Shown: positions 1 to 64,000 of the stretch, piece by piece
Layout of the letters: the number at the start of each line of letters is the position of its first letter
Numbering within the stretch: the first letter of the stretch is position 1
Assembly (NCBI RefSeq): GCF_964194155.1
Contig: NC_135901.1
Span: 25,854,001 to 25,918,000, forward strand
Direction: 5' to 3'
From: Cetorhinus maximus
Lineage: Eukaryota
DNA: 64,000 nt
Program-made: the position numbers and the translations under genes
The notes under the pieces: generated by a model
Seen by the model: only the letters and a program-made list of their open reading frames with translations
Told to the model about the DNA's origin: nothing
Database searches by the model: none

Positions 1-460
1 GTTTGTGGTATATATAAACGATTTAGACTTGAATGTAGGAGGATTGATCAGTAAGCTCATGGATGACACGAAAATTGGTGGGGTGGTAAATAGTGAGGAG
101 GATAGCCTTAGATTGCAGGAGGATATAGACGGGCTGGTCAGTGGCAAATGGAATTTAATCCAGATAAATTTGAGGTGATGCACTTGGGCAGGACAAACAA
201 GGCACTGGAATACACAATGAATGGTAGCACCCTGGGAAGTACCGAGGATCAGGGGGACCTTGGTGTGCACGTCCACTGGTCCCTTTAGGTAGCGGAACAG
301 ATAGATAAGGCATATGGGATACTTGCCTTTATTAGCCGAGGCATAGGATATAAGAGCAGGGAGGTTATGCTGGAACTGTATAAAACGCTGGTTAGGCCAC
401 AGTTAGAGTATTGCGTGCAGTTCTGAAATCCACATTATAGGAAGGGTGTGATTGCACTAG
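1..460 (+). mobile_element. CR1-clade LINE, RT C-terminal fragment (degenerate)
   Basis: Translates as YINDLD..ISKLMDDTKIGG..WQMEFNPDK..ELYKTLVRPQLEYCVQF with stops; typical CR1 ORF2 motifs. Confidence 0.9.
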
Positions 461-616
461 ACCATAGGACCATAAGACATAGGAGCGGAAATTAGGCCAT
501 TCGGCCCATCGAGTCTGCTCCGCCATTCAATCATGGCTGATAAGTTTCTCAACCCCATTCTCCCGCCTTCTCCCCGTAACCTTTGATCCCCTTACCAATC
601 AAGAACCTATCTATCT
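461..616 (-). mobile_element. Young 5'-truncated CR1 3' end
   Basis: Reverse complement ends ...gggccgaatggcctaatttccgctcctatgtcttatggt; nearly identical to 34098-34238. Confidence 0.85.
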
Positions 617-617
617 G

Positions 618-1358
618 TCTCCCGTTTCTCTCCTATCTCCCATCAACCCCTGTCAGAGTTCATCTTGTCCATGAGACCCACCTCCTAGTCCCTCAATCCT
701 AATCCCACTACACTGCTGATGATCCATCTTCCCCATTTTAGCTGATACTGTTTATGGTTGTCTCTCCATTTTGCTATTGTCCCTCTCACCTTTAAATCCA
801 CCATCACCACCATCCTGAAAAAAGCAGCCCTTGACCCCCACCATCCTTGCAAACTACTGCCCCATCTCCAACCTGCTTTTCCTCTGCAAAGACCTTGAAC
901 TTGGTGTCCCCCAAGGATCTCTCCTTGGTCCCTCCTATTTCTCATCTACATGCTGCCACTAGGCGACATCATCCAAAAGCACCGTGTTAGTTTTCACATG
1001 TACACTGACAATGCCTAGCTCTACCTCACCACCATCCCTCTCCATTCCGCCACCACGACTAAATTATCGAACCGATTATCCGACATACAGTACTGGATGT
1101 GCAGAAATTTCCTCCGATTAACAATTGGGAAGACCAAAGCTATTGTCTACAGTCACCACTACAAATTCTGTTCCCTAACTACCGAGTCCATCCCTCTCTC
1201 TAGGAACTGTCTTGAGGCTGAATCACACTGTCCAGAATCTTGATGTCTATTTTATCCCAAGATGACTTTCCCCCCACTTATCCACACCATCACAAATACC
1301 ACATATCTCCACCTCCATAAGGTTACTTGTCTCCCCCCACAGCTCATCTGCTGCTGAG
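618..1358 (+). mobile_element. L2-clade LINE RT fragment
   Basis: GVPQGS..LIYMLPLGDIIQKH.VSFHMYTDNA*LYL..WMCRNFLRLTIGKT, the L2 RT signature. Confidence 0.85.
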
Positions 1359-1472
1359 AGAGGAGATGAATATCCTGTTACTGATTATTCAGTTCGTGGT
1401 CACTTTTTCCCTTTCTCACTACACTGCAAATAAATCATCCTTGCTGTCTGTCCTGAATGAATCCATTTCAAT

Positions 1473-1990
1473 AACAAATGTTGGAATGTTTGCTCCACAT
1501 CCACAGGGTTTCATTTGTTTAAAGCCACAAACAGAAAGGTCCAGTTTTCTCCTGGAGTTTGAGACAAAGCAGCTTTCAAAATGATGCCGAGTTTCAACCA
1601 ATGAGGGAGATCCGGGCTCAGCCCCGCCCCTCATTCACTCCGATTGGTAGGAGGACCAGCTATCTCGCTCGGCCCGCCAGCACCGTCCTTTCTTCCTATT
1701 GGTCCTGAGCTGCCGTCAATCACCCCGGTCTTTGTGATCTGGAGCATGCGCAATGCGGGTGATGTCCATGGACAGACGCTTGTTTGTCTCATCTTCAGGC
1801 GAGGAGGAGGCGGATAAGCGGCGGCAGCGTTAGGGGCAGTGGGTGGGAGGGGAGGCTTCACAAACACCCAGTGGAGGCCTCAACACCCCCAGTAAGAAAG
1901 TACCGGGCCCGCCTTTGCACCGAACGGAACGGCAGCTGCGGGATTTCTCCCGGTGCCAGGCCCGCGTGGACAAATGTGGGTTAATGAAGG
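1473..1990 (+). promoter_or_regulatory. CpG-rich promoter cassette of ZNF gene A
   Basis: CCAAT (1598), GC box gccccgcccc (1621), two ATTGG, gtcaat, NRF1-like gcatgcgca (~1744); paralogous to 10136-10405 and 55170-55710. Confidence 0.75.
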
Positions 1991-2164
1991 AAATGCAGCA
2001 ACGGGTTTGTTAATGAGAAATCACCTTTAACTCACTTTACTGATCCTGGAGCAGGAGGAGAGAATGGTGTGAATTTCTATCCTGGACTGACACTGATGGA
2101 TTTGTTTACAAAAAATAATCTTTAACTTTACAGGAAGCAGGAGGGGAGACTGTTAATATCATAA

Positions 2165-2395
2165 TTAACTAACTTGCAGGAGTTTTTTGAATTGGTAACA
2201 GAGAGGGTTAATGTGAGCAATGATGTGATGTGATGGGATTTCCAAAAGACATTTGATACAGTGCCACACAACAGACTTTAAGCTGTGAGCAAAGTTCTAG
2301 CTCATGGAATAAAAGGGACACGAACAACAAGGATAGGGAATTGGCTGAGTGACAGGTAACAAACAGTAGTGGTTAATAGATGTTTTTTCCAGCTG
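2165..2395 (+). mobile_element. CR1 RT fragment
   Basis: TNL.EFFE.VT...DFQKTFDTVPHNRL...WIGNWLSDR.Q.VVV-like motifs. Confidence 0.8.
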
Positions 2396-2540
2396 GAGCT
2401 CGTGGGTATTTCCTCAACTGTGAGATTTTTCTCGGACTCCAGTGCTTCTGATATCTTTGCACCTGCAGGCTGCAGCAGGGGATTTTAAAATTGAAAACTG
2501 AAATTGTTTCAGTGGTATTTCTGACCATTCATCTGCAATT

Positions 2541-2796
2541 AACCTGGAAGTGTCTTAACAGACTTAGGACTAGTGTAGGTCGTTCAAAGGTGTCACTAAG
2601 CAAATGGGGATATACAAACAGCCTGATAACTTGTGAATGTGGAACTGAGCCACAGACTATGCAACATCTCCTGCAATGCCTATCGCTAGAGGAACCCTGC
2701 ACTGTTGCAGATCTTGCCGAATTCAACAACAAGGTGCAAAAATGTGTCCAGTTCTGGCTGGGCCATGTATAGACTGTCTGTGGACATGATAAGAAG
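2541..2796 (+). mobile_element. Vingi/Ingi-type non-LTR retrotransposon 3' end
   Basis: WKCLNRLRTSVGRSK..LSKWGY...CECG..PQTMQHLLQC zinc-knuckle C-terminus, tail gataagaag, flanking 10-bp duplication atctgcaatt (2531-2540 / 2797-2806). Confidence 0.75.
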
Positions 2797-3189
2797 ATCT
2801 GCAATTTAGAGCTTTTAGTTCTATGCTCTGTTATTTGTATGAAGTTCCACATCTCTGGGGCTGGTTTGGCTCCTTTTCAGTGGAACTGAACCCATGTCCA
2901 TCCATTGGTCTATTTCACCTCTGCCCTCCCTGATCACCTCTCTGCCATTATCTAACTTCCTCTGCCTCTGATAATGAATGTATTGTCGTTATGTTTACTG
3001 TTACTTCCACTGACTATGTCTAAATGAGGTTCCACTGCTGCCCATCCCCCAGCCATGTGCTGCTGGCTTTCCATCTTCCCACACGATTTTGTTTAACCTG
3101 CGTTTTGTCCATTTCTCTTCCACTTCTGACCTAATACTGCCCGTCAAATTCTGCACCATTTTTATTCCCCGTAATTCATTCTGCACGTC

Positions 3190-3302
3190 CTGATATGTTA
3201 ATGTTGTTTCTCGCTCCAAAGAAATTGCCCGGCCTGCTGAGTATTCCCGGCGTTTTTTATTTTTATTTCAGATTTCCAGCAGTTGCAGTATTTTACTATT
3301 AT
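3190..3302 (+). mobile_element. Degenerate Penelope-type terminal repeat fragment
   Basis: cctgctgagtattccc...tttatttcagatttccagca.ttgcagtatttt, same family as 43411-43542. Confidence 0.55.
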
Positions 3303-3564
3303 TTTATTCCAGGCATCACTCAGAGAACCAAGTCTGGAAACACAGAGAGACTGATTAAGAGCTGGGTTGCATCACGGTGGGCTTTGGTGGCAGAAGTTGA
3401 TCTCTGGCCTCCAGTGTAGGTCCTTTTTCATTGAGCCATAGAATCATTGAGTGATTACAATACAGAGGAAGACTATTTAGCACGTTATGCTCAGGCTGGC
3501 ACTTGACAAGAGCAAATCAGCTAGTCCCACGCCCCTGTCCTTTCACCAACAGGACCAGCAGCAG

Positions 3565-4875
3565 ATATTACCAATCCCCAGTTGCCTGTGGAGAAGATGA
3601 GGTTTGACCTTCTTGAACCGCTGCAGTCCGTGTGGCGAAGGTGCTCCCACAATGCTGTTAGATAAGGAGTTACAGGTTATTTACCCAGTGATGATGAAGG
3701 CCATATATGTCCAAGTCAACAATACTAATTTGTATTTATGTCGTGCTTTTGGTGCAATACAATGTTCCAAGATGTTTCACACAAATGTTACAAAACAACA
3801 TTTGACAACGAGCCACATAAGGCGATATTAGGGCAGGTGACCAAAAGCTTGGTCAGAGGTAGGTTTTAAGGAGTATTTTAAAGGAGGAAAGCAAGGTAGA
3901 GGGATGGAGAGGTTTAAGGAGGAAATTCCAGAGCTTGTGGCCTTGGCAACTGAAAGAAGGGCCACCAACAGTGGAGCGATTAAAATCAGGAGTGGTCAGC
4001 AGGCCGGAATTATAAGGGCGCGGATATTTCAGAAGATTGTGTGACTGGAGGAGATTAGAGAGACAGAGAGGGGCAAGAGCATGGAGGAGATTACAGAGAC
4101 AGGGAGGGACAAGAGCATGGAGGAGATTACAGACACAGGGACAGACAAGAGTGTGGAGGAGATTACAGAGACAGGGAGGGCAAGAGTGTGGAGGAGATTA
4201 CAGAGACAGGGAGGGCAAGAGCATGGAGGAGATTACAGAGACAGGGAGGGACAAGAGTGTGGAGGAGATTACAGAGACAGGGAGGGACAAGGGCATGGAG
4301 GAGATTACAGAGACAGGGAGGGACAAGAGCATGGAGGAGATTACAGAGACAGGGAGCATGGAGGAAATTGAAAACAAGCATGAGAATTTAAAAATGTAGG
4401 TACTTATTAAATGGGAGCTTTTGTAAGTCAGTGAGCATAGGGGTGATGGACATATATGACTTGGTGCAAGGAAGCACATGGCAATGGAGCACTGGGTGAG
4501 CTCAACATTAGAGGAGGTTGAATGTGGGAGGCTGCCTGGGAGTGCGTTAGGATAGTTAAGCCTAGAGGTAACAAAGGAATGGGTGACAGTTTCAGCAGCA
4601 GATGAGCTGAAACTAGGATAGAGTCGGGCAATGTTACTGAGGTGAAAGTAGGCGGTTTTGATGATCTGGATATGTGGTTGAAAGCTCATCTTTGGGTGAA
4701 ATATGACACTGAGGTTGTGAACAGTTTGATTCAGCCTCACACAGTTCCAGGGAGAGGGATGGAGTCGGTGGCTAGGAAATGGAGTTTGTAGTAGAGACTG
4801 AAGACAGAGGCTTTGGGCTTCCCAATATTTTAATGGAGTAAATTTTTGTTCATCCATTACTGGATGTCAGACAAG
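3565..4875 (-). mobile_element. LINE 3' tail plus L2 3' fragment in the intron of ZNF A
   Basis: ORF 4198..4857 reads KTAYFHLSNIARL...AETVTHSFVTSRLNY (L2 RT C-terminus); paralogous blocks lie upstream of E, F and G. Confidence 0.85.
4047..4366. repeat. ~36-bp minisatellite, about 9 copies, inside L2
   Basis: Unit atggaggagattacagagacagggagggacaagagc. Confidence 0.9.
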
Positions 4876-5225
4876 TCAAGACCGTGGGTGACTTGTAGGT
4901 GATGGTGTTCACATACACCTGTTACCCTGGTCCTTCTGGGTGGTGGAGTTTGAAAGTTTGGCAGGTTCTGTCAAAGTTCTGGTCAAGTTGTAAATATTTA
5001 AAATCCTTCTCCTTAGCCCCCTGCTGCTCCATCCCTCTCTCTCGCTCTATTTCTCGCTTTGTGCTTTTGTGGGTTCTCTCTCACTGTCTTTTTACTATTT
5101 TAAATTAATTTCACAGGGTGCTAGAAGGGAAGGATTTGCAGTGAGGAAACTCAAACCAAACATCACATCAGGATCTGATGCAGCCTCCAAATTTATCATA
5201 ACTGGAATATCATTTGATTTTGAAC

Positions 5226-6350
5226 ATGGAAGGAGAAAGCACCGTTCACAGTGGAGATAAACCGTACACGTGTTCTGTGTGTGGACGAGGCTTCAGCCGA
5301 TCATCTGGCCTGTCGAAACACAAGTGCAATCATATGAGGGAGAAACTATGGAAATGTGAGGACTGTGGGAAGGGATTCAATTACCCATCTGACCTGGAAA
5401 CTCATCGGCGCACTCACACTGGGGAGAAGCCGTTCACCTGCTCTGAGTGCGGGAAGAGATTCACTCACTCATCCAGCTTGCTAAAACACCAGCGAGATCA
5501 CAATGGGGAGAGACCATTCACCTGCTCCAAGTGTGGGAAGGGATTCACTACCTCATTTCACCTGCTGATGCACCAGCGAATTCACACTGGGGAGAGGCCA
5601 TTCACCTGCTCTGACTGTGGGAAACGATTCACTCAGTCATCCCAACTGCGAGCCCACCAGCGCACTCACACTGGGGAGAGACCGTTCAGTTGCTCTGACT
5701 GTGGGAAGGGATTCACTCAGTCATCCCACCTGCTGACTCACCAGCGCAGTCACACTGGGGAAAGGCCATTCACCTGCTCCAAGTGTGGGAAGGGATTCAC
5801 GTGTTCATCACGCCTGCTGACGCACCTGCGAGTTCACACTGCTGAGAGACCTTTTAAATGCCCAGACTGCGGGAAGTGCTATAAAAGTTCTGGGGAACTG
5901 ATGTCCCATCAACGTGTTCACACTGATGAGAGACCGTTCAGGTGCTTTCAATGTGGCACTGGGTTCAGGCGGTCATTTGAACTTACTGTACATCAGCACA
6001 GTCACACTGGGGAGAGTCCTTTCACCTGCTCTGAATGTGGGAAGGGATTCAGTATTTCATCCCGCCTGCTGATGCACCTGCGAATTCACACTGGGGAGAG
6101 GCCATTCACCTGCTCTGAGTGTGGGAAGGGATTCACTCAGTCATCCCAACTGTCGACACATCGGCGCACTCACACCGGGGAGAGGCCATTCACCTGCTCC
6201 AAGTGTGGGAAAGGATTCACTTGCTTATCACACTTGCTGACCCACCAGCGAGTTCACACTGGGGAGAGGCCATTCACTTGCTCCAATTGTGGGAAGGGAT
6301 TCACTACCTCATCCAACTTACTGAAACACCAACGGGTTCACACTGACTAG
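5226..6350 (+). CDS. KRAB-less tandem C2H2 zinc-finger protein (gene A), 13 fingers
   Basis: Open frame of CxxC-x12-HxxxH repeats with TGERPF linkers; ATG in aacATGg; acceptor tttcacag at 5116. Confidence 0.9.
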
Positions 6351-6910
6351 AGACCTTTTAAATGCCCAGGCTGCAGGAAGTGCTATAAAAGCTCTGGAGA
6401 CCTGATGTTCCACCAAAATGCTCACTGATATGAAACCTTGCAAGTGCTCCCACTGTGGGACTGAGTTCAGGCAGTCATCTCATTTCACTGTTCACCAGCG
6501 CGGTCACATTGGGGAGAGGCCGTCTCATGCTCGGGATGTGGGAAGAGTTGATCAGACACGTACCCCTCTCAAATACAAGCAAATTCTCACTGGAGAGAGG
6601 CCAATCACCTGCTCCACGTCTGGGTGGGGATTCACTCAGTCATACAGTCTGCTGTTGGACAGTCATTCACTTGCTCCGATTGTGGGTAGGGATTCACGGA
6701 ATCAACTGACCTGATGAATCACCAACATGTTCTCACTGGGAAAAGACTGTGCAGGTGATATGAACGTGAGATTGGATTCATTAATTCATCCAATCTCTGG
6801 ACAGAGCAGCAAGTTCACACTGGGCTGAGGCTGTTCACCTACTCCTTGTGTGGGAAGGGATTCACTCAGTCATTTAAACTTCTGACTCATCAGTGAGTTC
6901 ACACTGAATA
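6351..6910 (+). pseudogene. Decayed zinc fingers in the 3' UTR of gene A
   Basis: After TD* (GAG>TAG in linker) the frame continues RPFKCPGCRKCYKSSGDLMFHQNAH...; later frameshifts. Confidence 0.85.
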
Positions 6911-7122
6911 GTGGATGTTTCTGTGTGTGTGTGTATATCTCCTTGTAAAGGGATTTGATCATCATGAAAACTGTAAAACTATCAATGACAAAGTGGAATG
7001 AGGCTGTTCACCTGCTTCCTGTCTGGAAACACATTTCCTGATAATGGATATTGTACTTAACAGAGATCCTGGAATTCATTTCAAATTGTTAGAACGTTGC
7101 TCTCTAAAAGCTAAATGCATTT

Positions 7123-8759
7123 TGTGTTTTTACAGACTTATCCGTCTCCCTTTAAACAAGCTCGGAAACTAGGGAACACTGAGACATTGGTTTAATGTTT
7201 TATTTTTCTAGTATATAACCCGTTGCACACAGAGACCATGAGATTACTGGATACTCACGGGAGGACTCATCAGAAATAGTTGTGAGCACATTATTCGAAT
7301 CTGATCAGTCTGTAATGTAGACATGGTCAACAACTCCAAGCTTTTGTGTATTGATCCTTTTTGACTTTAGTAACGTTTCGCTAACTTGATAACATCTCAA
7401 CACATTCTGGTTATTTGTTTATCAAACAGAATACAGTAACCCTTTAAATCTGTCATGAAACGATCATATTTTTCATAATATTATTGTGGGGTATTGTAAA
7501 GTAGGCTTATGTTTGTGTGTGTGGATGGTTCTGTCTGCGTGGTGATTTAATTAAATTAGAGATGGATAGACTGCAATATTCAAATTATCAAAGGAGTCAC
7601 GTATAAAAAGCGCATGTGAAATGCTAATGAATGAAGTAGGGTAAAGCCTTGGCAGATAGAATTTGCATTTTAAGATATGTGCAGAGGTGTTTGATTTTCA
7701 AAAATACATGATGAGATGTTGACAAGAAACAATATCAATAAGGCGGGTTATTATGTTGAGTTTTCCCAAAAGTACTGGCCATATTGACAACATAAAAGAT
7801 TTTCATCTTATGGGAAAAGTAAATGCCAAAGGCATGAAGGAACAATGGGGTTTAGAGATTAAAGAGGAAGAAATATATTTAAAGAAGGATGGAAGGCTGT
7901 GTGTGGGGTGGCCGTGTAATATCTGAAAGGTACAAGTGTAAAACCGACTTGGAGAAAAGCCTCTAGCCACTTTGCAGAAGTCTGCTATTCCTGTAGCCAA
8001 AGTTGTGTTAAAAGCCTTTGGAACACCACTGTCGTGTGGGTAACCTTGCTGATTGTCACAATAAATTTAAAATCTATTTTGGACTGTTGCCTTAAAGGGG
8101 GTGTCTGGTTAACTAGGAATTTGTAGTCTGGAGTCTGGTTAACTAGGAATTTTGGAAATTGTTATAATATGAAGTAACCATGTAACTGTAATCTTGTGTA
8201 TGTGATTTACTCTTTTCTTTTGTTAATAAATGTTTTAATTTGATTTCCAAAATCTCTAAAGGTGTCAGTGGACGTATCACTTCTGAATCAGTGCACAAAT
8301 CTTCTGGTACTAAATACAAATTGCAAAACCATTGTGCTAGCGTGGCCAAGGTTCCCTTGTGTATTTAGTCAGCCTGGCATATACCACCTGCCATATCATA
8401 ACATTTCATCTCGTAAATGATGTAATCCTCGTTAGTGAATCTGTGCGATATCGTCATTGCTCTTCTCATGGTTTCTACCTGAACATCTGATCTGAGAGAC
8501 TTAATAACGTCTTTGTATTCAGTTCATCTCCTGACCCTCTAATTCGGTGTCGAGAACATACATTGTCTGTTCCTCCAGATCATTAATGTACTGGTGTCTG
8601 TTCACAGGCTCTAATCTTATCCTCAGTATGACCTCCTAGAGCCTACTTCCATTGCAGATTCTTAGTTTAATGTGTGTAAGTGTCTGTACTGTCGAGAAAT
8701 GTTTAATAAAGTTATTAGAATTATTCAAGTCTTCCACACCTGGCCTCCCACTGTCTACA
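7123..8759 (-). mobile_element. 3' LTR of a decayed ERV, interrupted by a second LTR
   Basis: Minus strand: PPT gaggtggggaa then TGTAGAC..., AATAAA, ends ...aacaCA; uninterrupted paralog at 16938-17595 has a matching length once 7451-8403 is removed. Confidence 0.65.
7451..8403 (+). mobile_element. Solo LTR (nested insertion)
   Basis: TGTCATGA...TCATAACA terminal inverted repeat, AATAAA ~8225, absent from the paralogous LTR; TSD not clear. Confidence 0.65.
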
Positions 8760-8775
8760 TTCCCCACCTCGAGGC

Positions 8776-9750
8776 TCAAGAAGATTCTTCCTTTTGTAGC
8801 TTCGAAGCTTTTCTCTTGGTCAGTGCAAACATTTCCATTATATTCTTTCTCCTTGTAACCTGCCTTAGAATTCTGTCCATCCCGCAGACCATCAATAGAA
8901 GAGGAATTAGCATCATCTGTAATACTAGGAGGAAAGTAGATGCTATGATTATCCAGGGATGTTCTTCTGTATTTTACTCTATCTCCGACCAGGGATGATC
9001 ACCCAGGGTGACAATAGATCACTCAAATGTTATTGCTTGTTGTTTCCTGAGTCCCAGATGTTGTTCAATATTGATTTAAGCTTCAGAGAAAACCGTGAAA
9101 TTGTATGGCCAAAACCACTCAGAATCACTGGAGGATAATGTACACCCGTGTGAGTGTGAATGTGGGTCTCTGTGTTTGAGTGTGTGGTTGTGTGTTATGG
9201 GTATATGTGTTCCTGTGTGCAGGTTTCTGTGTGTGGGTGTCTGTGAGCATGTGTGCTGTTTCTCATTAACTGTAAAACAAACCTTCCCGTCTCTGACCAG
9301 ACAATGTTGGTTCTCCTAGAATCTCATTGAATGATTTGAATGGTACCATTCAGAGATTCTTCATCCAGAGTGAAGCTATAGGCTGACCGTGTGCTATGTA
9401 AAACCTGACATCTACACAACCAGGCCCCACTTCTCCTGGAACAACACAAACTGTCTGCTACTTTCTAGATCCCTTCCTTTCCCCTCACTATCATCCTCAG
9501 ATAGTTCACAAATTCCTTGTGCACATCATCCTCCAACTCATCTACGGTCTCCACTTTACTTTAAAGACTTCCATCGGTCTTACCAACAGTTAGCAATGGG
9601 ATAGCTGCTAACACAGGAATCAGTTCTGAAATACTGTCACTCTGATTTTAAGGCTTGCCGTGGGAGTACGTGGAACCAGATCTTCCCACCTCACACCAAT
9701 ACATATTCCCATCTGAGTTCAACATTTTAATGTGATTGTCCAATCCAGGA
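8776..9750 (-). pseudogene. Degenerate retroviral env-like relic (C-terminal part, TM, tail)
   Basis: Minus frame: ...KVETVDELEDDVHKEF...CCSRRSGAWLC...GRFCFTVN...DHPWSEI..EHPWIIIASTFLLVLQMMLIPLLLMVCG + basic tail; TGA at 8776 just before the PPT. Confidence 0.6.
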
Positions 9751-9754
9751 GACA

Positions 9755-9856
9755 AGTTCTGAAGAAGAGTCACACGGACTCGAAACATTAACTCTGTCTT
9801 TCTCTCCACAGATGCTGTCTGGCCTGCTGAGTTTTTCTAGCAATTTTTGTTTTTGT
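9755..9856 (+). mobile_element. Penelope-type repeat with minimal hammerhead-like motif
   Basis: agtt CTGAAGA a gagtc acacg gactc GAAAC att aact. Confidence 0.7.
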
Positions 9857-10135
9857 CAAGGAAACGTAGATCATTTAATCCCGTTAAACCTGATTGAGCT
9901 CCCACACCCCATGCACACAAACTGCAAGAGATTGTCTTCGAGACCAGTTGTTGCTGTATATATATGAACAGTATGAACCTTCTCCCTAACCTGTCCTAAC
10001 CCTTCCGTTCTTCATTTGTTGAAAACAGGGACTCTCCTTGTTCTAATGGTGACATTCCCTGCTTGCCCAGTTATTCTTTGAAGTCAGCCCTTGAATTAGT
10101 TCTGCATTGTTTCATCATGTTCCCACATTTCACTG

Positions 10136-11200
10136 ACAAATGTTGAAATGTTTGCTCCACACCCACAGGGTTTCATCTGTTTAAAGCCACAAACAGGAAG
10201 CTCCAGTTTTCTCCTGGAGTTTGAGACAAATCAGCTTCCAAAATGATGCAGAGTTTCAGCCAATGAGGGAGAGCCTGGTTCAGCCCCGCCCCTCATTCAT
10301 TCCGATTGGTCGGAGGGCCAGCCCTCTCCCGCGCGCAGTCCGCCAGCCCCGCCCCCTCTACCTATTGGTCCGGAACTGCTGCCAATCAGCCGAGCTGTGT
10401 GAGCTAGAGCATGCGCACTGCCGATGATGGTGATGAACTAGTTGGCTGTATCGAAATTCTCAGCCGGTGAGTTATCGCCGGCTGGGTCATGAAGGAGGGA
10501 AGGAATCGGCGGGTGGGTTGGGAGGATTCATAAACACCTCGTGTAGGCTGCAAGTCCCGAATACGAAGCTCGCGTATGGTATTTGAACCGGCTACAACTG
10601 CTCGGGCTTTTCCCCGAGACAGGCCCCAGTTAACGGCCGCCACCTTTATCCGGGATAATGTTGCAGCCGGGGCGCCTGCGGAGACAATGAGGGCGTTCTG
10701 GGATCAGCCCCGCCCCTCATTCACTCCGATTGGTTGGAGGACCAGGCTTTATCACTCCGGCCTCCAGCCGCATCCCCTCTTCCTATTTGTCCGACCCTCC
10801 CGTCAATCACTCCCCGGGCATTGTGAGCTGGAGTAACCGTTATGAATAATTATCAGCTCCTGGTTTGCAGCTGCGGGGCTTCTCCCTCCCGGGAACAGGC
10901 CCAGGTTAACGGCCGCCATCCTGGGTCAGCGAGTGGAGGATGGTTCACATCAGAGGATGGGGGACAATAAATAAGAGGTTACACTTTGGGCTCAAATCAA
11001 TGAGGAATCTGATCTGTGGGAAGGAAGGAAGGAACGAAACCCTGGGAGGTGGGCGGGGAGGATTCAGAAACACCCGCTGGAGGCCCCAAACCCCCAGCAA
11101 GAACCTGCAGGCCCCGCGTTTGTTGCATTTTAACGTTATGCGCGGCCATGTTGGTGAAGCAACAAAGAGTGGGCGGGGCTTCAGGGTCCCAGTGACCAGG
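10136..11200 (+). promoter_or_regulatory. CpG-rich promoter/first-exon region of ZNF gene B (cassette partly duplicated at 10704-10835)
   Basis: CCAAT, GC boxes, ATTGG, gcatgcgca, candidate donor ccg|gtgagt (~10467), YY1-like ggccgccatc (~10911). Confidence 0.75.
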
Positions 11201-11768
11201 AGAGAAAATGATTGATTCATTGATGATATTCTCACTCTGCACAGAGGCTTGAGAACGGAACCCAGCCAGAGTAGAGAGAGAGAGATAAAACTGGGAGTGA
11301 GGAAAGGAATGGTGTGATGTGTTTGGCAGGATGACCAACTCTCATGGAGAAAATTGAGGGACAGCCTGCCGTGGGAGTCCATACGAGTCGGTGGTGGGAT
11401 GCTGTGTGGGGTGCTGCCAGAGTTGGTGGGGCGGGGGTGGGGGTGATGGGGGGAAATAGCTGCAGGAGATGTTTGAACGCAGAAGCAGTAGACGGTAGGG
11501 TGCGACCAGAAGGTTCCAATTTGTGGGACAAATAGTGTTCCGGCACCAGGACAGTTGACTCTCAAATACGGAGGAATGCTGTAAAATACTGTACAGTTGG
11601 TCACTCTGGGGTTTGGATTCCAGCACGGGGAGGAGGGAGACTGTGTAGGGTGAGGATTTACTGCTTTGCAGGAACAAGAGGATAGCATGTTCCATAGAAA
11701 CTAGGTTTGTCTGTTGAGAATTTCTATCCTGTATTTACACTGATGAGTTTTGTAAACTCCTTTTCCAG

Positions 11769-12127
11769 GGTATTAGAACGGGTGGAGTTACAGGCAGGAA
11801 GCTCAAACCTAACATCACAGCATGGTCTGACAGAGTCACTCGATTCATCAGGACCTGAATAACATTAGCCTTTCAATGTGGAAGGAGAAATGTTTGTTCT
11901 GTCTGTGGGGAAATGTTTCAAACATTACGTGACTGGAAAATCACTAAGACACATACACCTGAGGGAGAGTGTTCCAGTGAACTGACTGTGGAAAGAGCTT
12001 TAACCAGTTACACTGCCTGGGGAAACATCAGATCATTCACAGTGGGGAGAAACTGTGCACGTGTTGTGTATGTGGACAAGGTTCAACTGATTGTCCAACC
12101 TGGAGAGACACAAAAAATACCGGCACC
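11769..12127 (+). pseudogene. Fossil coding leader and decayed fingers in the 5' part of the gene B exon
   Basis: After acceptor ttttccag reads VLERVELQAGSSNLTSQHGLTESLDSSGPE*H*PFNVEGEMF, then broken fingers. Confidence 0.7.
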
Positions 12128-12718
12128 ATGGAGAAACCGTGGAAATGTGAGGACTGTGGTAAAGGATTCACCTATTCATCCCGGCTGGAAATCCATCGAC
12201 GCATTCACACTGGGGAGAAGCCGTTCAGCTGTTCTGTGTGCGGGAAGGGATTCACTCAGTCATCCGGCCTTCGGTCACACCAGCGAGTTCACACTGAGAA
12301 GAAACCGTTCAGCTGCACAACCTGTGGAGAGAGGTTCAAGTCTTCATCCATCCTCACTGAACATCAGCGAATTCACACAGGTGGGAGACTGTTCATTTGC
12401 TTCGTGTGTGGGAAGGGATTCACTCATGTATTTGCCCTCCAGTCACACCACCGAATGCACACAAAGGAGAATCCATTCAGCTGTACTTCCTGTGGAAAGA
12501 GTTTCAGGCAGTCAACTGACCTCAATGAGCATCAACGCACTCACATTGGGAAGAAGCCATTCACCTGCTCCATGTGTGGGAAGGGATTCTGTTGGTCATC
12601 TCAACTGCTGACACATCAGCGAGTTCACACTGGGGAGAGGCCATTCACCTGCTCCTTGTGTGGGGTGGGATTCACTCAGTCACAACACCTGCTGAGACAC
12701 AAGCGGGTTCACAAGTGA
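12128..12718 (+). CDS. KRAB-less C2H2 zinc-finger protein (gene B), 7 fingers
   Basis: MEKPWKC start in Kozak caccATGg; 7 intact fingers; ends HK*. Confidence 0.88.
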   Translation: MEKPWKCEDCGKGFTYSSRLEIHRRIHTGEKPFSCSVCGKGFTQSSGLRSHQRVHTEKKPFSCTTCGERFKSSSILTEHQRIHTGGRLFICFVCGKGFTHVFALQSHHRMHTKENPFSCTSCGKSFRQSTDLNEHQRTHIGKKPFTCSMCGKGFCWSSQLLTHQRVHTGERPFTCSLCGVGFTQSQHLLRHKRVHK

Positions 12719-13169
12719 CTGCAGGAGATGGACTCTGCTGTTATTGCTGCTGTGAATCACACCTAGGACTGATAGTCTGGCAATATTAGGTTTGTTTCTG
12801 CTGATGTTAACAACCTTGGCTGGAGTTTAATATTCTGGAGATGTCACTGACTTTCAGGGCTGCAATGTCCGTTTTTAAAAGCACCATTTGTGGTCTTTCC
12901 CTTGAATACAAGAACTCTCCCCGGGAACTAGTTTACAATAAAATTTTGGATTTTACTTCAATCCTAAATTGATATTTGATGCAAAATCTACAATTCAGTG
13001 TCAGAAAGGTTCCAGTGATGAACATCTCCAGTTATAAAGTGCTGATTAATCCTTGCTGACAATTCTTACTGACTTGCACATTCTTTAGTGATACCTTCAT
13101 TATGAAATTAAATTAATAAGGAACGTTAAACAAAATAGTGAAATCTTTTACAGGCACATCAAGAAAAGC

Positions 13170-14068
13170 TTCATCAATCAATATTGATATTGTTGAAGCT
13201 TGGAAATCGCTGAGTTCAATCATTTCTGACACAGCAGCAGCAACATTTGGTAAAGGTGGAACCCACAACAAAGACTCAGCAGAGATGACATCTGTCATTG
13301 AAGCAAAAAGCAAAGCCTACCTGATGCACAACATAAACCCAACAGCTAGAGCAATGCACAACTTGAAAGTAGCCAAGATGATTGTGCAAAAGACAGGGAG
13401 ATACAGTATAAAAACACTGGATCAGCCTATGTCAAGAAATCCAAATTGCCAGTGACAATGGAAATCTATGTGCAATGTATGATGGGATCAAAAGGGCACT
13501 TGGTCCGACCATCACCAAAGTTGACCCCTGAAATCACAGATGGTGAAGTACTCACTGACAAAAGTAAACAGATATCCCACAGGGCTGAACACTACTGTGA
13601 GCTGTACCCCCGTAAGACAGACATTTCCCAGTCTGTTTGTCTCTCTCCTGCAGCTTCCCATCATGTTTGAGTTGGATAAAGAACCTGTATCTTTTGAGCT
13701 TGACCAGCCCAATTATTCTTAGCAAGCAGGAAAGCACCCGGCCAGGATGGAGTTCCAAGCAAACTGCTCAGGTACAGGAAGTCCCAGGTTTTGTGAGCAC
13801 CTCCTTCTCTGGAAGGTAGCATCTGTTCCACAGGACTTGCATGATGCAGAAGTCATCACAATATACAAAAACAAAGGTGAGAGTGGAGATTGCAACAATT
13901 AGAGAGGCATCTCACTCCTTAGCGTCACAGGGAAGACCTACACTACGGTCATGCTTAAACACTTTATCTTTTTGCAGACCGAGTGTATCCAGGAACACAG
14001 TGCAGTTTCTGTGCTGGCAGATCTACAGTGGAAATTACCTTCTCCATACACCAGCTACAAGAGAAGCG
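13170..14068 (+). mobile_element. RTE-clade LINE fragment
   Basis: VPQDLHDAEVITIYKNKGESGDCNN*RGISLLSVTGK, an RTE RT N-terminal motif. Confidence 0.8.
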
Positions 14069-14379
14069 TACAATTGGGATTTAAAATGCTGCCAGCTTAC
14101 GTGCTGAGAAAAGTGAAACGTTATAATTACTGAGTGAAAGTAAACCTTTTAGCATGAATCACAATTTACTTGTAGAATTATAAAAGGCACCGAAAAGTTG
14201 GATTCCCTAAAGAAAAGCTTCAGCCTTGAAGTTATGATCCGGAACTTACAAGCTGTAGGGAGCTCCACCCTCTTTGACTCTTTTTGGTCTAAGAAGGTTG
14301 AAAGCATTTGTTAACCTATGACTGCTAACTTATTTAGTTTTAATTTTCTTCATTTATATTACAGTCATTTGCAAAGGCG

Positions 14380-15686
14380 TGTGATGAAAGCTCAACTCAC
14401 CTTTGGTTCAGAGGTCAGGAACTCCAGTTCGGAAATGCATGTCAGATGACCTGAGATGGAGCGCCATTATCTTGGTGTGCCAGGGAGCAGGACACGGAAG
14501 GGGGAGAGGGAGAAGTTCCCAAACCAGGGAGAAATCCCAAAAAGTAGTCCCAGGTAAGGGATGAAGATAGGGGACATGAATAGGTCCCCTTAAATGAGGT
14601 AAAGCAAAGGAGCAGATAAATAGGCTCAGAGTTAAATAAGGAGCTGCAGTGAGCAGACTTGTAGTGAAGTGGGCTTGAGAGAAGCCCTGAAGATCTGAGA
14701 AGGCAGCTGAAGGTCGGTGACTTGGGTACCTCTTTGAAGCAGTGGTGTTCTGCTTGACACAGCCAAAGATCTGAAATTGTGCTTGGAATGTGATGCTTGA
14801 GTTTACTCGAGAATCCAGGGGAAAGGAATCTCAGGAGATATTGAAACCCTGTGAGGTGGGCCATTATTGAAACTGCCCGAGTGGGAGTGACTTTTGGAAA
14901 GAATTCCAAGGTTAGATCTTCAGATGTGGAGATTAGAAACCCTCATGAGAAAGACAAAGTTTCAGTGGAATTGGTTGGCTCACAATGTGACAAATGTCTG
15001 GGTGGGTTCTGGAGCAATCCATGGAATCTGCTTTGGTTGCATCTGTCATTGAAAATTCAGAGTGCGTCAAAGAGATAGGACAGGAATTTTAAGCTCTTTG
15101 ATAAGAAAAATTGCAAGGCCTTTGGGGACAGTAGTTAACTGAATAATCAGTTATAGAACTCAGTAAAGTGATCAGTTTAGCAGAGGTGCTACTGGAAGGT
15201 GGAGTTTAGGGAACTAATTTGTTCATTTTGCAGTTGAAGAAGCAATGAGTTTAAAGTGCAATTTTTGGGTGTCTCGGGGAGAGATACAAGTTGCGTGATA
15301 AGCATCGAGTGAATGTTCAGGAATTCACCGGAAGAAAACTGTTTGCAACTGTGCCAGTCCCAAGTGAGAAGATTTTGTGTCAAGCTAGTGGTAACTCTTC
15401 AGTAGTTTATGTGTCTGTAAAGATATTTCTGGGGTAAAGGAATAACATCAATCTGAAGTGTCTTCTTTTGTTGGTATTGAGATCTTTCCAACCTTTTTGT
15501 CTGGTGTAATATAGTTCTTTTTTTCCTGTTTAGTAACTAGTTTATTCCTTGCATTAGAAGTTCATCAACAGACTCCTGTTGACGAACTTTCCTTCACAGT
15601 TTCTTCAAAAAAATTTAGGATCTGTCAAACCAGGATTCACTCTGGGATCTTATTGTCAAGTTTTAACATCAGCTGGGATTGTAACA
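14380..15686 (+). mobile_element. Probable solo LTR (~1.3 kb)
   Basis: Begins TGTGATG, ends ctgggattgTAACA; no ORF; TSD not evident. Confidence 0.5.
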
Positions 15687-15849
15687 GTAATCTGAAGAGA
15701 GAACAAAAGAGCTTGGAGAAACAAAAATGGTGTTTGGTTCATCTATGATCTGAAAAGAAAAGTTATGTAAAGTTGACACAATTGTGCACATTTGAGAACA
15801 TTTGCTCCAACTTTCTGCAAACAAGCGAAGACGTTAACCCCTGTCCCAC

Positions 15850-16921
15850 TGTGACAGTTTGAACTAAAGACTTTGCCTTTTAAAGATTTGGATTTATCCC
15901 ACTTGCTGTCTTTCAAGACAAAATGTTTGATAATGGGAGATTTGGGAGTTAGGTCTAAACTGAATTGTAAGTATTTCCATCTCTGATGTAAAAATGCCAT
16001 ACTACATGAATATTGAATTGGACAGTAAAGTTCCTCCAGGGCTCATGAATGAGATAGAATGGTAATTGATGGGATGGCCCACTTAGAATAAAAGACAGAA
16101 AATCATACCAACAAATGGAAGTTGGAATAACTCATCCTGGGTATAGTTCAAGAGAATAGATTAATCTGGTATCAATGTACATTTAAATGGAAGAAAGGAA
16201 AGTGTAGATGAGACTAGTAAATTGATAGTGTTTTGTTGAAGATGTTAGTATCCTTGCCTCTGAACTTTTCAAGGAAACTGCATTTAATAGTCTGGCCACT
16301 ACCTGAGGCATTGCAGTGGGAGATAAGCCAAGATCGTCAGACACCCTCTTGATCTTTTGGTAAGATTACCTGAAAGTCAAGAGTGGCTTGTATCATACTG
16401 CATGTGTAGCATGATGTTGGGATACTGGTGTGAGTGTGCAAATGTGATTTGCTACATGTGAAGTAATTAACATGTGGAAATGTATGGTGAACCTGCTCTG
16501 AGGAATGAGTCCCAGACATGCCCAGGAACTCAACAACACAACAACATAAAGTGATTAATGTGGTTAGTAGAATGAGACTTTTTATGTTATCAGTGCTCCA
16601 TAGAGAAACAGACTTTAAAACAATCAGGATAGAATTAAACACATTAAATTCACCCTCCTAATGTTAACATTGAGTGGTTCATTGTTACACTGGGTGATCA
16701 GCCCCACTTGCAGATAGTGTGAAATACAGGACAACATCCCTGGATAATCACTGCCTCTAATATCCTCTTGGTATTACCGATGATGCTAATTTCCCTTAAT
16801 GTTCATGGTCTGGTTGATGAAGAGAATCCAAAGACAGATTACAAGGGGAAAGAATATAATGGAAATGTTTGCACTGACCAAGAGTAAAGCTTTGAATCAA
16901 CAAAAGGAAGATCATTCTTGA
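15850..16921 (+). pseudogene. Degenerate env-like relic, paralog of 8776-9750
   Basis: ...QHPWIITASNILLVLPMMLISL TM segment; nucleotide homology to the reverse complement of 8776-9030; followed by PPT 16927-16937. Confidence 0.55.
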
Positions 16922-16937
16922 GCCTCGAGGTGGGGAA

Positions 16938-17595
16938 TGTAGACAGGGAGGCCAGGTGAGGAATATCTGAATAATTCTAATAGCTTTATTAAACATTTCT
17001 CAAAGGTATGAATCTGTAATAGAAGCAGAAGGTCCTATTAAGGATAAGATTAGACAGGAATAGATCAATGATCTGAAAGGACAGATAATGTATGTTCTCG
17101 ACACTGAGCCAGAGGGTCAGGGGATGAACTCAATACAAAGACATTATTAAGTCTCTCAGAAAGAGATGGGATTTTCAGGCACAAACTGTGACAAAAGAAA
17201 TGACATTATCTCTCAGACTCACTTAAAGAGGATTAAATTATTTACAAGATGAGTTCATTAGATTGATCTTTTTCCATTTTAATTTACAAAAACAGAAGAT
17301 GTTGATATTTGTTATCAAGTTAGCAAGACCTTACTAAAACAAAAATGGTTCAATGCACAAAAGCTTGGGGCCCTTGACCTGGTCTAACTTTGACCAGGGT
17401 AACCAGATTAGAACGATGTGCTGATCGCACTCACAACTCTTTCTGATGATTCCTCCCATGAGTATACAGTAATCTCATAGTCTCAGTATGTAGTCACTTG
17501 TGTAATAGAAATAAACATTAAACAACGACCCATTGTTTCCTACTTTCTGAGCTTGTTTGAAGGGGTCTGGGTCCAGATAATTGTGTAAGAACACA
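16938..17595 (+). mobile_element. ERV 3' LTR (~660 bp)
   Basis: Starts TGTAGAC after PPT gaggtggggaa, AATAAA ~17510, ends aacaCA; inverted paralog of 7123-8759. Confidence 0.65.
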
Positions 17596-17699
17596 ATGTA
17601 TAATTAGCCTTTTAGAGGCCAACATCCTGTTACAATTTGAAATTAATCCAGAGATCTCTGAAAAGCAGTGGATCCATTATCAAATTTATTTCAACATAG

Positions 17700-18460
17700 G
17701 AAGCTGGTAAATGACTGACTGATTCTTTTCCCATGCACACAGCAGGTGAATAGCCTCTCCCGTGTGTGAACTTGCTGGTGTAACAGCAGGCGAGATGACT
17801 AAGTGAATCCTTTCCAGCAGACAGGTTAAGTGAATGGCCTCCCCCCTGTGTGAGTTTGCCAATGACTTTCCAGCTTGGATAATTGAGTTCCCACAGTCCT
17901 CATATTTTCACATATTCTCCATGTTGTCAGTGTTCTTGTGTCTCTCGAAGTTGGATACCCAGTTGAAACCTGGTCCACACACAAAACATGTGTACGGTTT
18001 CTCTCTGCTGTGAATGGTGTGATGTTGTCCAGGCTGTGCAACTGGTTAAAGCTCTTTCCGCAGCCAGTGCACTGGAACACTCTCACTTGGGTGTGTGTCT
18101 TGGTGCTTTACTCCTTGTGATGAGAACCAAACTTAATGTGCCATCTGCACCATTCCTCTCCTCCACTCCCAGTTTTCTCCCTCCTACTACTCTGGCTGGG
18201 TTCAGTTCTCACTTGTGTGCAGACTGGTAATGAAATCAATGACTCAATAATTTTCTCTCCTGGTCACTGCAACCCTGAAGCCCCGCCCACTCCCTGTTCC
18301 CTTACCAAGATGGCCACGCATTTGCTGGGCTACTTCCTGAAGCAAGATGGCAGCCATCAACCTGGGCCTGTTCCTGGGAAAAAGCCCCAGAGTGGCAAAT
18401 GTGGGCCCTGCAGGTTCTTATTCAGGTCCTGTGGCCTTCACCAGGTTTTTCTAAAGCCTT
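17700..18460 (-). pseudogene. ZNF pseudogene C (deleted and frameshifted) with CpG-decayed upstream module
   Basis: RVFQCTGCGKSFNQLHSL...TMEN..LESHWQTHTGGRPFT*; 18140-18460 is homologous to the gene B intron module. Confidence 0.8.
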
Positions 18461-18759
18461 GATCCCCTGCATGCCACCAGCTCACCTGCCTGAAGAGCGC
18501 ATCCAGCACTTGCATGGTTCTGGTCAAAGCAACACAGGGCATGCTTCAGATACTGTCCAGCACTGCACCTACACACTGAGCTTGTGTGGAGTGAACAGGG
18601 CACATTTCCTTCTGCGGGGATTGTTGGGCAAAAACCCTGACATTGAAAATCCCAAATAGTAAATAATGGTTGATCTCTCTGATGCCATTGAGATGCACGA
18701 ATCAATTAAATCAATAAAATTAATTTTAAAAGTCTCACAGATATTCAAGTTCACTGGAA

Positions 18760-18880
18760 CTCTGACATGGCACAGGCCTGAATGAGATGAATCACAGCAG
18801 AATCCAACATCCGCAGTCACAGATGAACTCACTGGTGTCTCATTTCTTTCCATACACAGGATATTTAAACAGCCTCTCTC
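18760..18880 (-). pseudogene. Isolated last-finger plus 3' UTR remnant of a ZNF gene
   Basis: Reverse complement gagacaccagtgagttcatctgtgactgcggatgttggattctgctgt matches the ZNF stop/3' UTR consensus. Confidence 0.6.
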
Positions 18881-18975
18881 CATTACGAATGTTTTGTGAA
18901 TTAACTACTTTAGTCTTTTAAAGCATTTCTCAAGGTGAGAGAATTTAATGTGCCTGTTCCAATGTGGAATTCACT

Positions 18976-19256
18976 CAGGGCAGGTACAACACATGTTAGA
19001 AACAGAGTAAAGATCCCTTTACACTTTCCCATCAAATATTCCCAAGGTAGGTCCAACGAGTGTTAGAATTAAATAGTGAGCAAAGCTCCCTCTAAATCGT
19101 CCCATCAAACACACCCAGGGCAAGTACAGCCCAGGCTAGATAAAGAGAAAAGCTTCCATAACGTGCCACATCAAACAGTGCCACAGAGCAGGTACAGCAC
19201 GGTTTTAATAAGAGAGTAAAACTCCCTCTGCACTGTCCCATCAAACTCTCCCAGCC
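18976..19256. repeat. Degenerate ~67-bp satellite-like tandem repeat, about 4 units
   Basis: Unit resembles cagggcaggtacagcacgggttagatacagagtaaagctccctctacactgtcccatcaaacactcc. Confidence 0.75.
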
Positions 19257-19357
19257 AATATCGAGCAGGGTTCAGGGAGGTTAGATCCCAGGCACTGCAC
19301 TGATGTCATAAAGCATCACCGTTCTATCCATCTGGTCCTCTCTTTGTCCCTTTAAAG

Positions 19358-19628
19358 GTGGAGAACTGGGACATCCTGTCTCCAAACACATCCCACCCTG
19401 TTCATACTGAGAATCCCAGGGTGGAGAACTGGGACATCCTGTCTCCAAACACATCACACCCTGTTCATACTGAGAATCCCAGTGTGGAAAACTGGGACAT
19501 CCTGTCTCAAAACACATCTCACCCCGTTCATACTGAGAATCCCAGTGTGGAAAACTGGGACATTCTGTCTGAAAACACATACCACCCTGTTCATACAGGG
19601 AATCCCAGGGTGGAGAACTGGGATATGC
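19358..19628. repeat. 63-bp minisatellite, about 4.3 copies
   Basis: Unit gtggagaactgggacatcctgtctccaaacacatcccaccctgttcatactgagaatcccagg. Confidence 0.9.
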
Positions 19629-19629
19629 T

Positions 19630-19790
19630 GGTATGTGTCCAGGACAAATTACTATTTGCAAGGTGAAGGTACATCAGCAGCAGGGTTAGTGAAGAGGTTG
19701 ATGGTAATAACCAGGCAGACTAACTCACCAGGGAAGCTGATCCAATGGGGATTCCATGGGATCCACCCAAAATACAATCATTGGCACTGT
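19630..19790 (+). pseudogene. Retroviral RNase H C-terminal relic
   Basis: PGQITICKVKVH...DGNNQAD*LTREA (KVKAH...GNxxAD motif); paralog of 32685-32820. Confidence 0.6.
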
Positions 19791-20085
19791 GACCTGACTG
19801 AAGAGTTTAAGATTATAAAGGGGTTCAATAATCCAAATAGGGATTTCATGAGAAACTTCTTTACCCAGCGAGTGGTGAGAATGTGGAATTCGCTACCACA
19901 GCAAGTGGTTGAGGTGAATAGCGTGAATACGTTTAAGGACAAGCTAGATACATAAATGAGGGATAAAGGAATAAAAGGATATGCTGATGGGGGAAGTGAA
20001 GAGGGGTGGGAGGAGGCTCATGTGGAGCATAAATACTGACACAGACCAGTTGAGCTGACTGGCCTGGCCCTGTGCTGTAGAGTCA
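19790..20085 (+). mobile_element. CR1 3' fragment
   Basis: MRNFFTQRVVRMWNSLPQQVVE..FKDKLD* plus 3' UTR. Confidence 0.8.
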
Positions 20086-20125
20086 ATGGAACAGGAACAA
20101 ACATATTTATTTTATATCTACCTGT

Positions 20126-20703
20126 AGTGGTAGATACAGAGTCACCAAAGAAATTTGGGCCAGACTTAGCAAGGGTCATGGCGTTGTGACCTCACTTAAC
20201 AGAGTATGGAGCAGCCACAGCATCTCGATTACAACAAACATGTGTCTTGTGAAAGCCCTTGTGTGGCCGGTGACAATGTACGAGTGTGAAAGCTGGACCA
20301 TCAAGAAGAATGAGGAGGCTCGAATGAGAGCTTTTGAAATGAAAGGCCTCAGACGGATATTCCATGTGTAATGGACGGCGAGGAGGACGGACAAGTGGGT
20401 GCTCGAGAAAGCTGGTGTTAAGAGGAACTTGTTTGAGGCAGTGATATCAGGGAAGCTCACAGAGTTTGGACACGTGACGCGATCAGGAGGGGAGTGTTTG
20501 CAAAAAGAGGTAATGCAAGAACATACACCTGGAAAATGTGCACAAGGAAGACCCAAGATGGAATAGATGGATAATATCAGAAGGTGGACTGACCTCTCAA
20601 TGGGACAGGCAGTGAGGGCAGCAGAGAATAGAAATCAGTGGAGAAAGATTATTCATAGTGTGGCAACCCTCAGAACAAGGACAGGTGAAAAACAAGATAA
20701 GAC
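20126..20703 (+). mobile_element. RTE-clade LINE 3' fragment
   Basis: LVKALVWPVTMYECESWTIKK..AFEMKGLRRI..FGHVTR; possible TSD acctgta. Confidence 0.85.
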
Positions 20704-20910
20704 ACCTGTAATATAGGAAAAGCACTATTTACTATCCAGGATAAAATAAATGTACTTCATCTGCCTTTGTTGATCATTTCATTTCATTACCGGCCAGTCC
20801 AGTAGAAAGAAACCCTCTGACCCTCCCACTTCACCAACTGTCAGAAGGAACATGGTTCAGTCCTGGGTGTGATTAACAGCAGCAATAACAGCAGAATCCA
20901 ACCCCTGTAA

Positions 20911-21837
20911 TCACTTGTGAAATTTCTGGTGTCTCAGCCGGTGGAATGAATCACTGAATCCCTTCCCACACTCAGAGCAGGCGAATAGTTTCTGCCCGGA
21001 GCGAACTCGCCAGTGTTTCAGCAGATTGGAAGACTGAGTGAATCCCTTCCCACACACAGAGCAGGTGAACAGCCTTTCCCCTGTGTGAACTCGCTGGTGT
21101 GCCAGCAGGGTGGATGAATGAGTGAATCCCTTCCCACACACGGAACAGGTGAACGGCCTCTCCCCAGTGCGAACTCCCTGGTGTCTCCGCAGGTGAAATG
21201 AATCACTGAATCCCTTCCCACACTCAGAGCAGGTGAACGGCTTCTGCCCGGAGTGAACTTGCCAGTGTTTCAGCAGATTTGAAGACTGAGTGAATCCCTT
21301 CCCACACATGGAGCAGATGAATGGTTTCTCTCCGCTGTGAACTCGCTGGTGTGTCAGCAGTGTGGATGAATCCTTAAATACCTTCCCACAGTCAGAGCAG
21401 GTGAACGGCCTCTCCTCAGTGTGAACTCGCTGGTGTGTCAGCAGTGTGGATGAATCCTTAAATACCTTCCCACAGTCAGAGCAGGTGAATGGCCTCTCCT
21501 CAGTGTGAACTCGCTGGTGTGTCAGCAGTGTGGATGAATCCTTAAATACCTTCCCACAGTCAGAGCAGGTGAACGGCCTCTCCCCAGTGTGAACTCGCTG
21601 GTGTCTCAGGAGAAGGGATGAATTAGTGAATCCTTTCCCACAATGAGAACTGATGAATGGCCTCTCTCTGCTGTGAACTCGCTGGTGTGTCAGCAGTGTG
21701 GGTGACTGAGCGAATCCCTTCCCACACTTCGAGCAGATGAACGGCCTCTCCCTGGTGTGACTGCGTCGATGAGTTTCCAGCTCAGACGGGGTTCTGAATC
21801 CCTTCCCACAGTCCCCACATTTCCATGGTTTTTCCAT
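20911..21837 (-). CDS. KRAB-less C2H2 zinc-finger protein (gene D), 11 finger units, 3 with ligand substitutions
   Basis: MEKPWKC start; three identical [21 protein letters not shown] fingers; acceptor at 22145-22147. Confidence 0.85.
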
Positions 21838-22394
21838 GGTGCTGGTGTCCTTGTGTCTCTCCCGGTTGGATAAATAGTTGAAGCCTCGTCACACACAGAA
21901 CACGTGTACAGGGTCTCCCTGCTGTGAATGGTGTGATGTTTTTCAGGCAGTGTAACTGGTTAGAGCTCTTTCCACAGTCAGTGCACTAGAACACTCTCAC
22001 TTGGGTGTGAGACTTGGTGCTGTTCCGGTCAAACTGATGTTAAAATGGCCAATGGTATTCACATCCCAACGAATCAAGTGATGTCAGATCGTGATGTGAC
22101 ATTTGTTTTGCGATTTCTGTCTCCAAATCTCGCCTTCTAATATCCTGTAAAACGAATTTACAGAAAGTCATCACCGTCAGTACAGGATGGAAATTCAGAA
22201 CAGACAATTCCAGTTTCTATGGGTCATTCTCTCCTCTCTCGTTCCCCAAAAGCTGTAAATCTCTGCCCCACACCCTCTCCCTCCATCCTCACTCTGCTGT
22301 ACCTAATATACACCCTCCCCATTCTCCTGAAAGTGCTGCTTCAAGCTGATCGACAGATCAATACACACTGCTTTCTGTCCTCAGCACAGAGATC

Positions 22395-22895
22395 ATAACA
22401 TCATAAGAAATACAAGCAGGCGTAGGCCATTTGGCCCATTGAGCCTGCTCTTCCATTCAATAGGATCATGGTTGATCTGATTGTGACCTTAAGTCCACTT
22501 TCCTGCCTGTCACCCATGACCCTTGACTCTCTTGTCAATCAAAAGTCCGTATAACTCAGCCTTGAATATATTCAGTGACTCGGCCTCCATTACTCTCTGG
22601 GGAAGAGAATTCCACAGAATAATGGCCCTCTGATAGAAGAAATTTCTCCTCAATTCCATGTTAAATGAGAGCCCCCTTATCTTGAGGCTCTGCTCTCCTA
22701 GTTCTAGAATCCCCCACGAGGGGAAACAGCCTCTCTTCATCTACCCTGTCAACCCCCCTCAGAATCTTATAGGTTTCAGTAAGATCACCTCTCATTCTTC
22801 TAAACTCCCATGAGTACAGGCCCAACCTTTCCTCATAAGACAACATCTTCATTCCAGGAACCAGCCTGGTGATCCTTCTCTGAACTGCTCCTAAG
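22395..22895 (-). mobile_element. CR1 3' fragment
   Basis: LSYEERLGLYSWEFRRMRGDLTETYKIL...RRNFFYQR..WNSLP plus tail. Confidence 0.85.
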
Positions 22896-22974
22896 TTATT
22901 CTTGGGAATAGCTCCCCTTAATTAAGGACACCAAAACAACACACTGGGGAGAGGTATTGTGATCTGAAAGCTAT

Positions 22975-25768
22975 TACAGAGACATAGCTTCAAGGTGGCA
23001 AAGGCTGGGACCTGAATATTCAAGGGCACATGATGTTTCAGAAGGACAGGAAGCTAGGAAAAGGTGGATGGGTAGATCTGTCAGTTAAGGATGACATTAG
23101 TACAACAGAGACGATGACCTTAGTTCTGGAAATCAAGATGTAGAATCAGATTGGGCAGTGATAAGAAATAGTAAAGGTAGGAAGTCACTTGTGGGAGTAG
23201 CTTATAGGCCCCCTAGTAACCACACTGTAGGACCGGGTATCCAGGAAGAAATAATGGTAGGTATTAATCCAGGTATAATCCAGGTATTTTTATATTTATT
23301 TTTGTTTTGGATTTCCAGCGTCTGCAGTTTTTTGCTTTTAAGAAATAATAGGGGCTTGTGAGAAAGATACACCAACAATCATGGGTGATTTTAACCTACA
23401 TGTAGATTGGATGAATCTGAATGGCAAAGTTAACCTGGAAGATGAGTTCATCGGGTGTTTTCGGAACAATTTCTTAGAGCAGCATGTGCTACAGACAACC
23501 AGAAAGCAGGCTATTCTGGATCTGTTAACGTGTAATGGGAAGGCATTAATTAATGGCCTCATAGTAAAGGTGCCCCAAGGGAGCAGTGATCATAATATGA
23601 TTGAATTTTGTATTCAGTTCGAGGGAGAGAAGAATGGGTCTAAGACTAGTGTTTTGAACTTAAATAAGGACAATTATGAGGGTATGAAGACAGAGGTGGC
23701 CAAAGCAAACTGGGAAATTAGACTAAGTGTTAAGTCAGTAGAGATGCAGTGGCAGATATTTAAGGAGATATTTCATAATACTCAGAAAGATACATTCCAT
23801 TGAAAAAAAAGACTCTAGGGGAAAGACGTACCATACGTGGCTAACTAAGGCAGTTTAAGATAGTATTAAATTGAAAGAAAAAGCATACAATTATGTGAAG
23901 ATTAGTGGCAGGTTAGAAGATTGGACAGAATATAGAAAAAGCAAAGAACGGCTAAAAAATGAGGAAGAATTTAGAGTACAAGAGAAAGCTAGCTGGAAAT
24001 GTGAAAGCAGATTGTAAGAGTTTCTATGGGTATTCAAAAAGGAAAAGAGGTAAAGTGAACATTGGTCCTCTACAGGACGAGTCTGGGAATTAATAATGGA
24101 AAATAAGGAAATGGAAGATGAATTGAACACATATTTTGCATCTTCACTGTAGAGGTGAAAGGAAGGGGGGGACTTAAAACAATTACAATCACCAGGGAAA
24201 GGGCACTGAGAAAATTATTAGAACTGAAAGTTGAAAAATCCCTGGGTCCTCGATGGTCTTCACCCTCGGATCCTAAAAGAAGTAGTTGCTCAGACAGTAG
24301 ATGCATTTGTTTTAATTTTCCAAAATTCCCTAGATTCTGGAATGATCTCAACAGATTGGAAAATTCCTAAGGTAACACCTTCATTCAACAGAGGGGGACA
24401 GAAAGCAGGAAATTACAGTCCAACAAGCTTAACATTTGTCACTGGGGAAATGCTGGAATCTATCATTAAGAAGGTTATAGTGGGACACTTGGAAAATCTC
24501 AATGCAATCAGGTAGAGTCAACAGGGTTTTGTGAAAGGGAAATTGGCTTGAGGAAGTAACAAGCAATGTGGATCAAGGAGAATCTGTGGATGTGATGTAC
24601 GAGATTTCCAGGATTGACAAGGTGCCACATCAAAGGTTACTATACAAAATAAGCTCATGGTGTTCGGGATAACATATTAGCATGGACAGGGGATCGATTA
24701 GCTAACAGGAAACAGACAGTTGGCATAAATGGATCATTTTCGGGTTGACAAAATGTAACGAGTGAAGTTCCACAGGGATCAGTGCTGGGCTTCAACTATC
24801 TACAACCCATATTAATGGTTTGGTTGATGGGGCTGAATGTATGGTTGCTAAATCTGCTGATGATATAAAGATAGGTAGGGGCACAATTTGCCAAAAATCA
24901 TAAGGAGTCTGTAAAGTGATATAGACAGGTTAAGTGAGTGGGCAAAAATTTGGTAGATGGGAGTATAATGTAGGAAAATGTGAATCTGTGCACTTTGGCA
25001 GGAAGAATAGAAAAGCAGCGTATTATATAAACGGAAAGAGACTGCAGAACTCTCAGATGCAGAGGAATCTGGGTGCTCAGTATCTGAATAACAAAACGTT
25101 AGTGTGTAGGCACAGCAAGTGATTAGGAAGGCAAATTGAATGTTTTGGTTTATTGCAAGGGGAATGGAATATAAAAGTTGGGATGTTTTGCTACAGTTGG
25201 ACAGGTTGTTAGTAAGACCACATCTAGAGCACTGTGTACAGTTTTGGTATCCATTTTCAAAAAAGGGGTATAAATGCATTAGAAGCAGTTCAGAGAAGAT
25301 TCACCCGAATGATCCCTGGGATTGGGGGTTATCTTACGAGGAAAGGTTGGACAGGCTCGTCCAGTATACATTGGAGATTAGAAGAATGAGAGGTAATCTT
25401 ATTGAAACATATAAGATCCTGAGGGGCCTTGAAAGGGTAGATGCTGAAAAGATGTTTCCCCTCGTGGGGGAGACTAGAAATAGGGGACACAGCTTAAAAC
25501 TAAGAGGCCTCCTATTTAAGATGAGAATTTTTTTTTCTCTCAAAGGGTCGTGAATCTTTGGAATTTGTTTCCCCAGAGAGTGGTGGAGACTGGGTCTATC
25601 AATATTTTTAAGGCAAAAGTTATATAGACTCTTGACTAACAAGGGGGGTGTAAGATTTCAGGGGGAGGCAGAATGTGAACTGGAGGTTACAGTCAGATCA
25701 GCCATGATCTTATTGAATGGTGGAGCAGGCTCGAAGGGCCGAATGGCCTATTCCTGCTCATAATTCCC
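22975..25768 (+). mobile_element. CR1 LINE ORF2 (endonuclease + RT) to 3' end, degenerate
   Basis: GVAYRPP, MGDFN..DW, ILDL, SDHN (APE); GLHPRILKE, LVRPHLEHCVQFW (RT); CR1 3' hairpin tail. Confidence 0.92.
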
Positions 25769-25775
25769 GCTCACC

Positions 25776-26260
25776 GAACAATCCCCGCCCACTCCCTCTT
25801 CCCTCACCAAGATGGCTGCCCATGTGCCTCGCTCCCTGAACAAGCCCCGCCTTCTTCTCTCAAGATGGCGGCCAGTTGCCTGGATAACCCGGGCCCGTCA
25901 CCGGTGAGGAAGCTCCGCCTCCCTGATCCGCCCTGATTCGCAATATGGCGGCCGGTAAGCCCGATACCCGGCCTTGTTATCGCGGGGCCAATGACCTGTT
26001 ATTCAGGGCCTAGGGCCTACCCCAGAAGTTGATCCAGTTCCTAGTCCAGCCGCGGTTTCCATTCCTACCCTGTGCTCACAATCTCTTCCCGCTTCCTGAA
26101 CCGTCCGCTCCTCCTCACTCTGTCACCATGACTGACACTGAGCATGCTCAGAGAGCACACCCACACTGCATCTGCGCACTGGACTCCTATAGTCATTGAT
26201 AGGGGACTTTCCGAAGCGTGGGGTGTTGTGGGTAATCAAACCACCATTGACAGATTGAAC
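25776..26260 (-). promoter_or_regulatory. CpG-rich promoter/first-exon region of ZNF gene D
   Basis: Repeated YY1-like aagatggcggcc, GC boxes, NRF1-like palindromes (ctgagcatgctcag, tgcgca). Confidence 0.65.
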
Positions 26261-26439
26261 AGCTGACTGAAAATTAATGTCTCGGTATCCCAAGCGAGAT
26301 CGGGGCCAAAGGCATAATACAACATAAGCGCCTATAATATGTAGAAAATTGAAAGCCTGGGCCTTCCATACCTGATATGAAGTCTGAGCAATGCACCCCA
26401 CCTCCCTCACCAATATCAGATTGGAAAAGGGTCAAAAAA

Positions 26440-27345
26440 GGTGATCAACAAGGACCAGTTCTCGTAGCACTGCTATTTGGACCTGAGAACAAGTAATTCA
26501 ATGTCAAAATTTGCAGCTGATACCAAACTAGGGGTGTATACCTAAAACTGAGGAAAAATGTAACATACACATTACAAAACTTCCAGCCTGGGCAGTAAAG
26601 TGGCAAGTGAACATTATCATAGATAAGTTGTGATGATGCACTTTGATGTGAAAAATACAAACATCACCTGCACCTGAGAAAATAAGAAAGTTACTGGTGC
26701 AGAAGAGCAAAGCAATCTCTGGATAAAAGTGAACAATTAATTAAAACCATCACTGAAAGTCAGCACATCAATTAAAAATGCTCACAAAGGAGTGGTATTT
26801 ATTTCTAGAGGTACAGAATTCAGAAATAGTGAAATTATGTTCAATTCGTGTAAGATCCTGTGCACAGCTCTGGTTTCTGTTCTACTGAAAGGACAAAGAA
26901 GCACAGGTGAAAGTGCAAAAAGATTTGCAAGGATAAATCTCATAACTGAGATTTTGCAGTTTTTTGAAAGATTGAACAGGTTTGGGCTTTTATCTTTCGA
27001 AAAGAGAAGATTTTGAGGTGTTAGAGGTCTTTTAAATTATTAACTTGTGGGAGAATAAAATACTAGGGCCATATGTACAAGATGGTAACTAATAAATCCA
27101 ACAGGCAAATAAGGAGAAACGTCTTTACTCAGAGAATGGTTAGAATGTGAAATTCGCTACCACAGGAGGTGGTTGAGGTGAAATAGCTTAGATGTTTTCA
27201 AAAGGAAAGGAGATGGTTACATGAGAGAAGAGAATAGAAAGATAAACTGAAAGACTGAAATGAGGAAGATGGAATGGAAGGAGATTCATGTTGAAGATAA
27301 CCACCCAGGCTAGTTGAAACAAATAGTTTGTTCCTGGACCCGATA
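26440..27345 (+). mobile_element. Old CR1 RT fragment
   Basis: SKFAADTKLGV...LLSFEKRR...FTQRMVRM*NSLP. Confidence 0.7.
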
Positions 27346-27689
27346 TTCCCTGTCCTCACTGCCCAGCTTCTGATCAGCATGTTGCACATCCACCACTTGG
27401 ACTGCACATGCTCAGAGTACAATCCGGTGCTGAGGAATCACATTGGGCTCCTGTAGTCATTGATGAGGCACATTCTCTCACATGGAAAATTATGGGTTGT
27501 AACAGTGTCATTGAAAACCCAATTGGTGAACAGTAATTTTCGCCAACACATTGAGATGGGACCAACTGGCTTGTAATCCAATGAGACAGAATTGGATCAA
27601 TTCTCTGGTCTGTACAGTGTGGCCCTGGAGGTGGATTAATAGTCAGGCCCATGAAACCTCCCCCCACCATAAACTTTGTTACCCTCATT

Positions 27690-28260
27690 ACCAGCTCCAT
27701 CCCCCTCCCTGACCACAGTCTGAGGCTACCAGGCCAATTGCAACCTTAGTTTCCTATTTGACCCTGAGGTGAGGGCTGAGCTACGGACGACAAATCCTCT
27801 CCAACACTAAGATCACCTCCGTCCACCCCTGTAATATCAGTTGTTTCCATCCTGCCTCAGCACATTTGCTGCTGAAATCCTCATCCATGACTTTGTTACA
27901 TCCAGAATCGACAATTCCAATCTTCTCCTGATTGGTCCCCCATCTTCCACCCTGCATAAACTTACCCTCCTTCAAAACTCTTCTGTGTGGTCAGCAGTTT
28001 AGTAGGAATAGGATCAATCGAGCAGAAGGTGGATCCCATGGACAAGAGGAGCTCTTGAGGGGATAAGGGGAGACAGGAGAGAAACTAAAGAAAGATGTGA
28101 GTTTAGGGCTACAGCTGGGCCGATCTTGAGGCGCAGTTTTTCCTGGTGGGCTAGTGAGAGGGAGGGAAGAGGAAGTGGCAGCTGATCAGATTGTCTCAAT
28201 CTTAGAGACAAAGAAGCACCATGAGCTCCTCACACTTGTGAGGAGGAAGAGACAGGGGAG
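27690..28260. mobile_element. L2 fragments in both orientations, downstream of ZNF E
   Basis: Homologous to L2 pieces 3' of F (39846-40560) and G (44020-45030). Confidence 0.65.
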
Positions 28261-28483
28261 AGGGAGAGACCTTAACAAGGCACTAATTTGTGAGAGAGCT
28301 CAAAATGACTCATCATACTGTCTGTTAAAGCTGATTTATTTGACTTTTATCCAGAGTATTAACACATATAATAGGGATAGAGTTTATTAACATCAGCAGA
28401 AACAGATCCCAAAGCTATTTTTGTTTTGAGACAAGTGATGGATAAATACTGGGAAGGTTAATACAACATGGAGATTGTTTCAA

Positions 28484-28606
28484 ATAAAAGCAAAATACTA
28501 TGAATGCTGGGAAGCTGAAATAAAACCAGAAAATGCTGAAAAATGCTCAGCAGGTCTAGCAGCATCAGTGGAAATAGAAAAACCAAGTTAACGTTTCGAG
28601 TCCATA
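28484..28606 (-). mobile_element. Penelope-type terminal repeat fragment
   Basis: Reverse complement ggactcgaaacgttaac...gatgctgctagacctgctgagc...; lacks the CTGANGA half. Confidence 0.7.
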
Positions 28607-28649
28607 CAGATTTCCTTCCCTGAAGGACATTAGTGAACCAAAGACCCAA

Positions 28650-29160
28650 TCTATGGACTGTCGGTTTGAGCCTAAGGAAGACAATCAGAGTGAAGGTGTA
28701 AAGATGATGGGTGAAGACTTGGACAACATGAGTAGCTTCAAATACCTGGGGCAACTTGGACAATATCAAGAAGAGAGGACAATGACTGGATACTAATGAG
28801 ATACAGATGCTGAGATAGATGTGTGGAGTGACAAGAAAGGACAGGATTAGAAACCAGTACATCAGGGGGTCAGTGAAGATTGTGGAAACATCAAAGAAAG
28901 TAGCTGAGAAAAGATTGAAATTGTCTGGTCGTTTGTTGTGGAGAGAGAGAGGAAATGTGGTGAGGTGAGTGATGGACATGGGACTGTCAGGAAGAAGGAG
29001 AAGATGAAGATCTAAGACCAGATGGAAAGATGTGGTGGCCAGAGACAGAAATGCAGTGGGATTGGAAGAGGAATGTGTGAGTGACAGGAGGAGATAGAGA
29101 AGGTGATCAAGCAGCATTGTGGTGACCACAAGTAAAATGGGAGGAAGAGGAAAAAGGAAA
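28650..29160 (+). mobile_element. RTE/Expander-like LINE 3' fragment
   Basis: EIQMLR*MCGVTRKDRIRNQYIRG...GRRRR*RSKTRWKD. Confidence 0.8.
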
Positions 29161-29225
29161 AAACATATCCCAGTGAACATGGTTCATTCTTGGATGTGGT
29201 TAACAGCAAAATCAAATCATGGTAG

Positions 29226-30367
<1,142 letters not shown>

Positions 30368-30679
30368 TTAATATAAATTGGGCAACTCCGTCAGATCCTG
30401 ATGTGATGTTTGGTTTCAGTTTCCCAACTGCAAATCCTCCCCTTCTAATACCCTGTGAAATTTAAAACAGAAAAAAAAGTGACAGAGAACCCACAAAAAC
30501 ACAAAGACAGACTGTGAAATTGTGCTGAATGAATTTATGGGACTTGCAATCGGAAAAAAGACTATGAAAGCTGAAGGGCTGTCATAAAAACCCAACTGGT
30601 TCATTAATGTCCTTCAGGGAAGGGAAAACTGTCACCCAGTCTGGACCTAAAGAGGACTTTGGACACTACAGGAGGAAAA

Positions 30680-30860
30680 AGAGAGAGAGAGAGAGCACGA
30701 GAGAGAGAGTGCGAGCGAGAGAGAGAGCGCGAGCGAGTGTGAGAGCACGAGTGCGAGAGGGAGAAAGGGATATAGAAAGAGAGGTAGAGAGAGGGAGAAA
30801 GAGAGAGAGAGAGAGAGAGAGAGGCAGCGGATGAAAGAGAGAGGCAGCGCATGAAAGAGA
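30680..30860. repeat. (GA)n-rich microsatellite
   Basis: Visible GA dinucleotide tract. Confidence 0.9.
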
Positions 30861-30999
30861 GTCCTTTTATAAATCTACAGTTTGGCCAAAAGGTGACAGA
30901 ACCTCCCAAACCGTCAAGCTCAGCCACCTGGAAGGACCAGGGTAGAAGGTGTATGTGAACACCATCGCCTGCAAGTTCCCCTTCAACTCAGACACCATC

Positions 31000-31810
31000 C
31001 TGACTTGTCTAACATCTAGTCCTGGGTGAACAGAAATTTCCTTCAATTAAATACTGGGAACATGATTGCCATTGTCTTCAGTCCCTGCTGCAAACTCCAC
31101 TCCATAACCACTGACTCCATCCCTCTCCTCAGAAACTGTCTGAAGCTGAACCAGACTGTTCACAAGATCGCTGTCATCTTTTACCCCAAACTGAGCTTCT
31201 GACCACCGATCCGCATCATCACCAAGACCGCCTATTTCCACCTCAGTAACATTGCTCAGCTCTTTCCTAGTCTCAGCTCATCTGCTTCTGAAACTCTCCT
31301 CCATTCCTTTGTTACCTCTAGACTTATCCATCCGTATCTCTGTAATCTCCTCCAGTCACATAACCCTTTGAGATAACTGCGCTCATCTAATTGCAGCATC
31401 ATGAGCATTCCACATTTTAATCACACCAGCAATGGTGGCCATTGTTTCAATTACCTAGGCCCAAGCTCTGGAATTTCCTCCTTTAATCTCTCCACTTCTT
31501 TACCTCATTGACTAAGCTTCTGGTCGCCTGCTCTAATATCACCTTATGTGACTCGGTGTCTAATGTTGCTTTGTAACATTTCAGTGAATGGCTTGGAAAG
31601 TTTTATTATGTTAAAGACACAATATAAATGCAAATCATTGTCACTGATTTGGACATATATCACTGTTCCTTCATCATCGCTGGGTGAATAACCTGCAACT
31701 CCTTATCTAACATCATTGTGGGAGCACCTTCACCACACGGACTGCAGCGGTTCAAGAAGGTCAAACATCATCTTCTCCACAGGTAACTGGGGGTTGACAA
31801 TATCTGCTGC
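31000..31810 (+). mobile_element. L2 3' fragment plus LINE tail; inverted paralog of 3565-4875
   Basis: KTAYFHLSNIA..., same junctions as the gene A intron. Confidence 0.8.
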
Positions 31811-31989
31811 TGGTCTTGTTAGTGTCACCCGAATTCCACAAACTTTTAAAATATGTATATGTAAAATAGATTGAAGCATCTAAAGAAACTGAATATTCAC
31901 TGCTTTATAGAACAATACAGCACAGATGGAAACCATTCAGCCCATCATGCCTATGCTGGCTTTTTGCAAGATTTATTTAATTGATTTCA

Positions 31990-32820
31990 CAGCCCTGCTG
32001 GTGGAGTCAGAACAGTCTGCTGTCATAATGCAAGAGGTGAATGGAGAAGATTTTCCAGTTGGACAGCTCTCAGACATACTCACCCTTGTGCAAAGATCGA
32101 TTGCCCAGTGTACTAAGCAGATATGAAGAGTTACACAGAGTTACCTGGTAGAGTTTAATTCAATAATTCTACATACCCCACAGACCACAGTGACATTTTT
32201 AATACAGGGTCAATTAAGGGAGTATCGCTGATGTAATAGAGTAGATGAATTAATATCCTGCAACCTCACAATTAAGAATTGGCTGGGATGTTGCAGTATG
32301 AAAGAACCTCACATACATGTCAGGTGAAAGAGGCCACGTACAATGAACCAGTAAAAGCCACATCATTGTGAGACTCCACTGTTCATCTGGATGGATCTTT
32401 GTTTTATAAACAAGGTCTGTGCCAGACTGGTTCTGTGTCTTTGATACCTCATGACAGCTGTAATATCCTTATTAAATAACCACCACAATATTCAGCCTAG
32501 AAAGCATCACAGCCTTTCAAACTGTTACTGAAAGAAGCACCAACTATTCTGAAAGCTCCTCTAGTTGTAATTCCCTTATGCAGAATCTTTCATCCTGGCA
32601 AAAAACATATGGCTTCTCGACAACAGAAAGGAAACCACTCAGTCACCACTACAAACTCTGAATGATTCGGGGTGTTGCTGGTAAGTGTCCAGGGCAAATT
32701 GCTGTTTGTCAGCAGCAGGAGTTAGTGAAGAGAGTGATGGTAATAACCAGGCAGACTGGCTCACCAGGAAAGCTGCCCCAGAGGGGATCCCATGGGACCC
32801 CCCAAATCACAATCATTGGC
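31990..32820 (+). pseudogene. Degenerate retroviral pol relic (RT connection/tether + RNase H)
   Basis: SAVIMQEVNGEDFPVGQLS..L..VQ..I..C; IILHTP; SR*INILQ; VHLDGS..YK.G...TG; YSES...CNSL...L..W...GFST..RKPL; GNNQADWLTRKAA. Confidence 0.7.
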
Positions 32821-32849
32821 ACCTGTACCACAGCCCACAGACTCCATGG

Positions 32850-35800
32850 GGTTGGGAACCTGAGTGGGAGACACAGAAGAGGGAAACAAAGATAGACATG
32901 AAAGACAGGAAAGTAAAAAGCAAAAGTGGAAGGCAGAGGAAACGGGGGCTAGCAGCAAATAGGGCAATAGTACAAAAGAAGATGTGAATAAAGACAAGTC
33001 TAAAGGCACTGTCTCTGAATGCATGGAGCATTCGCAATAAGGTAGATGAATTAATAGTGCAAATAGATGTAAACAGCTATGACATGATTGCGATTACAAA
33101 GGCACGGCTGCAGGGTGACCAAGGCTGGAAACCGAATATCCAAGGGTATTCGATATTTAGGAAGGGCAGGCACAAAGGAAAAGAAAGTGGAGTGGTATTG
33201 TTTGTTAAGGATGAAATCAGTGCAATAGTGAGAGAGGATATCGGCTGAGAAAATCTAGATGTAGAATCAGTCTGGGTGGAGCTAAGAAGCAACAAGGGGT
33301 GGAAAACATGAGTGGGAGTTGTATATAGGCCTCCAGACAGTGGTGGTAAGGCAGGGGACAGTATTAAAAAGGAAATTAGAGATGCATATAACAAGGGTGC
33401 TACAGTAATCTTGGGTGACTTTAATCTAATATAGACTGGGCAAATCAAATTAGCAATAACATTGTGGCGGATGAATTCCTGGAGTCTGTACGAGATGGTT
33501 TTTCGACCAGTGTGTCGAGGAACCAACTAGGGAACAGGCTATCCTAGATTTGGTTTTGTGCAATGAGAAGAGGTTAATTAATAATCTTGTGGTGCGGGGT
33601 TCTTTAGGGAACAATGACCATAACATGAGAGAATTCTTCCTTAGGTTGGAAAATGAAGTAGTCCAATTTGAAACTCAGGTCCTAAATCTAAACAAAGGAA
33701 ACTACAAAGATATAAGGCGTGAGTTGGCTAAGATAAATTGGAGAAATTCATTAAAAGACATGACGGTGGATAGGCAATGGCTAATATATAAGGAACGAAT
33801 GTATGCATTGCAACAGTTATATATTCCTTTCTGGTGCAAAAACACAACAGGAAAAGTGGCCCAACCATGGCTAACAAAACAAATGAAGTGTAGTATTGGA
33901 TCCAGAGGTGTCATGTAAAGTTGCTTGAAAAAATAGCAAGACTGAGGCTTAAAATTCAGCAAAGGAGGACCAAGAGATTGATTAAGAGGGGAAAATAGAG
34001 TACGAGTGTGAACTTGCAAGGAACATAAAAGCTTCTACAAGCATGTAAGAAGAAAAAGATTAGTGAAGACAAATGTAGGTCGCTTACAGGCCGAAATCTT
34101 TTGATTGGTAAGGGGATCAAAGGTTATGGGGAGAAGGCGGGAGAATGGGGTTGAGAAACTTATCAGCCATGATTGAATGGCGGAGCAGACTCGATGGGCC
34201 GAATGGCTTAATTTCTGCTCCTATGTCTTATGGTTATGGAAATAGGAGAATTTATAATAGAGAACAAGGATATGGCAGTGCAATTAAACAACCATACTAG
34301 TTCTGTCTTCATGGAGGAAGACACAAATAGCTTCCAAGAAATACTAGGGAACCAAAGATCTAATGAGAAGGAGGAATTGAAGGAAATTAGCATTACTTAA
34401 AAAAAACAGTGCTGGAGAAATTAATGGGACTGAAAGCTGATAAGTCCCCAGAGCCTGATAATCTATATCCCAGGGTACTAAATAGGTGGCCATGGAAAAA
34501 GTAGATGTGTTGGTTGTCATCTTCCAAAATTCTGTAGATTCTGGAATAGTCCCAGCAGATTGGAAGGTAGCAAAAGTAACCCCACGATTTTAAAAAAAGG
34601 AAGGAGGAAAGAAACGGGGAAATACAGACCAGTCAGCCTAACATCTGTGGTAGGGAAGTTGCTAGAATCTATTATAAAGGATGTGATAACAAGATATTTA
34701 GAAAATATCAACAGGATTAGACAAAGTCAACATGGATTTATGAAAGGGTAATCATGTTTGACAAACCTCCTGGAGTTTTTTGAGGACATGACTAATAGAA
34801 AAGATAAGGGAGAACCAGTGGATGGGTGTATTTGGATTTTCAGAATGGTTAAAGTCCCACATAAGAGGTTAGTGTGCAAAATTAAAGCACATGGGATTGG
34901 GGGTAATATATTGGTATGAATTGAGAACTGGTTAGCGGACAGGAAACAGCAGGAATAAATGGGTCTTTTTTGGAATAGCAGGCGGTGACTAGTGGGGTAC
35001 CGCAGGGATCAGTGCTTGGGCCCCAGCTATTCACAGTATATATCAATGATTTGGAGGAGGGAAACAAATGTAATATTTCCAAGTTTGCTGGCCACACAAA
35101 ACTAGGTGGAAATGTGAGTGGTGAGGGGGGTGTCAAGAGTCTTCAAGGTGATTTAGACAAGTCGAGTGAGTGGGAAAATACATAGCAGATGCAGTATAAC
35201 ATGGATAAGTGTGAAGTTATTCACTTCGGTAGGAAAAACAGAATGGCAGAATATTATTTAAATGGTGATACATTGGGAAATGTTGATGTACAAAGGGACC
35301 TGGGTGTCCTTGTACACCAGTCACTGAAAGCAAGCATGCAGGTGCAGCAAGCTGTTAAGGCAAATGGTATGCTGGCCTTCATTGCGAGAGGACTTGAGTA
35401 TAGGAACAAGGATGTCTTACTGCAGCTATACAGGGCCTTGGTAAGATCACACCTGGAGTATTGTGTGAAGTTTTGTCTCCTTACCGAACAAAGGATATAC
35501 TTGCCATAGAGGGGGTGCAGCGAAGGTTGACCAGACTGATTCCTGGGATGGCAGGATTGTCGTATGAGGACAGGTTGGGCCGACAAAGCCTGTATTTATT
35601 GGAGTGTAGAAGAATGAGAGGGGGTCTCATTGAAACGTATAAAATTCTGACAGGGCTGGACAGACTGGATGCCGGGATGACGTTTCCTCTGCCTGGGGGC
35701 GGGGTCTAGATCAAGAGGTCACAATCTCGGGATACGGGGTAGGCCATTTAGGATTGAGATGAGGAGAAACTTTTTCGCACAAAAGGTGGTCAGCCTGTGG

Positions 35801-36010
35801 AACTCTCTATCACAGGGGGCTGTGGTGGCAAAATCGCTGAATATATTTAAGAAGGAAACGGACAGATTTCTAGACTCTAAAGGCGTCGAGGGGTATGGGG
35901 TGAGAGCGGGAGTATGGCATTGAGATAGAGGATCAGCCATGATCATACTGAATGGCAGAGCAGACTCGAAGAGCTTAATTGCCTATTCCTGCTTCCATTT
36001 CCTATGTTTC
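32850..36010 (+). mobile_element. CR1 LINE, nearly complete ORF2 to 3' end, degenerate
   Basis: APE (YDMIAIT, YRPP, GDFN, DHN) and RT ([28 protein letters not shown]) motifs; 3' tail. Confidence 0.93.
34098..34238 (+). mobile_element. Young CR1 3' end nested in the older CR1
   Basis: Near-identical to the reverse complement of 461-616; short gaaat duplication at the flanks. Confidence 0.8.
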
Positions 36011-36039
36011 AATGAAGCCGCTCACGACAGTGACCTCTC

Positions 36040-36490
36040 ACCTGACAGCTCACAATGCCCGGCTGATTGACGGCAGAACCGGACCAATAGGCAAGGAGAG
36101 GGCGGGGCTGTCGGCGCGTCGAAGCGGCTGGTCCTCCAACCAATCGGAGTGAATAAGGGGCGGGGCAGGGCTGGGCTGAGTGAAGCATGCGCAGTGTGAT
36201 TAATGGCGATGGGGAAAAGCTTCTTTCTAGGATTCGCATTCGGTAAAGGCGGAGAGGGTAGGATGGCGGGGTGAAGCGATGGCGCAATCCGGCCGGCGGT
36301 TGAATAGGCTTCGTAAATGTTATGTAAACCGTAAAGCTCGAAAAACAACCAATCAATACCCGGGACCGTGACGCTCTTTTGCACAGAGCAGGGCCGCCGC
36401 TTTCACCCAGTTCCAGACCCGGATTAACGGCCGCCATTTTTATTGGGGGCAATTTGCAGCAGGGCGCATGCGCGGCCTCCATCTTTGTAG
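36040..36490. promoter_or_regulatory. CpG-rich promoter between head-to-head genes E and F
   Basis: Promoter cassette in inverted orientation (36045-36175), then gcatgcgcag, candidate donor tcg|gtaaag, YY1-like ggccgccatttt, gcgcatgcgc. Confidence 0.7.
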
Positions 36491-36995
36491 GGGGCAATGT
36501 TATTGAAATTTTTCCAATGACAAAGTGTGAACAATTGTCCATCAAGCTGCTTCACACTTTGAGTCACAATGTCTTATTGATGAGGCAGAACAACGATATA
36601 TGTCCAAGTCAGTGACAATCATTTGTATTTATATTGTGCCCTAAACAGTATAAAACTTTCCAATGCATTTCACATAAATGTTACAAGGTAACATTTGCCA
36701 CAGCCACATAAGGAGATATTAGGGCAGGTGACCAAAAGCTTTGTCAAAGAGGTAGGTTTTAAGGAATATTTTAAAGGAGGAAAATGACGTGGAGAGGCAG
36801 AGAGGTTGAAGAAGGAAATTCCAGAGCTTGTGGCCTAGGCAACGGAAGGAACAATCACTGATGGCGATTAAAATCGGGAATTCTCAAGAGGCTGGAATTA
36901 GATGAGTGCAGAGATCTTGGAGATTGTGTGGCTGGTTGTGGAGATTGTGGAGACAGGAATGATCACAACCATGGAGGAAAACAAGGATGAGAACT

Positions 36996-37232
36996 TTATC
37001 CTTTGTCCTTCTGTCTATGACATCTTTGGCAGTCTCTTCTTTGCCTCCATCTATCACTGGCCCTCTAAACAGCTCTACCCGTCCCACCCCCCTCAACAAG
37101 CTTATATTTCACCTCATTTCTATTTCTCCTTAGTTCTGATGAAGAGTCATACGGACTCGAAACGTTAACTGTATTCCTCTCCACAGATGCTGTTGGACCT
37201 GCTGAGTTTTTCCAGCTATTTTTGTTTTTGTT
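36996..37232 (+). mobile_element. Penelope-type repeat nested in L2
   Basis: Flanked by tgagaa(c/t)ttt; absent from the paralogous L2 in gene A. Confidence 0.7.
37132..37170 (+). ncRNA. Minimal type I hammerhead ribozyme motif (Penelope-associated)
   Basis: AGUU-CUGAUGA-A-GAGUC(AUACG)GACUC-GAAAC-GU-U-AACU: full core, helix I AGUU/AACU, 5-bp helix II, palindromic ACGU helix III. Confidence 0.65.
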
Positions 37233-38162
37233 TGAGAATTTTAAAAGTTGGTGCTTCTTAACTGGGAGCCTTTGTAGATCAGTGAGCACAGTGGCAGTGG
37301 GTGAACAAGACAGTGCGACTAAACACACAAGCAACAGAGCTTTGAATTACTTCAAGATTACGGGGGTGGAGGGGGATGATTTAATGTTGAAGGCTGACTG
37401 GGAGTGTGTTAGGATAGTTTAGCCTTGCAGTAACAAAGGAATGGATAATGGTTTCTGCAGGAGATAAACTGAGACTAAGGTGGAGTCAGGCCATATTACT
37501 GAGGTAGAAATAGGCGGCCTTGGTGATGATGTGGATATGTGGTTGGAAGCTCATCTGGGAGTCAAATATGACACCATGGTTGTGAACAATCTGGTTCAGC
37601 TTCAGAGGAAATTTCTGCGCATCCCGTACTTGACGTCAGACAAGTTAGAATGGTGCGTGACTTGGGTGGGAACTTGGAGGTGCTGGTGTTTACATACCCT
37701 GGCCTGTCTAGGTGGTGGAATCTGATGGTTTGGGTGATTCTGTCAATGTTTTTGTGAAATTATAGATATCAAATTTTTCTCCTTCACCACCTGCCTCTCC
37801 CACCTCTCTCTCCCAAACACCCTCTCTCCACCCATAGAACCAGAGTCTTGTTTAGGCCCACACCAGATTCCCACCCTGAAGGACATCAGTGAACCAGTTG
37901 GGTTTTTACGACAATCCAGCAGTTTTCATGGTCAATTTTTCCTGGTGCCGGCCCCACAAATTACCGGATTCATTCAGCTCAATTTCACAACCTACCTTTG
38001 TGTCTTCTGGGTTCTGTCTCACTCTCTTTTTCTGTTTTATATCAATTTCACAGGATATTGGAAGGGAAGGATTTGCAGTCAGGAAGCTGAAACCAAACAT
38101 CACATTGGGATCCGATAGAGTCACCCAATTTATCATAACTAGAATATCATCAGAATTTGAAC

Positions 38163-39284
38163 ATGGAAGGAAAAAGCACCGTTCACAGTGGAGAGAAACC
38201 GTTCACGTGTTCTGTGTGTGGACGAGGCTTCAGCCGATCATCTAACCTATCAAAACACAAATGCAGTCACAACAGGGAGAAACTGTGGAAATGTGGAGAC
38301 TGTGGGAAGGGATATAATTATCCAGTTCAGCTGGAAAGTCACAGGCGCACTCACACTGGGGAGAGGCCATTCACCTGCTCTGACTGTGGGATAGGTTTCA
38401 CTCGATCATGCCACCTGACAAGACACCAACGAGTTCACACCGGGGAGAGGCCGTTCACCTGCTCCGAGTGTGGGAAGGGATTCACTCAGTCATCCAACCT
38501 GCTGACACATCGGCGCATTCATACTGACGAGACACGTTTTAAATGTCCAGACTGTGGGAAGCGCTTCAGAAGTTCTGGGGACTTGATGTCCCATCAAAAT
38601 GTTCACACTGATGAGAGACCGTTCAGGTGCTCTCACTGCGGGACTGGGTTCAGGTGGTCATCTCAACTCACTGTACACCAGCGACTTCACACTGGAGAGA
38701 GACCATTCACCTGCCCCGAATGTGGGAAGGGATTCACTCGGTCATCCCATCTGGTGACACACCGGCGCATTCACACTGGGGAGACACCGTTTACCTGCTC
38801 CGATTGTGGGAAGGGATTCACGCAGTTATCCACCTTGCTGATACATCAGCAAGTTCACACTGGGAAGAGGCCGTTCATTTGCTCCAAGTGCGGGAAGGGA
38901 TTCACTCGGACATCCGACCTGCTGACACATCAGCAAGTTCACACTGGGGAGTGGCCATTCTCTTGCCACGTATGTGGGAAGGGATTCACTCGGTCCTCCA
39001 GGTTGCTGATACACCAGCGAGGTCACACTGGGGAGAGACCTTTTAAATGCCCAGACTGCGGGAAGTGTTATAAAAGTTCCGGGGTCTTGATGTCCCATCA
39101 ACGTGTTCACACTGACGAGAGACCGTTCAGGTGCTCTCACTGTGGGACTGGGTTCAGGCGATCATCTCACCTCACTGAGCACCAGCGAGTTCACACTGGG
39201 GAGAGACCATTCACCTGCTCTGAGTGTGGGAAGGGATTCACTCAGTCATCCACCCTGCTGACACACCAGCGAGTTCACAAGTAA
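38163..39284 (+). CDS. KRAB-less C2H2 zinc-finger protein (gene F), 13 fingers
   Basis: Open frame [13 protein letters not shown]...; acceptor tttcacag at 38053; ends HK*. Confidence 0.9.
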
Positions 39285-39514
39285 GTATAGTGATTGGATT
39301 TTGCTGCTAATCACATCCAGGACTAAATTGGGCTCTTTTTCTGCTGATGTTAATAAACTCCAGCCCAGTTATAGGTGTTAATATTCTGGATATCATCAAA
39401 ATAAATCAGCTTTGTGTTAAACACACAGTGTGCCGAGTCTTTTTAACATCTATAACACAAGTTAATTCCTTTGAAGTGCTCTCCCTTTCCTGTCTCCTCC
39501 GTTCTCAAACTCCA

Positions 39515-40560
39515 ACTCACCAGGCTCCTTAGACAGCACCTTCTGAATCCACGACCACTACCATCTAGAAGGACAAGGCAAGTAGATAGATGGGAACATC
39601 ATCACCTGGAAGTTCCCCTCCAAGCCACTTACCATCCTGACTTGGAAATATATCGTTGTTCCTTCACTGTCACTGGGTCAAAATCCTGGAACTCCCTCCC
39701 TAACAGCACTGTGGGTGTATCTACACCACAGGGCTGCCTTAAAAAGGCAGCTCACCCTCACCTTCTCAAGGGAAATTAGGGATGAGCAATAAATGCTGGC
39801 CTCGACTGCAATGCCCATGTCCAATGATTGAATTAGAAAAAAAAACAAGTGTGAGGAGCTCATGGAGTTTCTTTGTCACTATGATTAAGACAATCCTATC
39901 AACTGCCTCTGCTGCTTTCCTCCCTTCCACTAACACACTGGGCTGAACTGCCTCTCAAGCTGCTCCTTCTCCTAGCCCTGAACTCACATATTTCTTATGT
40001 TTATCTGCCATCTCTCCTCATGCCCTCTCAGAGCTCATCTTGTCCATGAGAACCACCTCCTGCTCCATTGACCCTATTCTCACTAATCTACTGATGTTCC
40101 AACTTCCCCATTTTCACTGACACTGTTAATGGTTCTCTCTCTTCAGGTCCTGTCCCTCTGTCCTTCAAATCTGCGATCATCACCCCCTCCTCAATAAAAC
40201 CAACCCTTGACCACAACATTTTTACAAACTCCCACCCCATCTCCAACCTCCCTTTTGCATCCAAAGTCCTTGTCACTTCCCAAATCCATGCCCATCTTTC
40301 CAGGAATTCCATTTTTGAATCCCCCCAATATGATTGTTGCCCCTGTCACAATGTTGAAGGAGCTCTTAGAATCACAACTTACATTCCATGTCACCAAGAT
40401 GAACTCTCCCTCCTTGTCCTTCTCGGCCTCTCTGCAGTCATTGACACCAAGAACCAAACCATCCTCCCCCAATGCCCCTCCACTGGTACCCAGCTAGATG
40501 GGACATCACGCTCCTGATTCCTTTCTTATCAAATTGTAGCCAGAGAATCACCTGCAGTAG
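39515..40560 (+). mobile_element. LINE 3' tail (39515-39845) inserted in an L2 fragment
   Basis: GSKSWNSLPNSTVG tail ending in A-rich run; L2 RT N-terminal sequence follows. Confidence 0.75.
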
Positions 40561-40669
40561 CTGTGATTATTTGAATAACACTGTTATAGACTCACTCACT
40601 CAATGGGTGATCAGGTATCACTGCACGTTTATATAAAAATGTTCCATTATCACCCTCACTGGTCTGCAC

Positions 40670-43381
40670 AGGAGGGCTGCTTTGGGGTGCATCAGAGTGC
40701 TTCAGCTGGAGTTTGATGAGAGAGGGACTTTTAAGGGTTAATTCTATCTAAAGTATAATCTTTCTTTAATTTAGCAACTAACTAAAAGTTGTTCTTTGGG
40801 TTGGGAGAAGTTGTTTTAGTCCAGCTTTAAAACAGGGATTATGCAGGCTCTGCTTGCAGCTGCAGCTAGTTAATTAGTTAACTGGCTTAAACAGGTTTTC
40901 AGAAGCTAGATTTAGGCAGCATAAAAGCAAGTCATCGATAGTTATGCTTTTATCTTAACTGGAGTGTTGCTTTGGGTTGCATTTGAGTGCTTAAGTTGGC
41001 GTTTGGTAAGAGAGGGACTTTTAAGGATTAATTTCTATCTAAAGTCTAACCATTCTTTAAATTTTTTATTCATTTATGGGATGTGGGAATCGCTGGCTAG
41101 GCCAGCATTTATTGCCCATCCCTAGTTGCCCTTGAGAAGGTGGCGGTGAACTGCTTTCTTGAACCACTGTCGTCCACATGGTGTAGGTACACCCACAGTG
41201 CTGTTAGGGAGGAATTCCAGGATTTTTATTCAGCAACAGTGAAGGAATGGCAACATATTTCCAAGTTAGGATGGTGAGTGGCTTGGAGGGGAACTTCCAG
41301 GTGGTGGTGTTCCCCTCTGTCTGCTGCCCTTGTCCTTCTAAGTCTTGCTAAAAGTTTCTCTTTGGGTTGGGAGAAAGTGAGTTTTAGTCCAGCTTTAAAA
41401 CCAAGATTATACAGGCTCTGCTTGCAGCTGCAGCTAGTCCATTAGTTAACTGGCTTATACAGTTAAGTCATGGCAGGGCAGCTCGGCCAAGTGGAATGCT
41501 CCTCCTGTGCGATGTGGAAAGTCAGGGACACTTCCAGTCTCCAGGTGACCAAGTATGCAGGAAATGTCTCCAGTTGCAGCTACTCAAAATCCACGTTTCA
41601 GAGCTGGAGCTGTGGCTGGAGTCACTGTGGAGCAAAAGCAAAGAAGAGATCTTCGTGGATAGCACATACAGTGAGGTGGTCATACCGCAGGTAAAGAGTA
41701 CACAGGCAGAAAGTGATTGGGTGCCTGCCAGACAGAGTAAAAAGCATTAGGCAGGTAGTGCAGGGGTCCCTGGGTCCAAGCAAAGGGGATGCAATGGCGT
41801 AGTGGTATTGTCGCTGGACGAATAATCCGGACACCGAGGGTAATGCTCTGGGGACCTGGGTTTGAATCCCGCAACGGAATTTGAATTTGATAAACAATCT
41901 AGAATTTAAAAAGTCTAAAGACCATGAAACCATTGTCGATTGTTGTGAAAACCCATTTGGTTCACTAATGTCCCTTTAGGGAAGAAAATCTGTCATCCTT
42001 ACCTGGTCTGGCCTACATGTGACTCCAGACCCACAGCAATGTGGTTGACTCTTAAATGCCCTCTGAAAAGGGCAATTAGGGATGGGCAATATATGCTGAC
42101 CCAGCCAGCGATGCCCACATCCCATGAATGAATTAAAAAATGTCTGTGGCATCACGTGTGGCTCAGCTGCACAAGGTGGGGAGAGCGCAAGAGAAATATT
42201 GACAGGGGATTCAATCATAAGGGGAACAGATAGACGTTTCTGCGGCCGCAGACGTGATACCAGGATGGTATGTTGTCTCCCTGGCACCAGCATCAAGGAT
42301 GTCACTGAGTGGCTGCAGGACATTCTGAAGGGATGGGTGAACAGCCAGAGTCATTGTCCATATAGGTACCGATGATGTAGGGAAAAAGAGGGATGAGGTC
42401 CTGAAAGCAGAATATAGGGAGCTGGGAAATAAATTAAAAAGCAAGGCCTCCAGGATTCCCCTGGAATCAGGAATACTCCAAGCGCCACGTGCTGGAAAGA
42501 TCAGGATTAGGAGAATATACCAGATTAATTCATGGCTGGAGAGATGGTGCAGGAGGGAGGGACTTAGATTGCTGAGACATTGGGACTGATTCTAGGGAAG
42601 ATGGGACCTGTACAAGGTGGATGGGTTGCACCCCAGTAGGACTGCAACCAATATCCTCGCTAGGGTGTTTGCTAGTACTGTGGGGGAGGGTTTAAACTAG
42701 ACTGACAGGGAGATGGGAAACTGAGTGGGGAGACACAAGAGAGGGAAACAAAGATTGGAATGAGAGACAGAAAAGTAGAAAGCAAAAGTGGAAGGCAGAG
42801 GAAACAAGGGCTAACAGTAAATAGAGCCATAGAACAAAAAATCAAGGATGTTAAAAATGTTAAAAAGTCTAAAGCACAGAACATTCGCAATAAGGTAGAT
42901 GGATTAACAGTGCAAGTAGATGTAAACGGATACAATATGATTGTGATTAAAGAGACTTGGCTGCAGGGTGACCATGGCTGGGAACTGAATGTCCAAGCAT
43001 ACTCGATATTAAGGACAGGCAGGAAAAATGGAAAAGGAGGTGGTGTGGCATTGTTAGTTAAGGACAAATTCATGTGATAATGAGAGAGGAAATTGGCTCA
43101 GAAAATCTAGATGTAGAATCAGTCTGGGTGGAGCTAAGAAGCAACAATGGGAAGAAAACATTATTGGGTGTTGTCTGTAGGCCTCCAAACAGTAGTGATC
43201 AGGTGGGGGACTGTATTAAACAGGAAATTAGAGATGCATGTAACAAGGGTGCTATGGTATTCAGGGGTGACTTTAAGCTGCATATGGGTTGGGCAAACCA
43301 AATTAGCAATATTACTGTGGTGGATGAATTCCTGGAGTGTACAAGCTTTTTTTCAGACTCGAATGTCGAGGAACCGACTAG
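40670..43381 (+). mobile_element. 5' half of a CR1 LINE: repeated 5' UTR, ORF1 (Zn finger/zipper + esterase) and ORF2 endonuclease start
   Basis: MAGQLGQVECSSCAMW..CRKCLQLQLL..; GDSIIRGTDRRFCG..CLPG; ETWL, CRPP, GDF; nested LINE tail at 41062-41340 (-). Confidence 0.88.
41785..42140 (+). mobile_element. tRNA-derived SINE, full length
   Basis: A box TGGCGTAGTGG, B box GGTTTGAATCC, LINE-shared tail gggcaattagggatgggcaat...aaaaaa; interrupts CR1 ORF1. Confidence 0.85.
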
Positions 43382-43410
43382 GAGAGTGTGTGAGAGAGAG
43401 AGGAGACAAA

Positions 43411-43542
43411 GGAGAGTCATACACGGACTCGAAATGTTAACTCTGTTTCTCTCTCTCCACAGGCGCTGTCAGACCTGCTGAGTTTTTCCAGCATTTTCTG
43501 TTTTATTTCAGACACCCAGCATCTGCAGTATTTTGCTTTTAT
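43411..43542 (+). mobile_element. Penelope-type terminal repeat fragment
   Basis: gagtcatacacggactcgaaatgttaact...cctgctgagtttttccagc. Confidence 0.7.
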
Positions 43543-43544
43543 GC

Positions 43545-44010
43545 TAGCATCATGAGGAAATCTTTTCAGTAACAAGTAGTAAGAATTTGGAATTCACTAT
43601 CGGATGGATACAGATTCAAGAGTGACCTTCAAAAGGGAATCGGATAAATTCTTAAAGGAGAAATGATGCTGGTATGGGGTAAAGAATAGGGTAGTGGGAC
43701 TAACTGGATCGCTTGCCGAATTTGTCAGCACAGATTCAATAGGCCAAATGGCCTCCTTCTCTGCTGTGGTTTGACGACATTCTGTCATCTATAATAATGG
43801 AACGATTCATAATAAACATATGATAGAATCTCAGAGCACGGATGGTGGCCATTCAGCCCATTGTGCCTGTCCTGTCTCTGAAAATGTTACCAATCTGTCG
43901 CACTCCCCTACCCTTTTCCGATCGCCCTCCAAATCTTTACTTATTAAGTTGAAATTCAAATCACTTTTGAAAGTTACTACTGAATCTGCTTCTACCAGTC
44001 ATTCAGACAA
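43545..44010. mobile_element. Two CR1 3' ends, tail to tail
   Basis: CR1 tail motifs on + (to ~43790) and - (43820-44010). Confidence 0.65.
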
Positions 44011-44019
44011 TGACTTCAG

Positions 44020-45030
44020 TCTTCCCAATGTTTAATTTGAAGAAATTTCTGCACATCCACCACCAGATATCAGACAAACAGTCTGATAATTTACCAAGAG
44101 TGGAGAAATCGTGAGAGGTGGTGGTGAGGCAGAGCTGGGAGCTGTCAGTGTAAATGTGAGAACTGACAGTGTTTTCAGATGATGTCATTGTGTGGAGCAG
44201 GTTAATGAGAAACAAGAGGAGACCAAGGCTGGATCCTTTGGGGACACCAGAGGTAACTCTGGGATTGGAAAGGGAAGACATTGCAAGTGAGTCTCTGGCT
44301 ATGATTAGATAAAGAAGAATGGAACCAGGAGAGAGCAGCCCCACCCAGCTGGACGACAGGGGAGAGGCAAAGGTGCAGAATGATGTGGTCAACATTGTCA
44401 AAGGCTGCAGACAGGTCGAGGACGAGAAGGGAGAGTTTATCTTTGTCACAGTCACATAGGGTGTCATTTGTGACTTTGATAAGAGTTGTTTCAGCACTGT
44501 GACAGGGGCAAAAACCTATTTGGAGGGATTCAAACATGGAGTTCTGGGAAAAATGGGCACAGATTTGGGAGGTGACAACATGTTCAAGGACTTTGGAGAG
44601 GAAAGGGAGGCTGGAGATGGGGCAATAGTTTGGAAAGACAGTGGGGTCAAGCATTTGTTTTTTGAGAAGGGTATAATGATGGGAAATCTGAAGGAGAGAG
44701 GGACAGTACCTGAGAAAGAAAACTATTAACATAGTCAGTGGACATTGGAAAGTTGAGTGATCAGCAGTTTAGTGGGAGTAGGGCTGAGGAAGCAGGAGGT
44801 GGGTTTCATGGACAAGATGAGCTCTGAGAGGGCATGAGGGGAGATGGGAGGGAAACGACAGAAAGATGAGAGTTCAGGGATTGGGTAATGGGGAACTTTA
44901 GGGAGGGCGAGTGGAAGGGAGGGAAGCAGCAGAGGCAGCTGATCAGATTGTCTTAATCCTAGTGACAAAGAATCTCTATGAGCTCCTCACACTTGTTGTT
45001 GGAGGTGCGGATGGAGGAGACAGGGGAGAG
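44020..45030 (-). mobile_element. L2 RT fragment
   Basis: NYCPISSLPFLSKVLE..QIGFCPCHSAETTLIKVTND..LDLSAAFD; GVPKGS. Confidence 0.9.
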
Positions 45031-45231
45031 GGAGAGCCCTTCAAAAGGAACTAACTTGTGTTAGTGATATTAAAAAGATTCATCACACTGTGTCTTTAAC
45101 ACAAAACTAATTTATTTGACTTTTCGCCAGATTAGTAAGTGGGCTGTAGTTTAATAACATCAGCAGAAACAGACCCCAATGAACATGATTCAGTCCTAGA
45201 TGTGATGAACAGCAAAATCCCATCACTGTTG

Positions 45232-46178
45232 TTACTTGTGAATTCGCTGGTGTCTCAGCAGGTGGGGTGAATAAGTGAATCTCTTCCCACACTGGGCGCA
45301 GGTGAATGGTCTCTCCTCAGTGAGAACTCGCTGGTGTGTCAGCAGGTTGGACGAGGTAGTGAATCTCTTCCCACACTGGGCGCAGGTGAATGGTCTCTCC
45401 TCAGTGTGAATTCGTTGGTGTGTCAGCAGGTTGGATGAGGTAGTGAATCTCTTCCCACACTGAGGGCAGGAAAATGGCCTCTTCCCAGTGTGAATTTGCT
45501 GGTGTCTCAGCAGGCTAGATAACTGAGTGAATCCCTTCTGACACTGGGGGCGGTTGAATGGCCTCTCCCCAGTCTGAACTCGCTGGTGTGTCAGCAGGTG
45601 GGATGACCGAGTGAATCCCTTCCCACACTCAGAGCAGATGAACGGTCTCTCCCCCGTGTGAACTCGCTGATGTCTCAGCAGGTGGGGTGAGTGAGTGAAT
45701 CCCTTCCCACAAGTGGAGCAGGTGAACGGCCTCTCCCCAGTGTGAATTCGCTGGTGTACAATGAGTTGAGATGATCGCCTGAACCCAGTTCCGCAGTGAG
45801 AGCATTTAAATGGTCTCTTGTCTGTATGAACACACTGATGGTACATCAGCTCCCAGGAACTTTTAAAGCACTTCCCACAGTCTGGCATTTAAAAGGTCTC
45901 TCATCAGTGTGAACTCGCTGGTGGCTCAATAGGTTGGATGAAAGAGTGAATCCCTTCCCACACGTGGAGCAGGTGAACGGCCTCTCCCCAGTGCGACTGC
46001 GCCGATGCATTTCCAACTCAGACGGGAATCTGAATCCCTTCCCACAGTCCCCACATTTCCACGGTTTTTCCCTGGTGTGGCTGCGCTTGTGTCTTGACAG
46101 GCCAGATGATTGGTTGAAGCCTCGTCCACACAGAAACCACGGTTTCTCCGCGATGTGAACGGTGCTTTTTCTTTCCAT
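45232..46178 (-). pseudogene. ZNF pseudogene G (MERK-type, about 11 finger units)
   Basis: 1-bp frameshift near 45886 (tgccaga versus tgcccaga), deleted first finger, several lost Cys/His ligands. Confidence 0.75.
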
Positions 46179-47312
46179 GTTCAAAATCAAATGATATTCA
46201 GGTTACAATAAATTGGGTGACTGTCAGAATCTGCTGTGATGTTTTGTTTCTGCTTCCTGACTGCAAATCTTCCCCGTCTAATCCCCTGTGAAACTGATTT
46301 AAAACAGGAAAAAGGGAGTGAGAGAGAACCCACAAAAACAGGTTGTGAAACTGAGCTGAATGAATCTAGTAGTTTGTGCGGCCGGTACTAGGAAAAAGTG
46401 ACCATGAAAACTGCTGGATTGTCATAAAAACCCAACTGGTTCACTAATGTCCTTCGGGGAAGGGAACCTGCCACCCAGTCTGGGCCTATACAAGATTCTG
46501 GCCTCCATGGGAGGAGAGAGAGAGGTGGGAGATGCAGGGGGTGAAGATGTGTTTAATACATCTTCAGCTCGACCAGAACTTTGGCAGAATCTCCCAAACC
46601 CTCAACCTCCTCCACCTAGAAGGACGAAGGTAACAGGTGTCAATGAACACCATCACCTCCAACTCACGCACCGTCCTGACTTGTCTGACATCCAGTACTG
46701 GATGAGCAGAAATTCCCTCCATTTAAACGTTGGGAAGATGAAAGCCATTGTCTCCACTCCCTAACCAGCTCTCTGAGGCTGAACCAGAATATTCGCAACC
46801 TTGTTGTCATATTTCAGCCCAAACTCAGCTTCTGACTACAGATCAATAAAACCACCCATTTCCACCTCAGTAACATCGCCCAGCTGTGCCCCTGCCTCAG
46901 AGCACAGCCCGGCCCTCATTCCGGCACTATGGGTTCCCGTTTTCATTGACAGGGGACTTTCTGACCCATGGGGATTCAGGGTAAACCAGCCGCCATCGAG
47001 ACCAATCTGTGAACGGGCATTTTTTCCCCCCCAGTTGGTAAAACAGAAGATCCATGGATGAGGGGGATATTGGACAGGAAGCACAATGAGAGGTTCGGAC
47101 ACTTTATTAAATACTCACAGCAGAAGCACATTAATCTGATCAGAGATCACTTCCTCACGAACAGCCAGCGGAGTGGAGCCTCCTGAGATTCCGGTCCCTT
47201 TCCCGTCAGTATTTACAGGAGCTGGGACACGGAAAAGAGTCTCAGTAAAATCAGGGATTTATTTGTTCACTGTTTTAAAATGGGTCTGGGCTCACACTTG
47301 AAGTTTGTGCAG

Positions 47313-47485
47313 CCTGTGATTCCCTGAGTTTATTAACCCTCCCCCTCCAGACCCTTTGAGCTCTCTATTGTTTTTCAATGTCCTACTGGCCCTGTGATTC
47401 CCTGGGTTTATTAACCCTCCCCGCTCCAGACCCTTTGGGTTCTCTATTATTGGACTCTCTATTGTTTTTCAATGTCCTCCTGGCC
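47313..47485. repeat. Tandem duplication of about 78 bp
   Basis: cctgtgattccctg.gtttattaaccctcccc...ctctctattgtttttcaatgtcct twice. Confidence 0.8.
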
Positions 47486-48110
47486 TTGTACCTGATCCAA
47501 TAAAAACCCTCCTTACATCACACAGGGAACAGCTTTAGACATGTCCTGACTTTTCACCTCAATCTTATTCTGCTGAATGATCTCATTGACCGTTCCCTTT
47601 CTCTCGATCAGTCCGTCCACCATCTCTTTTCTGGATTTCACTCCTTCTTGTTGTTCCAGGATTTCATCTCTCTGCCTTTTATTTCTTTTACTGAAGATTC
47701 CTGTCCATTGCTGCCTCACAGCCTCGTCCTGTTCCCACATATTCTCCATGTCTAAGTGCTTCCCAGCAGCCGTGGCCCCTATTCCAGCCCAATCACCGAT
47801 CCCTCTCTTCCCTCCACCCTTTTTACTGGTGTCACTATCACAGGGACGATTTCAGTGTTTTCCCAAAACTGCCTTAACACCGGGGTCATGGCTACTGGGT
47901 GGTCATTGTCCACCCATCTCTCTCCCTGCATTCTGACTTCTGAAATCCCCGGATAATTCCCTTATCATCCGAACATCAAGGTCCTTGTAGATGGGATGAC
48001 ATAACCTTGGGGATGGGTGTGTGGTATTCAGGGCACATAGTACCGGAACTATTTTAAATCTTGTATCATTATGTAGGCTTTCTGAGTACAAGTGATGATT
48101 AAACCATTTA
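47440..48110 (-). pseudogene. Retroviral env-like relic (cleavage site, fusion peptide, heptad)
   Basis: LHNDTRFKIVPVL..LC; KKGGGKR|GIGDWAGIGATAAG; helical ...TVNEIIQQNK...AVPCVM*GGFLLDQVQ. Confidence 0.6.
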
Positions 48111-48129
48111 TGGAACCAATTTCATGTGG

Positions 48130-49110
48130 CAGGACAGATTGAGGGGGTATCAGTGAAGCATATGGGGTCTTGGGCTTCATAAATAGAGGTACTGAGAACA
48201 AAAAAGGGAAGTGCACCAACAGAGAATTGTTCTGATCGGGAACTCTCTCCCTGATTCTATGTTTAGCCTCCACCCACTCGTCCTAGATTCCCCAACCAGT
48301 GGAAATAGTTCCTATCTATTCTGTCAGTTCCAATTAATATCCCAAAAACTTTGATCAAATCAGCTCTTAATCTTATAAATTCCAGGGATTACAACCCTCA
48401 CAGTGAGGTGATGTATTTTATCAGGAGGAATAGGGAGAGGGAAAATATTATTCATGGCACAGCTCTAAAGAGTGTGCAGAGACAGAGGGACCTGAGGCTT
48501 CATGGCTTTGATCTCTGAAGGTGACAGAATGTATTAAGAGAGTGGTTAGCAAAGCCGATTGGATCTTGAGCTTCATAAATAGTGATATTGAGAACAAAAA
48601 CAGGGAAGTTATGTTGAATTCTTTATGGAGCTCTGGTTAGGCCACAATTTGAGAACTGCATCCAGTTCTGGTCACCTCACTTTAGGGAGGATGGGAGGGA
48701 GGAAGGTCCTTGAGAAGGTGCAGAGGAGCTTTACCAGAATGGTTCCTGCAAAGGAGGTTGAGAGGAGATTGGTAGAGGTGTACGAGATTATGACAGGTTT
48801 AGGTATAGACAAAGAAAAGCTATTCCCATCAGCTGATTGTACAAGGACCCAAGGACAGAGGTTTAAGATTTTGGGTAAAAGGTGCGGGAGATGTGAGGAA
48901 GAATATTTTTACAGTGAGTGGTAATGACCTGGAGGTTACTGCCTATGAGGGGGGTGAAAATGGACATGGTGAGCGATTTCAAAAGGAAATTGGACAGAAG
49001 CATGAGGGAAATAAACTTGCAAGGATACAGGGATAGAGCAGGGGAATGGGACTGATTGGATTGCTCTACATAGCCTAATGGCCTCCTCTATGCCATAATG
49101 ACTCTGTGAC
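48130..49110 (+). mobile_element. Fragmented CR1 RT/3' end
   Basis: LEKVQRSFTRMVP..LVEVYEIM..; CR1 tail; short inverted piece at 48270-48400. Confidence 0.75.
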
Positions 49111-49845
49111 TCTTTTGTGTAATCTCATTCTGTAATTTAACCCTTGGAGCCCAGATCACTCAGGTAAGTATGTGCTACACTCCCTCCAAGGCCATTCTAT
49201 CCTTCCTGATGTTTGTTGCCCAGAACTGAACACTGTTCTTCAGGTGTGCTTGAACCAGGGTTTGTGTGTCTCAGCATTTTTCCAGTCACACTTGAAATCT
49301 TGTCAGAATCACACAGTGCAGAAGAGGCCCTTCAGCCCATCGAGTCTGCACCAATAATGAGAAACACCTGACCTACCTACATAATCCCATTTACCAGCAC
49401 TTGGCCCATAGCCTTGAATGTTGGTCAAAATGTCAAGGCCCATTGGTCCCTAATGGGCCCAACTCTTTCCCTGATTATCCTCTTCCCATTGGCATTGAAA
49501 AAAAAAATTTAGATACCTGCAGTTAAATCTTTCAGACACTAAATTGGAGATTTTTCACCAAATATCAATTTACGATTGTAGTAAAAGTTCATAATTTTAT
49601 TGTCAAGGGGTTCCTACTGAAAGTTTTTGAAATTAAGGGGAAGGATCACAGATGGTGCTTTTAAAAAGGGACACTGCAGTCCTGAAAATCAGTGACATCT
49701 CCAGAATATTAAACTCCAGCCAGTTATAGTGTTGTTAACATCAGCAGAAACAAAATATTGCCAGACTACCAATACTAAACAAGCTTACAAGCAGCAAGAA
49801 CAACAGGATCCAACCCCTGCAGTCACTTATGAACTTGCTGATGTC

Positions 49846-50748
49846 TCAGGAGGCATTGTGACTGAGTGAATCCCTTCCCACACACCGAGAGTTGAATAAC
49901 CTCTTCTCAGTGTGAGTGCGTTGGTGGGTCAGCAGGTTGAAAGACTTTGCAAATCCCTTCCCACACAGCGAGCAAGTGAACGGCCTCTCCCCAGTGTGAA
50001 CTCGCTGGTGTGCAGTGAGATTGGATGACCGACTGAATCCTTTCCCACATACGGAGCATGTGAACGGTTTCTCTGCAGTGTGAGTGCGTTGGTGAGCAGT
50101 GAGGTTGGATGACTGCCTGAAACTCTTCCCACAGGAAGTGCAGCTAAATGGCTTCTCCTCAGTGTGAATTCGCTGGTGTCTCAGCAGGTTGGGTAAAACT
50201 GTGAATCCCTTCCCACACATGGAGCAGGTGAACGGTCTCTCCCCAGTGTGAACTCGCTGGTGTAAAATGAGGGACGATGCCTGTCTGAAACTCTTTCCAC
50301 AGGAAGTGCAACTGAATGGCTTCTCTTCAATGTGAATTCGCTGGTGTGACAGCAGGTGGGATGACCCAGTGAATCCTTTCCCACACACAGAGCAAGTGAA
50401 CAACCTCGCTCCAGTGTGAACTCGCTGGTGTGTCAAAAGGTGGAATGACTGAGTAAATCCCTTCCCACACTCGGAGCAGATGAATGGCCTCTCCCCAGTG
50501 TGAGTGCGTTGATGTACAGTGAGTGCTGAAGAGTGCCTGAACCTCTTTCCACAGGAAGTGCAGCTGAATAGCTTCTCCTCAGTGTGAATTCGCTGGTGTG
50601 ACCAAAGGCCAGATGACTGAGTAAATCCCTCCCCACACACAGAGCAGGTGAATGGCCTTTCCCCGGTGTGACTGCGTCGATGGTTTTCCAGCAGGGATGG
50701 GTAACTGAATCCTTTCCCACAGTCCTCACATTTCCACGGTTTCTCCAT
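49846..50748 (-). CDS. KRAB-less C2H2 zinc-finger protein (gene H), 10 fingers plus a frameshifted 11th
   Basis: MEKPWKC start; acceptor at 51107-51109; close paralog of gene B. Confidence 0.85.
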
Positions 50749-51699
50749 AGTGTGGGTGTCCTTGTGTCTCTCCAGGTTGAATAATCAGTTGAAACCTTGT
50801 CCAGGCACAGAACATGTGTACAGTTTCTCCTCACAGTGAACGATGTGATGCTATTTCAGGCTGTTTAACTGGTTAAAGCTCTTTCCACAGTCAGTTCACT
50901 GAAACACTCTCACTCGGGTGTGAGTGTGTGTCTCGGTGTTTTTCCAGTGACACTGAAGTTCAATATCTTTCCCCACAGACGGAACAGACAAACATTTCTC
51001 CTTCCACATTCAAAATCTGAGGATATTCAGGTCCTGGTGAATTGAGTGACTGTCAGAAAATGTTTGGTTTGAGTTTCACATCTGCAAATCCTTCCCTTCT
51101 AATACCCTGGAAAATGAGTTTATAAAAGTCATCAATGTCAGTCCAGGATAGAAATTCAGAACAGACAATTCTAGTTTTAATGGAATATTGTTTTCTCTCT
51201 TGTTCCCCCAAAGCTGTAAATCCCCGTCCCACACACTCTCCCACCTCCCTGGGCTGAAATCCAAACCCATCTCACCATCTCCACCATTTCTTTCCTCCAC
51301 TCCCAGGTTTCTCCCTCCCACTCCTCTGCCTGGCTTCAGTTCTCCAGCTCCTGTCTGGAGACTGACAATAAAATCAATGAATTAATCATTTTCCCTCCTG
51401 GTCACAGACACCCTCAAGCCCCGTCCACTCTCTGTTGCATCATGAAGGTGGCCATACATGCGTCTGCTCCCAGATGAACCAAGATGACAGCTGTTAATCT
51501 GGGCCTGCTCCTGGGAAGAAGCCCCAGCGCTGCAAACGCAGGACCTGCAGGCTCTTATTGGGGGTTTGGGGTCTCCAATGGGTGTTTCTGAATCCTCCAC
51601 GCCCACCTCCCAGAGTTTCCTTCCTTCCCAGAAATCAGAGTCCTCACTGATTTCAATTGCTGAACACCCTCTCCCTGGCAGGACCGTACTGAGTTTCCA

Positions 51700-54525
51700 T
51701 ACATACGAACATTGGAATTAGGAGCAACAGTAGGCCATTCGGCCCCTCAATCCTGCCCCACCATTTGATAAGATCACGGCTGATATGATTGTGGCCTCAA
51801 CTCTATTTTCCTATTTATCCCCTATAACCTGCGACTCCTTTGTCAATCGAGAATCTATATAGCTCAGCCTTGAATATATTCAATGACCCAGCCCCACTGG
51901 TCTCAGGGGAAGAGAATTCCACAGCCTATTGGCCCTCTGAGAATGAGTGATAATGAGCTGGAACTTGCTGCCTATGAGGGGGGATGGCAATGGACATGAT
52001 GAATGATCTCAAAAGGAAATTGGATAAACACTTGAGGGAAATAAATCTGCAAGAATACAGTGATAGAGCAGGGAAATGGGACTGACTGGATTGCTCTGGA
52101 GAGCTGGCAGGGACTCAATGGGCCAAACGGCCTCCTTTATGTCATAATGTCTCGGTGACTCTTGCATGCAATCTTGCCTTGAAATTTAACCCTTCGGGTT
52201 CAGATATTATTCAGGTAAATCTGTGCTACGCTCCCTCCAAGGCCATTCTATCCTTCCTAAGGTTTGCTGCCCAGAACTGAACACGGTTCTCCAGGTGTGC
52301 TCTAACCAGGGTTTGTGTGTCTCGGTGCTTTTCCAGTCACACTGCTTCAGGATCATCGAATAGTCACAGCACAGAAGGAGGCCATTCGGCCCCTTGTGTA
52401 TATTCTGGCTACCTAAAGGAGATATCCATCTGGTGCCACTCCCCTGCCTTCTCTCTGTAGCCCCACACATTCTTCTTTTTCAAACAATACCATCATTTCC
52501 TCTTGAATGCCTCGATGGAATCTGCCTCCGCCGCACTCTCAGGCAGTGCATTCCAGAGTCTAAACACTGGCTGTGAGATAAAGTTTTTCTCATATGACCA
52601 TTGCTTCTTTCCCCAATTCCCTTCAATCTGTGTCCTCTGAATTTCCATCCTTCCACCAATGAGAGCAGCTTTTCCTTGTTCACTCTGTCCAGGCCCCTCA
52701 TGACTTTGAACACCTCTATCAAATCTCCTCTCAACCTTCTCTTCTCCAAGGAGAACAGTCCGGACTTCTCTAATTTATATTTGTAACTTCAGGGATGAGG
52801 GACTTCATTCTCATGAATCTTTTCTGCACTCTCTCTAATGCCTTCACATCCTTCCCAAAGTGTGGTACCCAGAAATAGACACAATACCCCAGTTGAGGCC
52901 GAACCAGTCTTGTATCCAAGTTTAACATAACAACTTTGCTCTTGTACTCAATGTCCCCATTAATAAACCCCAGGATACCGTGTGCTTTATGAACTGCTTT
53001 CTCAACCTGCCTTGGCACCTTCAACATATACACATATACATCCAGGTCCCTCTGCTCCTATACCCACTTTAGACTTGTATTCTTTCTTTTCTATTGTCTC
53101 CCAGCGTTCTTCTGACCAAAATGAATCATGTCACACTTCTCTGCATTACATTTCATCTGCCACTTGTCCATCCTGTCTACCAACCTGTCTACATCCTTTT
53201 GAAGTTCCACACTATCGTCCTCACAGTTCACAATGCTTCCAAGTTTTGTAATGTTTGTGAATTTTGAAACTGAGCCCTGGATACCAAGGTGTAGATCCTA
53301 ATATTTTTTCAGGAGTAGCAGAGCTCCTAATGCTGATCCCTTGGGAACTCCACTATAAATCTTCGTCCAGTCCAAAAAACAACCATTAACCACTGCACCA
53401 CTACTCTTTGTTTCCAGGCGCTCAGCCAATTCCGTATCCATGTTGTTACTGTCCCTTTGATCACATGAGCTATAACTTTTCTCACAAGTCTGTTGTGCAG
53501 CACTTTATTAAATGCCTTTTGGAAATCCATCTACACCACATAAACAGAATTACCCTCATCACCCCTCTCTGATGCCTCATCAAAAAACTCAAGTAAGTTA
53601 GATAAGCCGGTTCTGAGAAAGAGTCATATCGGACTCGAAACATTAACTCTGTTTCTCTCTCTACAGATGCTGCCTGACTTGCAGAGTTTTTACAGAACTT
53701 TGTTTTTATTTTAGATAAACATGATTTACCGTTATTAATTTTGTCCTGAATTATCGTTTCTAGAAGCTTCCACACCACAGAGGTTAAACTGATAGACCTG
53801 TAGTTGCTGAGCTTATCTTTAGACCCTTTCTGAACAAGGGTGGAACCTTTGGAATTCTCCAGTCTTCTGACATCACCCGAGTATAAGGAAGATTGAAAGG
53901 TTCTGGCCAGTGCCTCTGCAATTCCCACTCTCACTTCCCTCAATATCCATGGATGCAAACCATCCTGGTACATTGTCCATTTTAAGTACAGACAGCCTAT
54001 CCAATATCTCATCAATTTTAAACCCTTTAGGGGTCTCAACTACCTTCTCTTTCACCATGACCTGTGCAATTTCTTTAGTAAATACAGGTGCAAAGTATTA
54101 ATTTAATACATCAGCCATGCCCCCTGCCTCCATGTGTGAATCCCCTTTGTGGTTCCGAATCAGCCCCACCCATCCCTTCATCATCCTTTGTATGTCTATA
54201 GAAGACATTTTAATTTCTTTCTATGTTAGCCATCAATCTCTTTTCATACTCTCTCTTTGCTTCTCTTAATTGCTTTTCCAATTCTGCTCTGAACCTTTTT
54301 TTATTCAGCTTGGTTCTACTTTACACCTGACATCTGCAATAAAGTACACTTTTTCTTCTTCATCTTAATCTCTGTTGTTTTTGTCATTGTGAGAGCTCTG
54401 AATTTCTTTCCCCTATCTTTTGCCTCATGCGTCCAAACTATCTCTTATTTCAAATCAGCCAATTTTTCAGTTCCAGTTTCACCTGCCAACCTTTGTTTCC
54501 AACTTAACTGGGCTTACCTGAAATC
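51700..54525 (-). mobile_element. Composite of CR1 fragments (mostly minus strand) with a Penelope-type insert at 53608-53713
   Basis: EKRRLRGDLIEVFK, LVRPQLGYCVYFW, DFQKAFNKV, NYRSISLTSVV. Confidence 0.85.
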
Positions 54526-54529
54526 TTTG

Positions 54530-54820
54530 CCTACAGACAAGCTGTTTCACTTCTACATTCAAACTTTGGTGATATTCAGGTTCTGATGAATCGAATGACT
54601 CTGTCAGATGTTTGGTTTGAGTTTCCCGTCTGTCAATCCCCCACTTCCAGTGCCCTGTAAGTTCACAATAACCATCACTATATTTCCAGGATGGAAACTG
54701 AGAAGGGACAAACATTTCTCTTGATTTAAGTTTGCTGTGTGTAAATCCTCCCCTTCTAACCCCCTGTAAAGATAATTTCCAAAATCCATCCCTGTCAGTC
54801 CAGGATAGAAATGCACAATA
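54530..54820 (-). pseudogene. Fingerless ZNF leader remnants (two tandem acceptor + leader copies), possibly 5' UTR exons of gene H
   Basis: Acceptors at 54764-54766 and 54655-54657, followed by GLEGEDLH.. and ggaaactcaaaccaaacatc. Confidence 0.6.
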
Positions 54821-54849
54821 TTCTCTCCTCCTGTTGACAGGGAAAGGAA

Positions 54850-55710
54850 TGTCCGCGCATGCGCCCTGCTGCACAAAATGGCAACCGTTAATCCGGACCT
54901 CTCACCGAGGAACGCGGATCGGGGCAACTGCCGCCCACAGATACCAGCGAGGAACCGGTAGCTTGTTATTCTGGCTTCAGAACGGCTCAAGGTGTTTACG
55001 AAACCTGCCCGTCCACCCGCCGGCTGCATCTCTCCCTCAATTCCGCCCTTTATCTTACCGGCTGCGGACCTGACAAACAAGCAGCTTTCCTTCGCCCTCA
55101 CTCACACTGCGCATGCTCCAGACTCGAGGCGGAATTGCACCTGCGCACTGATGTCCAGCTCCAGCAGCCACACTGCGCATGCTCCCGTCATAATACCCGG
55201 GTGATTGACGGCAACTCTGGACCAATAGGAAGAGGGGGCAGGACTGCAGGACCAAAGGGGCGCGGCTGGCCCACCAGCCAATTGGAGTGAATGAGGGGCG
55301 AGGCTGAATCAGGATCTCCCTCATTGGCTGAAACTCTTCATCATGTTGAAAGCTGGTTTGCCTCAAACTCCTGGAGAAAACTGGACCTTTGTGTTGAGAT
55401 AAAAACAAAAAACTGCGGATGCTGGAAATCCAAAACAAAAACAGAAATACCTGGAAAAACTCAGCAGGTCTGGCAGCATCGGCGGAGAAGAGTACAGTTG
55501 ACGTTTCGAGTCCTCATGACCCTGTTCTGTTGAAGGGTCATGAGGACTCGAAACGTCAACTTTGTTCTTCTCCGCCGATGCTGCCAGACCTGCTGAGTTT
55601 TTCCAGGTATTTCTGTTTCTGTTTTTGTTTTGGACCTTTCTGTTTGTGGCTTTAAACAGATGAAACCCTGTGGGTGTGGAGCAAATATTTCAACATTTGT
55701 TACTGAAATG
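54850..55710 (-). promoter_or_regulatory. CpG-rich promoter cassette, probably for gene H
   Basis: Inverted paralog of 10136-10700; CCAAT x3, GC boxes, tgcgcatgc repeats, candidate donor ccg|gtaaga (~55058). Confidence 0.75.
55391..55630. mobile_element. Palindromic Penelope-type insertion (inverted terminal repeats)
   Basis: Arms ~55430-55522 and ~55535-55633 are nearly perfect complements; tggaccttt duplicated at 55382-55390 and 55631-55639; absent from paralogous promoters. Confidence 0.85.
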
Positions 55711-56049
55711 TGGGAACGTGGTGAAACAAGCCACAAACTTAAAGGAATAACTGGACAGACAGGGAATGTCACCATTAGAACAAGGGGAGTCCTTGGTTTC
55801 AATAAATGAACTGGCAGAAGGGTCAGGACAGCTCAGGGAGAAGGTTAATATTGTCATCATTCAGAACAACACAGAATGTAAAGTAAAAGCTGATCTCAAA
55901 GACAATTTGTTGTAACGTGTTTGGAGGGGATGTGCTGAACCAGGTTTAAAGAGGTTAAACATGTTTTCTATATTGCACAATCACATTCAAAGCTTCAAAG
56001 GTGAGACATGAAAGCCCTCGACATTAATCTTGACAAGTGGGAAGCTGAC

Positions 56050-57060
56050 TGATGATTGATGCAATTGGAAACACCAGCTGTGGGCAGGAGTTCACCACCA
56101 CAGCGACATGTGGTTTCAGAAACTCCAACACAGACAAACAAGGTGTCAGCAGAGATCATCCCGCAACACAAGTAAGGAAAACCTTCATACGAGGCACTTT
56201 TGCCTTTATAGAATCTGCTTGTTCAGCCATCAGATGAAGTGCAGCAGATCGTCTCATCTGTTCTCATTAAAGTTCTGAGGCTGCAATCCCATCATCTCTC
56301 GCAGATGGACAGATGCTAAACATATGGGACAATCACATTAAAATCTGGAACTCAGATGGGGATAAAGATTGGTGTTAGGTGGGAAGGTCTGGATCAATGT
56401 CTTACTCCAGGAAGCTTTAAAATCAGAATGACAGCATTTCAGAAATTATTCCTGTGATATCAGTGATCCCATTCCTATCTGTTACTAAGACCGATGGAAG
56501 TATTTAGTGGAGACAGTAGCATGCTGGAGGATAATGTACACAAGGGTTTTCTGAACTGAGGATAATAGTGAGGGGAAAGGAAGGGATCTTGAAAAAAAAA
56601 AGACTCTTCATGTTGCTACAAAGGACATGGGACCTTCCACTTGGTTTGACACAACACACACACACAAACCCACATGGATACACTTCCTATCGATCAGGTG
56701 GACCAGGTTATGCCTCACACCGCTAACCCGACTACTGACTAAGACTGGCGATAAAGTATCAGTGTCTGTAAGGACCAAAAAGTTATAGAAATTCAAGTAA
56801 TCATTATGCTCCAGGGACTCAAAGCAGTTTTGACTACCTAATTCCAGCACTTTCTCTGAACCTTAATCTATAATGGACAACATATTGAACTGACACAATG
56901 GCAAAAAGTTAAGCCACCAACAGACATTAGGTGGTCTATGACCACTCTGGTGATCAGCCCTGGTGGGAGATTTTAGACAATACAGAACATCTTTGCATAA
57001 TTGCAGCCCCTACTTTCCTATTGGTAATATGGATAATTCCCCTTATATTGATGGCCTCGG
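56050..57060 (+). pseudogene. Degenerate env-like relic, inverted paralog of 8880-9750
   Basis: Colinear nucleotide homology; GDQPWWEILDNTEHLCIIAAPTFLLVIWIIPLILM TM. Confidence 0.55.
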
Positions 57061-58494
57061 TGAAGGTCAGGCCACAGAGCAGAATGGATGAAAAGATGGC
57101 TCCAAACTCCCTGTAAATCTAACCTTTTGATTTCGGTTTTGTAGCCATCTTTCCATCCATCTGCTGCCTGGCCCTTCACTCCACACAGCCTGATCTTGGT
57201 CACCTTGTACACACTGTTATGGATAACAAGCGGGTTACAAAACAGAAAACAGAGAAGAGGTTAAGCAAAGTGACTCAGACTGGTAAAAGGTGGGAACTGA
57301 TGTTCCACAGGGAGCAATGCTGGAACCACTGTTATTCAAATTTATACAAACGATTTGGACTCAGAAATCAGAAACCCAATTTTAAAATTTGGGAGCAGAA
57401 TTACAGTAAATCACAGATAAGAATTCCCAGTTAACAAAACTTTGTTGTACAGTTCATTAAATCTTTAATTCAGTAGCAGAGTGAACAAATGACATGAGGA
57501 AGTGATGAACTGATTTATTTATGAATTAATTGATTACCAAATTGGGAAGTACAGTTAATACTGGAGGAAGACTGCAACAAAATCCTGGGATCTAACACAC
57601 ACACATCAATATAGCCGGGAATTCTTGGAAACATGGTGTAGGTCCTTCTTCATCTGGAGATCAAATGTCTGTTGTATAATTGTCCCAGGAGTTAAAAGGA
57701 TCCTGTGAATTCCTCCTTGTGTTATTTTAAGACAGACGTTACACTATTTATTTTTAGCTACGTTTTACTATGTTAAAGGTGCTATGTCAATACAAGTTAT
57801 TGTTGACATTGGCTTAAAGTAGTGGACTCAGGACTGTCACCAATAAATCTTAAAAACTTCACAGAATAATCACCACGGTCATTTTTAAACTGGAGACTTA
57901 TTCCTGCCATTTCAGTTTCAGTCAGGAACAGAGCACAGTTTTACACCAATCTCTGATTTAACAGCATGTTTCCAGACTGCCTGACTCAGGTTCTACAACC
58001 AACAGTTGTAAAGGAGCCTTCTGCTCTCTGCCTAGCAGCTTTGAAACACGATGGTTACAAAACAGAAATCAGAGGGTTAGATTTCCAGGGAGTTTGTATC
58101 TTTCCATCCATTTTTCTATGTGGCCTTGGACTCCACAGCCTGACCTTGGTCATCGTTAGTCTGTACGTACTGCACAGAAGTGGCTGTGACACATTTCTCA
58201 CATCTCAGGATTAATCCACATGTGGGTTTTGCTGTCAGTGAAGAAATATGAGAAAGACCAAAGTGTCATTTGTCCCTCTCAGTATGACCCTAAAGGACTG
58301 CATCCAGGCTGAAGTTCTGTTCCTGCCATATGATCCTCCCCCAGATTGTCCTTTCTGAGCTCCAGCCAGGTGATGTTAAACACTCAGGTAGGAAAGACAA
58401 AATTGTACAACAATGTGTGAAAAATAAAGTTTGACATGCTATGTGACATTTATCCAGAATATTAAACAGCAGCCCATTGATATGGTTTATCAAC

Positions 58495-60425
58495 TTATAT
58501 ACGAACATACGAATTAGGAGCAGGAGTAGGCCACTCGGCCCCTCGGGCTTGTTCCGCCATTCAATAAGATCATGGCTGATCTGATTGTAATCTCAACTAC
58601 ACATTCCTGCCGACCCTGACAACCTTTCACCCCCTTGCTTATCAAGAATCTATCTACCTCTGCCTTAAATATAATCAAAGATTCTGTCTCAACTGCCTTT
58701 TGAGGAAGAGAATTCCAAAGTCTCACAACCCTACGAGAGAAAAAATAACTCCTCATCTCTGACTTAAATGGGCGACCCCTTAAACAGTGGCCCCTAGTTC
58801 AAGATTCTCTCAGAAGAGAAAACATCCTTTCCACATCCACCTTGACAAGACCCCTCAATGTGTTTCAATCAAGTTACCTCTTTCCTCCAATCTTTCCTCA
58901 TAAGACAACCCGCCCATTCCTGGTATTGATCAATTAAACCTTCGCTGAACTGCTTCCAATGCATTTACATCTTTCCTTAAATAAGGAGACCAGTACTACA
59001 CATAGTACTCCAGATGTGGGCTCACCAAGTGCCCTGTATAACTGAAGCATAACCTCCCTACTTTTGTATTCAATTTCCCTTGCAATGAATGATAACATTC
59101 TTTCAGCTTTACTAATTATTTGCTGTACCTGCACACTAACCTTTTGTGATTCATGCACTAGGACACCCAGATCCCTCTGAATCTCAGAGCTCTGCAATCT
59201 CTCACCATTTAAATAATATGCTTCTTTTTTATTCGTCCTGCCAACGTGGACAATGTCACATTTTCCCACATTATACTCCATTTGCCAGCTTTTTGCCCAC
59301 TCACCTAACCTATTTGTATCTTTTTGTAGCCTTCTTATGTCATCTTCACAATTTACTTTCCTACCTATGTGTCATCAGCAAATTTAGCAATCACACCATT
59401 GGTTCCTTCATCCAAATCATTTATATAAATTATAAAGAGCTGAGGTCCCCGCACCGATCCTTGTGGCACACCACTCATCACATCCTGCTAATCAGAAAAA
59501 GACCCATTTATGCCTACTCTCTGTTTCCTGTTAGCTAGCTAATCATCTATTCATGTCAATATGTTACCCCCTACACCATGAGATTTCATTTTCCACAATA
59601 ACCTTTAATGAGGCACCTTATCAAATGCCTTCTGGAAATATAGGTACAGTACATCCACCAGTTCCCCTTTATCCACAGCACCTATTACTTCTTCAAAGAG
59701 CCCCAATAAATTGGTTAAGCATGATTTCCCTCTCACAAAACCTTGTTGACTCTGCCTGATTAAACTTGAAGTTATCTAAGTGCCCTGTAATAATGCTTCT
59801 AACATTTTCCCTATGACAGATGTTAAGCTAACTGGCCTATAGTTTCCTGCTCTCTGTCTCCCTCCCTTTTTGAATAAGAGTTACATTTCCTATTTTCCTA
59901 TCTGATTTTCCTATCCTTCCCCGAATCTAGCGAATTTTGGAAAATTAAAACCAATGCATCAACTATCTCACTAGCCACTTCTTTTAAGACCCAAGGATGA
60001 AATCCATCAGGACAGGGGGACTTATCAGCCCACAGCTCCAACAATTTGCTCAGTACCACTTCCCTGGTGATTGTAATTTTCTTGAGCTCCTCCCTCCCTT
60101 CCAATTCCTGATTTATAGCCATTCCTGGCATGTTACTTGTATCCTCCACAGTGAAGACGATGCAAAATATCTGTTCAATTCATCTGCCATCTCCTTATTT
60201 TCCATTATTAACTCCCCAGATTCACTTTCTATAGGAGCAACCCTCACTTTGTTAACTCTTTTCATTTTTAAATATCAATATTTACTTTCACTATCTGTCT
60301 TTATATTTCTACCTCGCTTTCTCTCGTACTCGACTTTTTCTTTCTTTATTAATCTTTCAATCATTCTTTGCTTTTTTTAAATTCTATCCAGTCTTCTGAG
60401 CTGCTAAACATCTTTGCACAATTAT
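58495..60425 (-). mobile_element. CR1 LINE RT to 3' end
   Basis: DKSPCPDGFHPWVLKE, MEYNVGKC, FFSRRVVRLWNSLP, tail. Confidence 0.9.
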
Positions 60426-60520
60426 ATTTCTGCAGAAACAAACTCCAGCTGTCAGAATGAAAGAATTCAATCCTGAACAGGATTAAAAGCAACAGTAACC
60501 ACAGATTTCAATCCCCATAG

Positions 60521-61390
60521 TCACTTGTGAACTCGCTGATGTGTCAGCAGGGTGGATGACTGAGTGAATCCCTTCCCACACACGGAGCAGGTGAATGGCC
60601 TCTCCCCAGTGTGAACTCGCTGGTGTGTCAGCAGATCCTTTTTACTTTTAAATGTCTTCTCACACTCAGAACATTTAAAAGGTCTCTGATCAGTATGAAC
60701 AAGTTGATGTGTCAGAAGGTGGGATGACCGAATGAATCCCTTTCCACACATGGAACATGTGAATGGCCTCTCGCCAGTGTGAACTCGCTGATGCGTCAAC
60801 AGGTCAGATGAATTGGTGTATCCCTTCCCGCACATGGAGCAGGTGAATGGCCTCTCCCCAGTGTGAATTCGCTGGTGTGTCAGTAGTTTGGATGGTCGAT
60901 TAAATCCCTTGCCACAGATAAAGCAGGTGTATGGACTTTCCCCAGTGTGAATTCTCTGGTGATTCAGAAGTCTGGATAATCGATTAAATCCCTCTCCACA
61001 CAAGGAACAGATGAACGGACTCTTCCTCGTGTGAATGCGCTGGTGTGTCAGCAGGTAGGATGACTGAGTGAATCCCTTCCCACACACGGAGCAGGTGAAC
61101 GGCCTCTCTCCACTGTGAGTTTGCTGGTGCCTCTGAAAGTTTGATGAATGACCAATTGCCTTCCCACACACGGAGCAGATGACTGAACTCTGCTCAGTGT
61201 GAATGTGCTTGTGTCTCATCAGGTTGGATGAATTAGTGAATCCCTTCCCACACACGGAGCAGGTGAATGGCCTCTCCCCAGTGTGGCTGCGTTGATGAAT
61301 TTCCAGTTTTGATGGGGAACCAAATCCCTTCCCACAGTCCCCACATTTCCACGGTTTCTCCATGGTGCCGGTGTCCTTGTGGCTGTCCAT
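60521..61390 (-). CDS. KRAB-less C2H2 zinc-finger protein (gene I), 10 fingers; likely start MEKPWK at 61363
   Basis: Open frame, ends HK*; decayed fingers and leader upstream (61391-61590). Confidence 0.87.
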
Positions 61391-62149
61391 GTTGGATGGT
61401 CAGACCAAACCTCGTACACAGTTTATCCCCGCTGTGAATGATTAGATGTTTTTTCAGGCTGTGCAATTGGTTAAAACATTTCTCCTCCTACATTAAAGGT
61501 TCAATGATATCCAGCACCTGATGTATTGAGTGAATCTGTCAGATTTTGACGTGATTTTTGGTTTGAGTTTCCTGTCAGCAAATCTTCCTGTTCACTTCCT
61601 TGAACTGCTGTAGTCCATGTGGTGTCGGCGCTGTTAGGAAGGGAGTTCCAGGATTTCGACCCAGCGACAATGAAGGAACCGCAATATATTCCCAAGTCTG
61701 ATTTATGATGGAAAAAAGGTTATTGATAAAGCAGCTGAAGATGGTTGGGCCCAGGATACTGTCCTGAGGAATTCCTGCAGCGATGTCCTGGGTTTGAGGT
61801 AACAAAGAATAAAAAAAACCTGATAAATGTTAAATTGTGTTGTTGATAAAAGAGATACTCATTTAATTTTTCAGAGATGACTGATTCCCCAGGGGTTCAC
61901 TCTGACTCCCCTGACTGACTGACTCAGGGTCCAGTCCTCAATCCCCCCGACTGGTGACTGAAGTCGCTGCTCCCTTTGCTCCTCCGGCCTCTGAGCTCCT
62001 CTTGCTGTTGTTTCCCAGGACAGTCAATGCTCGCTCTCCAACATGACCCTGTCAGATGGAGTTCAGGGGCTCAGAGGGAGAAAGGAAAATGTGGCGGTGA
62101 ATCTGAGTTGGGAAAAACAAGGAGAGAAACAGGATTCAATGGAGAAACT

Positions 62150-62420
62150 GAGCGGGGGGCGAGCACAGCCTCAGGAACAGCGAGTGCGGCTCTCAGAGGC
62201 CGAATGAGAGCGGCCCGGCGGCCGCGCGGTGATCTCCCCTGGCTGGGGGTCGGGTTTCCACCGAGTCCGACTCACAACAAAGGAGCCACCCAGAATGCCC
62301 CGCGGCTGGCCCTGGGGAGCATGCGCACTCTCAGCGCCTGGGGAAAGGTGCGTGTTGAATAGAGCGGTTTTTGGAGCGCGATGGATTGTGGGAATCTCGG
62401 CCGCCATTAGCATAAGATTC
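62150..62420 (-). promoter_or_regulatory. CpG-rich promoter region of gene I
   Basis: CpG-dense; gagcatgcgcac (NRF1-like), ggccgccatt (YY1-like). Confidence 0.6.
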
Positions 62421-62519
62421 AAACAATGGTTCCCCCAGAGAAAGAGGACAACTGGCCTGTCTTATCTGCGAGAATCACTTAGCTAATCACACTCTCCCGC
62501 CTTTTCTCCATAACCCTGC

Positions 62520-63330
62520 AACTGATTATTGATACAGGGCCTAGATTAATATAAACTGAAATAGGGTCTAGTGTAGGGATGACTGAGACAGGGCCCAGAT
62601 TAATCTCAACTGAGACAGGGTCTCGTGCAGTGATTACTGATGCAGCAGGAAGAGTAAAATAATCCAAGACCGGACCTAGTGCAGTAATGAAAAGGATGGT
62701 GCCTAATGGAATATTAAGCAAGACATGGTCTGACTCTAGTGCCATAATAACTAAGATATATTGTGATATGGCCCACTGTAATGTAACAGACAGAGGCCCA
62801 AATTACAGTGGCACAGTCGACTGCAGTAGCTGCTTTGACAGGGCCTAGTGTAGTGCAAATAGTGGCCTGGTCTTATGTGGCAATAACTGAGACATGGCCA
62901 AGGTAAGTTAAAAGCAAAACAGGGGCGAGTGCATTATAAACAGGGACAGGATCTAGTGCGGTAATCAGTACACCGGGTCTACTGTACTATAAACCAGGAC
63001 AGGGTCTAGTACAGTTCAAAATAATATTAAGAAATATTTGCATTTATATAGCTCATATCATGATCACCACATGTGTCAAAACACTTTACACCTAATTGAG
63101 TACTTTCAAATTGTTAGTAATGTTACTAGTACAGGGCCTCGTGTAATACAGGTGGATATAATTAGAGACATGGTCAAATAACTGAGACAGGGTCTAATGA
63201 AACATAAACAGAAACATGGTCTAGTTTGTAACAACTGAGACAGCATCAAGGGCACAAATAACAGAGTCATGTACAATATAAATAGAGACATGGTCAAGTC
63301 TGGTGATAATCAGAGAGGATCGACTGCAGT
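62520..63330. repeat. Degenerate ~27-bp tandem repeat
   Basis: Recurring actgagacagggtctagtg(c/t)agtaat. Confidence 0.75.
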
Positions 63331-63667
63331 AATGTCTTGAATATAGCTTCAAATAGTAATCAAAACCTATTCATGCCTAATCAGGCTTCAGGTGATTGAT
63401 AGTTAACTGTCACACAGTCAGGTGAGTCAGCTGCCTTAGCAACCTTTTAACTAGACTACTGAACTCAGAGAAAGTAAAGAGAAAGACTTGCCAGTTCAAT
63501 TCCTACTGTGCAGCAAATTGCCAAGACCCACACTCACTCTCGCTGTGTCTCACTCAGGATGAGGTCTCTCCCCTGCTCGTGTGCTTCTAATAGTCCCTTT
63601 CTTAAATAGAGATAAGGTGAGCTGAGATGAGTCACACTAGTTAAGCTTCAAATAGTAATTCAGGCCC

Positions 63668-64000
63668 TAATCAGGGACAGTCAGCATGGCTTTGTCAGAG
63701 GGAAGTCATGCCTAACAAATTTGATTGAACGTTTTGAGGAGATGACCAGGTGTGTAGATGAGGGTAGTGCAGTTTATGTAGTTTATATAGATTTCAGTAA
63801 AGCCTTTGACAAGGTCCCACATGGGAGACTTATAAAGAAGGCAAATGCACATGGGATACAGGGTAATTTGATAAGGTGGATTCAAAATGGGCTTAGTTGT
63901 GGGAGACAGAGGATGATGACAGAAGGTTGCTTTCCTCACTGGAAGCCAGTGTCCAGTGGCATACCACAGGGATCTGTGCTGGGTCCCCTATTATTCGTCA
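63668..64000 (+). mobile_element. CR1 RT fragment (runs off the window)
   Basis: SQHGFVRGKSCLTNLIE..DFSKAFDKVPH..SGIPQGSVLGP. Confidence 0.9.

What the first reader, a model, noticed from the sequence alone, without database searches (positions are those of the whole stretch)
5117..61590. Effector-less ZNF array with a fossil coding leader: sign of a lost upstream domain
Seen: each finger exon opens after a cag| acceptor with a conserved leader that, read in phase 1, gives VLEG(K/E)DLQxGNSNQTSxQDLTESLDSSGPEYH..LN(M/V)EGE, in frame with the fingers in A and F but broken by stops or indels in every copy. No KRAB, SCAN or BTB exon was found. Inference: the ancestor had an upstream coding exon and spacer, as KRAB-ZNFs do, and these genes now make fingers-only proteins. 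This would be a shark parallel to TE-tracking ZNF expansions with an unknown repression mechanism.
Basis: partly seen in the sequence, partly recalled or inferred. Interest (0 to 1): 0.7.

Follow-up and report, generated by a model that had tools for sequence, protein, structure and literature searches.

The report
Shark finger-only zinc-finger gene cluster
This is a cluster of shark genes for DNA-binding zinc-finger proteins that carry no known repressor part; the shared stretch in front of the fingers looks like ordinary inherited untranslated sequence, not clear proof of a lost domain.

Summary
Eight tandem C2H2 zinc-finger genes (six open, two frameshifted) and three relics are real. Seven of eight open at a pyrimidine-rich CAG acceptor, and the shared 109-nt leader is broken in 9 of 9 copies scored. 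No KRAB, SCAN or BTB exon was found (0 of 204 upstream frames; 0 of 29 leader-bearing proteins, all 25 named ones from sharks). The lost-domain inference is unproven. The leader shows no codon signature (pN/pS 0.77, null 0.81, p=0.44). It is about as conserved as third codon positions and the 3' UTR, and 23% of shuffles are open in that frame too. Most genes lie behind a repeated CpG promoter with a short candidate first exon and no effector frame. Best reading: a birth-and-death family of finger-only proteins that shed fingers at the N-terminus and restarted at internal ATGs. Transposon tracking was not tested. The scan noted similar inherited stops in two other genomes.

The parts
1590..1759 (+). 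Promoter module (CCAAT and GC boxes, NRF1-like palindrome; motif names recalled), likely for gene A
   Evidence: profile E 3e-52; this copy was in the profile
5117..5225 (+). Gene A leader after CAG acceptor; two stops in the finger frame
5226..6350 (+). Gene A ORF, A-type, 374 aa, 13 fingers
6351..6907 (+). Decayed fingers behind the stop of gene A
10252..10466 (+). Promoter module and candidate 58-nt first exon (donor at 10467) for gene B; second module copy at 10681-10840
   Evidence: splicing inferred
11769..12127 (+). Gene B leader plus three fossil fingers (putative 5' UTR)
12128..12718 (+). Gene B ORF, B-type, 196 aa, 7 fingers
17702..18109 (-). Relic B-type finger array without leader, with a YY1-like module upstream (18309-18470)
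20911..21837 (-). Gene C ORF, B-type, 308 aa, 8 canonical fingers among about 11 repeats
21838..22144 (-). Gene C leader plus fossil fingers
25800..26200 (-). CpG-rich promoter-like stretch with YY1-like sites, candidate promoter of gene C
   Evidence: inferred
29229..30343 (-). Gene D, A-type, frameshifted after finger 2 (84-aa ORF; remaining fingers in another frame)
30344..30452 (-). Gene D leader; two stops in the finger frame
36045..36479 (.). Promoter module between head-to-head genes D and E, candidate first exon of E (donor at 36243) and YY1-like module
   Evidence: two-way use inferred
38054..38162 (+). Gene E leader; two stops in the finger frame
38163..39284 (+). Gene E ORF, A-type, 373 aa, 13 fingers
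45232..46285 (-). Gene F, A-type leader and frameshifted array (110-aa ORF from 46178)
49846..50748 (-). Gene G ORF, B-type, 300 aa, 10 fingers
50749..51106 (-). Gene G leader plus three fossil fingers
54545..54790 (-). Two tandem leader relics without fingers, each behind an acceptor (54763, 54654)
55059..55335 (-). Promoter module and candidate first exon without ATG (donor at 55058)
   Evidence: inferred
60521..61363 (-). Gene H ORF, B-type, 280 aa, 10 fingers
61364..61596 (-). Gene H leader and partial fossil fingers; no canonical acceptor, repeat fragment upstream
62000..62600 (-). CpG-rich promoter-like stretch, candidate promoter of gene H
   Evidence: inferred

Best explanation
A piece of a very large shark family of tandem C2H2 genes that evolves by duplication and decay. 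The unit that is copied is: CpG promoter, short first exon without a consistent coding frame, intron with a YY1-like module, one large exon. That exon starts with a 109-nt leader that now behaves as neutral 5' UTR. The ancestral array began further upstream. In B-type genes the first three fingers were killed by stops and translation restarts at an ATG in the next linker. In A-type genes the first two fingers were deleted, the third stayed intact, and an ATG at the end of the leader is used. The products are 7-13-finger proteins with no separate effector. They most likely bind DNA with gene-specific sequences and act by occupying sites (blocking or competing) or by recruiting cofactors through some of the fingers. 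Shown: ORFs, decay pattern, fossil fingers, absence of known effectors, selection pattern. Inferred: splicing, start sites, protein expression, DNA binding, mode of action. Whether the leader itself was ever coding stays open (about 40%).
For: Leader in finger frame: pN/pS 0.77 vs column-permuted null 0.81, p=0.44, 9 copies. Coding finger 0.35, p=0.003, 7 copies. Fossil fingers 0.51, p=0.038, 5 copies, with no signal in shifted frames. Third positions of the leader vary no more than first and second (15% vs 15% and 20%), whereas fingers show 30% vs 16% and 20%. B-type UTRs align to the finger consensus (3 of 3 tested, p=0.003); the leader consensus does not (p=0.07; 1 of 9 single copies under 0.05). 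Leader identity is like that of third positions and 3' UTR. 0 of 204 upstream frames and 0 of 29 leader-bearing proteins carry KRAB, SCAN or BTB. 13 of 19 N-terminal extensions of those proteins match translations of promoter, intron, antisense leader or LINE DNA of this window, and no extension is shared family-wide. Four database proteins (two Pristiophorus, one Heterodontus, one unnamed) end at the same stop in fossil finger 1 that window genes B and C hold. One promoter module recurs five times. Contact residues differ between fingers (pN/pS 1.04) while linkers are constrained (0.39).
Against: No spliced transcript linking a first exon to an acceptor was seen, so a distant coding exon cannot be excluded. 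The Pfam scan would miss a decayed or undescribed domain and exons under 42 codons. Open, in-frame leaders exist in other sharks (13 of 29), so the ancestral leader was probably open in the finger frame. Real spacers evolve almost neutrally (recalled), so no codon signal is weak evidence against a coding past. Only 36 codons and 9 copies were tested. Gene G has a sense codon at the shared stop. The finger controls are biased low because units were picked by their Cys/His pattern, and distances are uncorrected. No promoter-like stretch lies directly upstream of gene F.
Confidence: 0.62

Rival explanations
1. One reading: the leader is a dead spacer left after an upstream effector exon (KRAB-like, PRDM9-derived or undescribed) was lost before living sharks diverged; the effector-less gene then multiplied.
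For: The leader sits between an acceptor and the first finger as spacers do (PMC2604467, passages). It is open and in frame with fingers in 13 of 29 relatives. Fossil fingers prove that the ancestral ORF started further upstream. A language-model search of one leader in its finger context gave a KRAB cluster at 0.77. Effector loss by degeneration is documented in mammals (PMC2443715, passages).
Against: No codon signature. 23% of shuffles are open in this frame. Another frame is open for 29 codons with no stop in 8 of 9 copies. The 0.77 score is below the tool's 0.9 lead threshold, and a leader without finger context gave no hit. No relic effector in window or relatives. The intron would be phase 2, while KRAB and PRDM9 finger exons follow phase-1 introns (recalled; two searches found no source). 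An ATG three codons before fossil finger 1 explains the start without any upstream exon.
Confidence: 0.22
2. Some members still splice a small, undescribed coding exon (a FiNZ-like peptide) or an upstream start onto an open leader, so an effector-bearing core exists elsewhere in the genome and this window holds effector-less derivatives.
For: Open leaders in six shark genera. Two distant species have models that start one residue before the leader (P0004, P0032). Two Pristiophorus models share a 15-aa piece directly before it. FiNZ is only 28 aa (PMC10547256 section 4), below the 42-aa screen used here.
Against: The extensions disagree with one another and mostly map to promoter or intron DNA. 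The two models with the shared piece end at the stop in finger 1. A profile search of 1.84 billion representatives gave 28 hits, none with a common N-terminal domain.
Confidence: 0.1
3. The leader is kept as a regulatory upstream ORF read in the frame one base earlier, tuning translation of the fingers.
For: That frame has the lowest pN/pS (0.62; 0.59 over 29 codons) and no stop in 8 of 9 copies. B-type UTRs hold several upstream ATGs.
Against: Not significant (p=0.09 and 0.07, best of three frames). The candidate first exons give no consistent ATG in that frame.
Confidence: 0.06

Closest known systems
Lineage-specific poly-ZF / 'ZNF-only' tandem clusters (Emerson and Thomas 2009, PMC2604467; PMC3971581)
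   Same: All fingers on one large exon, canonical linkers, clustered paralogues, pseudogenes, variable contact residues, no annotated N-terminal domain; hundreds of ZNF-only models exist in other vertebrates (passages).
   Different: Shark-restricted leader and finger types; N-terminal fingers decayed into 5' UTR with restart at internal ATGs; sharks not treated in the passages read.
KRAB-ZNF genes of tetrapods and lobe-finned fish
   Same: Clustered, fast-turnover finger arrays behind a splice acceptor and a non-finger stretch.
   Different: [quoted passage not shown]
FiNZ-ZNF genes of cyprinid fish (Wells et al. 2023, PMC10547256)
   Same: Independent large ZNF expansion in a KRAB-less fish lineage. 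The paper's supplement counts 703-3586 ZNF ORFs in six shark assemblies, 1223 in a skate and 475 in a chimaera.
   Different: FiNZ is a conserved 28-aa coding exon; no conserved coding first exon was found here. Transposon repression was shown for FiNZ-ZNFs, not for these genes.
Mammalian C2H2-ZNF genes that lost KRAB or SCAN (Tadepally et al. 2008, PMC2443715)
   Same: Loss of N-terminal parts by degeneration is a recurrent theme (passages).
   Different: There the lost domain is recognisable in relatives; here only lost fingers are recognisable.

Membership tests
Tandem poly-C2H2 ZNF cluster (ZNF-only type) | Five or more tandem C2H2 fingers with canonical linkers on one exon | tested here: met
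   Six ORFs with 7-13 canonical fingers
Tandem poly-C2H2 ZNF cluster (ZNF-only type) | Clustered paralogues with birth and death | tested here: met
   6 open, 2 frameshifted, 3 relics in 64 kb
Tandem poly-C2H2 ZNF cluster (ZNF-only type) | No N-terminal effector domain | tested here: met
   0 of 204 frames, 0 of 29 relatives; undescribed or short domains not excluded
Tandem poly-C2H2 ZNF cluster (ZNF-only type) | Constrained scaffold, diversified contact residues | tested here: met
   pN/pS linker 0.39, contact 1.04 over 56 finger units; shared finger 0.35, p=0.003; uncorrected, not a test of positive selection
Tandem poly-C2H2 ZNF cluster (ZNF-only type) | Spliced, translated mRNA | tested here: inconclusive
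   Only contigs of guessed RNA runs from relatives; no first-exon joint shown
KRAB-ZNF | KRAB-A exon upstream, in frame | tested here: not met
KRAB-ZNF | Open coding spacer from acceptor to first finger | tested here: not met
   Broken in 9 of 9 window copies, no codon signature
KRAB-ZNF | TRIM28 recruitment and H3K9me3 silencing | not testable with these tools
   needs experiments
SCAN- or BTB-ZNF | SCAN or BTB domain upstream | tested here: not met
FiNZ-ZNF | Conserved short coding first exon | tested here: inconclusive
   Six candidate first exons share no coding frame; no FiNZ profile was run; exons under 42 codons were not screened by Pfam
TE-tracking ZNF families | Binding and repression of young transposons | not testable with these tools
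   no binding or knockdown data

The most novel reading that the evidence does not exclude
Sharks hold a family of a thousand or more zinc-finger genes that lost (or never had) an effector before living sharks diverged, yet kept diversifying their DNA-contact residues to track transposons, silencing them with fingers alone or through constant fingers that act as the cofactor-binding part.
Probability: 0.17. Interest if true: 0.72.

Novelty: new member of a known kind. Interest (0 to 1): 0.3.

Why it matters
How large zinc-finger families act in vertebrates without KRAB and TRIM28 is an open question (PMC10547256 discussion). Sharks have among the larger ZNF counts, and five literature searches found no paper on the architecture of their family. 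This window gives a testable gene model: finger-only products, two start subtypes, a shared promoter. It also warns annotators that database N-termini on these genes are mostly read-through of promoter and intron DNA. It does not show a lost domain or a new mechanism.

Tried and rejected
No genome is held for this window, so no family-wide count or test was possible. Run search: no RNA holder listed; RNA status is a guess for all such rows. Contigs of 4 of the 24 listed runs laid on 35900-38330: no joint from the candidate first exon to the acceptor among 15 of 362 joints shown. Three contigs of guessed-RNA runs start to align 3-8 nt after the acceptor with 141-417 unaligned 5' letters, while four others run through the boundary unspliced. 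Summed depth rises from 38016 to 38113 by 150x, 221x and 6x in those runs and 4x in the fourth run; contig depth cannot rank parts of a gene, so this was not counted. Search for long proteins (392-2000 aa) with the leader: 0 of 5 candidates; weak, since later found a 1338-aa model, a fusion of two arrays with junk between. Search with the A-type N-terminus: 13 hits, only 2 from sharks, so that search covers the family poorly. Metagenome motif scan: 2 matches, no fingers nearby, taken as chance. Leader as a degenerate finger: not supported. Recoding of the shared TGA codons: rejected; most lie at non-cysteine positions, other copies have sense codons there, and Rfam found nothing at gathering score. 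No tRNA genes. Constant 'effector' fingers: the first A-type finger has less varied contact residues than generic fingers, but other classes were defined partly by those residues, so the test is circular. Two of 28 profile hits (P0046, P0047) are unrelated repeats and were dropped before the count of 29; P0036 was left out of the N-terminus mapping. No source for KRAB intron phase. bioRxiv 10.1101/2025.11.27.690821: term search, no shark passage. Supplementary files 3-5 of PMC10547256 were not searched and may hold shark details.
Full report
What is there. A six-frame scan finds eight C2H2 arrays on both strands, and self-comparison adds a decayed ninth at 18109-17702. I label the genes A to H by position. 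Six have an open frame from an ATG: A 374 aa, B 196, C 308, E 373, G 300 and H 280, with 7-13 canonical fingers and nothing else. D and F are frameshifted after their first fingers. A DNA profile of the leader finds ten copies, eight at the genes and two fingerless relics near 54.7 kb. Seven of eight genes have a pyrimidine tract and CAG directly before the leader; H has a repeat fragment there. That reading is a phase-2 intron; KRAB and PRDM9 finger exons follow phase-1 introns (recalled; two searches found no source).

Two subtypes. A-type genes (A, D, E, F) start at an ATG at the end of the 109-nt leader, behind a stop that all four share. B-type genes (B, C, G, H and the relic) start 236-359 nt into the exon, at an ATG inside a finger linker. 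Between leader and start they carry three decayed fingers. These align to the window's finger consensus far above shuffles (3 of 3 tested, p=0.003), while the leader consensus does not (p=0.07). They keep a weak codon signal in the finger frame only (pN/pS 0.51, null 0.81, p=0.038; shifted frames 1.03 and 0.95). The third fossil finger is the intact first finger of A-type genes, which lack the first two. So the ancestral ORF was longer at its N-terminus, and the demonstrable loss is of fingers. An ATG lies three codons before fossil finger 1, so the ancestral ORF needed no upstream coding exon.

Was the leader coding? Among nine copies its third positions vary no more than the others (permutation p=0.8), and pN/pS in the finger frame is 0.77 against a null of 0.81 (p=0.44). 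The control, a coding finger shared by seven genes, gives 0.35 (p=0.003); that control is slightly biased because the finger was picked by its Cys/His pattern. Leader identity between paralogues (0.70-0.81) is like that of third codon positions (0.68-0.76), the 3' UTR (0.64-0.69) and the B-type intron flank (0.80). Only the intron flank between subtypes does not align (0.43). An open frame of this length occurs in 23% of shuffles, and the frame one base earlier is open for 29 codons with a lower, non-significant pN/pS (0.62, p=0.09). The leader therefore behaves as inherited, neutrally drifting 5' UTR. A coding past is possible, because spacers are weakly constrained (recalled), but it is not shown.

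Is there an effector? None of 204 stop-free sense frames of 42 aa or more between promoters and acceptors matched KRAB, SCAN or BTB; the best hit was a reverse-transcriptase fragment. Protein searches with the leader gave 12 hits, and a profile of database leaders gave 28 among 1.84 billion representatives, two of them unrelated repeats. Together these are 29 leader-bearing proteins. All 25 with a name come from sharks: Pristiophorus, Heterodontus, Stegostoma, Scyliorhinus, Carcharodon and Cetorhinus. None has a known effector; two are gene models fused to histones. Thirteen have the leader open and in frame with fingers. But 13 of 19 N-terminal extensions map to translations of this window's promoter, intron, antisense leader or LINE DNA (four of them weakly), and none is shared family-wide. 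Four proteins, from Pristiophorus, Heterodontus and an unnamed record, end at the same stop in fossil finger 1 that genes B and C hold. The damage is thus older than the split of the two main shark lineages (taxonomy recalled). A language-model search gave a KRAB cluster at 0.77 for one leader in finger context and nothing for a leader without fingers, which is not support. Coverage of shark ZNFs in these searches is thin.

Upstream anatomy. One 170-nt promoter module with CCAAT and GC boxes recurs five times, followed by an NRF1-like palindrome, a 50-60-nt candidate exon with a good donor, and a YY1-like module with nine copies (motif names recalled). The copy at 36045-36171 lies between head-to-head genes D and E. 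Two further CpG-rich stretches lie upstream of C and H, none directly upstream of F. The candidate first exons give no ATG, a short closed ORF, or an out-of-frame ORF at their best donors. Contigs of relatives did not show the joint, so splicing remains an inference.

How it most likely works. Promoter, first exon and finger exon are duplicated as a unit; copies lose fingers at either end (A also has dead fingers behind its stop) or die by frameshift. Surviving copies keep their linkers (pN/pS 0.39) and differ at contact residues (1.04), with a different fingerprint series in each gene (uncorrected, not a test of positive selection). The likely products are finger-only DNA binders that occupy gene-specific sites and act by blocking or by recruiting cofactors through fingers. 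Expression, binding and repression are inferred, not shown. Nothing here ties them to transposons beyond LINE fragments in the introns.

Comparison with what is known. ZNF-only models number in the hundreds in many vertebrates (PMC3971581, passages), and the ambiguity between true finger-only genes and missed exons was stated in PMC2604467 (passages). Effector loss is known in mammals (PMC2443715, passages). Wells et al. (PMC10547256; outline, sections 4 and 10, term search, part of the supplements) do not name sharks in the main text but count 703-3586 ZNF ORFs in six shark assemblies. PMC8455134 (passages) reports loss of KRAB-box families in cartilaginous fishes; PMC11603059 (passages) cites only PRDM9 for the whale shark. 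Five searches found no description of this family's architecture; most subscription journals are not in the library. Two earlier notes of this scan, on other genomes, also read shared stops in ZNF clusters as inherited scars; they are unchecked AI notes.

Verdict. This is a new member of a known kind, a lineage-specific finger-only ZNF cluster, with a neat record of N-terminal finger erosion. Interest 0.3; the bold reading (an effector-free transposon-tracking system in sharks) has about 17% and would deserve 0.7.

Noticed in passing
P0001, P0007 (Pristiophorus gene models): The leader is fused to histone H2A and H2B in two models, which suggests that this ZNF family is interspersed with histone genes in that shark; no histone ORF was noticed in this window.
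   Followed up: no
window 5853-6005, 29636-29484, 38538-38690, 39042-39194, 45888-45742: An atypical pair of fingers recurs in all A-type arrays, and one or both recur in Pristiophorus, Cetorhinus and Heterodontus proteins; a candidate constant module.
   Followed up: partly
window 55426-55631: A 206-bp near-perfect inverted repeat (90% identity to its own reverse complement) next to a promoter module, made of two copies of a common short repeat.
   Followed up: no
window 54545-54790: Two leaders in tandem without fingers right behind a promoter; tandem leaders also occur in P0003 and P0035.
   Followed up: partly
window 21315-21651: Gene C has three near-identical fingers in a row, a recent internal duplication.
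   Followed up: no
window 22400-25770, 32845-35700, 39840-40560, 42700-45180, 58500-60430: Long decayed LINE-like fragments (endonuclease and reverse-transcriptase-like frames; CR1/L2 type recalled) fill most introns and spacers.
   Followed up: no
window 4046-4356, 19357-19630, 30680-30823: Minisatellites of 36 and 63 bp and an AG microsatellite.
   Followed up: no
P0003, P0004, P0020; P0005, P0021, P0033, P0040, P0042: Relatives share one longest-contig length per species (65.2 Mb in Cetorhinus, 59.5 Mb in Heterodontus), which hints at one main cluster chromosome.
   Followed up: no
window 61377-61363: Gene H has an in-frame ATG nine codons upstream of the usual B-type start.
   Followed up: no

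Follow-up and report, generated by a model that had tools for sequence, protein, structure and literature searches.

Fragments of ancient retroviral envelopes probably copied with a ZNF gene cluster in Cetorhinus maximus

Introduction

In mammalian KRAB-ZNF clusters, endogenous retroviruses (ERVs) have been co-duplicated with the ZNF genes. The Cetorhinus maximus locus described here (the window, 64,000 nucleotides of contig NC_135901.1, forward-strand positions 25,854,001 to 25,918,000) resembles those clusters in that ERV fragments appear to have been carried along in ZNF segmental duplications; it differs in host class, in virus group and in the hundreds of copies that would stem from few insertions.

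Two groups of retroviruses invite comparison. Lokiretroviruses have an F-like Env (PMC7947760), and SnRV-like ERVs such as CmiERV lineage I are known from the elephant shark (PMC4422223). Those ERVs agree with our locus in the RT signatures of the linked elements, in having a cartilaginous-fish host and in the env-PPT-LTR layout; the fragments here differ in that host duplication appears to have amplified them in cis, a mode not mentioned in the passages on the elephant shark ERVs, and the likeness in sequence is that of RT. With lokiretroviruses the locus has in common an F-like Env with a furin site, heptads and TM, as well as a dual RNase H, whereas the RT signature differs, lokiretroviruses were not found in the chondrichthyans screened, and a related Chiloscyllium Env (P0001) has an N-terminal Ig-like annotation. 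Domesticated env genes include syncytins, percomORF and the chondrichthyan syncytin-like Envs, the surveys for which required ISD/CX6CC-type motifs (10.64898/2026.05.06.723177).

Results and Discussion

The original prediction, made from the sequence of the window, listed three paralogous env relics, here called A, B and C. All three, together with a fourth, D, are real decayed retroviral env sequence with broken frames. Relic A (type 1; 8776 to 10137, minus strand) runs from a heptad region to the TM and basic tail and contains stops and frameshifts; relic C, also type 1 (55664 to 57070, plus strand), is interrupted at about 55956 to 56321 and cut by another element after the TM. In tblastn searches both extended 5' beyond their first annotation, to 10137 and 55664, respectively. 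A (8776 to 9744, minus) and C (56324 to 57070, plus) are homologous, with 68 to 78% DNA identity, and on this sequence comparison they are a single insertion lineage. The predicted paralogy also holds for the 3' part of B, which is shared with A, but not for the unrelated 5' part (15725 to 16643). Two further retroviral relics had been overlooked. Relic D (type 3; 47468 to 48082, minus strand) covers the SU end, the cleavage/fusion-peptide region and the first heptad, and relic E (about 32007 to 32780, plus strand) is a retroviral tether/RNase H fragment, with pol profile scores of 15 and 17 bits, no matches in reversed controls and an RNase H end motif recognized by eye.

An ERV origin was supported by several lines of evidence. 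Relic A matched P0001 in tblastn searches (E 7e-19) and the env profile at 55 and 29 bits, with 0 matches in reversed controls; the corresponding values for D were E 2e-26 and 97 bits, and hhalign assigned the A/C type to the env family with a probability of 99.4%. Among 1.84 billion proteins, profile A3 retrieved intact proteins of a shark (P0001, E 8.8e-16) and of two frogs (P0002 from Pelodytes, 5.8e-9; P0003 from Xenopus, 6.6e-6). Neither piece A nor alignment A3 had any match (0) when used as the query of a word-based protein search, and a Pfam scan of nine frames of A, B and C yielded nothing relevant and no TLV_coat match. Homologous env sits 3' of pol in the dispersed elements L137, L138, L143 and L144, which identifies the relics as env, and six type-1 pieces form one clade (support 99/97). 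The gamma/epsilon-type CX6CC motif, reported as missing by the original prediction, is indeed lacking: no CX6-7CC motif occurs in the three env-strand frames of A, B, C and D. A short high-copy repeat lies inside relic A at about 9755 to 9856.

At their 3' ends, A and B have in common the TM, basic tail, stop, purine tract and TGTAGAC, and an exact 17-mer spans the PPT in both (8754 to 8770 in A, 16927 to 16943 in B). The PPT of A (8760 to 8770, minus strand) leads directly to a TG at 8759, as at the start of a 3' LTR; a similar purine tract lies behind env in the dispersed relics L143, L144 and L145. Paralogue comparison placed the 5' portion of A's LTR-like segment at 8406 to 8759 (minus) and the LTR-like/flank remainder, which runs into the ZNF 3' end and has a putative LTR boundary, at 7107 to 7450 (minus). 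They are split by a 955-bp insertion (7451 to 8405), a dispersed repeat later than the segment, which is missing from L031, L032, L035 and others, matches loci on C3 and C14, has high depth in X10 and is also present on other contigs. Position 8405, considered as an LTR end, was rejected, being the edge of this later insert. In B, the PPT and LTR-like/flank sequence (16927 to 17711, plus) has the same ZNF junction as A, and in both relics the sequence continues into the 3' flank of an antisense ZNF. Thus, env, PPT, TGTAGAC and an LTR-like segment abutting the ZNF stand as predicted, but a TG..CA LTR of 660 to 680 bp is unsupported, because the CA end is found in A alone (at the corresponding position B has TGTA and three paralogues have AGTA) and the paralogue groups cease to be homologous about 435 to 466 nt past the PPT. 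The scored matches of an LTR search included no clean CA end and no paired or solo LTR, and neither a 5' LTR nor a target-site duplication is preserved. PPT matches on C6 (11 within 26 kb) and on C7 (no module match) were set aside as unrelated.

The relics sit among ZNF sequences. A C2H2 ZNF array (5202 to 6914, plus strand) is convergent with A, a second array (11859 to 12718, plus), which lies upstream of B, is divergent from A, and a truncated ZNF fragment (17697 to 18098, minus) is convergent with B. The 5' break of A abuts a GC-rich repeated element at the head of ZNF genes (10126 to 10438), a putative promoter; the same element, split by a repeat, is found at 55153 to 55710, and the 5' junction is common to A and C.

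Each relic has 200 to 1000 candidate copies in the genome. Scoring covered the best 40 to 150 candidates per search, so that the remainder could include dispersed copies. Contig C24 or high-numbered contigs carried 150/150 of the scored type-1 copies (594 candidates), 149/150 of type 2 (1032 candidates), 48/48 matches for relic D (40 scored of 534 candidates) and 53/53 for relic E (40 scored of 203); one fragment lies on C19. A block of 40 kb containing four relics is repeated at least five times, with the order and spacing of A, B, E and D preserved at 20.07 to 20.11, 21.62 to 21.67, 22.45 to 22.50 and 24.97 to 25.01 Mb, and the 3.8-kb context of relic D is kept in seven of seven paralogues at 88 to 94%. 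Because nearly all scored copies are on the ZNF contig and the 40-kb block recurs, co-duplication with ZNF units, as originally proposed, is well supported, and shared flanks point the same way. The ERV-host junctions, which the original prediction had proposed to compare, were identical only in part: 11 of 21 PPT-anchored copies run into the ZNF alike, and A and C share their 5' junction, but 7 of the 21 acquire a different downstream flank after about 435 to 466 nt, and 2 break at about 355. The alternative flank could represent a second insertion of the type-1 virus.

We consider it highly probable that the window contains env and pol fragments of at least three ancient retroviruses, probably of the SnRV-like group and with a predicted F-fold env, that were passively copied through segmental duplication of the ZNF cluster. 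Several proviruses would have integrated into the ancestral cluster. Before amplification, deletions would have taken away the 5' LTR, gag and pol along with most of SU, an order suggested by the paralogues, since they break at the same 5' point next to the ZNF-head element. Tandem and inverted duplications would have multiplied the units, and rearrangement would have created B from a type-2 5' part and a type-1 3' end with its ZNF flank; the relics would now drift and make no protein, with the LTR-like segment serving as a ZNF 3' flank. Hundreds of ERV copies would then derive from few insertions by host duplication, not reinfection, and the relics may provide neutral-looking markers with which to date and order the expansion of the 65-Mb shark ZNF contig.

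It is unlikely that the fragments are instead under selection as regulatory parts of the ZNF units, with roles in 3' end formation or in antisense or divergent transcripts. Env does begin directly beside the ZNF-head element, an AATAAA was seen by eye on the sense strand of the ZNF within the LTR-like segment, and contigs from four runs, labelled as four other organisms and in three cases presumed to be RNA, contain type-1 homologues together with the LTR-like flank. However, the run contigs show neither strand nor level, the copies are variously deleted, interrupted and truncated, and the segment is missing from most ZNF arrays in the window.

The original prediction held that the envelopes may be of the paramyxo/pneumovirus F-like type, and this suggestion gained support from the low-confidence model of an intact family member, not of the relics. 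In Foldseek searches with this model (pLDDT 45.6, TM-scores of 0.08 to 0.16, rmsd of 22 to 38), 42 of 42 listed matches were paramyxo/pneumovirus F or foamy Env, the best at E 2.2e-7, and 103 matches had an E value of ≤0.001; the relic-alignment model reached a pLDDT of 31. The layout of alignment A6 comprises a furin site, fusion peptide, HR1, Cys-rich beta domains, HR2 and TM, and secondary structure agrees. The proposed comparison with class I fusogens gave matches for the modelled fold; with sequence profiles against the PDB, the best F match was not significant (E 0.33). Other PDB sequence/profile searches gave no significant envelope match, and two gave no F match. PF00523 had 0 matches in the genome under a strict first pass in which the control was also silent. 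Although foamy Env and paramyxo/pneumovirus F are the top structural matches of the family model, identity to them is 9 to 16%, TM-scores are low, and the family matches neither Pfam PF00523 nor foamy Env. The modelling supports an envelope that is F-like rather than gamma-type, and the family suggests that F-type envelopes occur in SnRV-like retroviruses as well as in foamy and Loki viruses.

Dispersed elements with PR-RT-tether-RNaseH-IN carry the env family behind pol, and the linked RT looks SnRV-like, not lokiretroviral. This apparent affinity comes from a by-eye comparison of signatures on linked relatives; the relics carry no RT of their own and are joined to the pol-bearing L143/L144 with support of 83/81. 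The RTs of L137, L144 and L150 read LPQGFH, as does SnRV, and by an eye count about half of some 130 RT positions are identical to SnRV; the best PDB matches of the linked RT were foamy first, then MLV-type. The original prediction had pointed to lokiretroviruses, whose Env is F-like (PMC7947760), with a Loki-Xtr layout similar by eye, and related elements do show a dual RNase H, a Ty3-like tether and a coiled-coil-looking ORF before pol. That ORF, recognized by eye, has no Pfam match, and the dual RNase H with Ty3-like tether of L137 and L138 (PF17919/PF17917 plus PF00075) is not unique to Loki. Descent of the relics from lokiretroviruses is improbable, given that the linked RTs are of SnRV type and lack the PFG(Y/L) signature present, by eye, in 24/24 Loki RTs, that 0/3 orectolobiform genomes were positive in the published Loki screen, and that SnRV-like ERVs are recorded from the elephant shark (PMC4422223).

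Relic B bears on the number of viruses involved. Its type-1 3' part (16665 to 16921, plus strand), 76% to A, comprises the pre-TM, TM, tail and stop; its type-2 5' part (15725 to 16643, plus) probably represents the heavily decayed env of a different provirus and resembles neither A/C nor the intact env in DNA or tblastn comparisons. Elsewhere, the type-2 family (about 1000 candidate copies) comes with a TM-like stretch, a tail and a PPT of its own, and this 3' end is similar to the ERV relics L143/L147 in their tail and PPT (E 3e-20); the match to its Cys motif is weak (hhalign probability of 14.6%). By sequence, the type-2 part is probably the env of a second family, and B is a chimera or recombinant in which A-type sequence is limited to the TM, tail, PPT and LTR-like part. 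Integrase was rejected as an identity for the 5' part (weak DNA matches, E 0.09 to 0.14; no protein-profile matches).

The original prediction derived all relics from one ancient provirus amplified with the ZNF unit, a view that is largely refuted and that we regard as very improbable. A and C do have sequence and junctions in common with the 3' part of B, and D and A/C span partly complementary env parts. However, the overlap between D and A/C has no DNA match beyond 13 to 17 nt and just 23 to 38% protein identity, against 77 to 100% within type 1 (53 matches, including overlapping loci), and the tail and PPT of type 2 are distinct, nearer L143/L147. At least three env fragments (A/C, the B 5' part and D) are mutually unalignable as DNA, B is recombinant, and a pol fragment is present in addition.

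An intact env gene of 754 aa lies outside the window (G000:C7:31581171-31583429, minus strand). That the relics are pseudogenes of this C7 host gene is scarcely credible: it is among the closest intact proteins found, but protein identity is just about 26 to 42%, the relics are a separate clade, and they have a PPT, of which the 3' end of the C7 gene shows none. The protein has RKRR at 287 and a TM at about 696 to 725; its length is 754 aa here, as in S. torazame and H. francisci, and 739 aa in C. punctatum, and orthologues in four shark species have 84.8 to 91.0% identity with 0 gaps. Third codon positions account for 21 of 35 listed differences in the ORF (P 0.001; 531 more rows lie outside this sample), and no indel inside it is listed, a pattern pointing to purifying selection. 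The gene is likely an old domesticated env, because no gag/pol was found within 40 kb (tblastn, four profiles) and it appears spliced. It resembles domesticated env genes (syncytins, percomORF and chondrichthyan syncytin-like Envs) as an intact, conserved and apparently spliced env without gag/pol; unlike the chondrichthyan syncytin-like Envs, which were found by ISD/CX6CC-type motifs (10.64898/2026.05.06.723177), it lacks CX6CC. It is a candidate for a fusogen or entry-blocking gene captured very long ago, one of a class that shark surveys modelled on syncytins miss by design. Among the papers searched, a set lacking one key survey, none reported this gene, and the table in PMC12813294 has no 2262/2265-bp ORF. 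The chances seem to us evenly balanced that an F-type env of the SnRV-like lineage was domesticated in the galeomorph-shark ancestor as this spliced, selected gene, while sister proviruses became permanent parts of ZNF units, possibly shaping ZNF 3' ends; if so, the C7 env would predate percomORF and rank with the oldest env genes to have been captured. No RNA record containing the ORF is listed; it is covered by contigs from three presumed RNA runs, which stop at 9431 to 9434, at a pyrimidine-AG acceptor. One of the three run contigs has a 50-nt loose end.

Composition and origin of the relics

C2H2 zinc-finger (ZNF) arrays form a cluster across the window, which lies at C24:25854001-25918000 of a 4.0-Gb genome. 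The host is probably a shark, since one of its ORFs shares 86-91% identity with proteins of named shark species. The original prediction of three paralogous env relics stands for relics A (8776-10137, minus strand) and C (55664-57070, plus strand), which align at 68-78% (DNA) across the ectodomain and pre-TM region, and for the 3' part of relic B (15725-16921, plus strand), which matches A at 72-76% over a stretch running from the pre-TM region, via the tail, stop and purine tract, into the ZNF flank. It fails for B 15725-16643, which aligned to neither A nor C. In 8 of 20 loci fetched (L021-L026, L033 and L034), the B-type 5' segment departs from B at 16643 into sequence matching the tail and polypurine tract (PPT) of dispersed ERV relics L143 (E = 3e-20) and L147 (3e-16), which shows B to be a chimera; approximately 19 matches covering nearly the whole 1081-bp B query at 86-100% indicate that the chimera itself was duplicated. 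The 5' part gave a weak Cys-motif match to the env family (probability, 14.6%) and no env-profile match in 34 loci; its derivation from env is accordingly no more than probable. The LTR-like segment of A contains a 955-bp insert, and an element bounded by inverted repeats (57069-57202 and 58034-58152) truncates relic C.

The postulated single provirus does not accommodate a fourth env relic, D (47468-48082, minus strand; tblastn E = 2e-26), which has no DNA similarity to A or C in their overlap and shares 23-38% protein identity with them. A tether/RNase H relic, E (32007-32780, plus strand), was recognized with a pol profile; D and E, neither of them part of the original prediction, each have hundreds of candidate copies on C24. 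It appears that the relics stem from more than one provirus.

Identity as a retroviral envelope

Pfam, word-based and PDB sequence searches with the relics gave nothing significant. When profile A3, built from 28 single-frame relic pieces, was run against 1.84 billion proteins, four matched at E <= 0.001: Chiloscyllium GCC29952.1 (8.8e-16), one Pelodytes protein, one Xenopus protein and one unnamed protein. Profile-profile comparison of the relics with a 13-member family alignment scored 99.4% (E = 4e-21). A search of the genome with GCC29952.1, in which a strict first pass was used and 61 of 2886 candidates were scored, gave 64 matches over many large contigs. Among 14 loci fetched with flanks, RT, RNase H or integrase pieces lay upstream of env on the same strand in L137, L138, L139, L140, L143, L144, L147, L148 and L150, and none were found upstream in L141, L142, L145 or L146; a purine tract resembling those of A and B terminates L143, L144 and L145. 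The pol pieces and these tracts identify the family as a retroviral env and bear out the original placing of the PPT. The TG..CA LTR end fared less well, with CA present in A alone of five copies inspected.

Many large contigs carry dispersed ERV families that share this env class and have an SnRV-like RT (L137-L140, L149, L150 and other GCC29952.1 matches); one such ERV contains a direct repeat of 445 bp, 91% identical. Two frogs, Pelodytes (P0002) and Xenopus (P0003/P0005), carry long env ORFs of this family that form their own clade, possibly a second capture.

The family layout combines a basic cleavage site and glycine-rich peptide with long helices, a beta region rich in Cys, a second heptad and a TM; CX6CC is absent. 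The AlphaFold model of GCC29952.1 was poor (pLDDT, 45.6; pTM, 0.32). All 42 Foldseek matches listed for it were paramyxovirus/pneumovirus F or foamy Env, the best being hPIV3 F (E = 2.2e-7); the TM-scores were low, at 0.08-0.16. One sequence profile reached hPIV3 F at an E value of 0.33; a second, against PDB, gave no hPIV3 F match. We have good, but not full, confidence in this reading of the env as F-like.

The F-like part of the original prediction is thus retained, but its lokiretroviral part is improbable. RT is lacking from the relics themselves; RT motifs were compared by eye in linked relatives, and the relics group with pol-bearing relics at 83/81 support. The RTs of L137, L144 and L150 read LD(I/F)(S/A)NGFWSI and LPQGFH, as does SnRV in the supplement alignment of PMC7947760, whereas all 24 Loki RTs in that material read PFG(Y/L). 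The Loki screen, in the portion available, lists no lokiretrovirus from a chondrichthyan (PMC7947760), whereas SnRV-like ERVs are reported from the elephant shark (PMC4422223). Dual RNase H and an ORF of coiled-coil appearance (by eye) in related elements would favor a lokiretroviral origin.

Probable amplification with the ZNF cluster

The proposed amplification with ZNF units is well borne out. Scored matches on C24 or high-numbered contigs made up 150/150 for type 1 (A, C and the 3' part of B; best of 594 candidates), 149/150 for type 2 (the 5' part of B; best of 1032), 48/48 for D (best of 534) and 53/53 for E (best of 203). The A-B-E-D order recurs with matching orientation at four other C24 places, three of them inverted, and the same GC-rich ZNF-head element adjoins the start of type-1 copies. 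Junctions, predicted to be identical, are so in part: 11 of 21 PPT-anchored copies share a common run into ZNF, but 7 enter another common flank after ~435-466 nt and 2 break near 355 nt; the one remaining copy is a fragment on C19. The best 40 of 66 and the best 40 of 50 candidates included no LTR in either solo or paired form. Homologous pieces are present in contigs of runs labelled as four other organisms, which marks the ERV-ZNF association as old. The original observation is genuine but needs partial reinterpretation: it likely reflects the passive amplification, along with a shark ZNF cluster, of several ERV fragments that are SnRV-like and F-type.

Lone fragments lie off the ZNF contig at L096:1500-2110 (type 1, C19) and L083:8124-8708 (type 2, C3). 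The GC-rich element, possibly a shared bidirectional promoter, recurs at ZNF gene heads (10126-10438, 10682-10833, 1464-1773, 36047-36177 and 55153-55710); at 55426-55631 it is split by a short high-copy element in the form of a 208-bp inverted repeat (90%). A histone H2B-like frame (by eye) lies within the cluster at L040:3295-3822. The PPT 17-mer has 11 exact copies in 26 kb at C6:76575578-76601212, probably an unrelated tandem repeat.

An intact paralogue outside the window

An F-like env paralogue on contig C7 (L135:7169-9430, minus strand) is uninterrupted over 754 codons. Its protein shares 85-91% identity across four shark species, with no gaps against Scyliorhinus torazame XP_072333160.1 (91.0%), Heterodontus francisci XP_067889054.1 (88.3%) or C. 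punctatum (86.1%). These three species represent three shark orders, whose split dates back ~200 million years or more. Neither gag nor pol turned up within 40 kb. In three of four presumed-RNA runs, contigs span the ORF wholly or for the most part, show ~10% differences and no listed indel, and break off two bases ahead of the ATG, where the sequence resembles a splice acceptor; the fourth run, X2, covers small pieces only. Third codon positions account for 21 of the 35 differences listed (P = 0.001). The gene is apparently spliced and is a candidate domesticated env, which, having been reached via the relics, adds to their interest. That the ZNF-linked relics are its pseudogenes was rejected, as the tree sets them apart as a sister lineage.

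L141 (C10) and L142 (C9) are broken copies nearer in sequence to the C7 gene, at 42-73% across their pieces, and L142 groups with the C7 orthologues; no pol was found beside either, and they are possibly old duplicates or retrocopies.

The literature searched, in the portions available, contained no account of the ZNF-linked amplification or the C7 gene. The survey of retroviral gene co-option across vertebrates that Wang and Han reportedly made in 2020 may include the C7 gene. Another survey (10.64898/2026.05.06.723177) searched with syncytins as queries and took CX6-7C(C) as a requirement. In the available part of PMC12813294, an ISD motif is required, percomORF is put forward as the most ancient of intact ERV-derived genes and no 2262/2265-bp ORF is listed. 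Co-opted foamy ERVs reported from geckos (PMC6669660) offer a possible precedent for capture of an F-like env.
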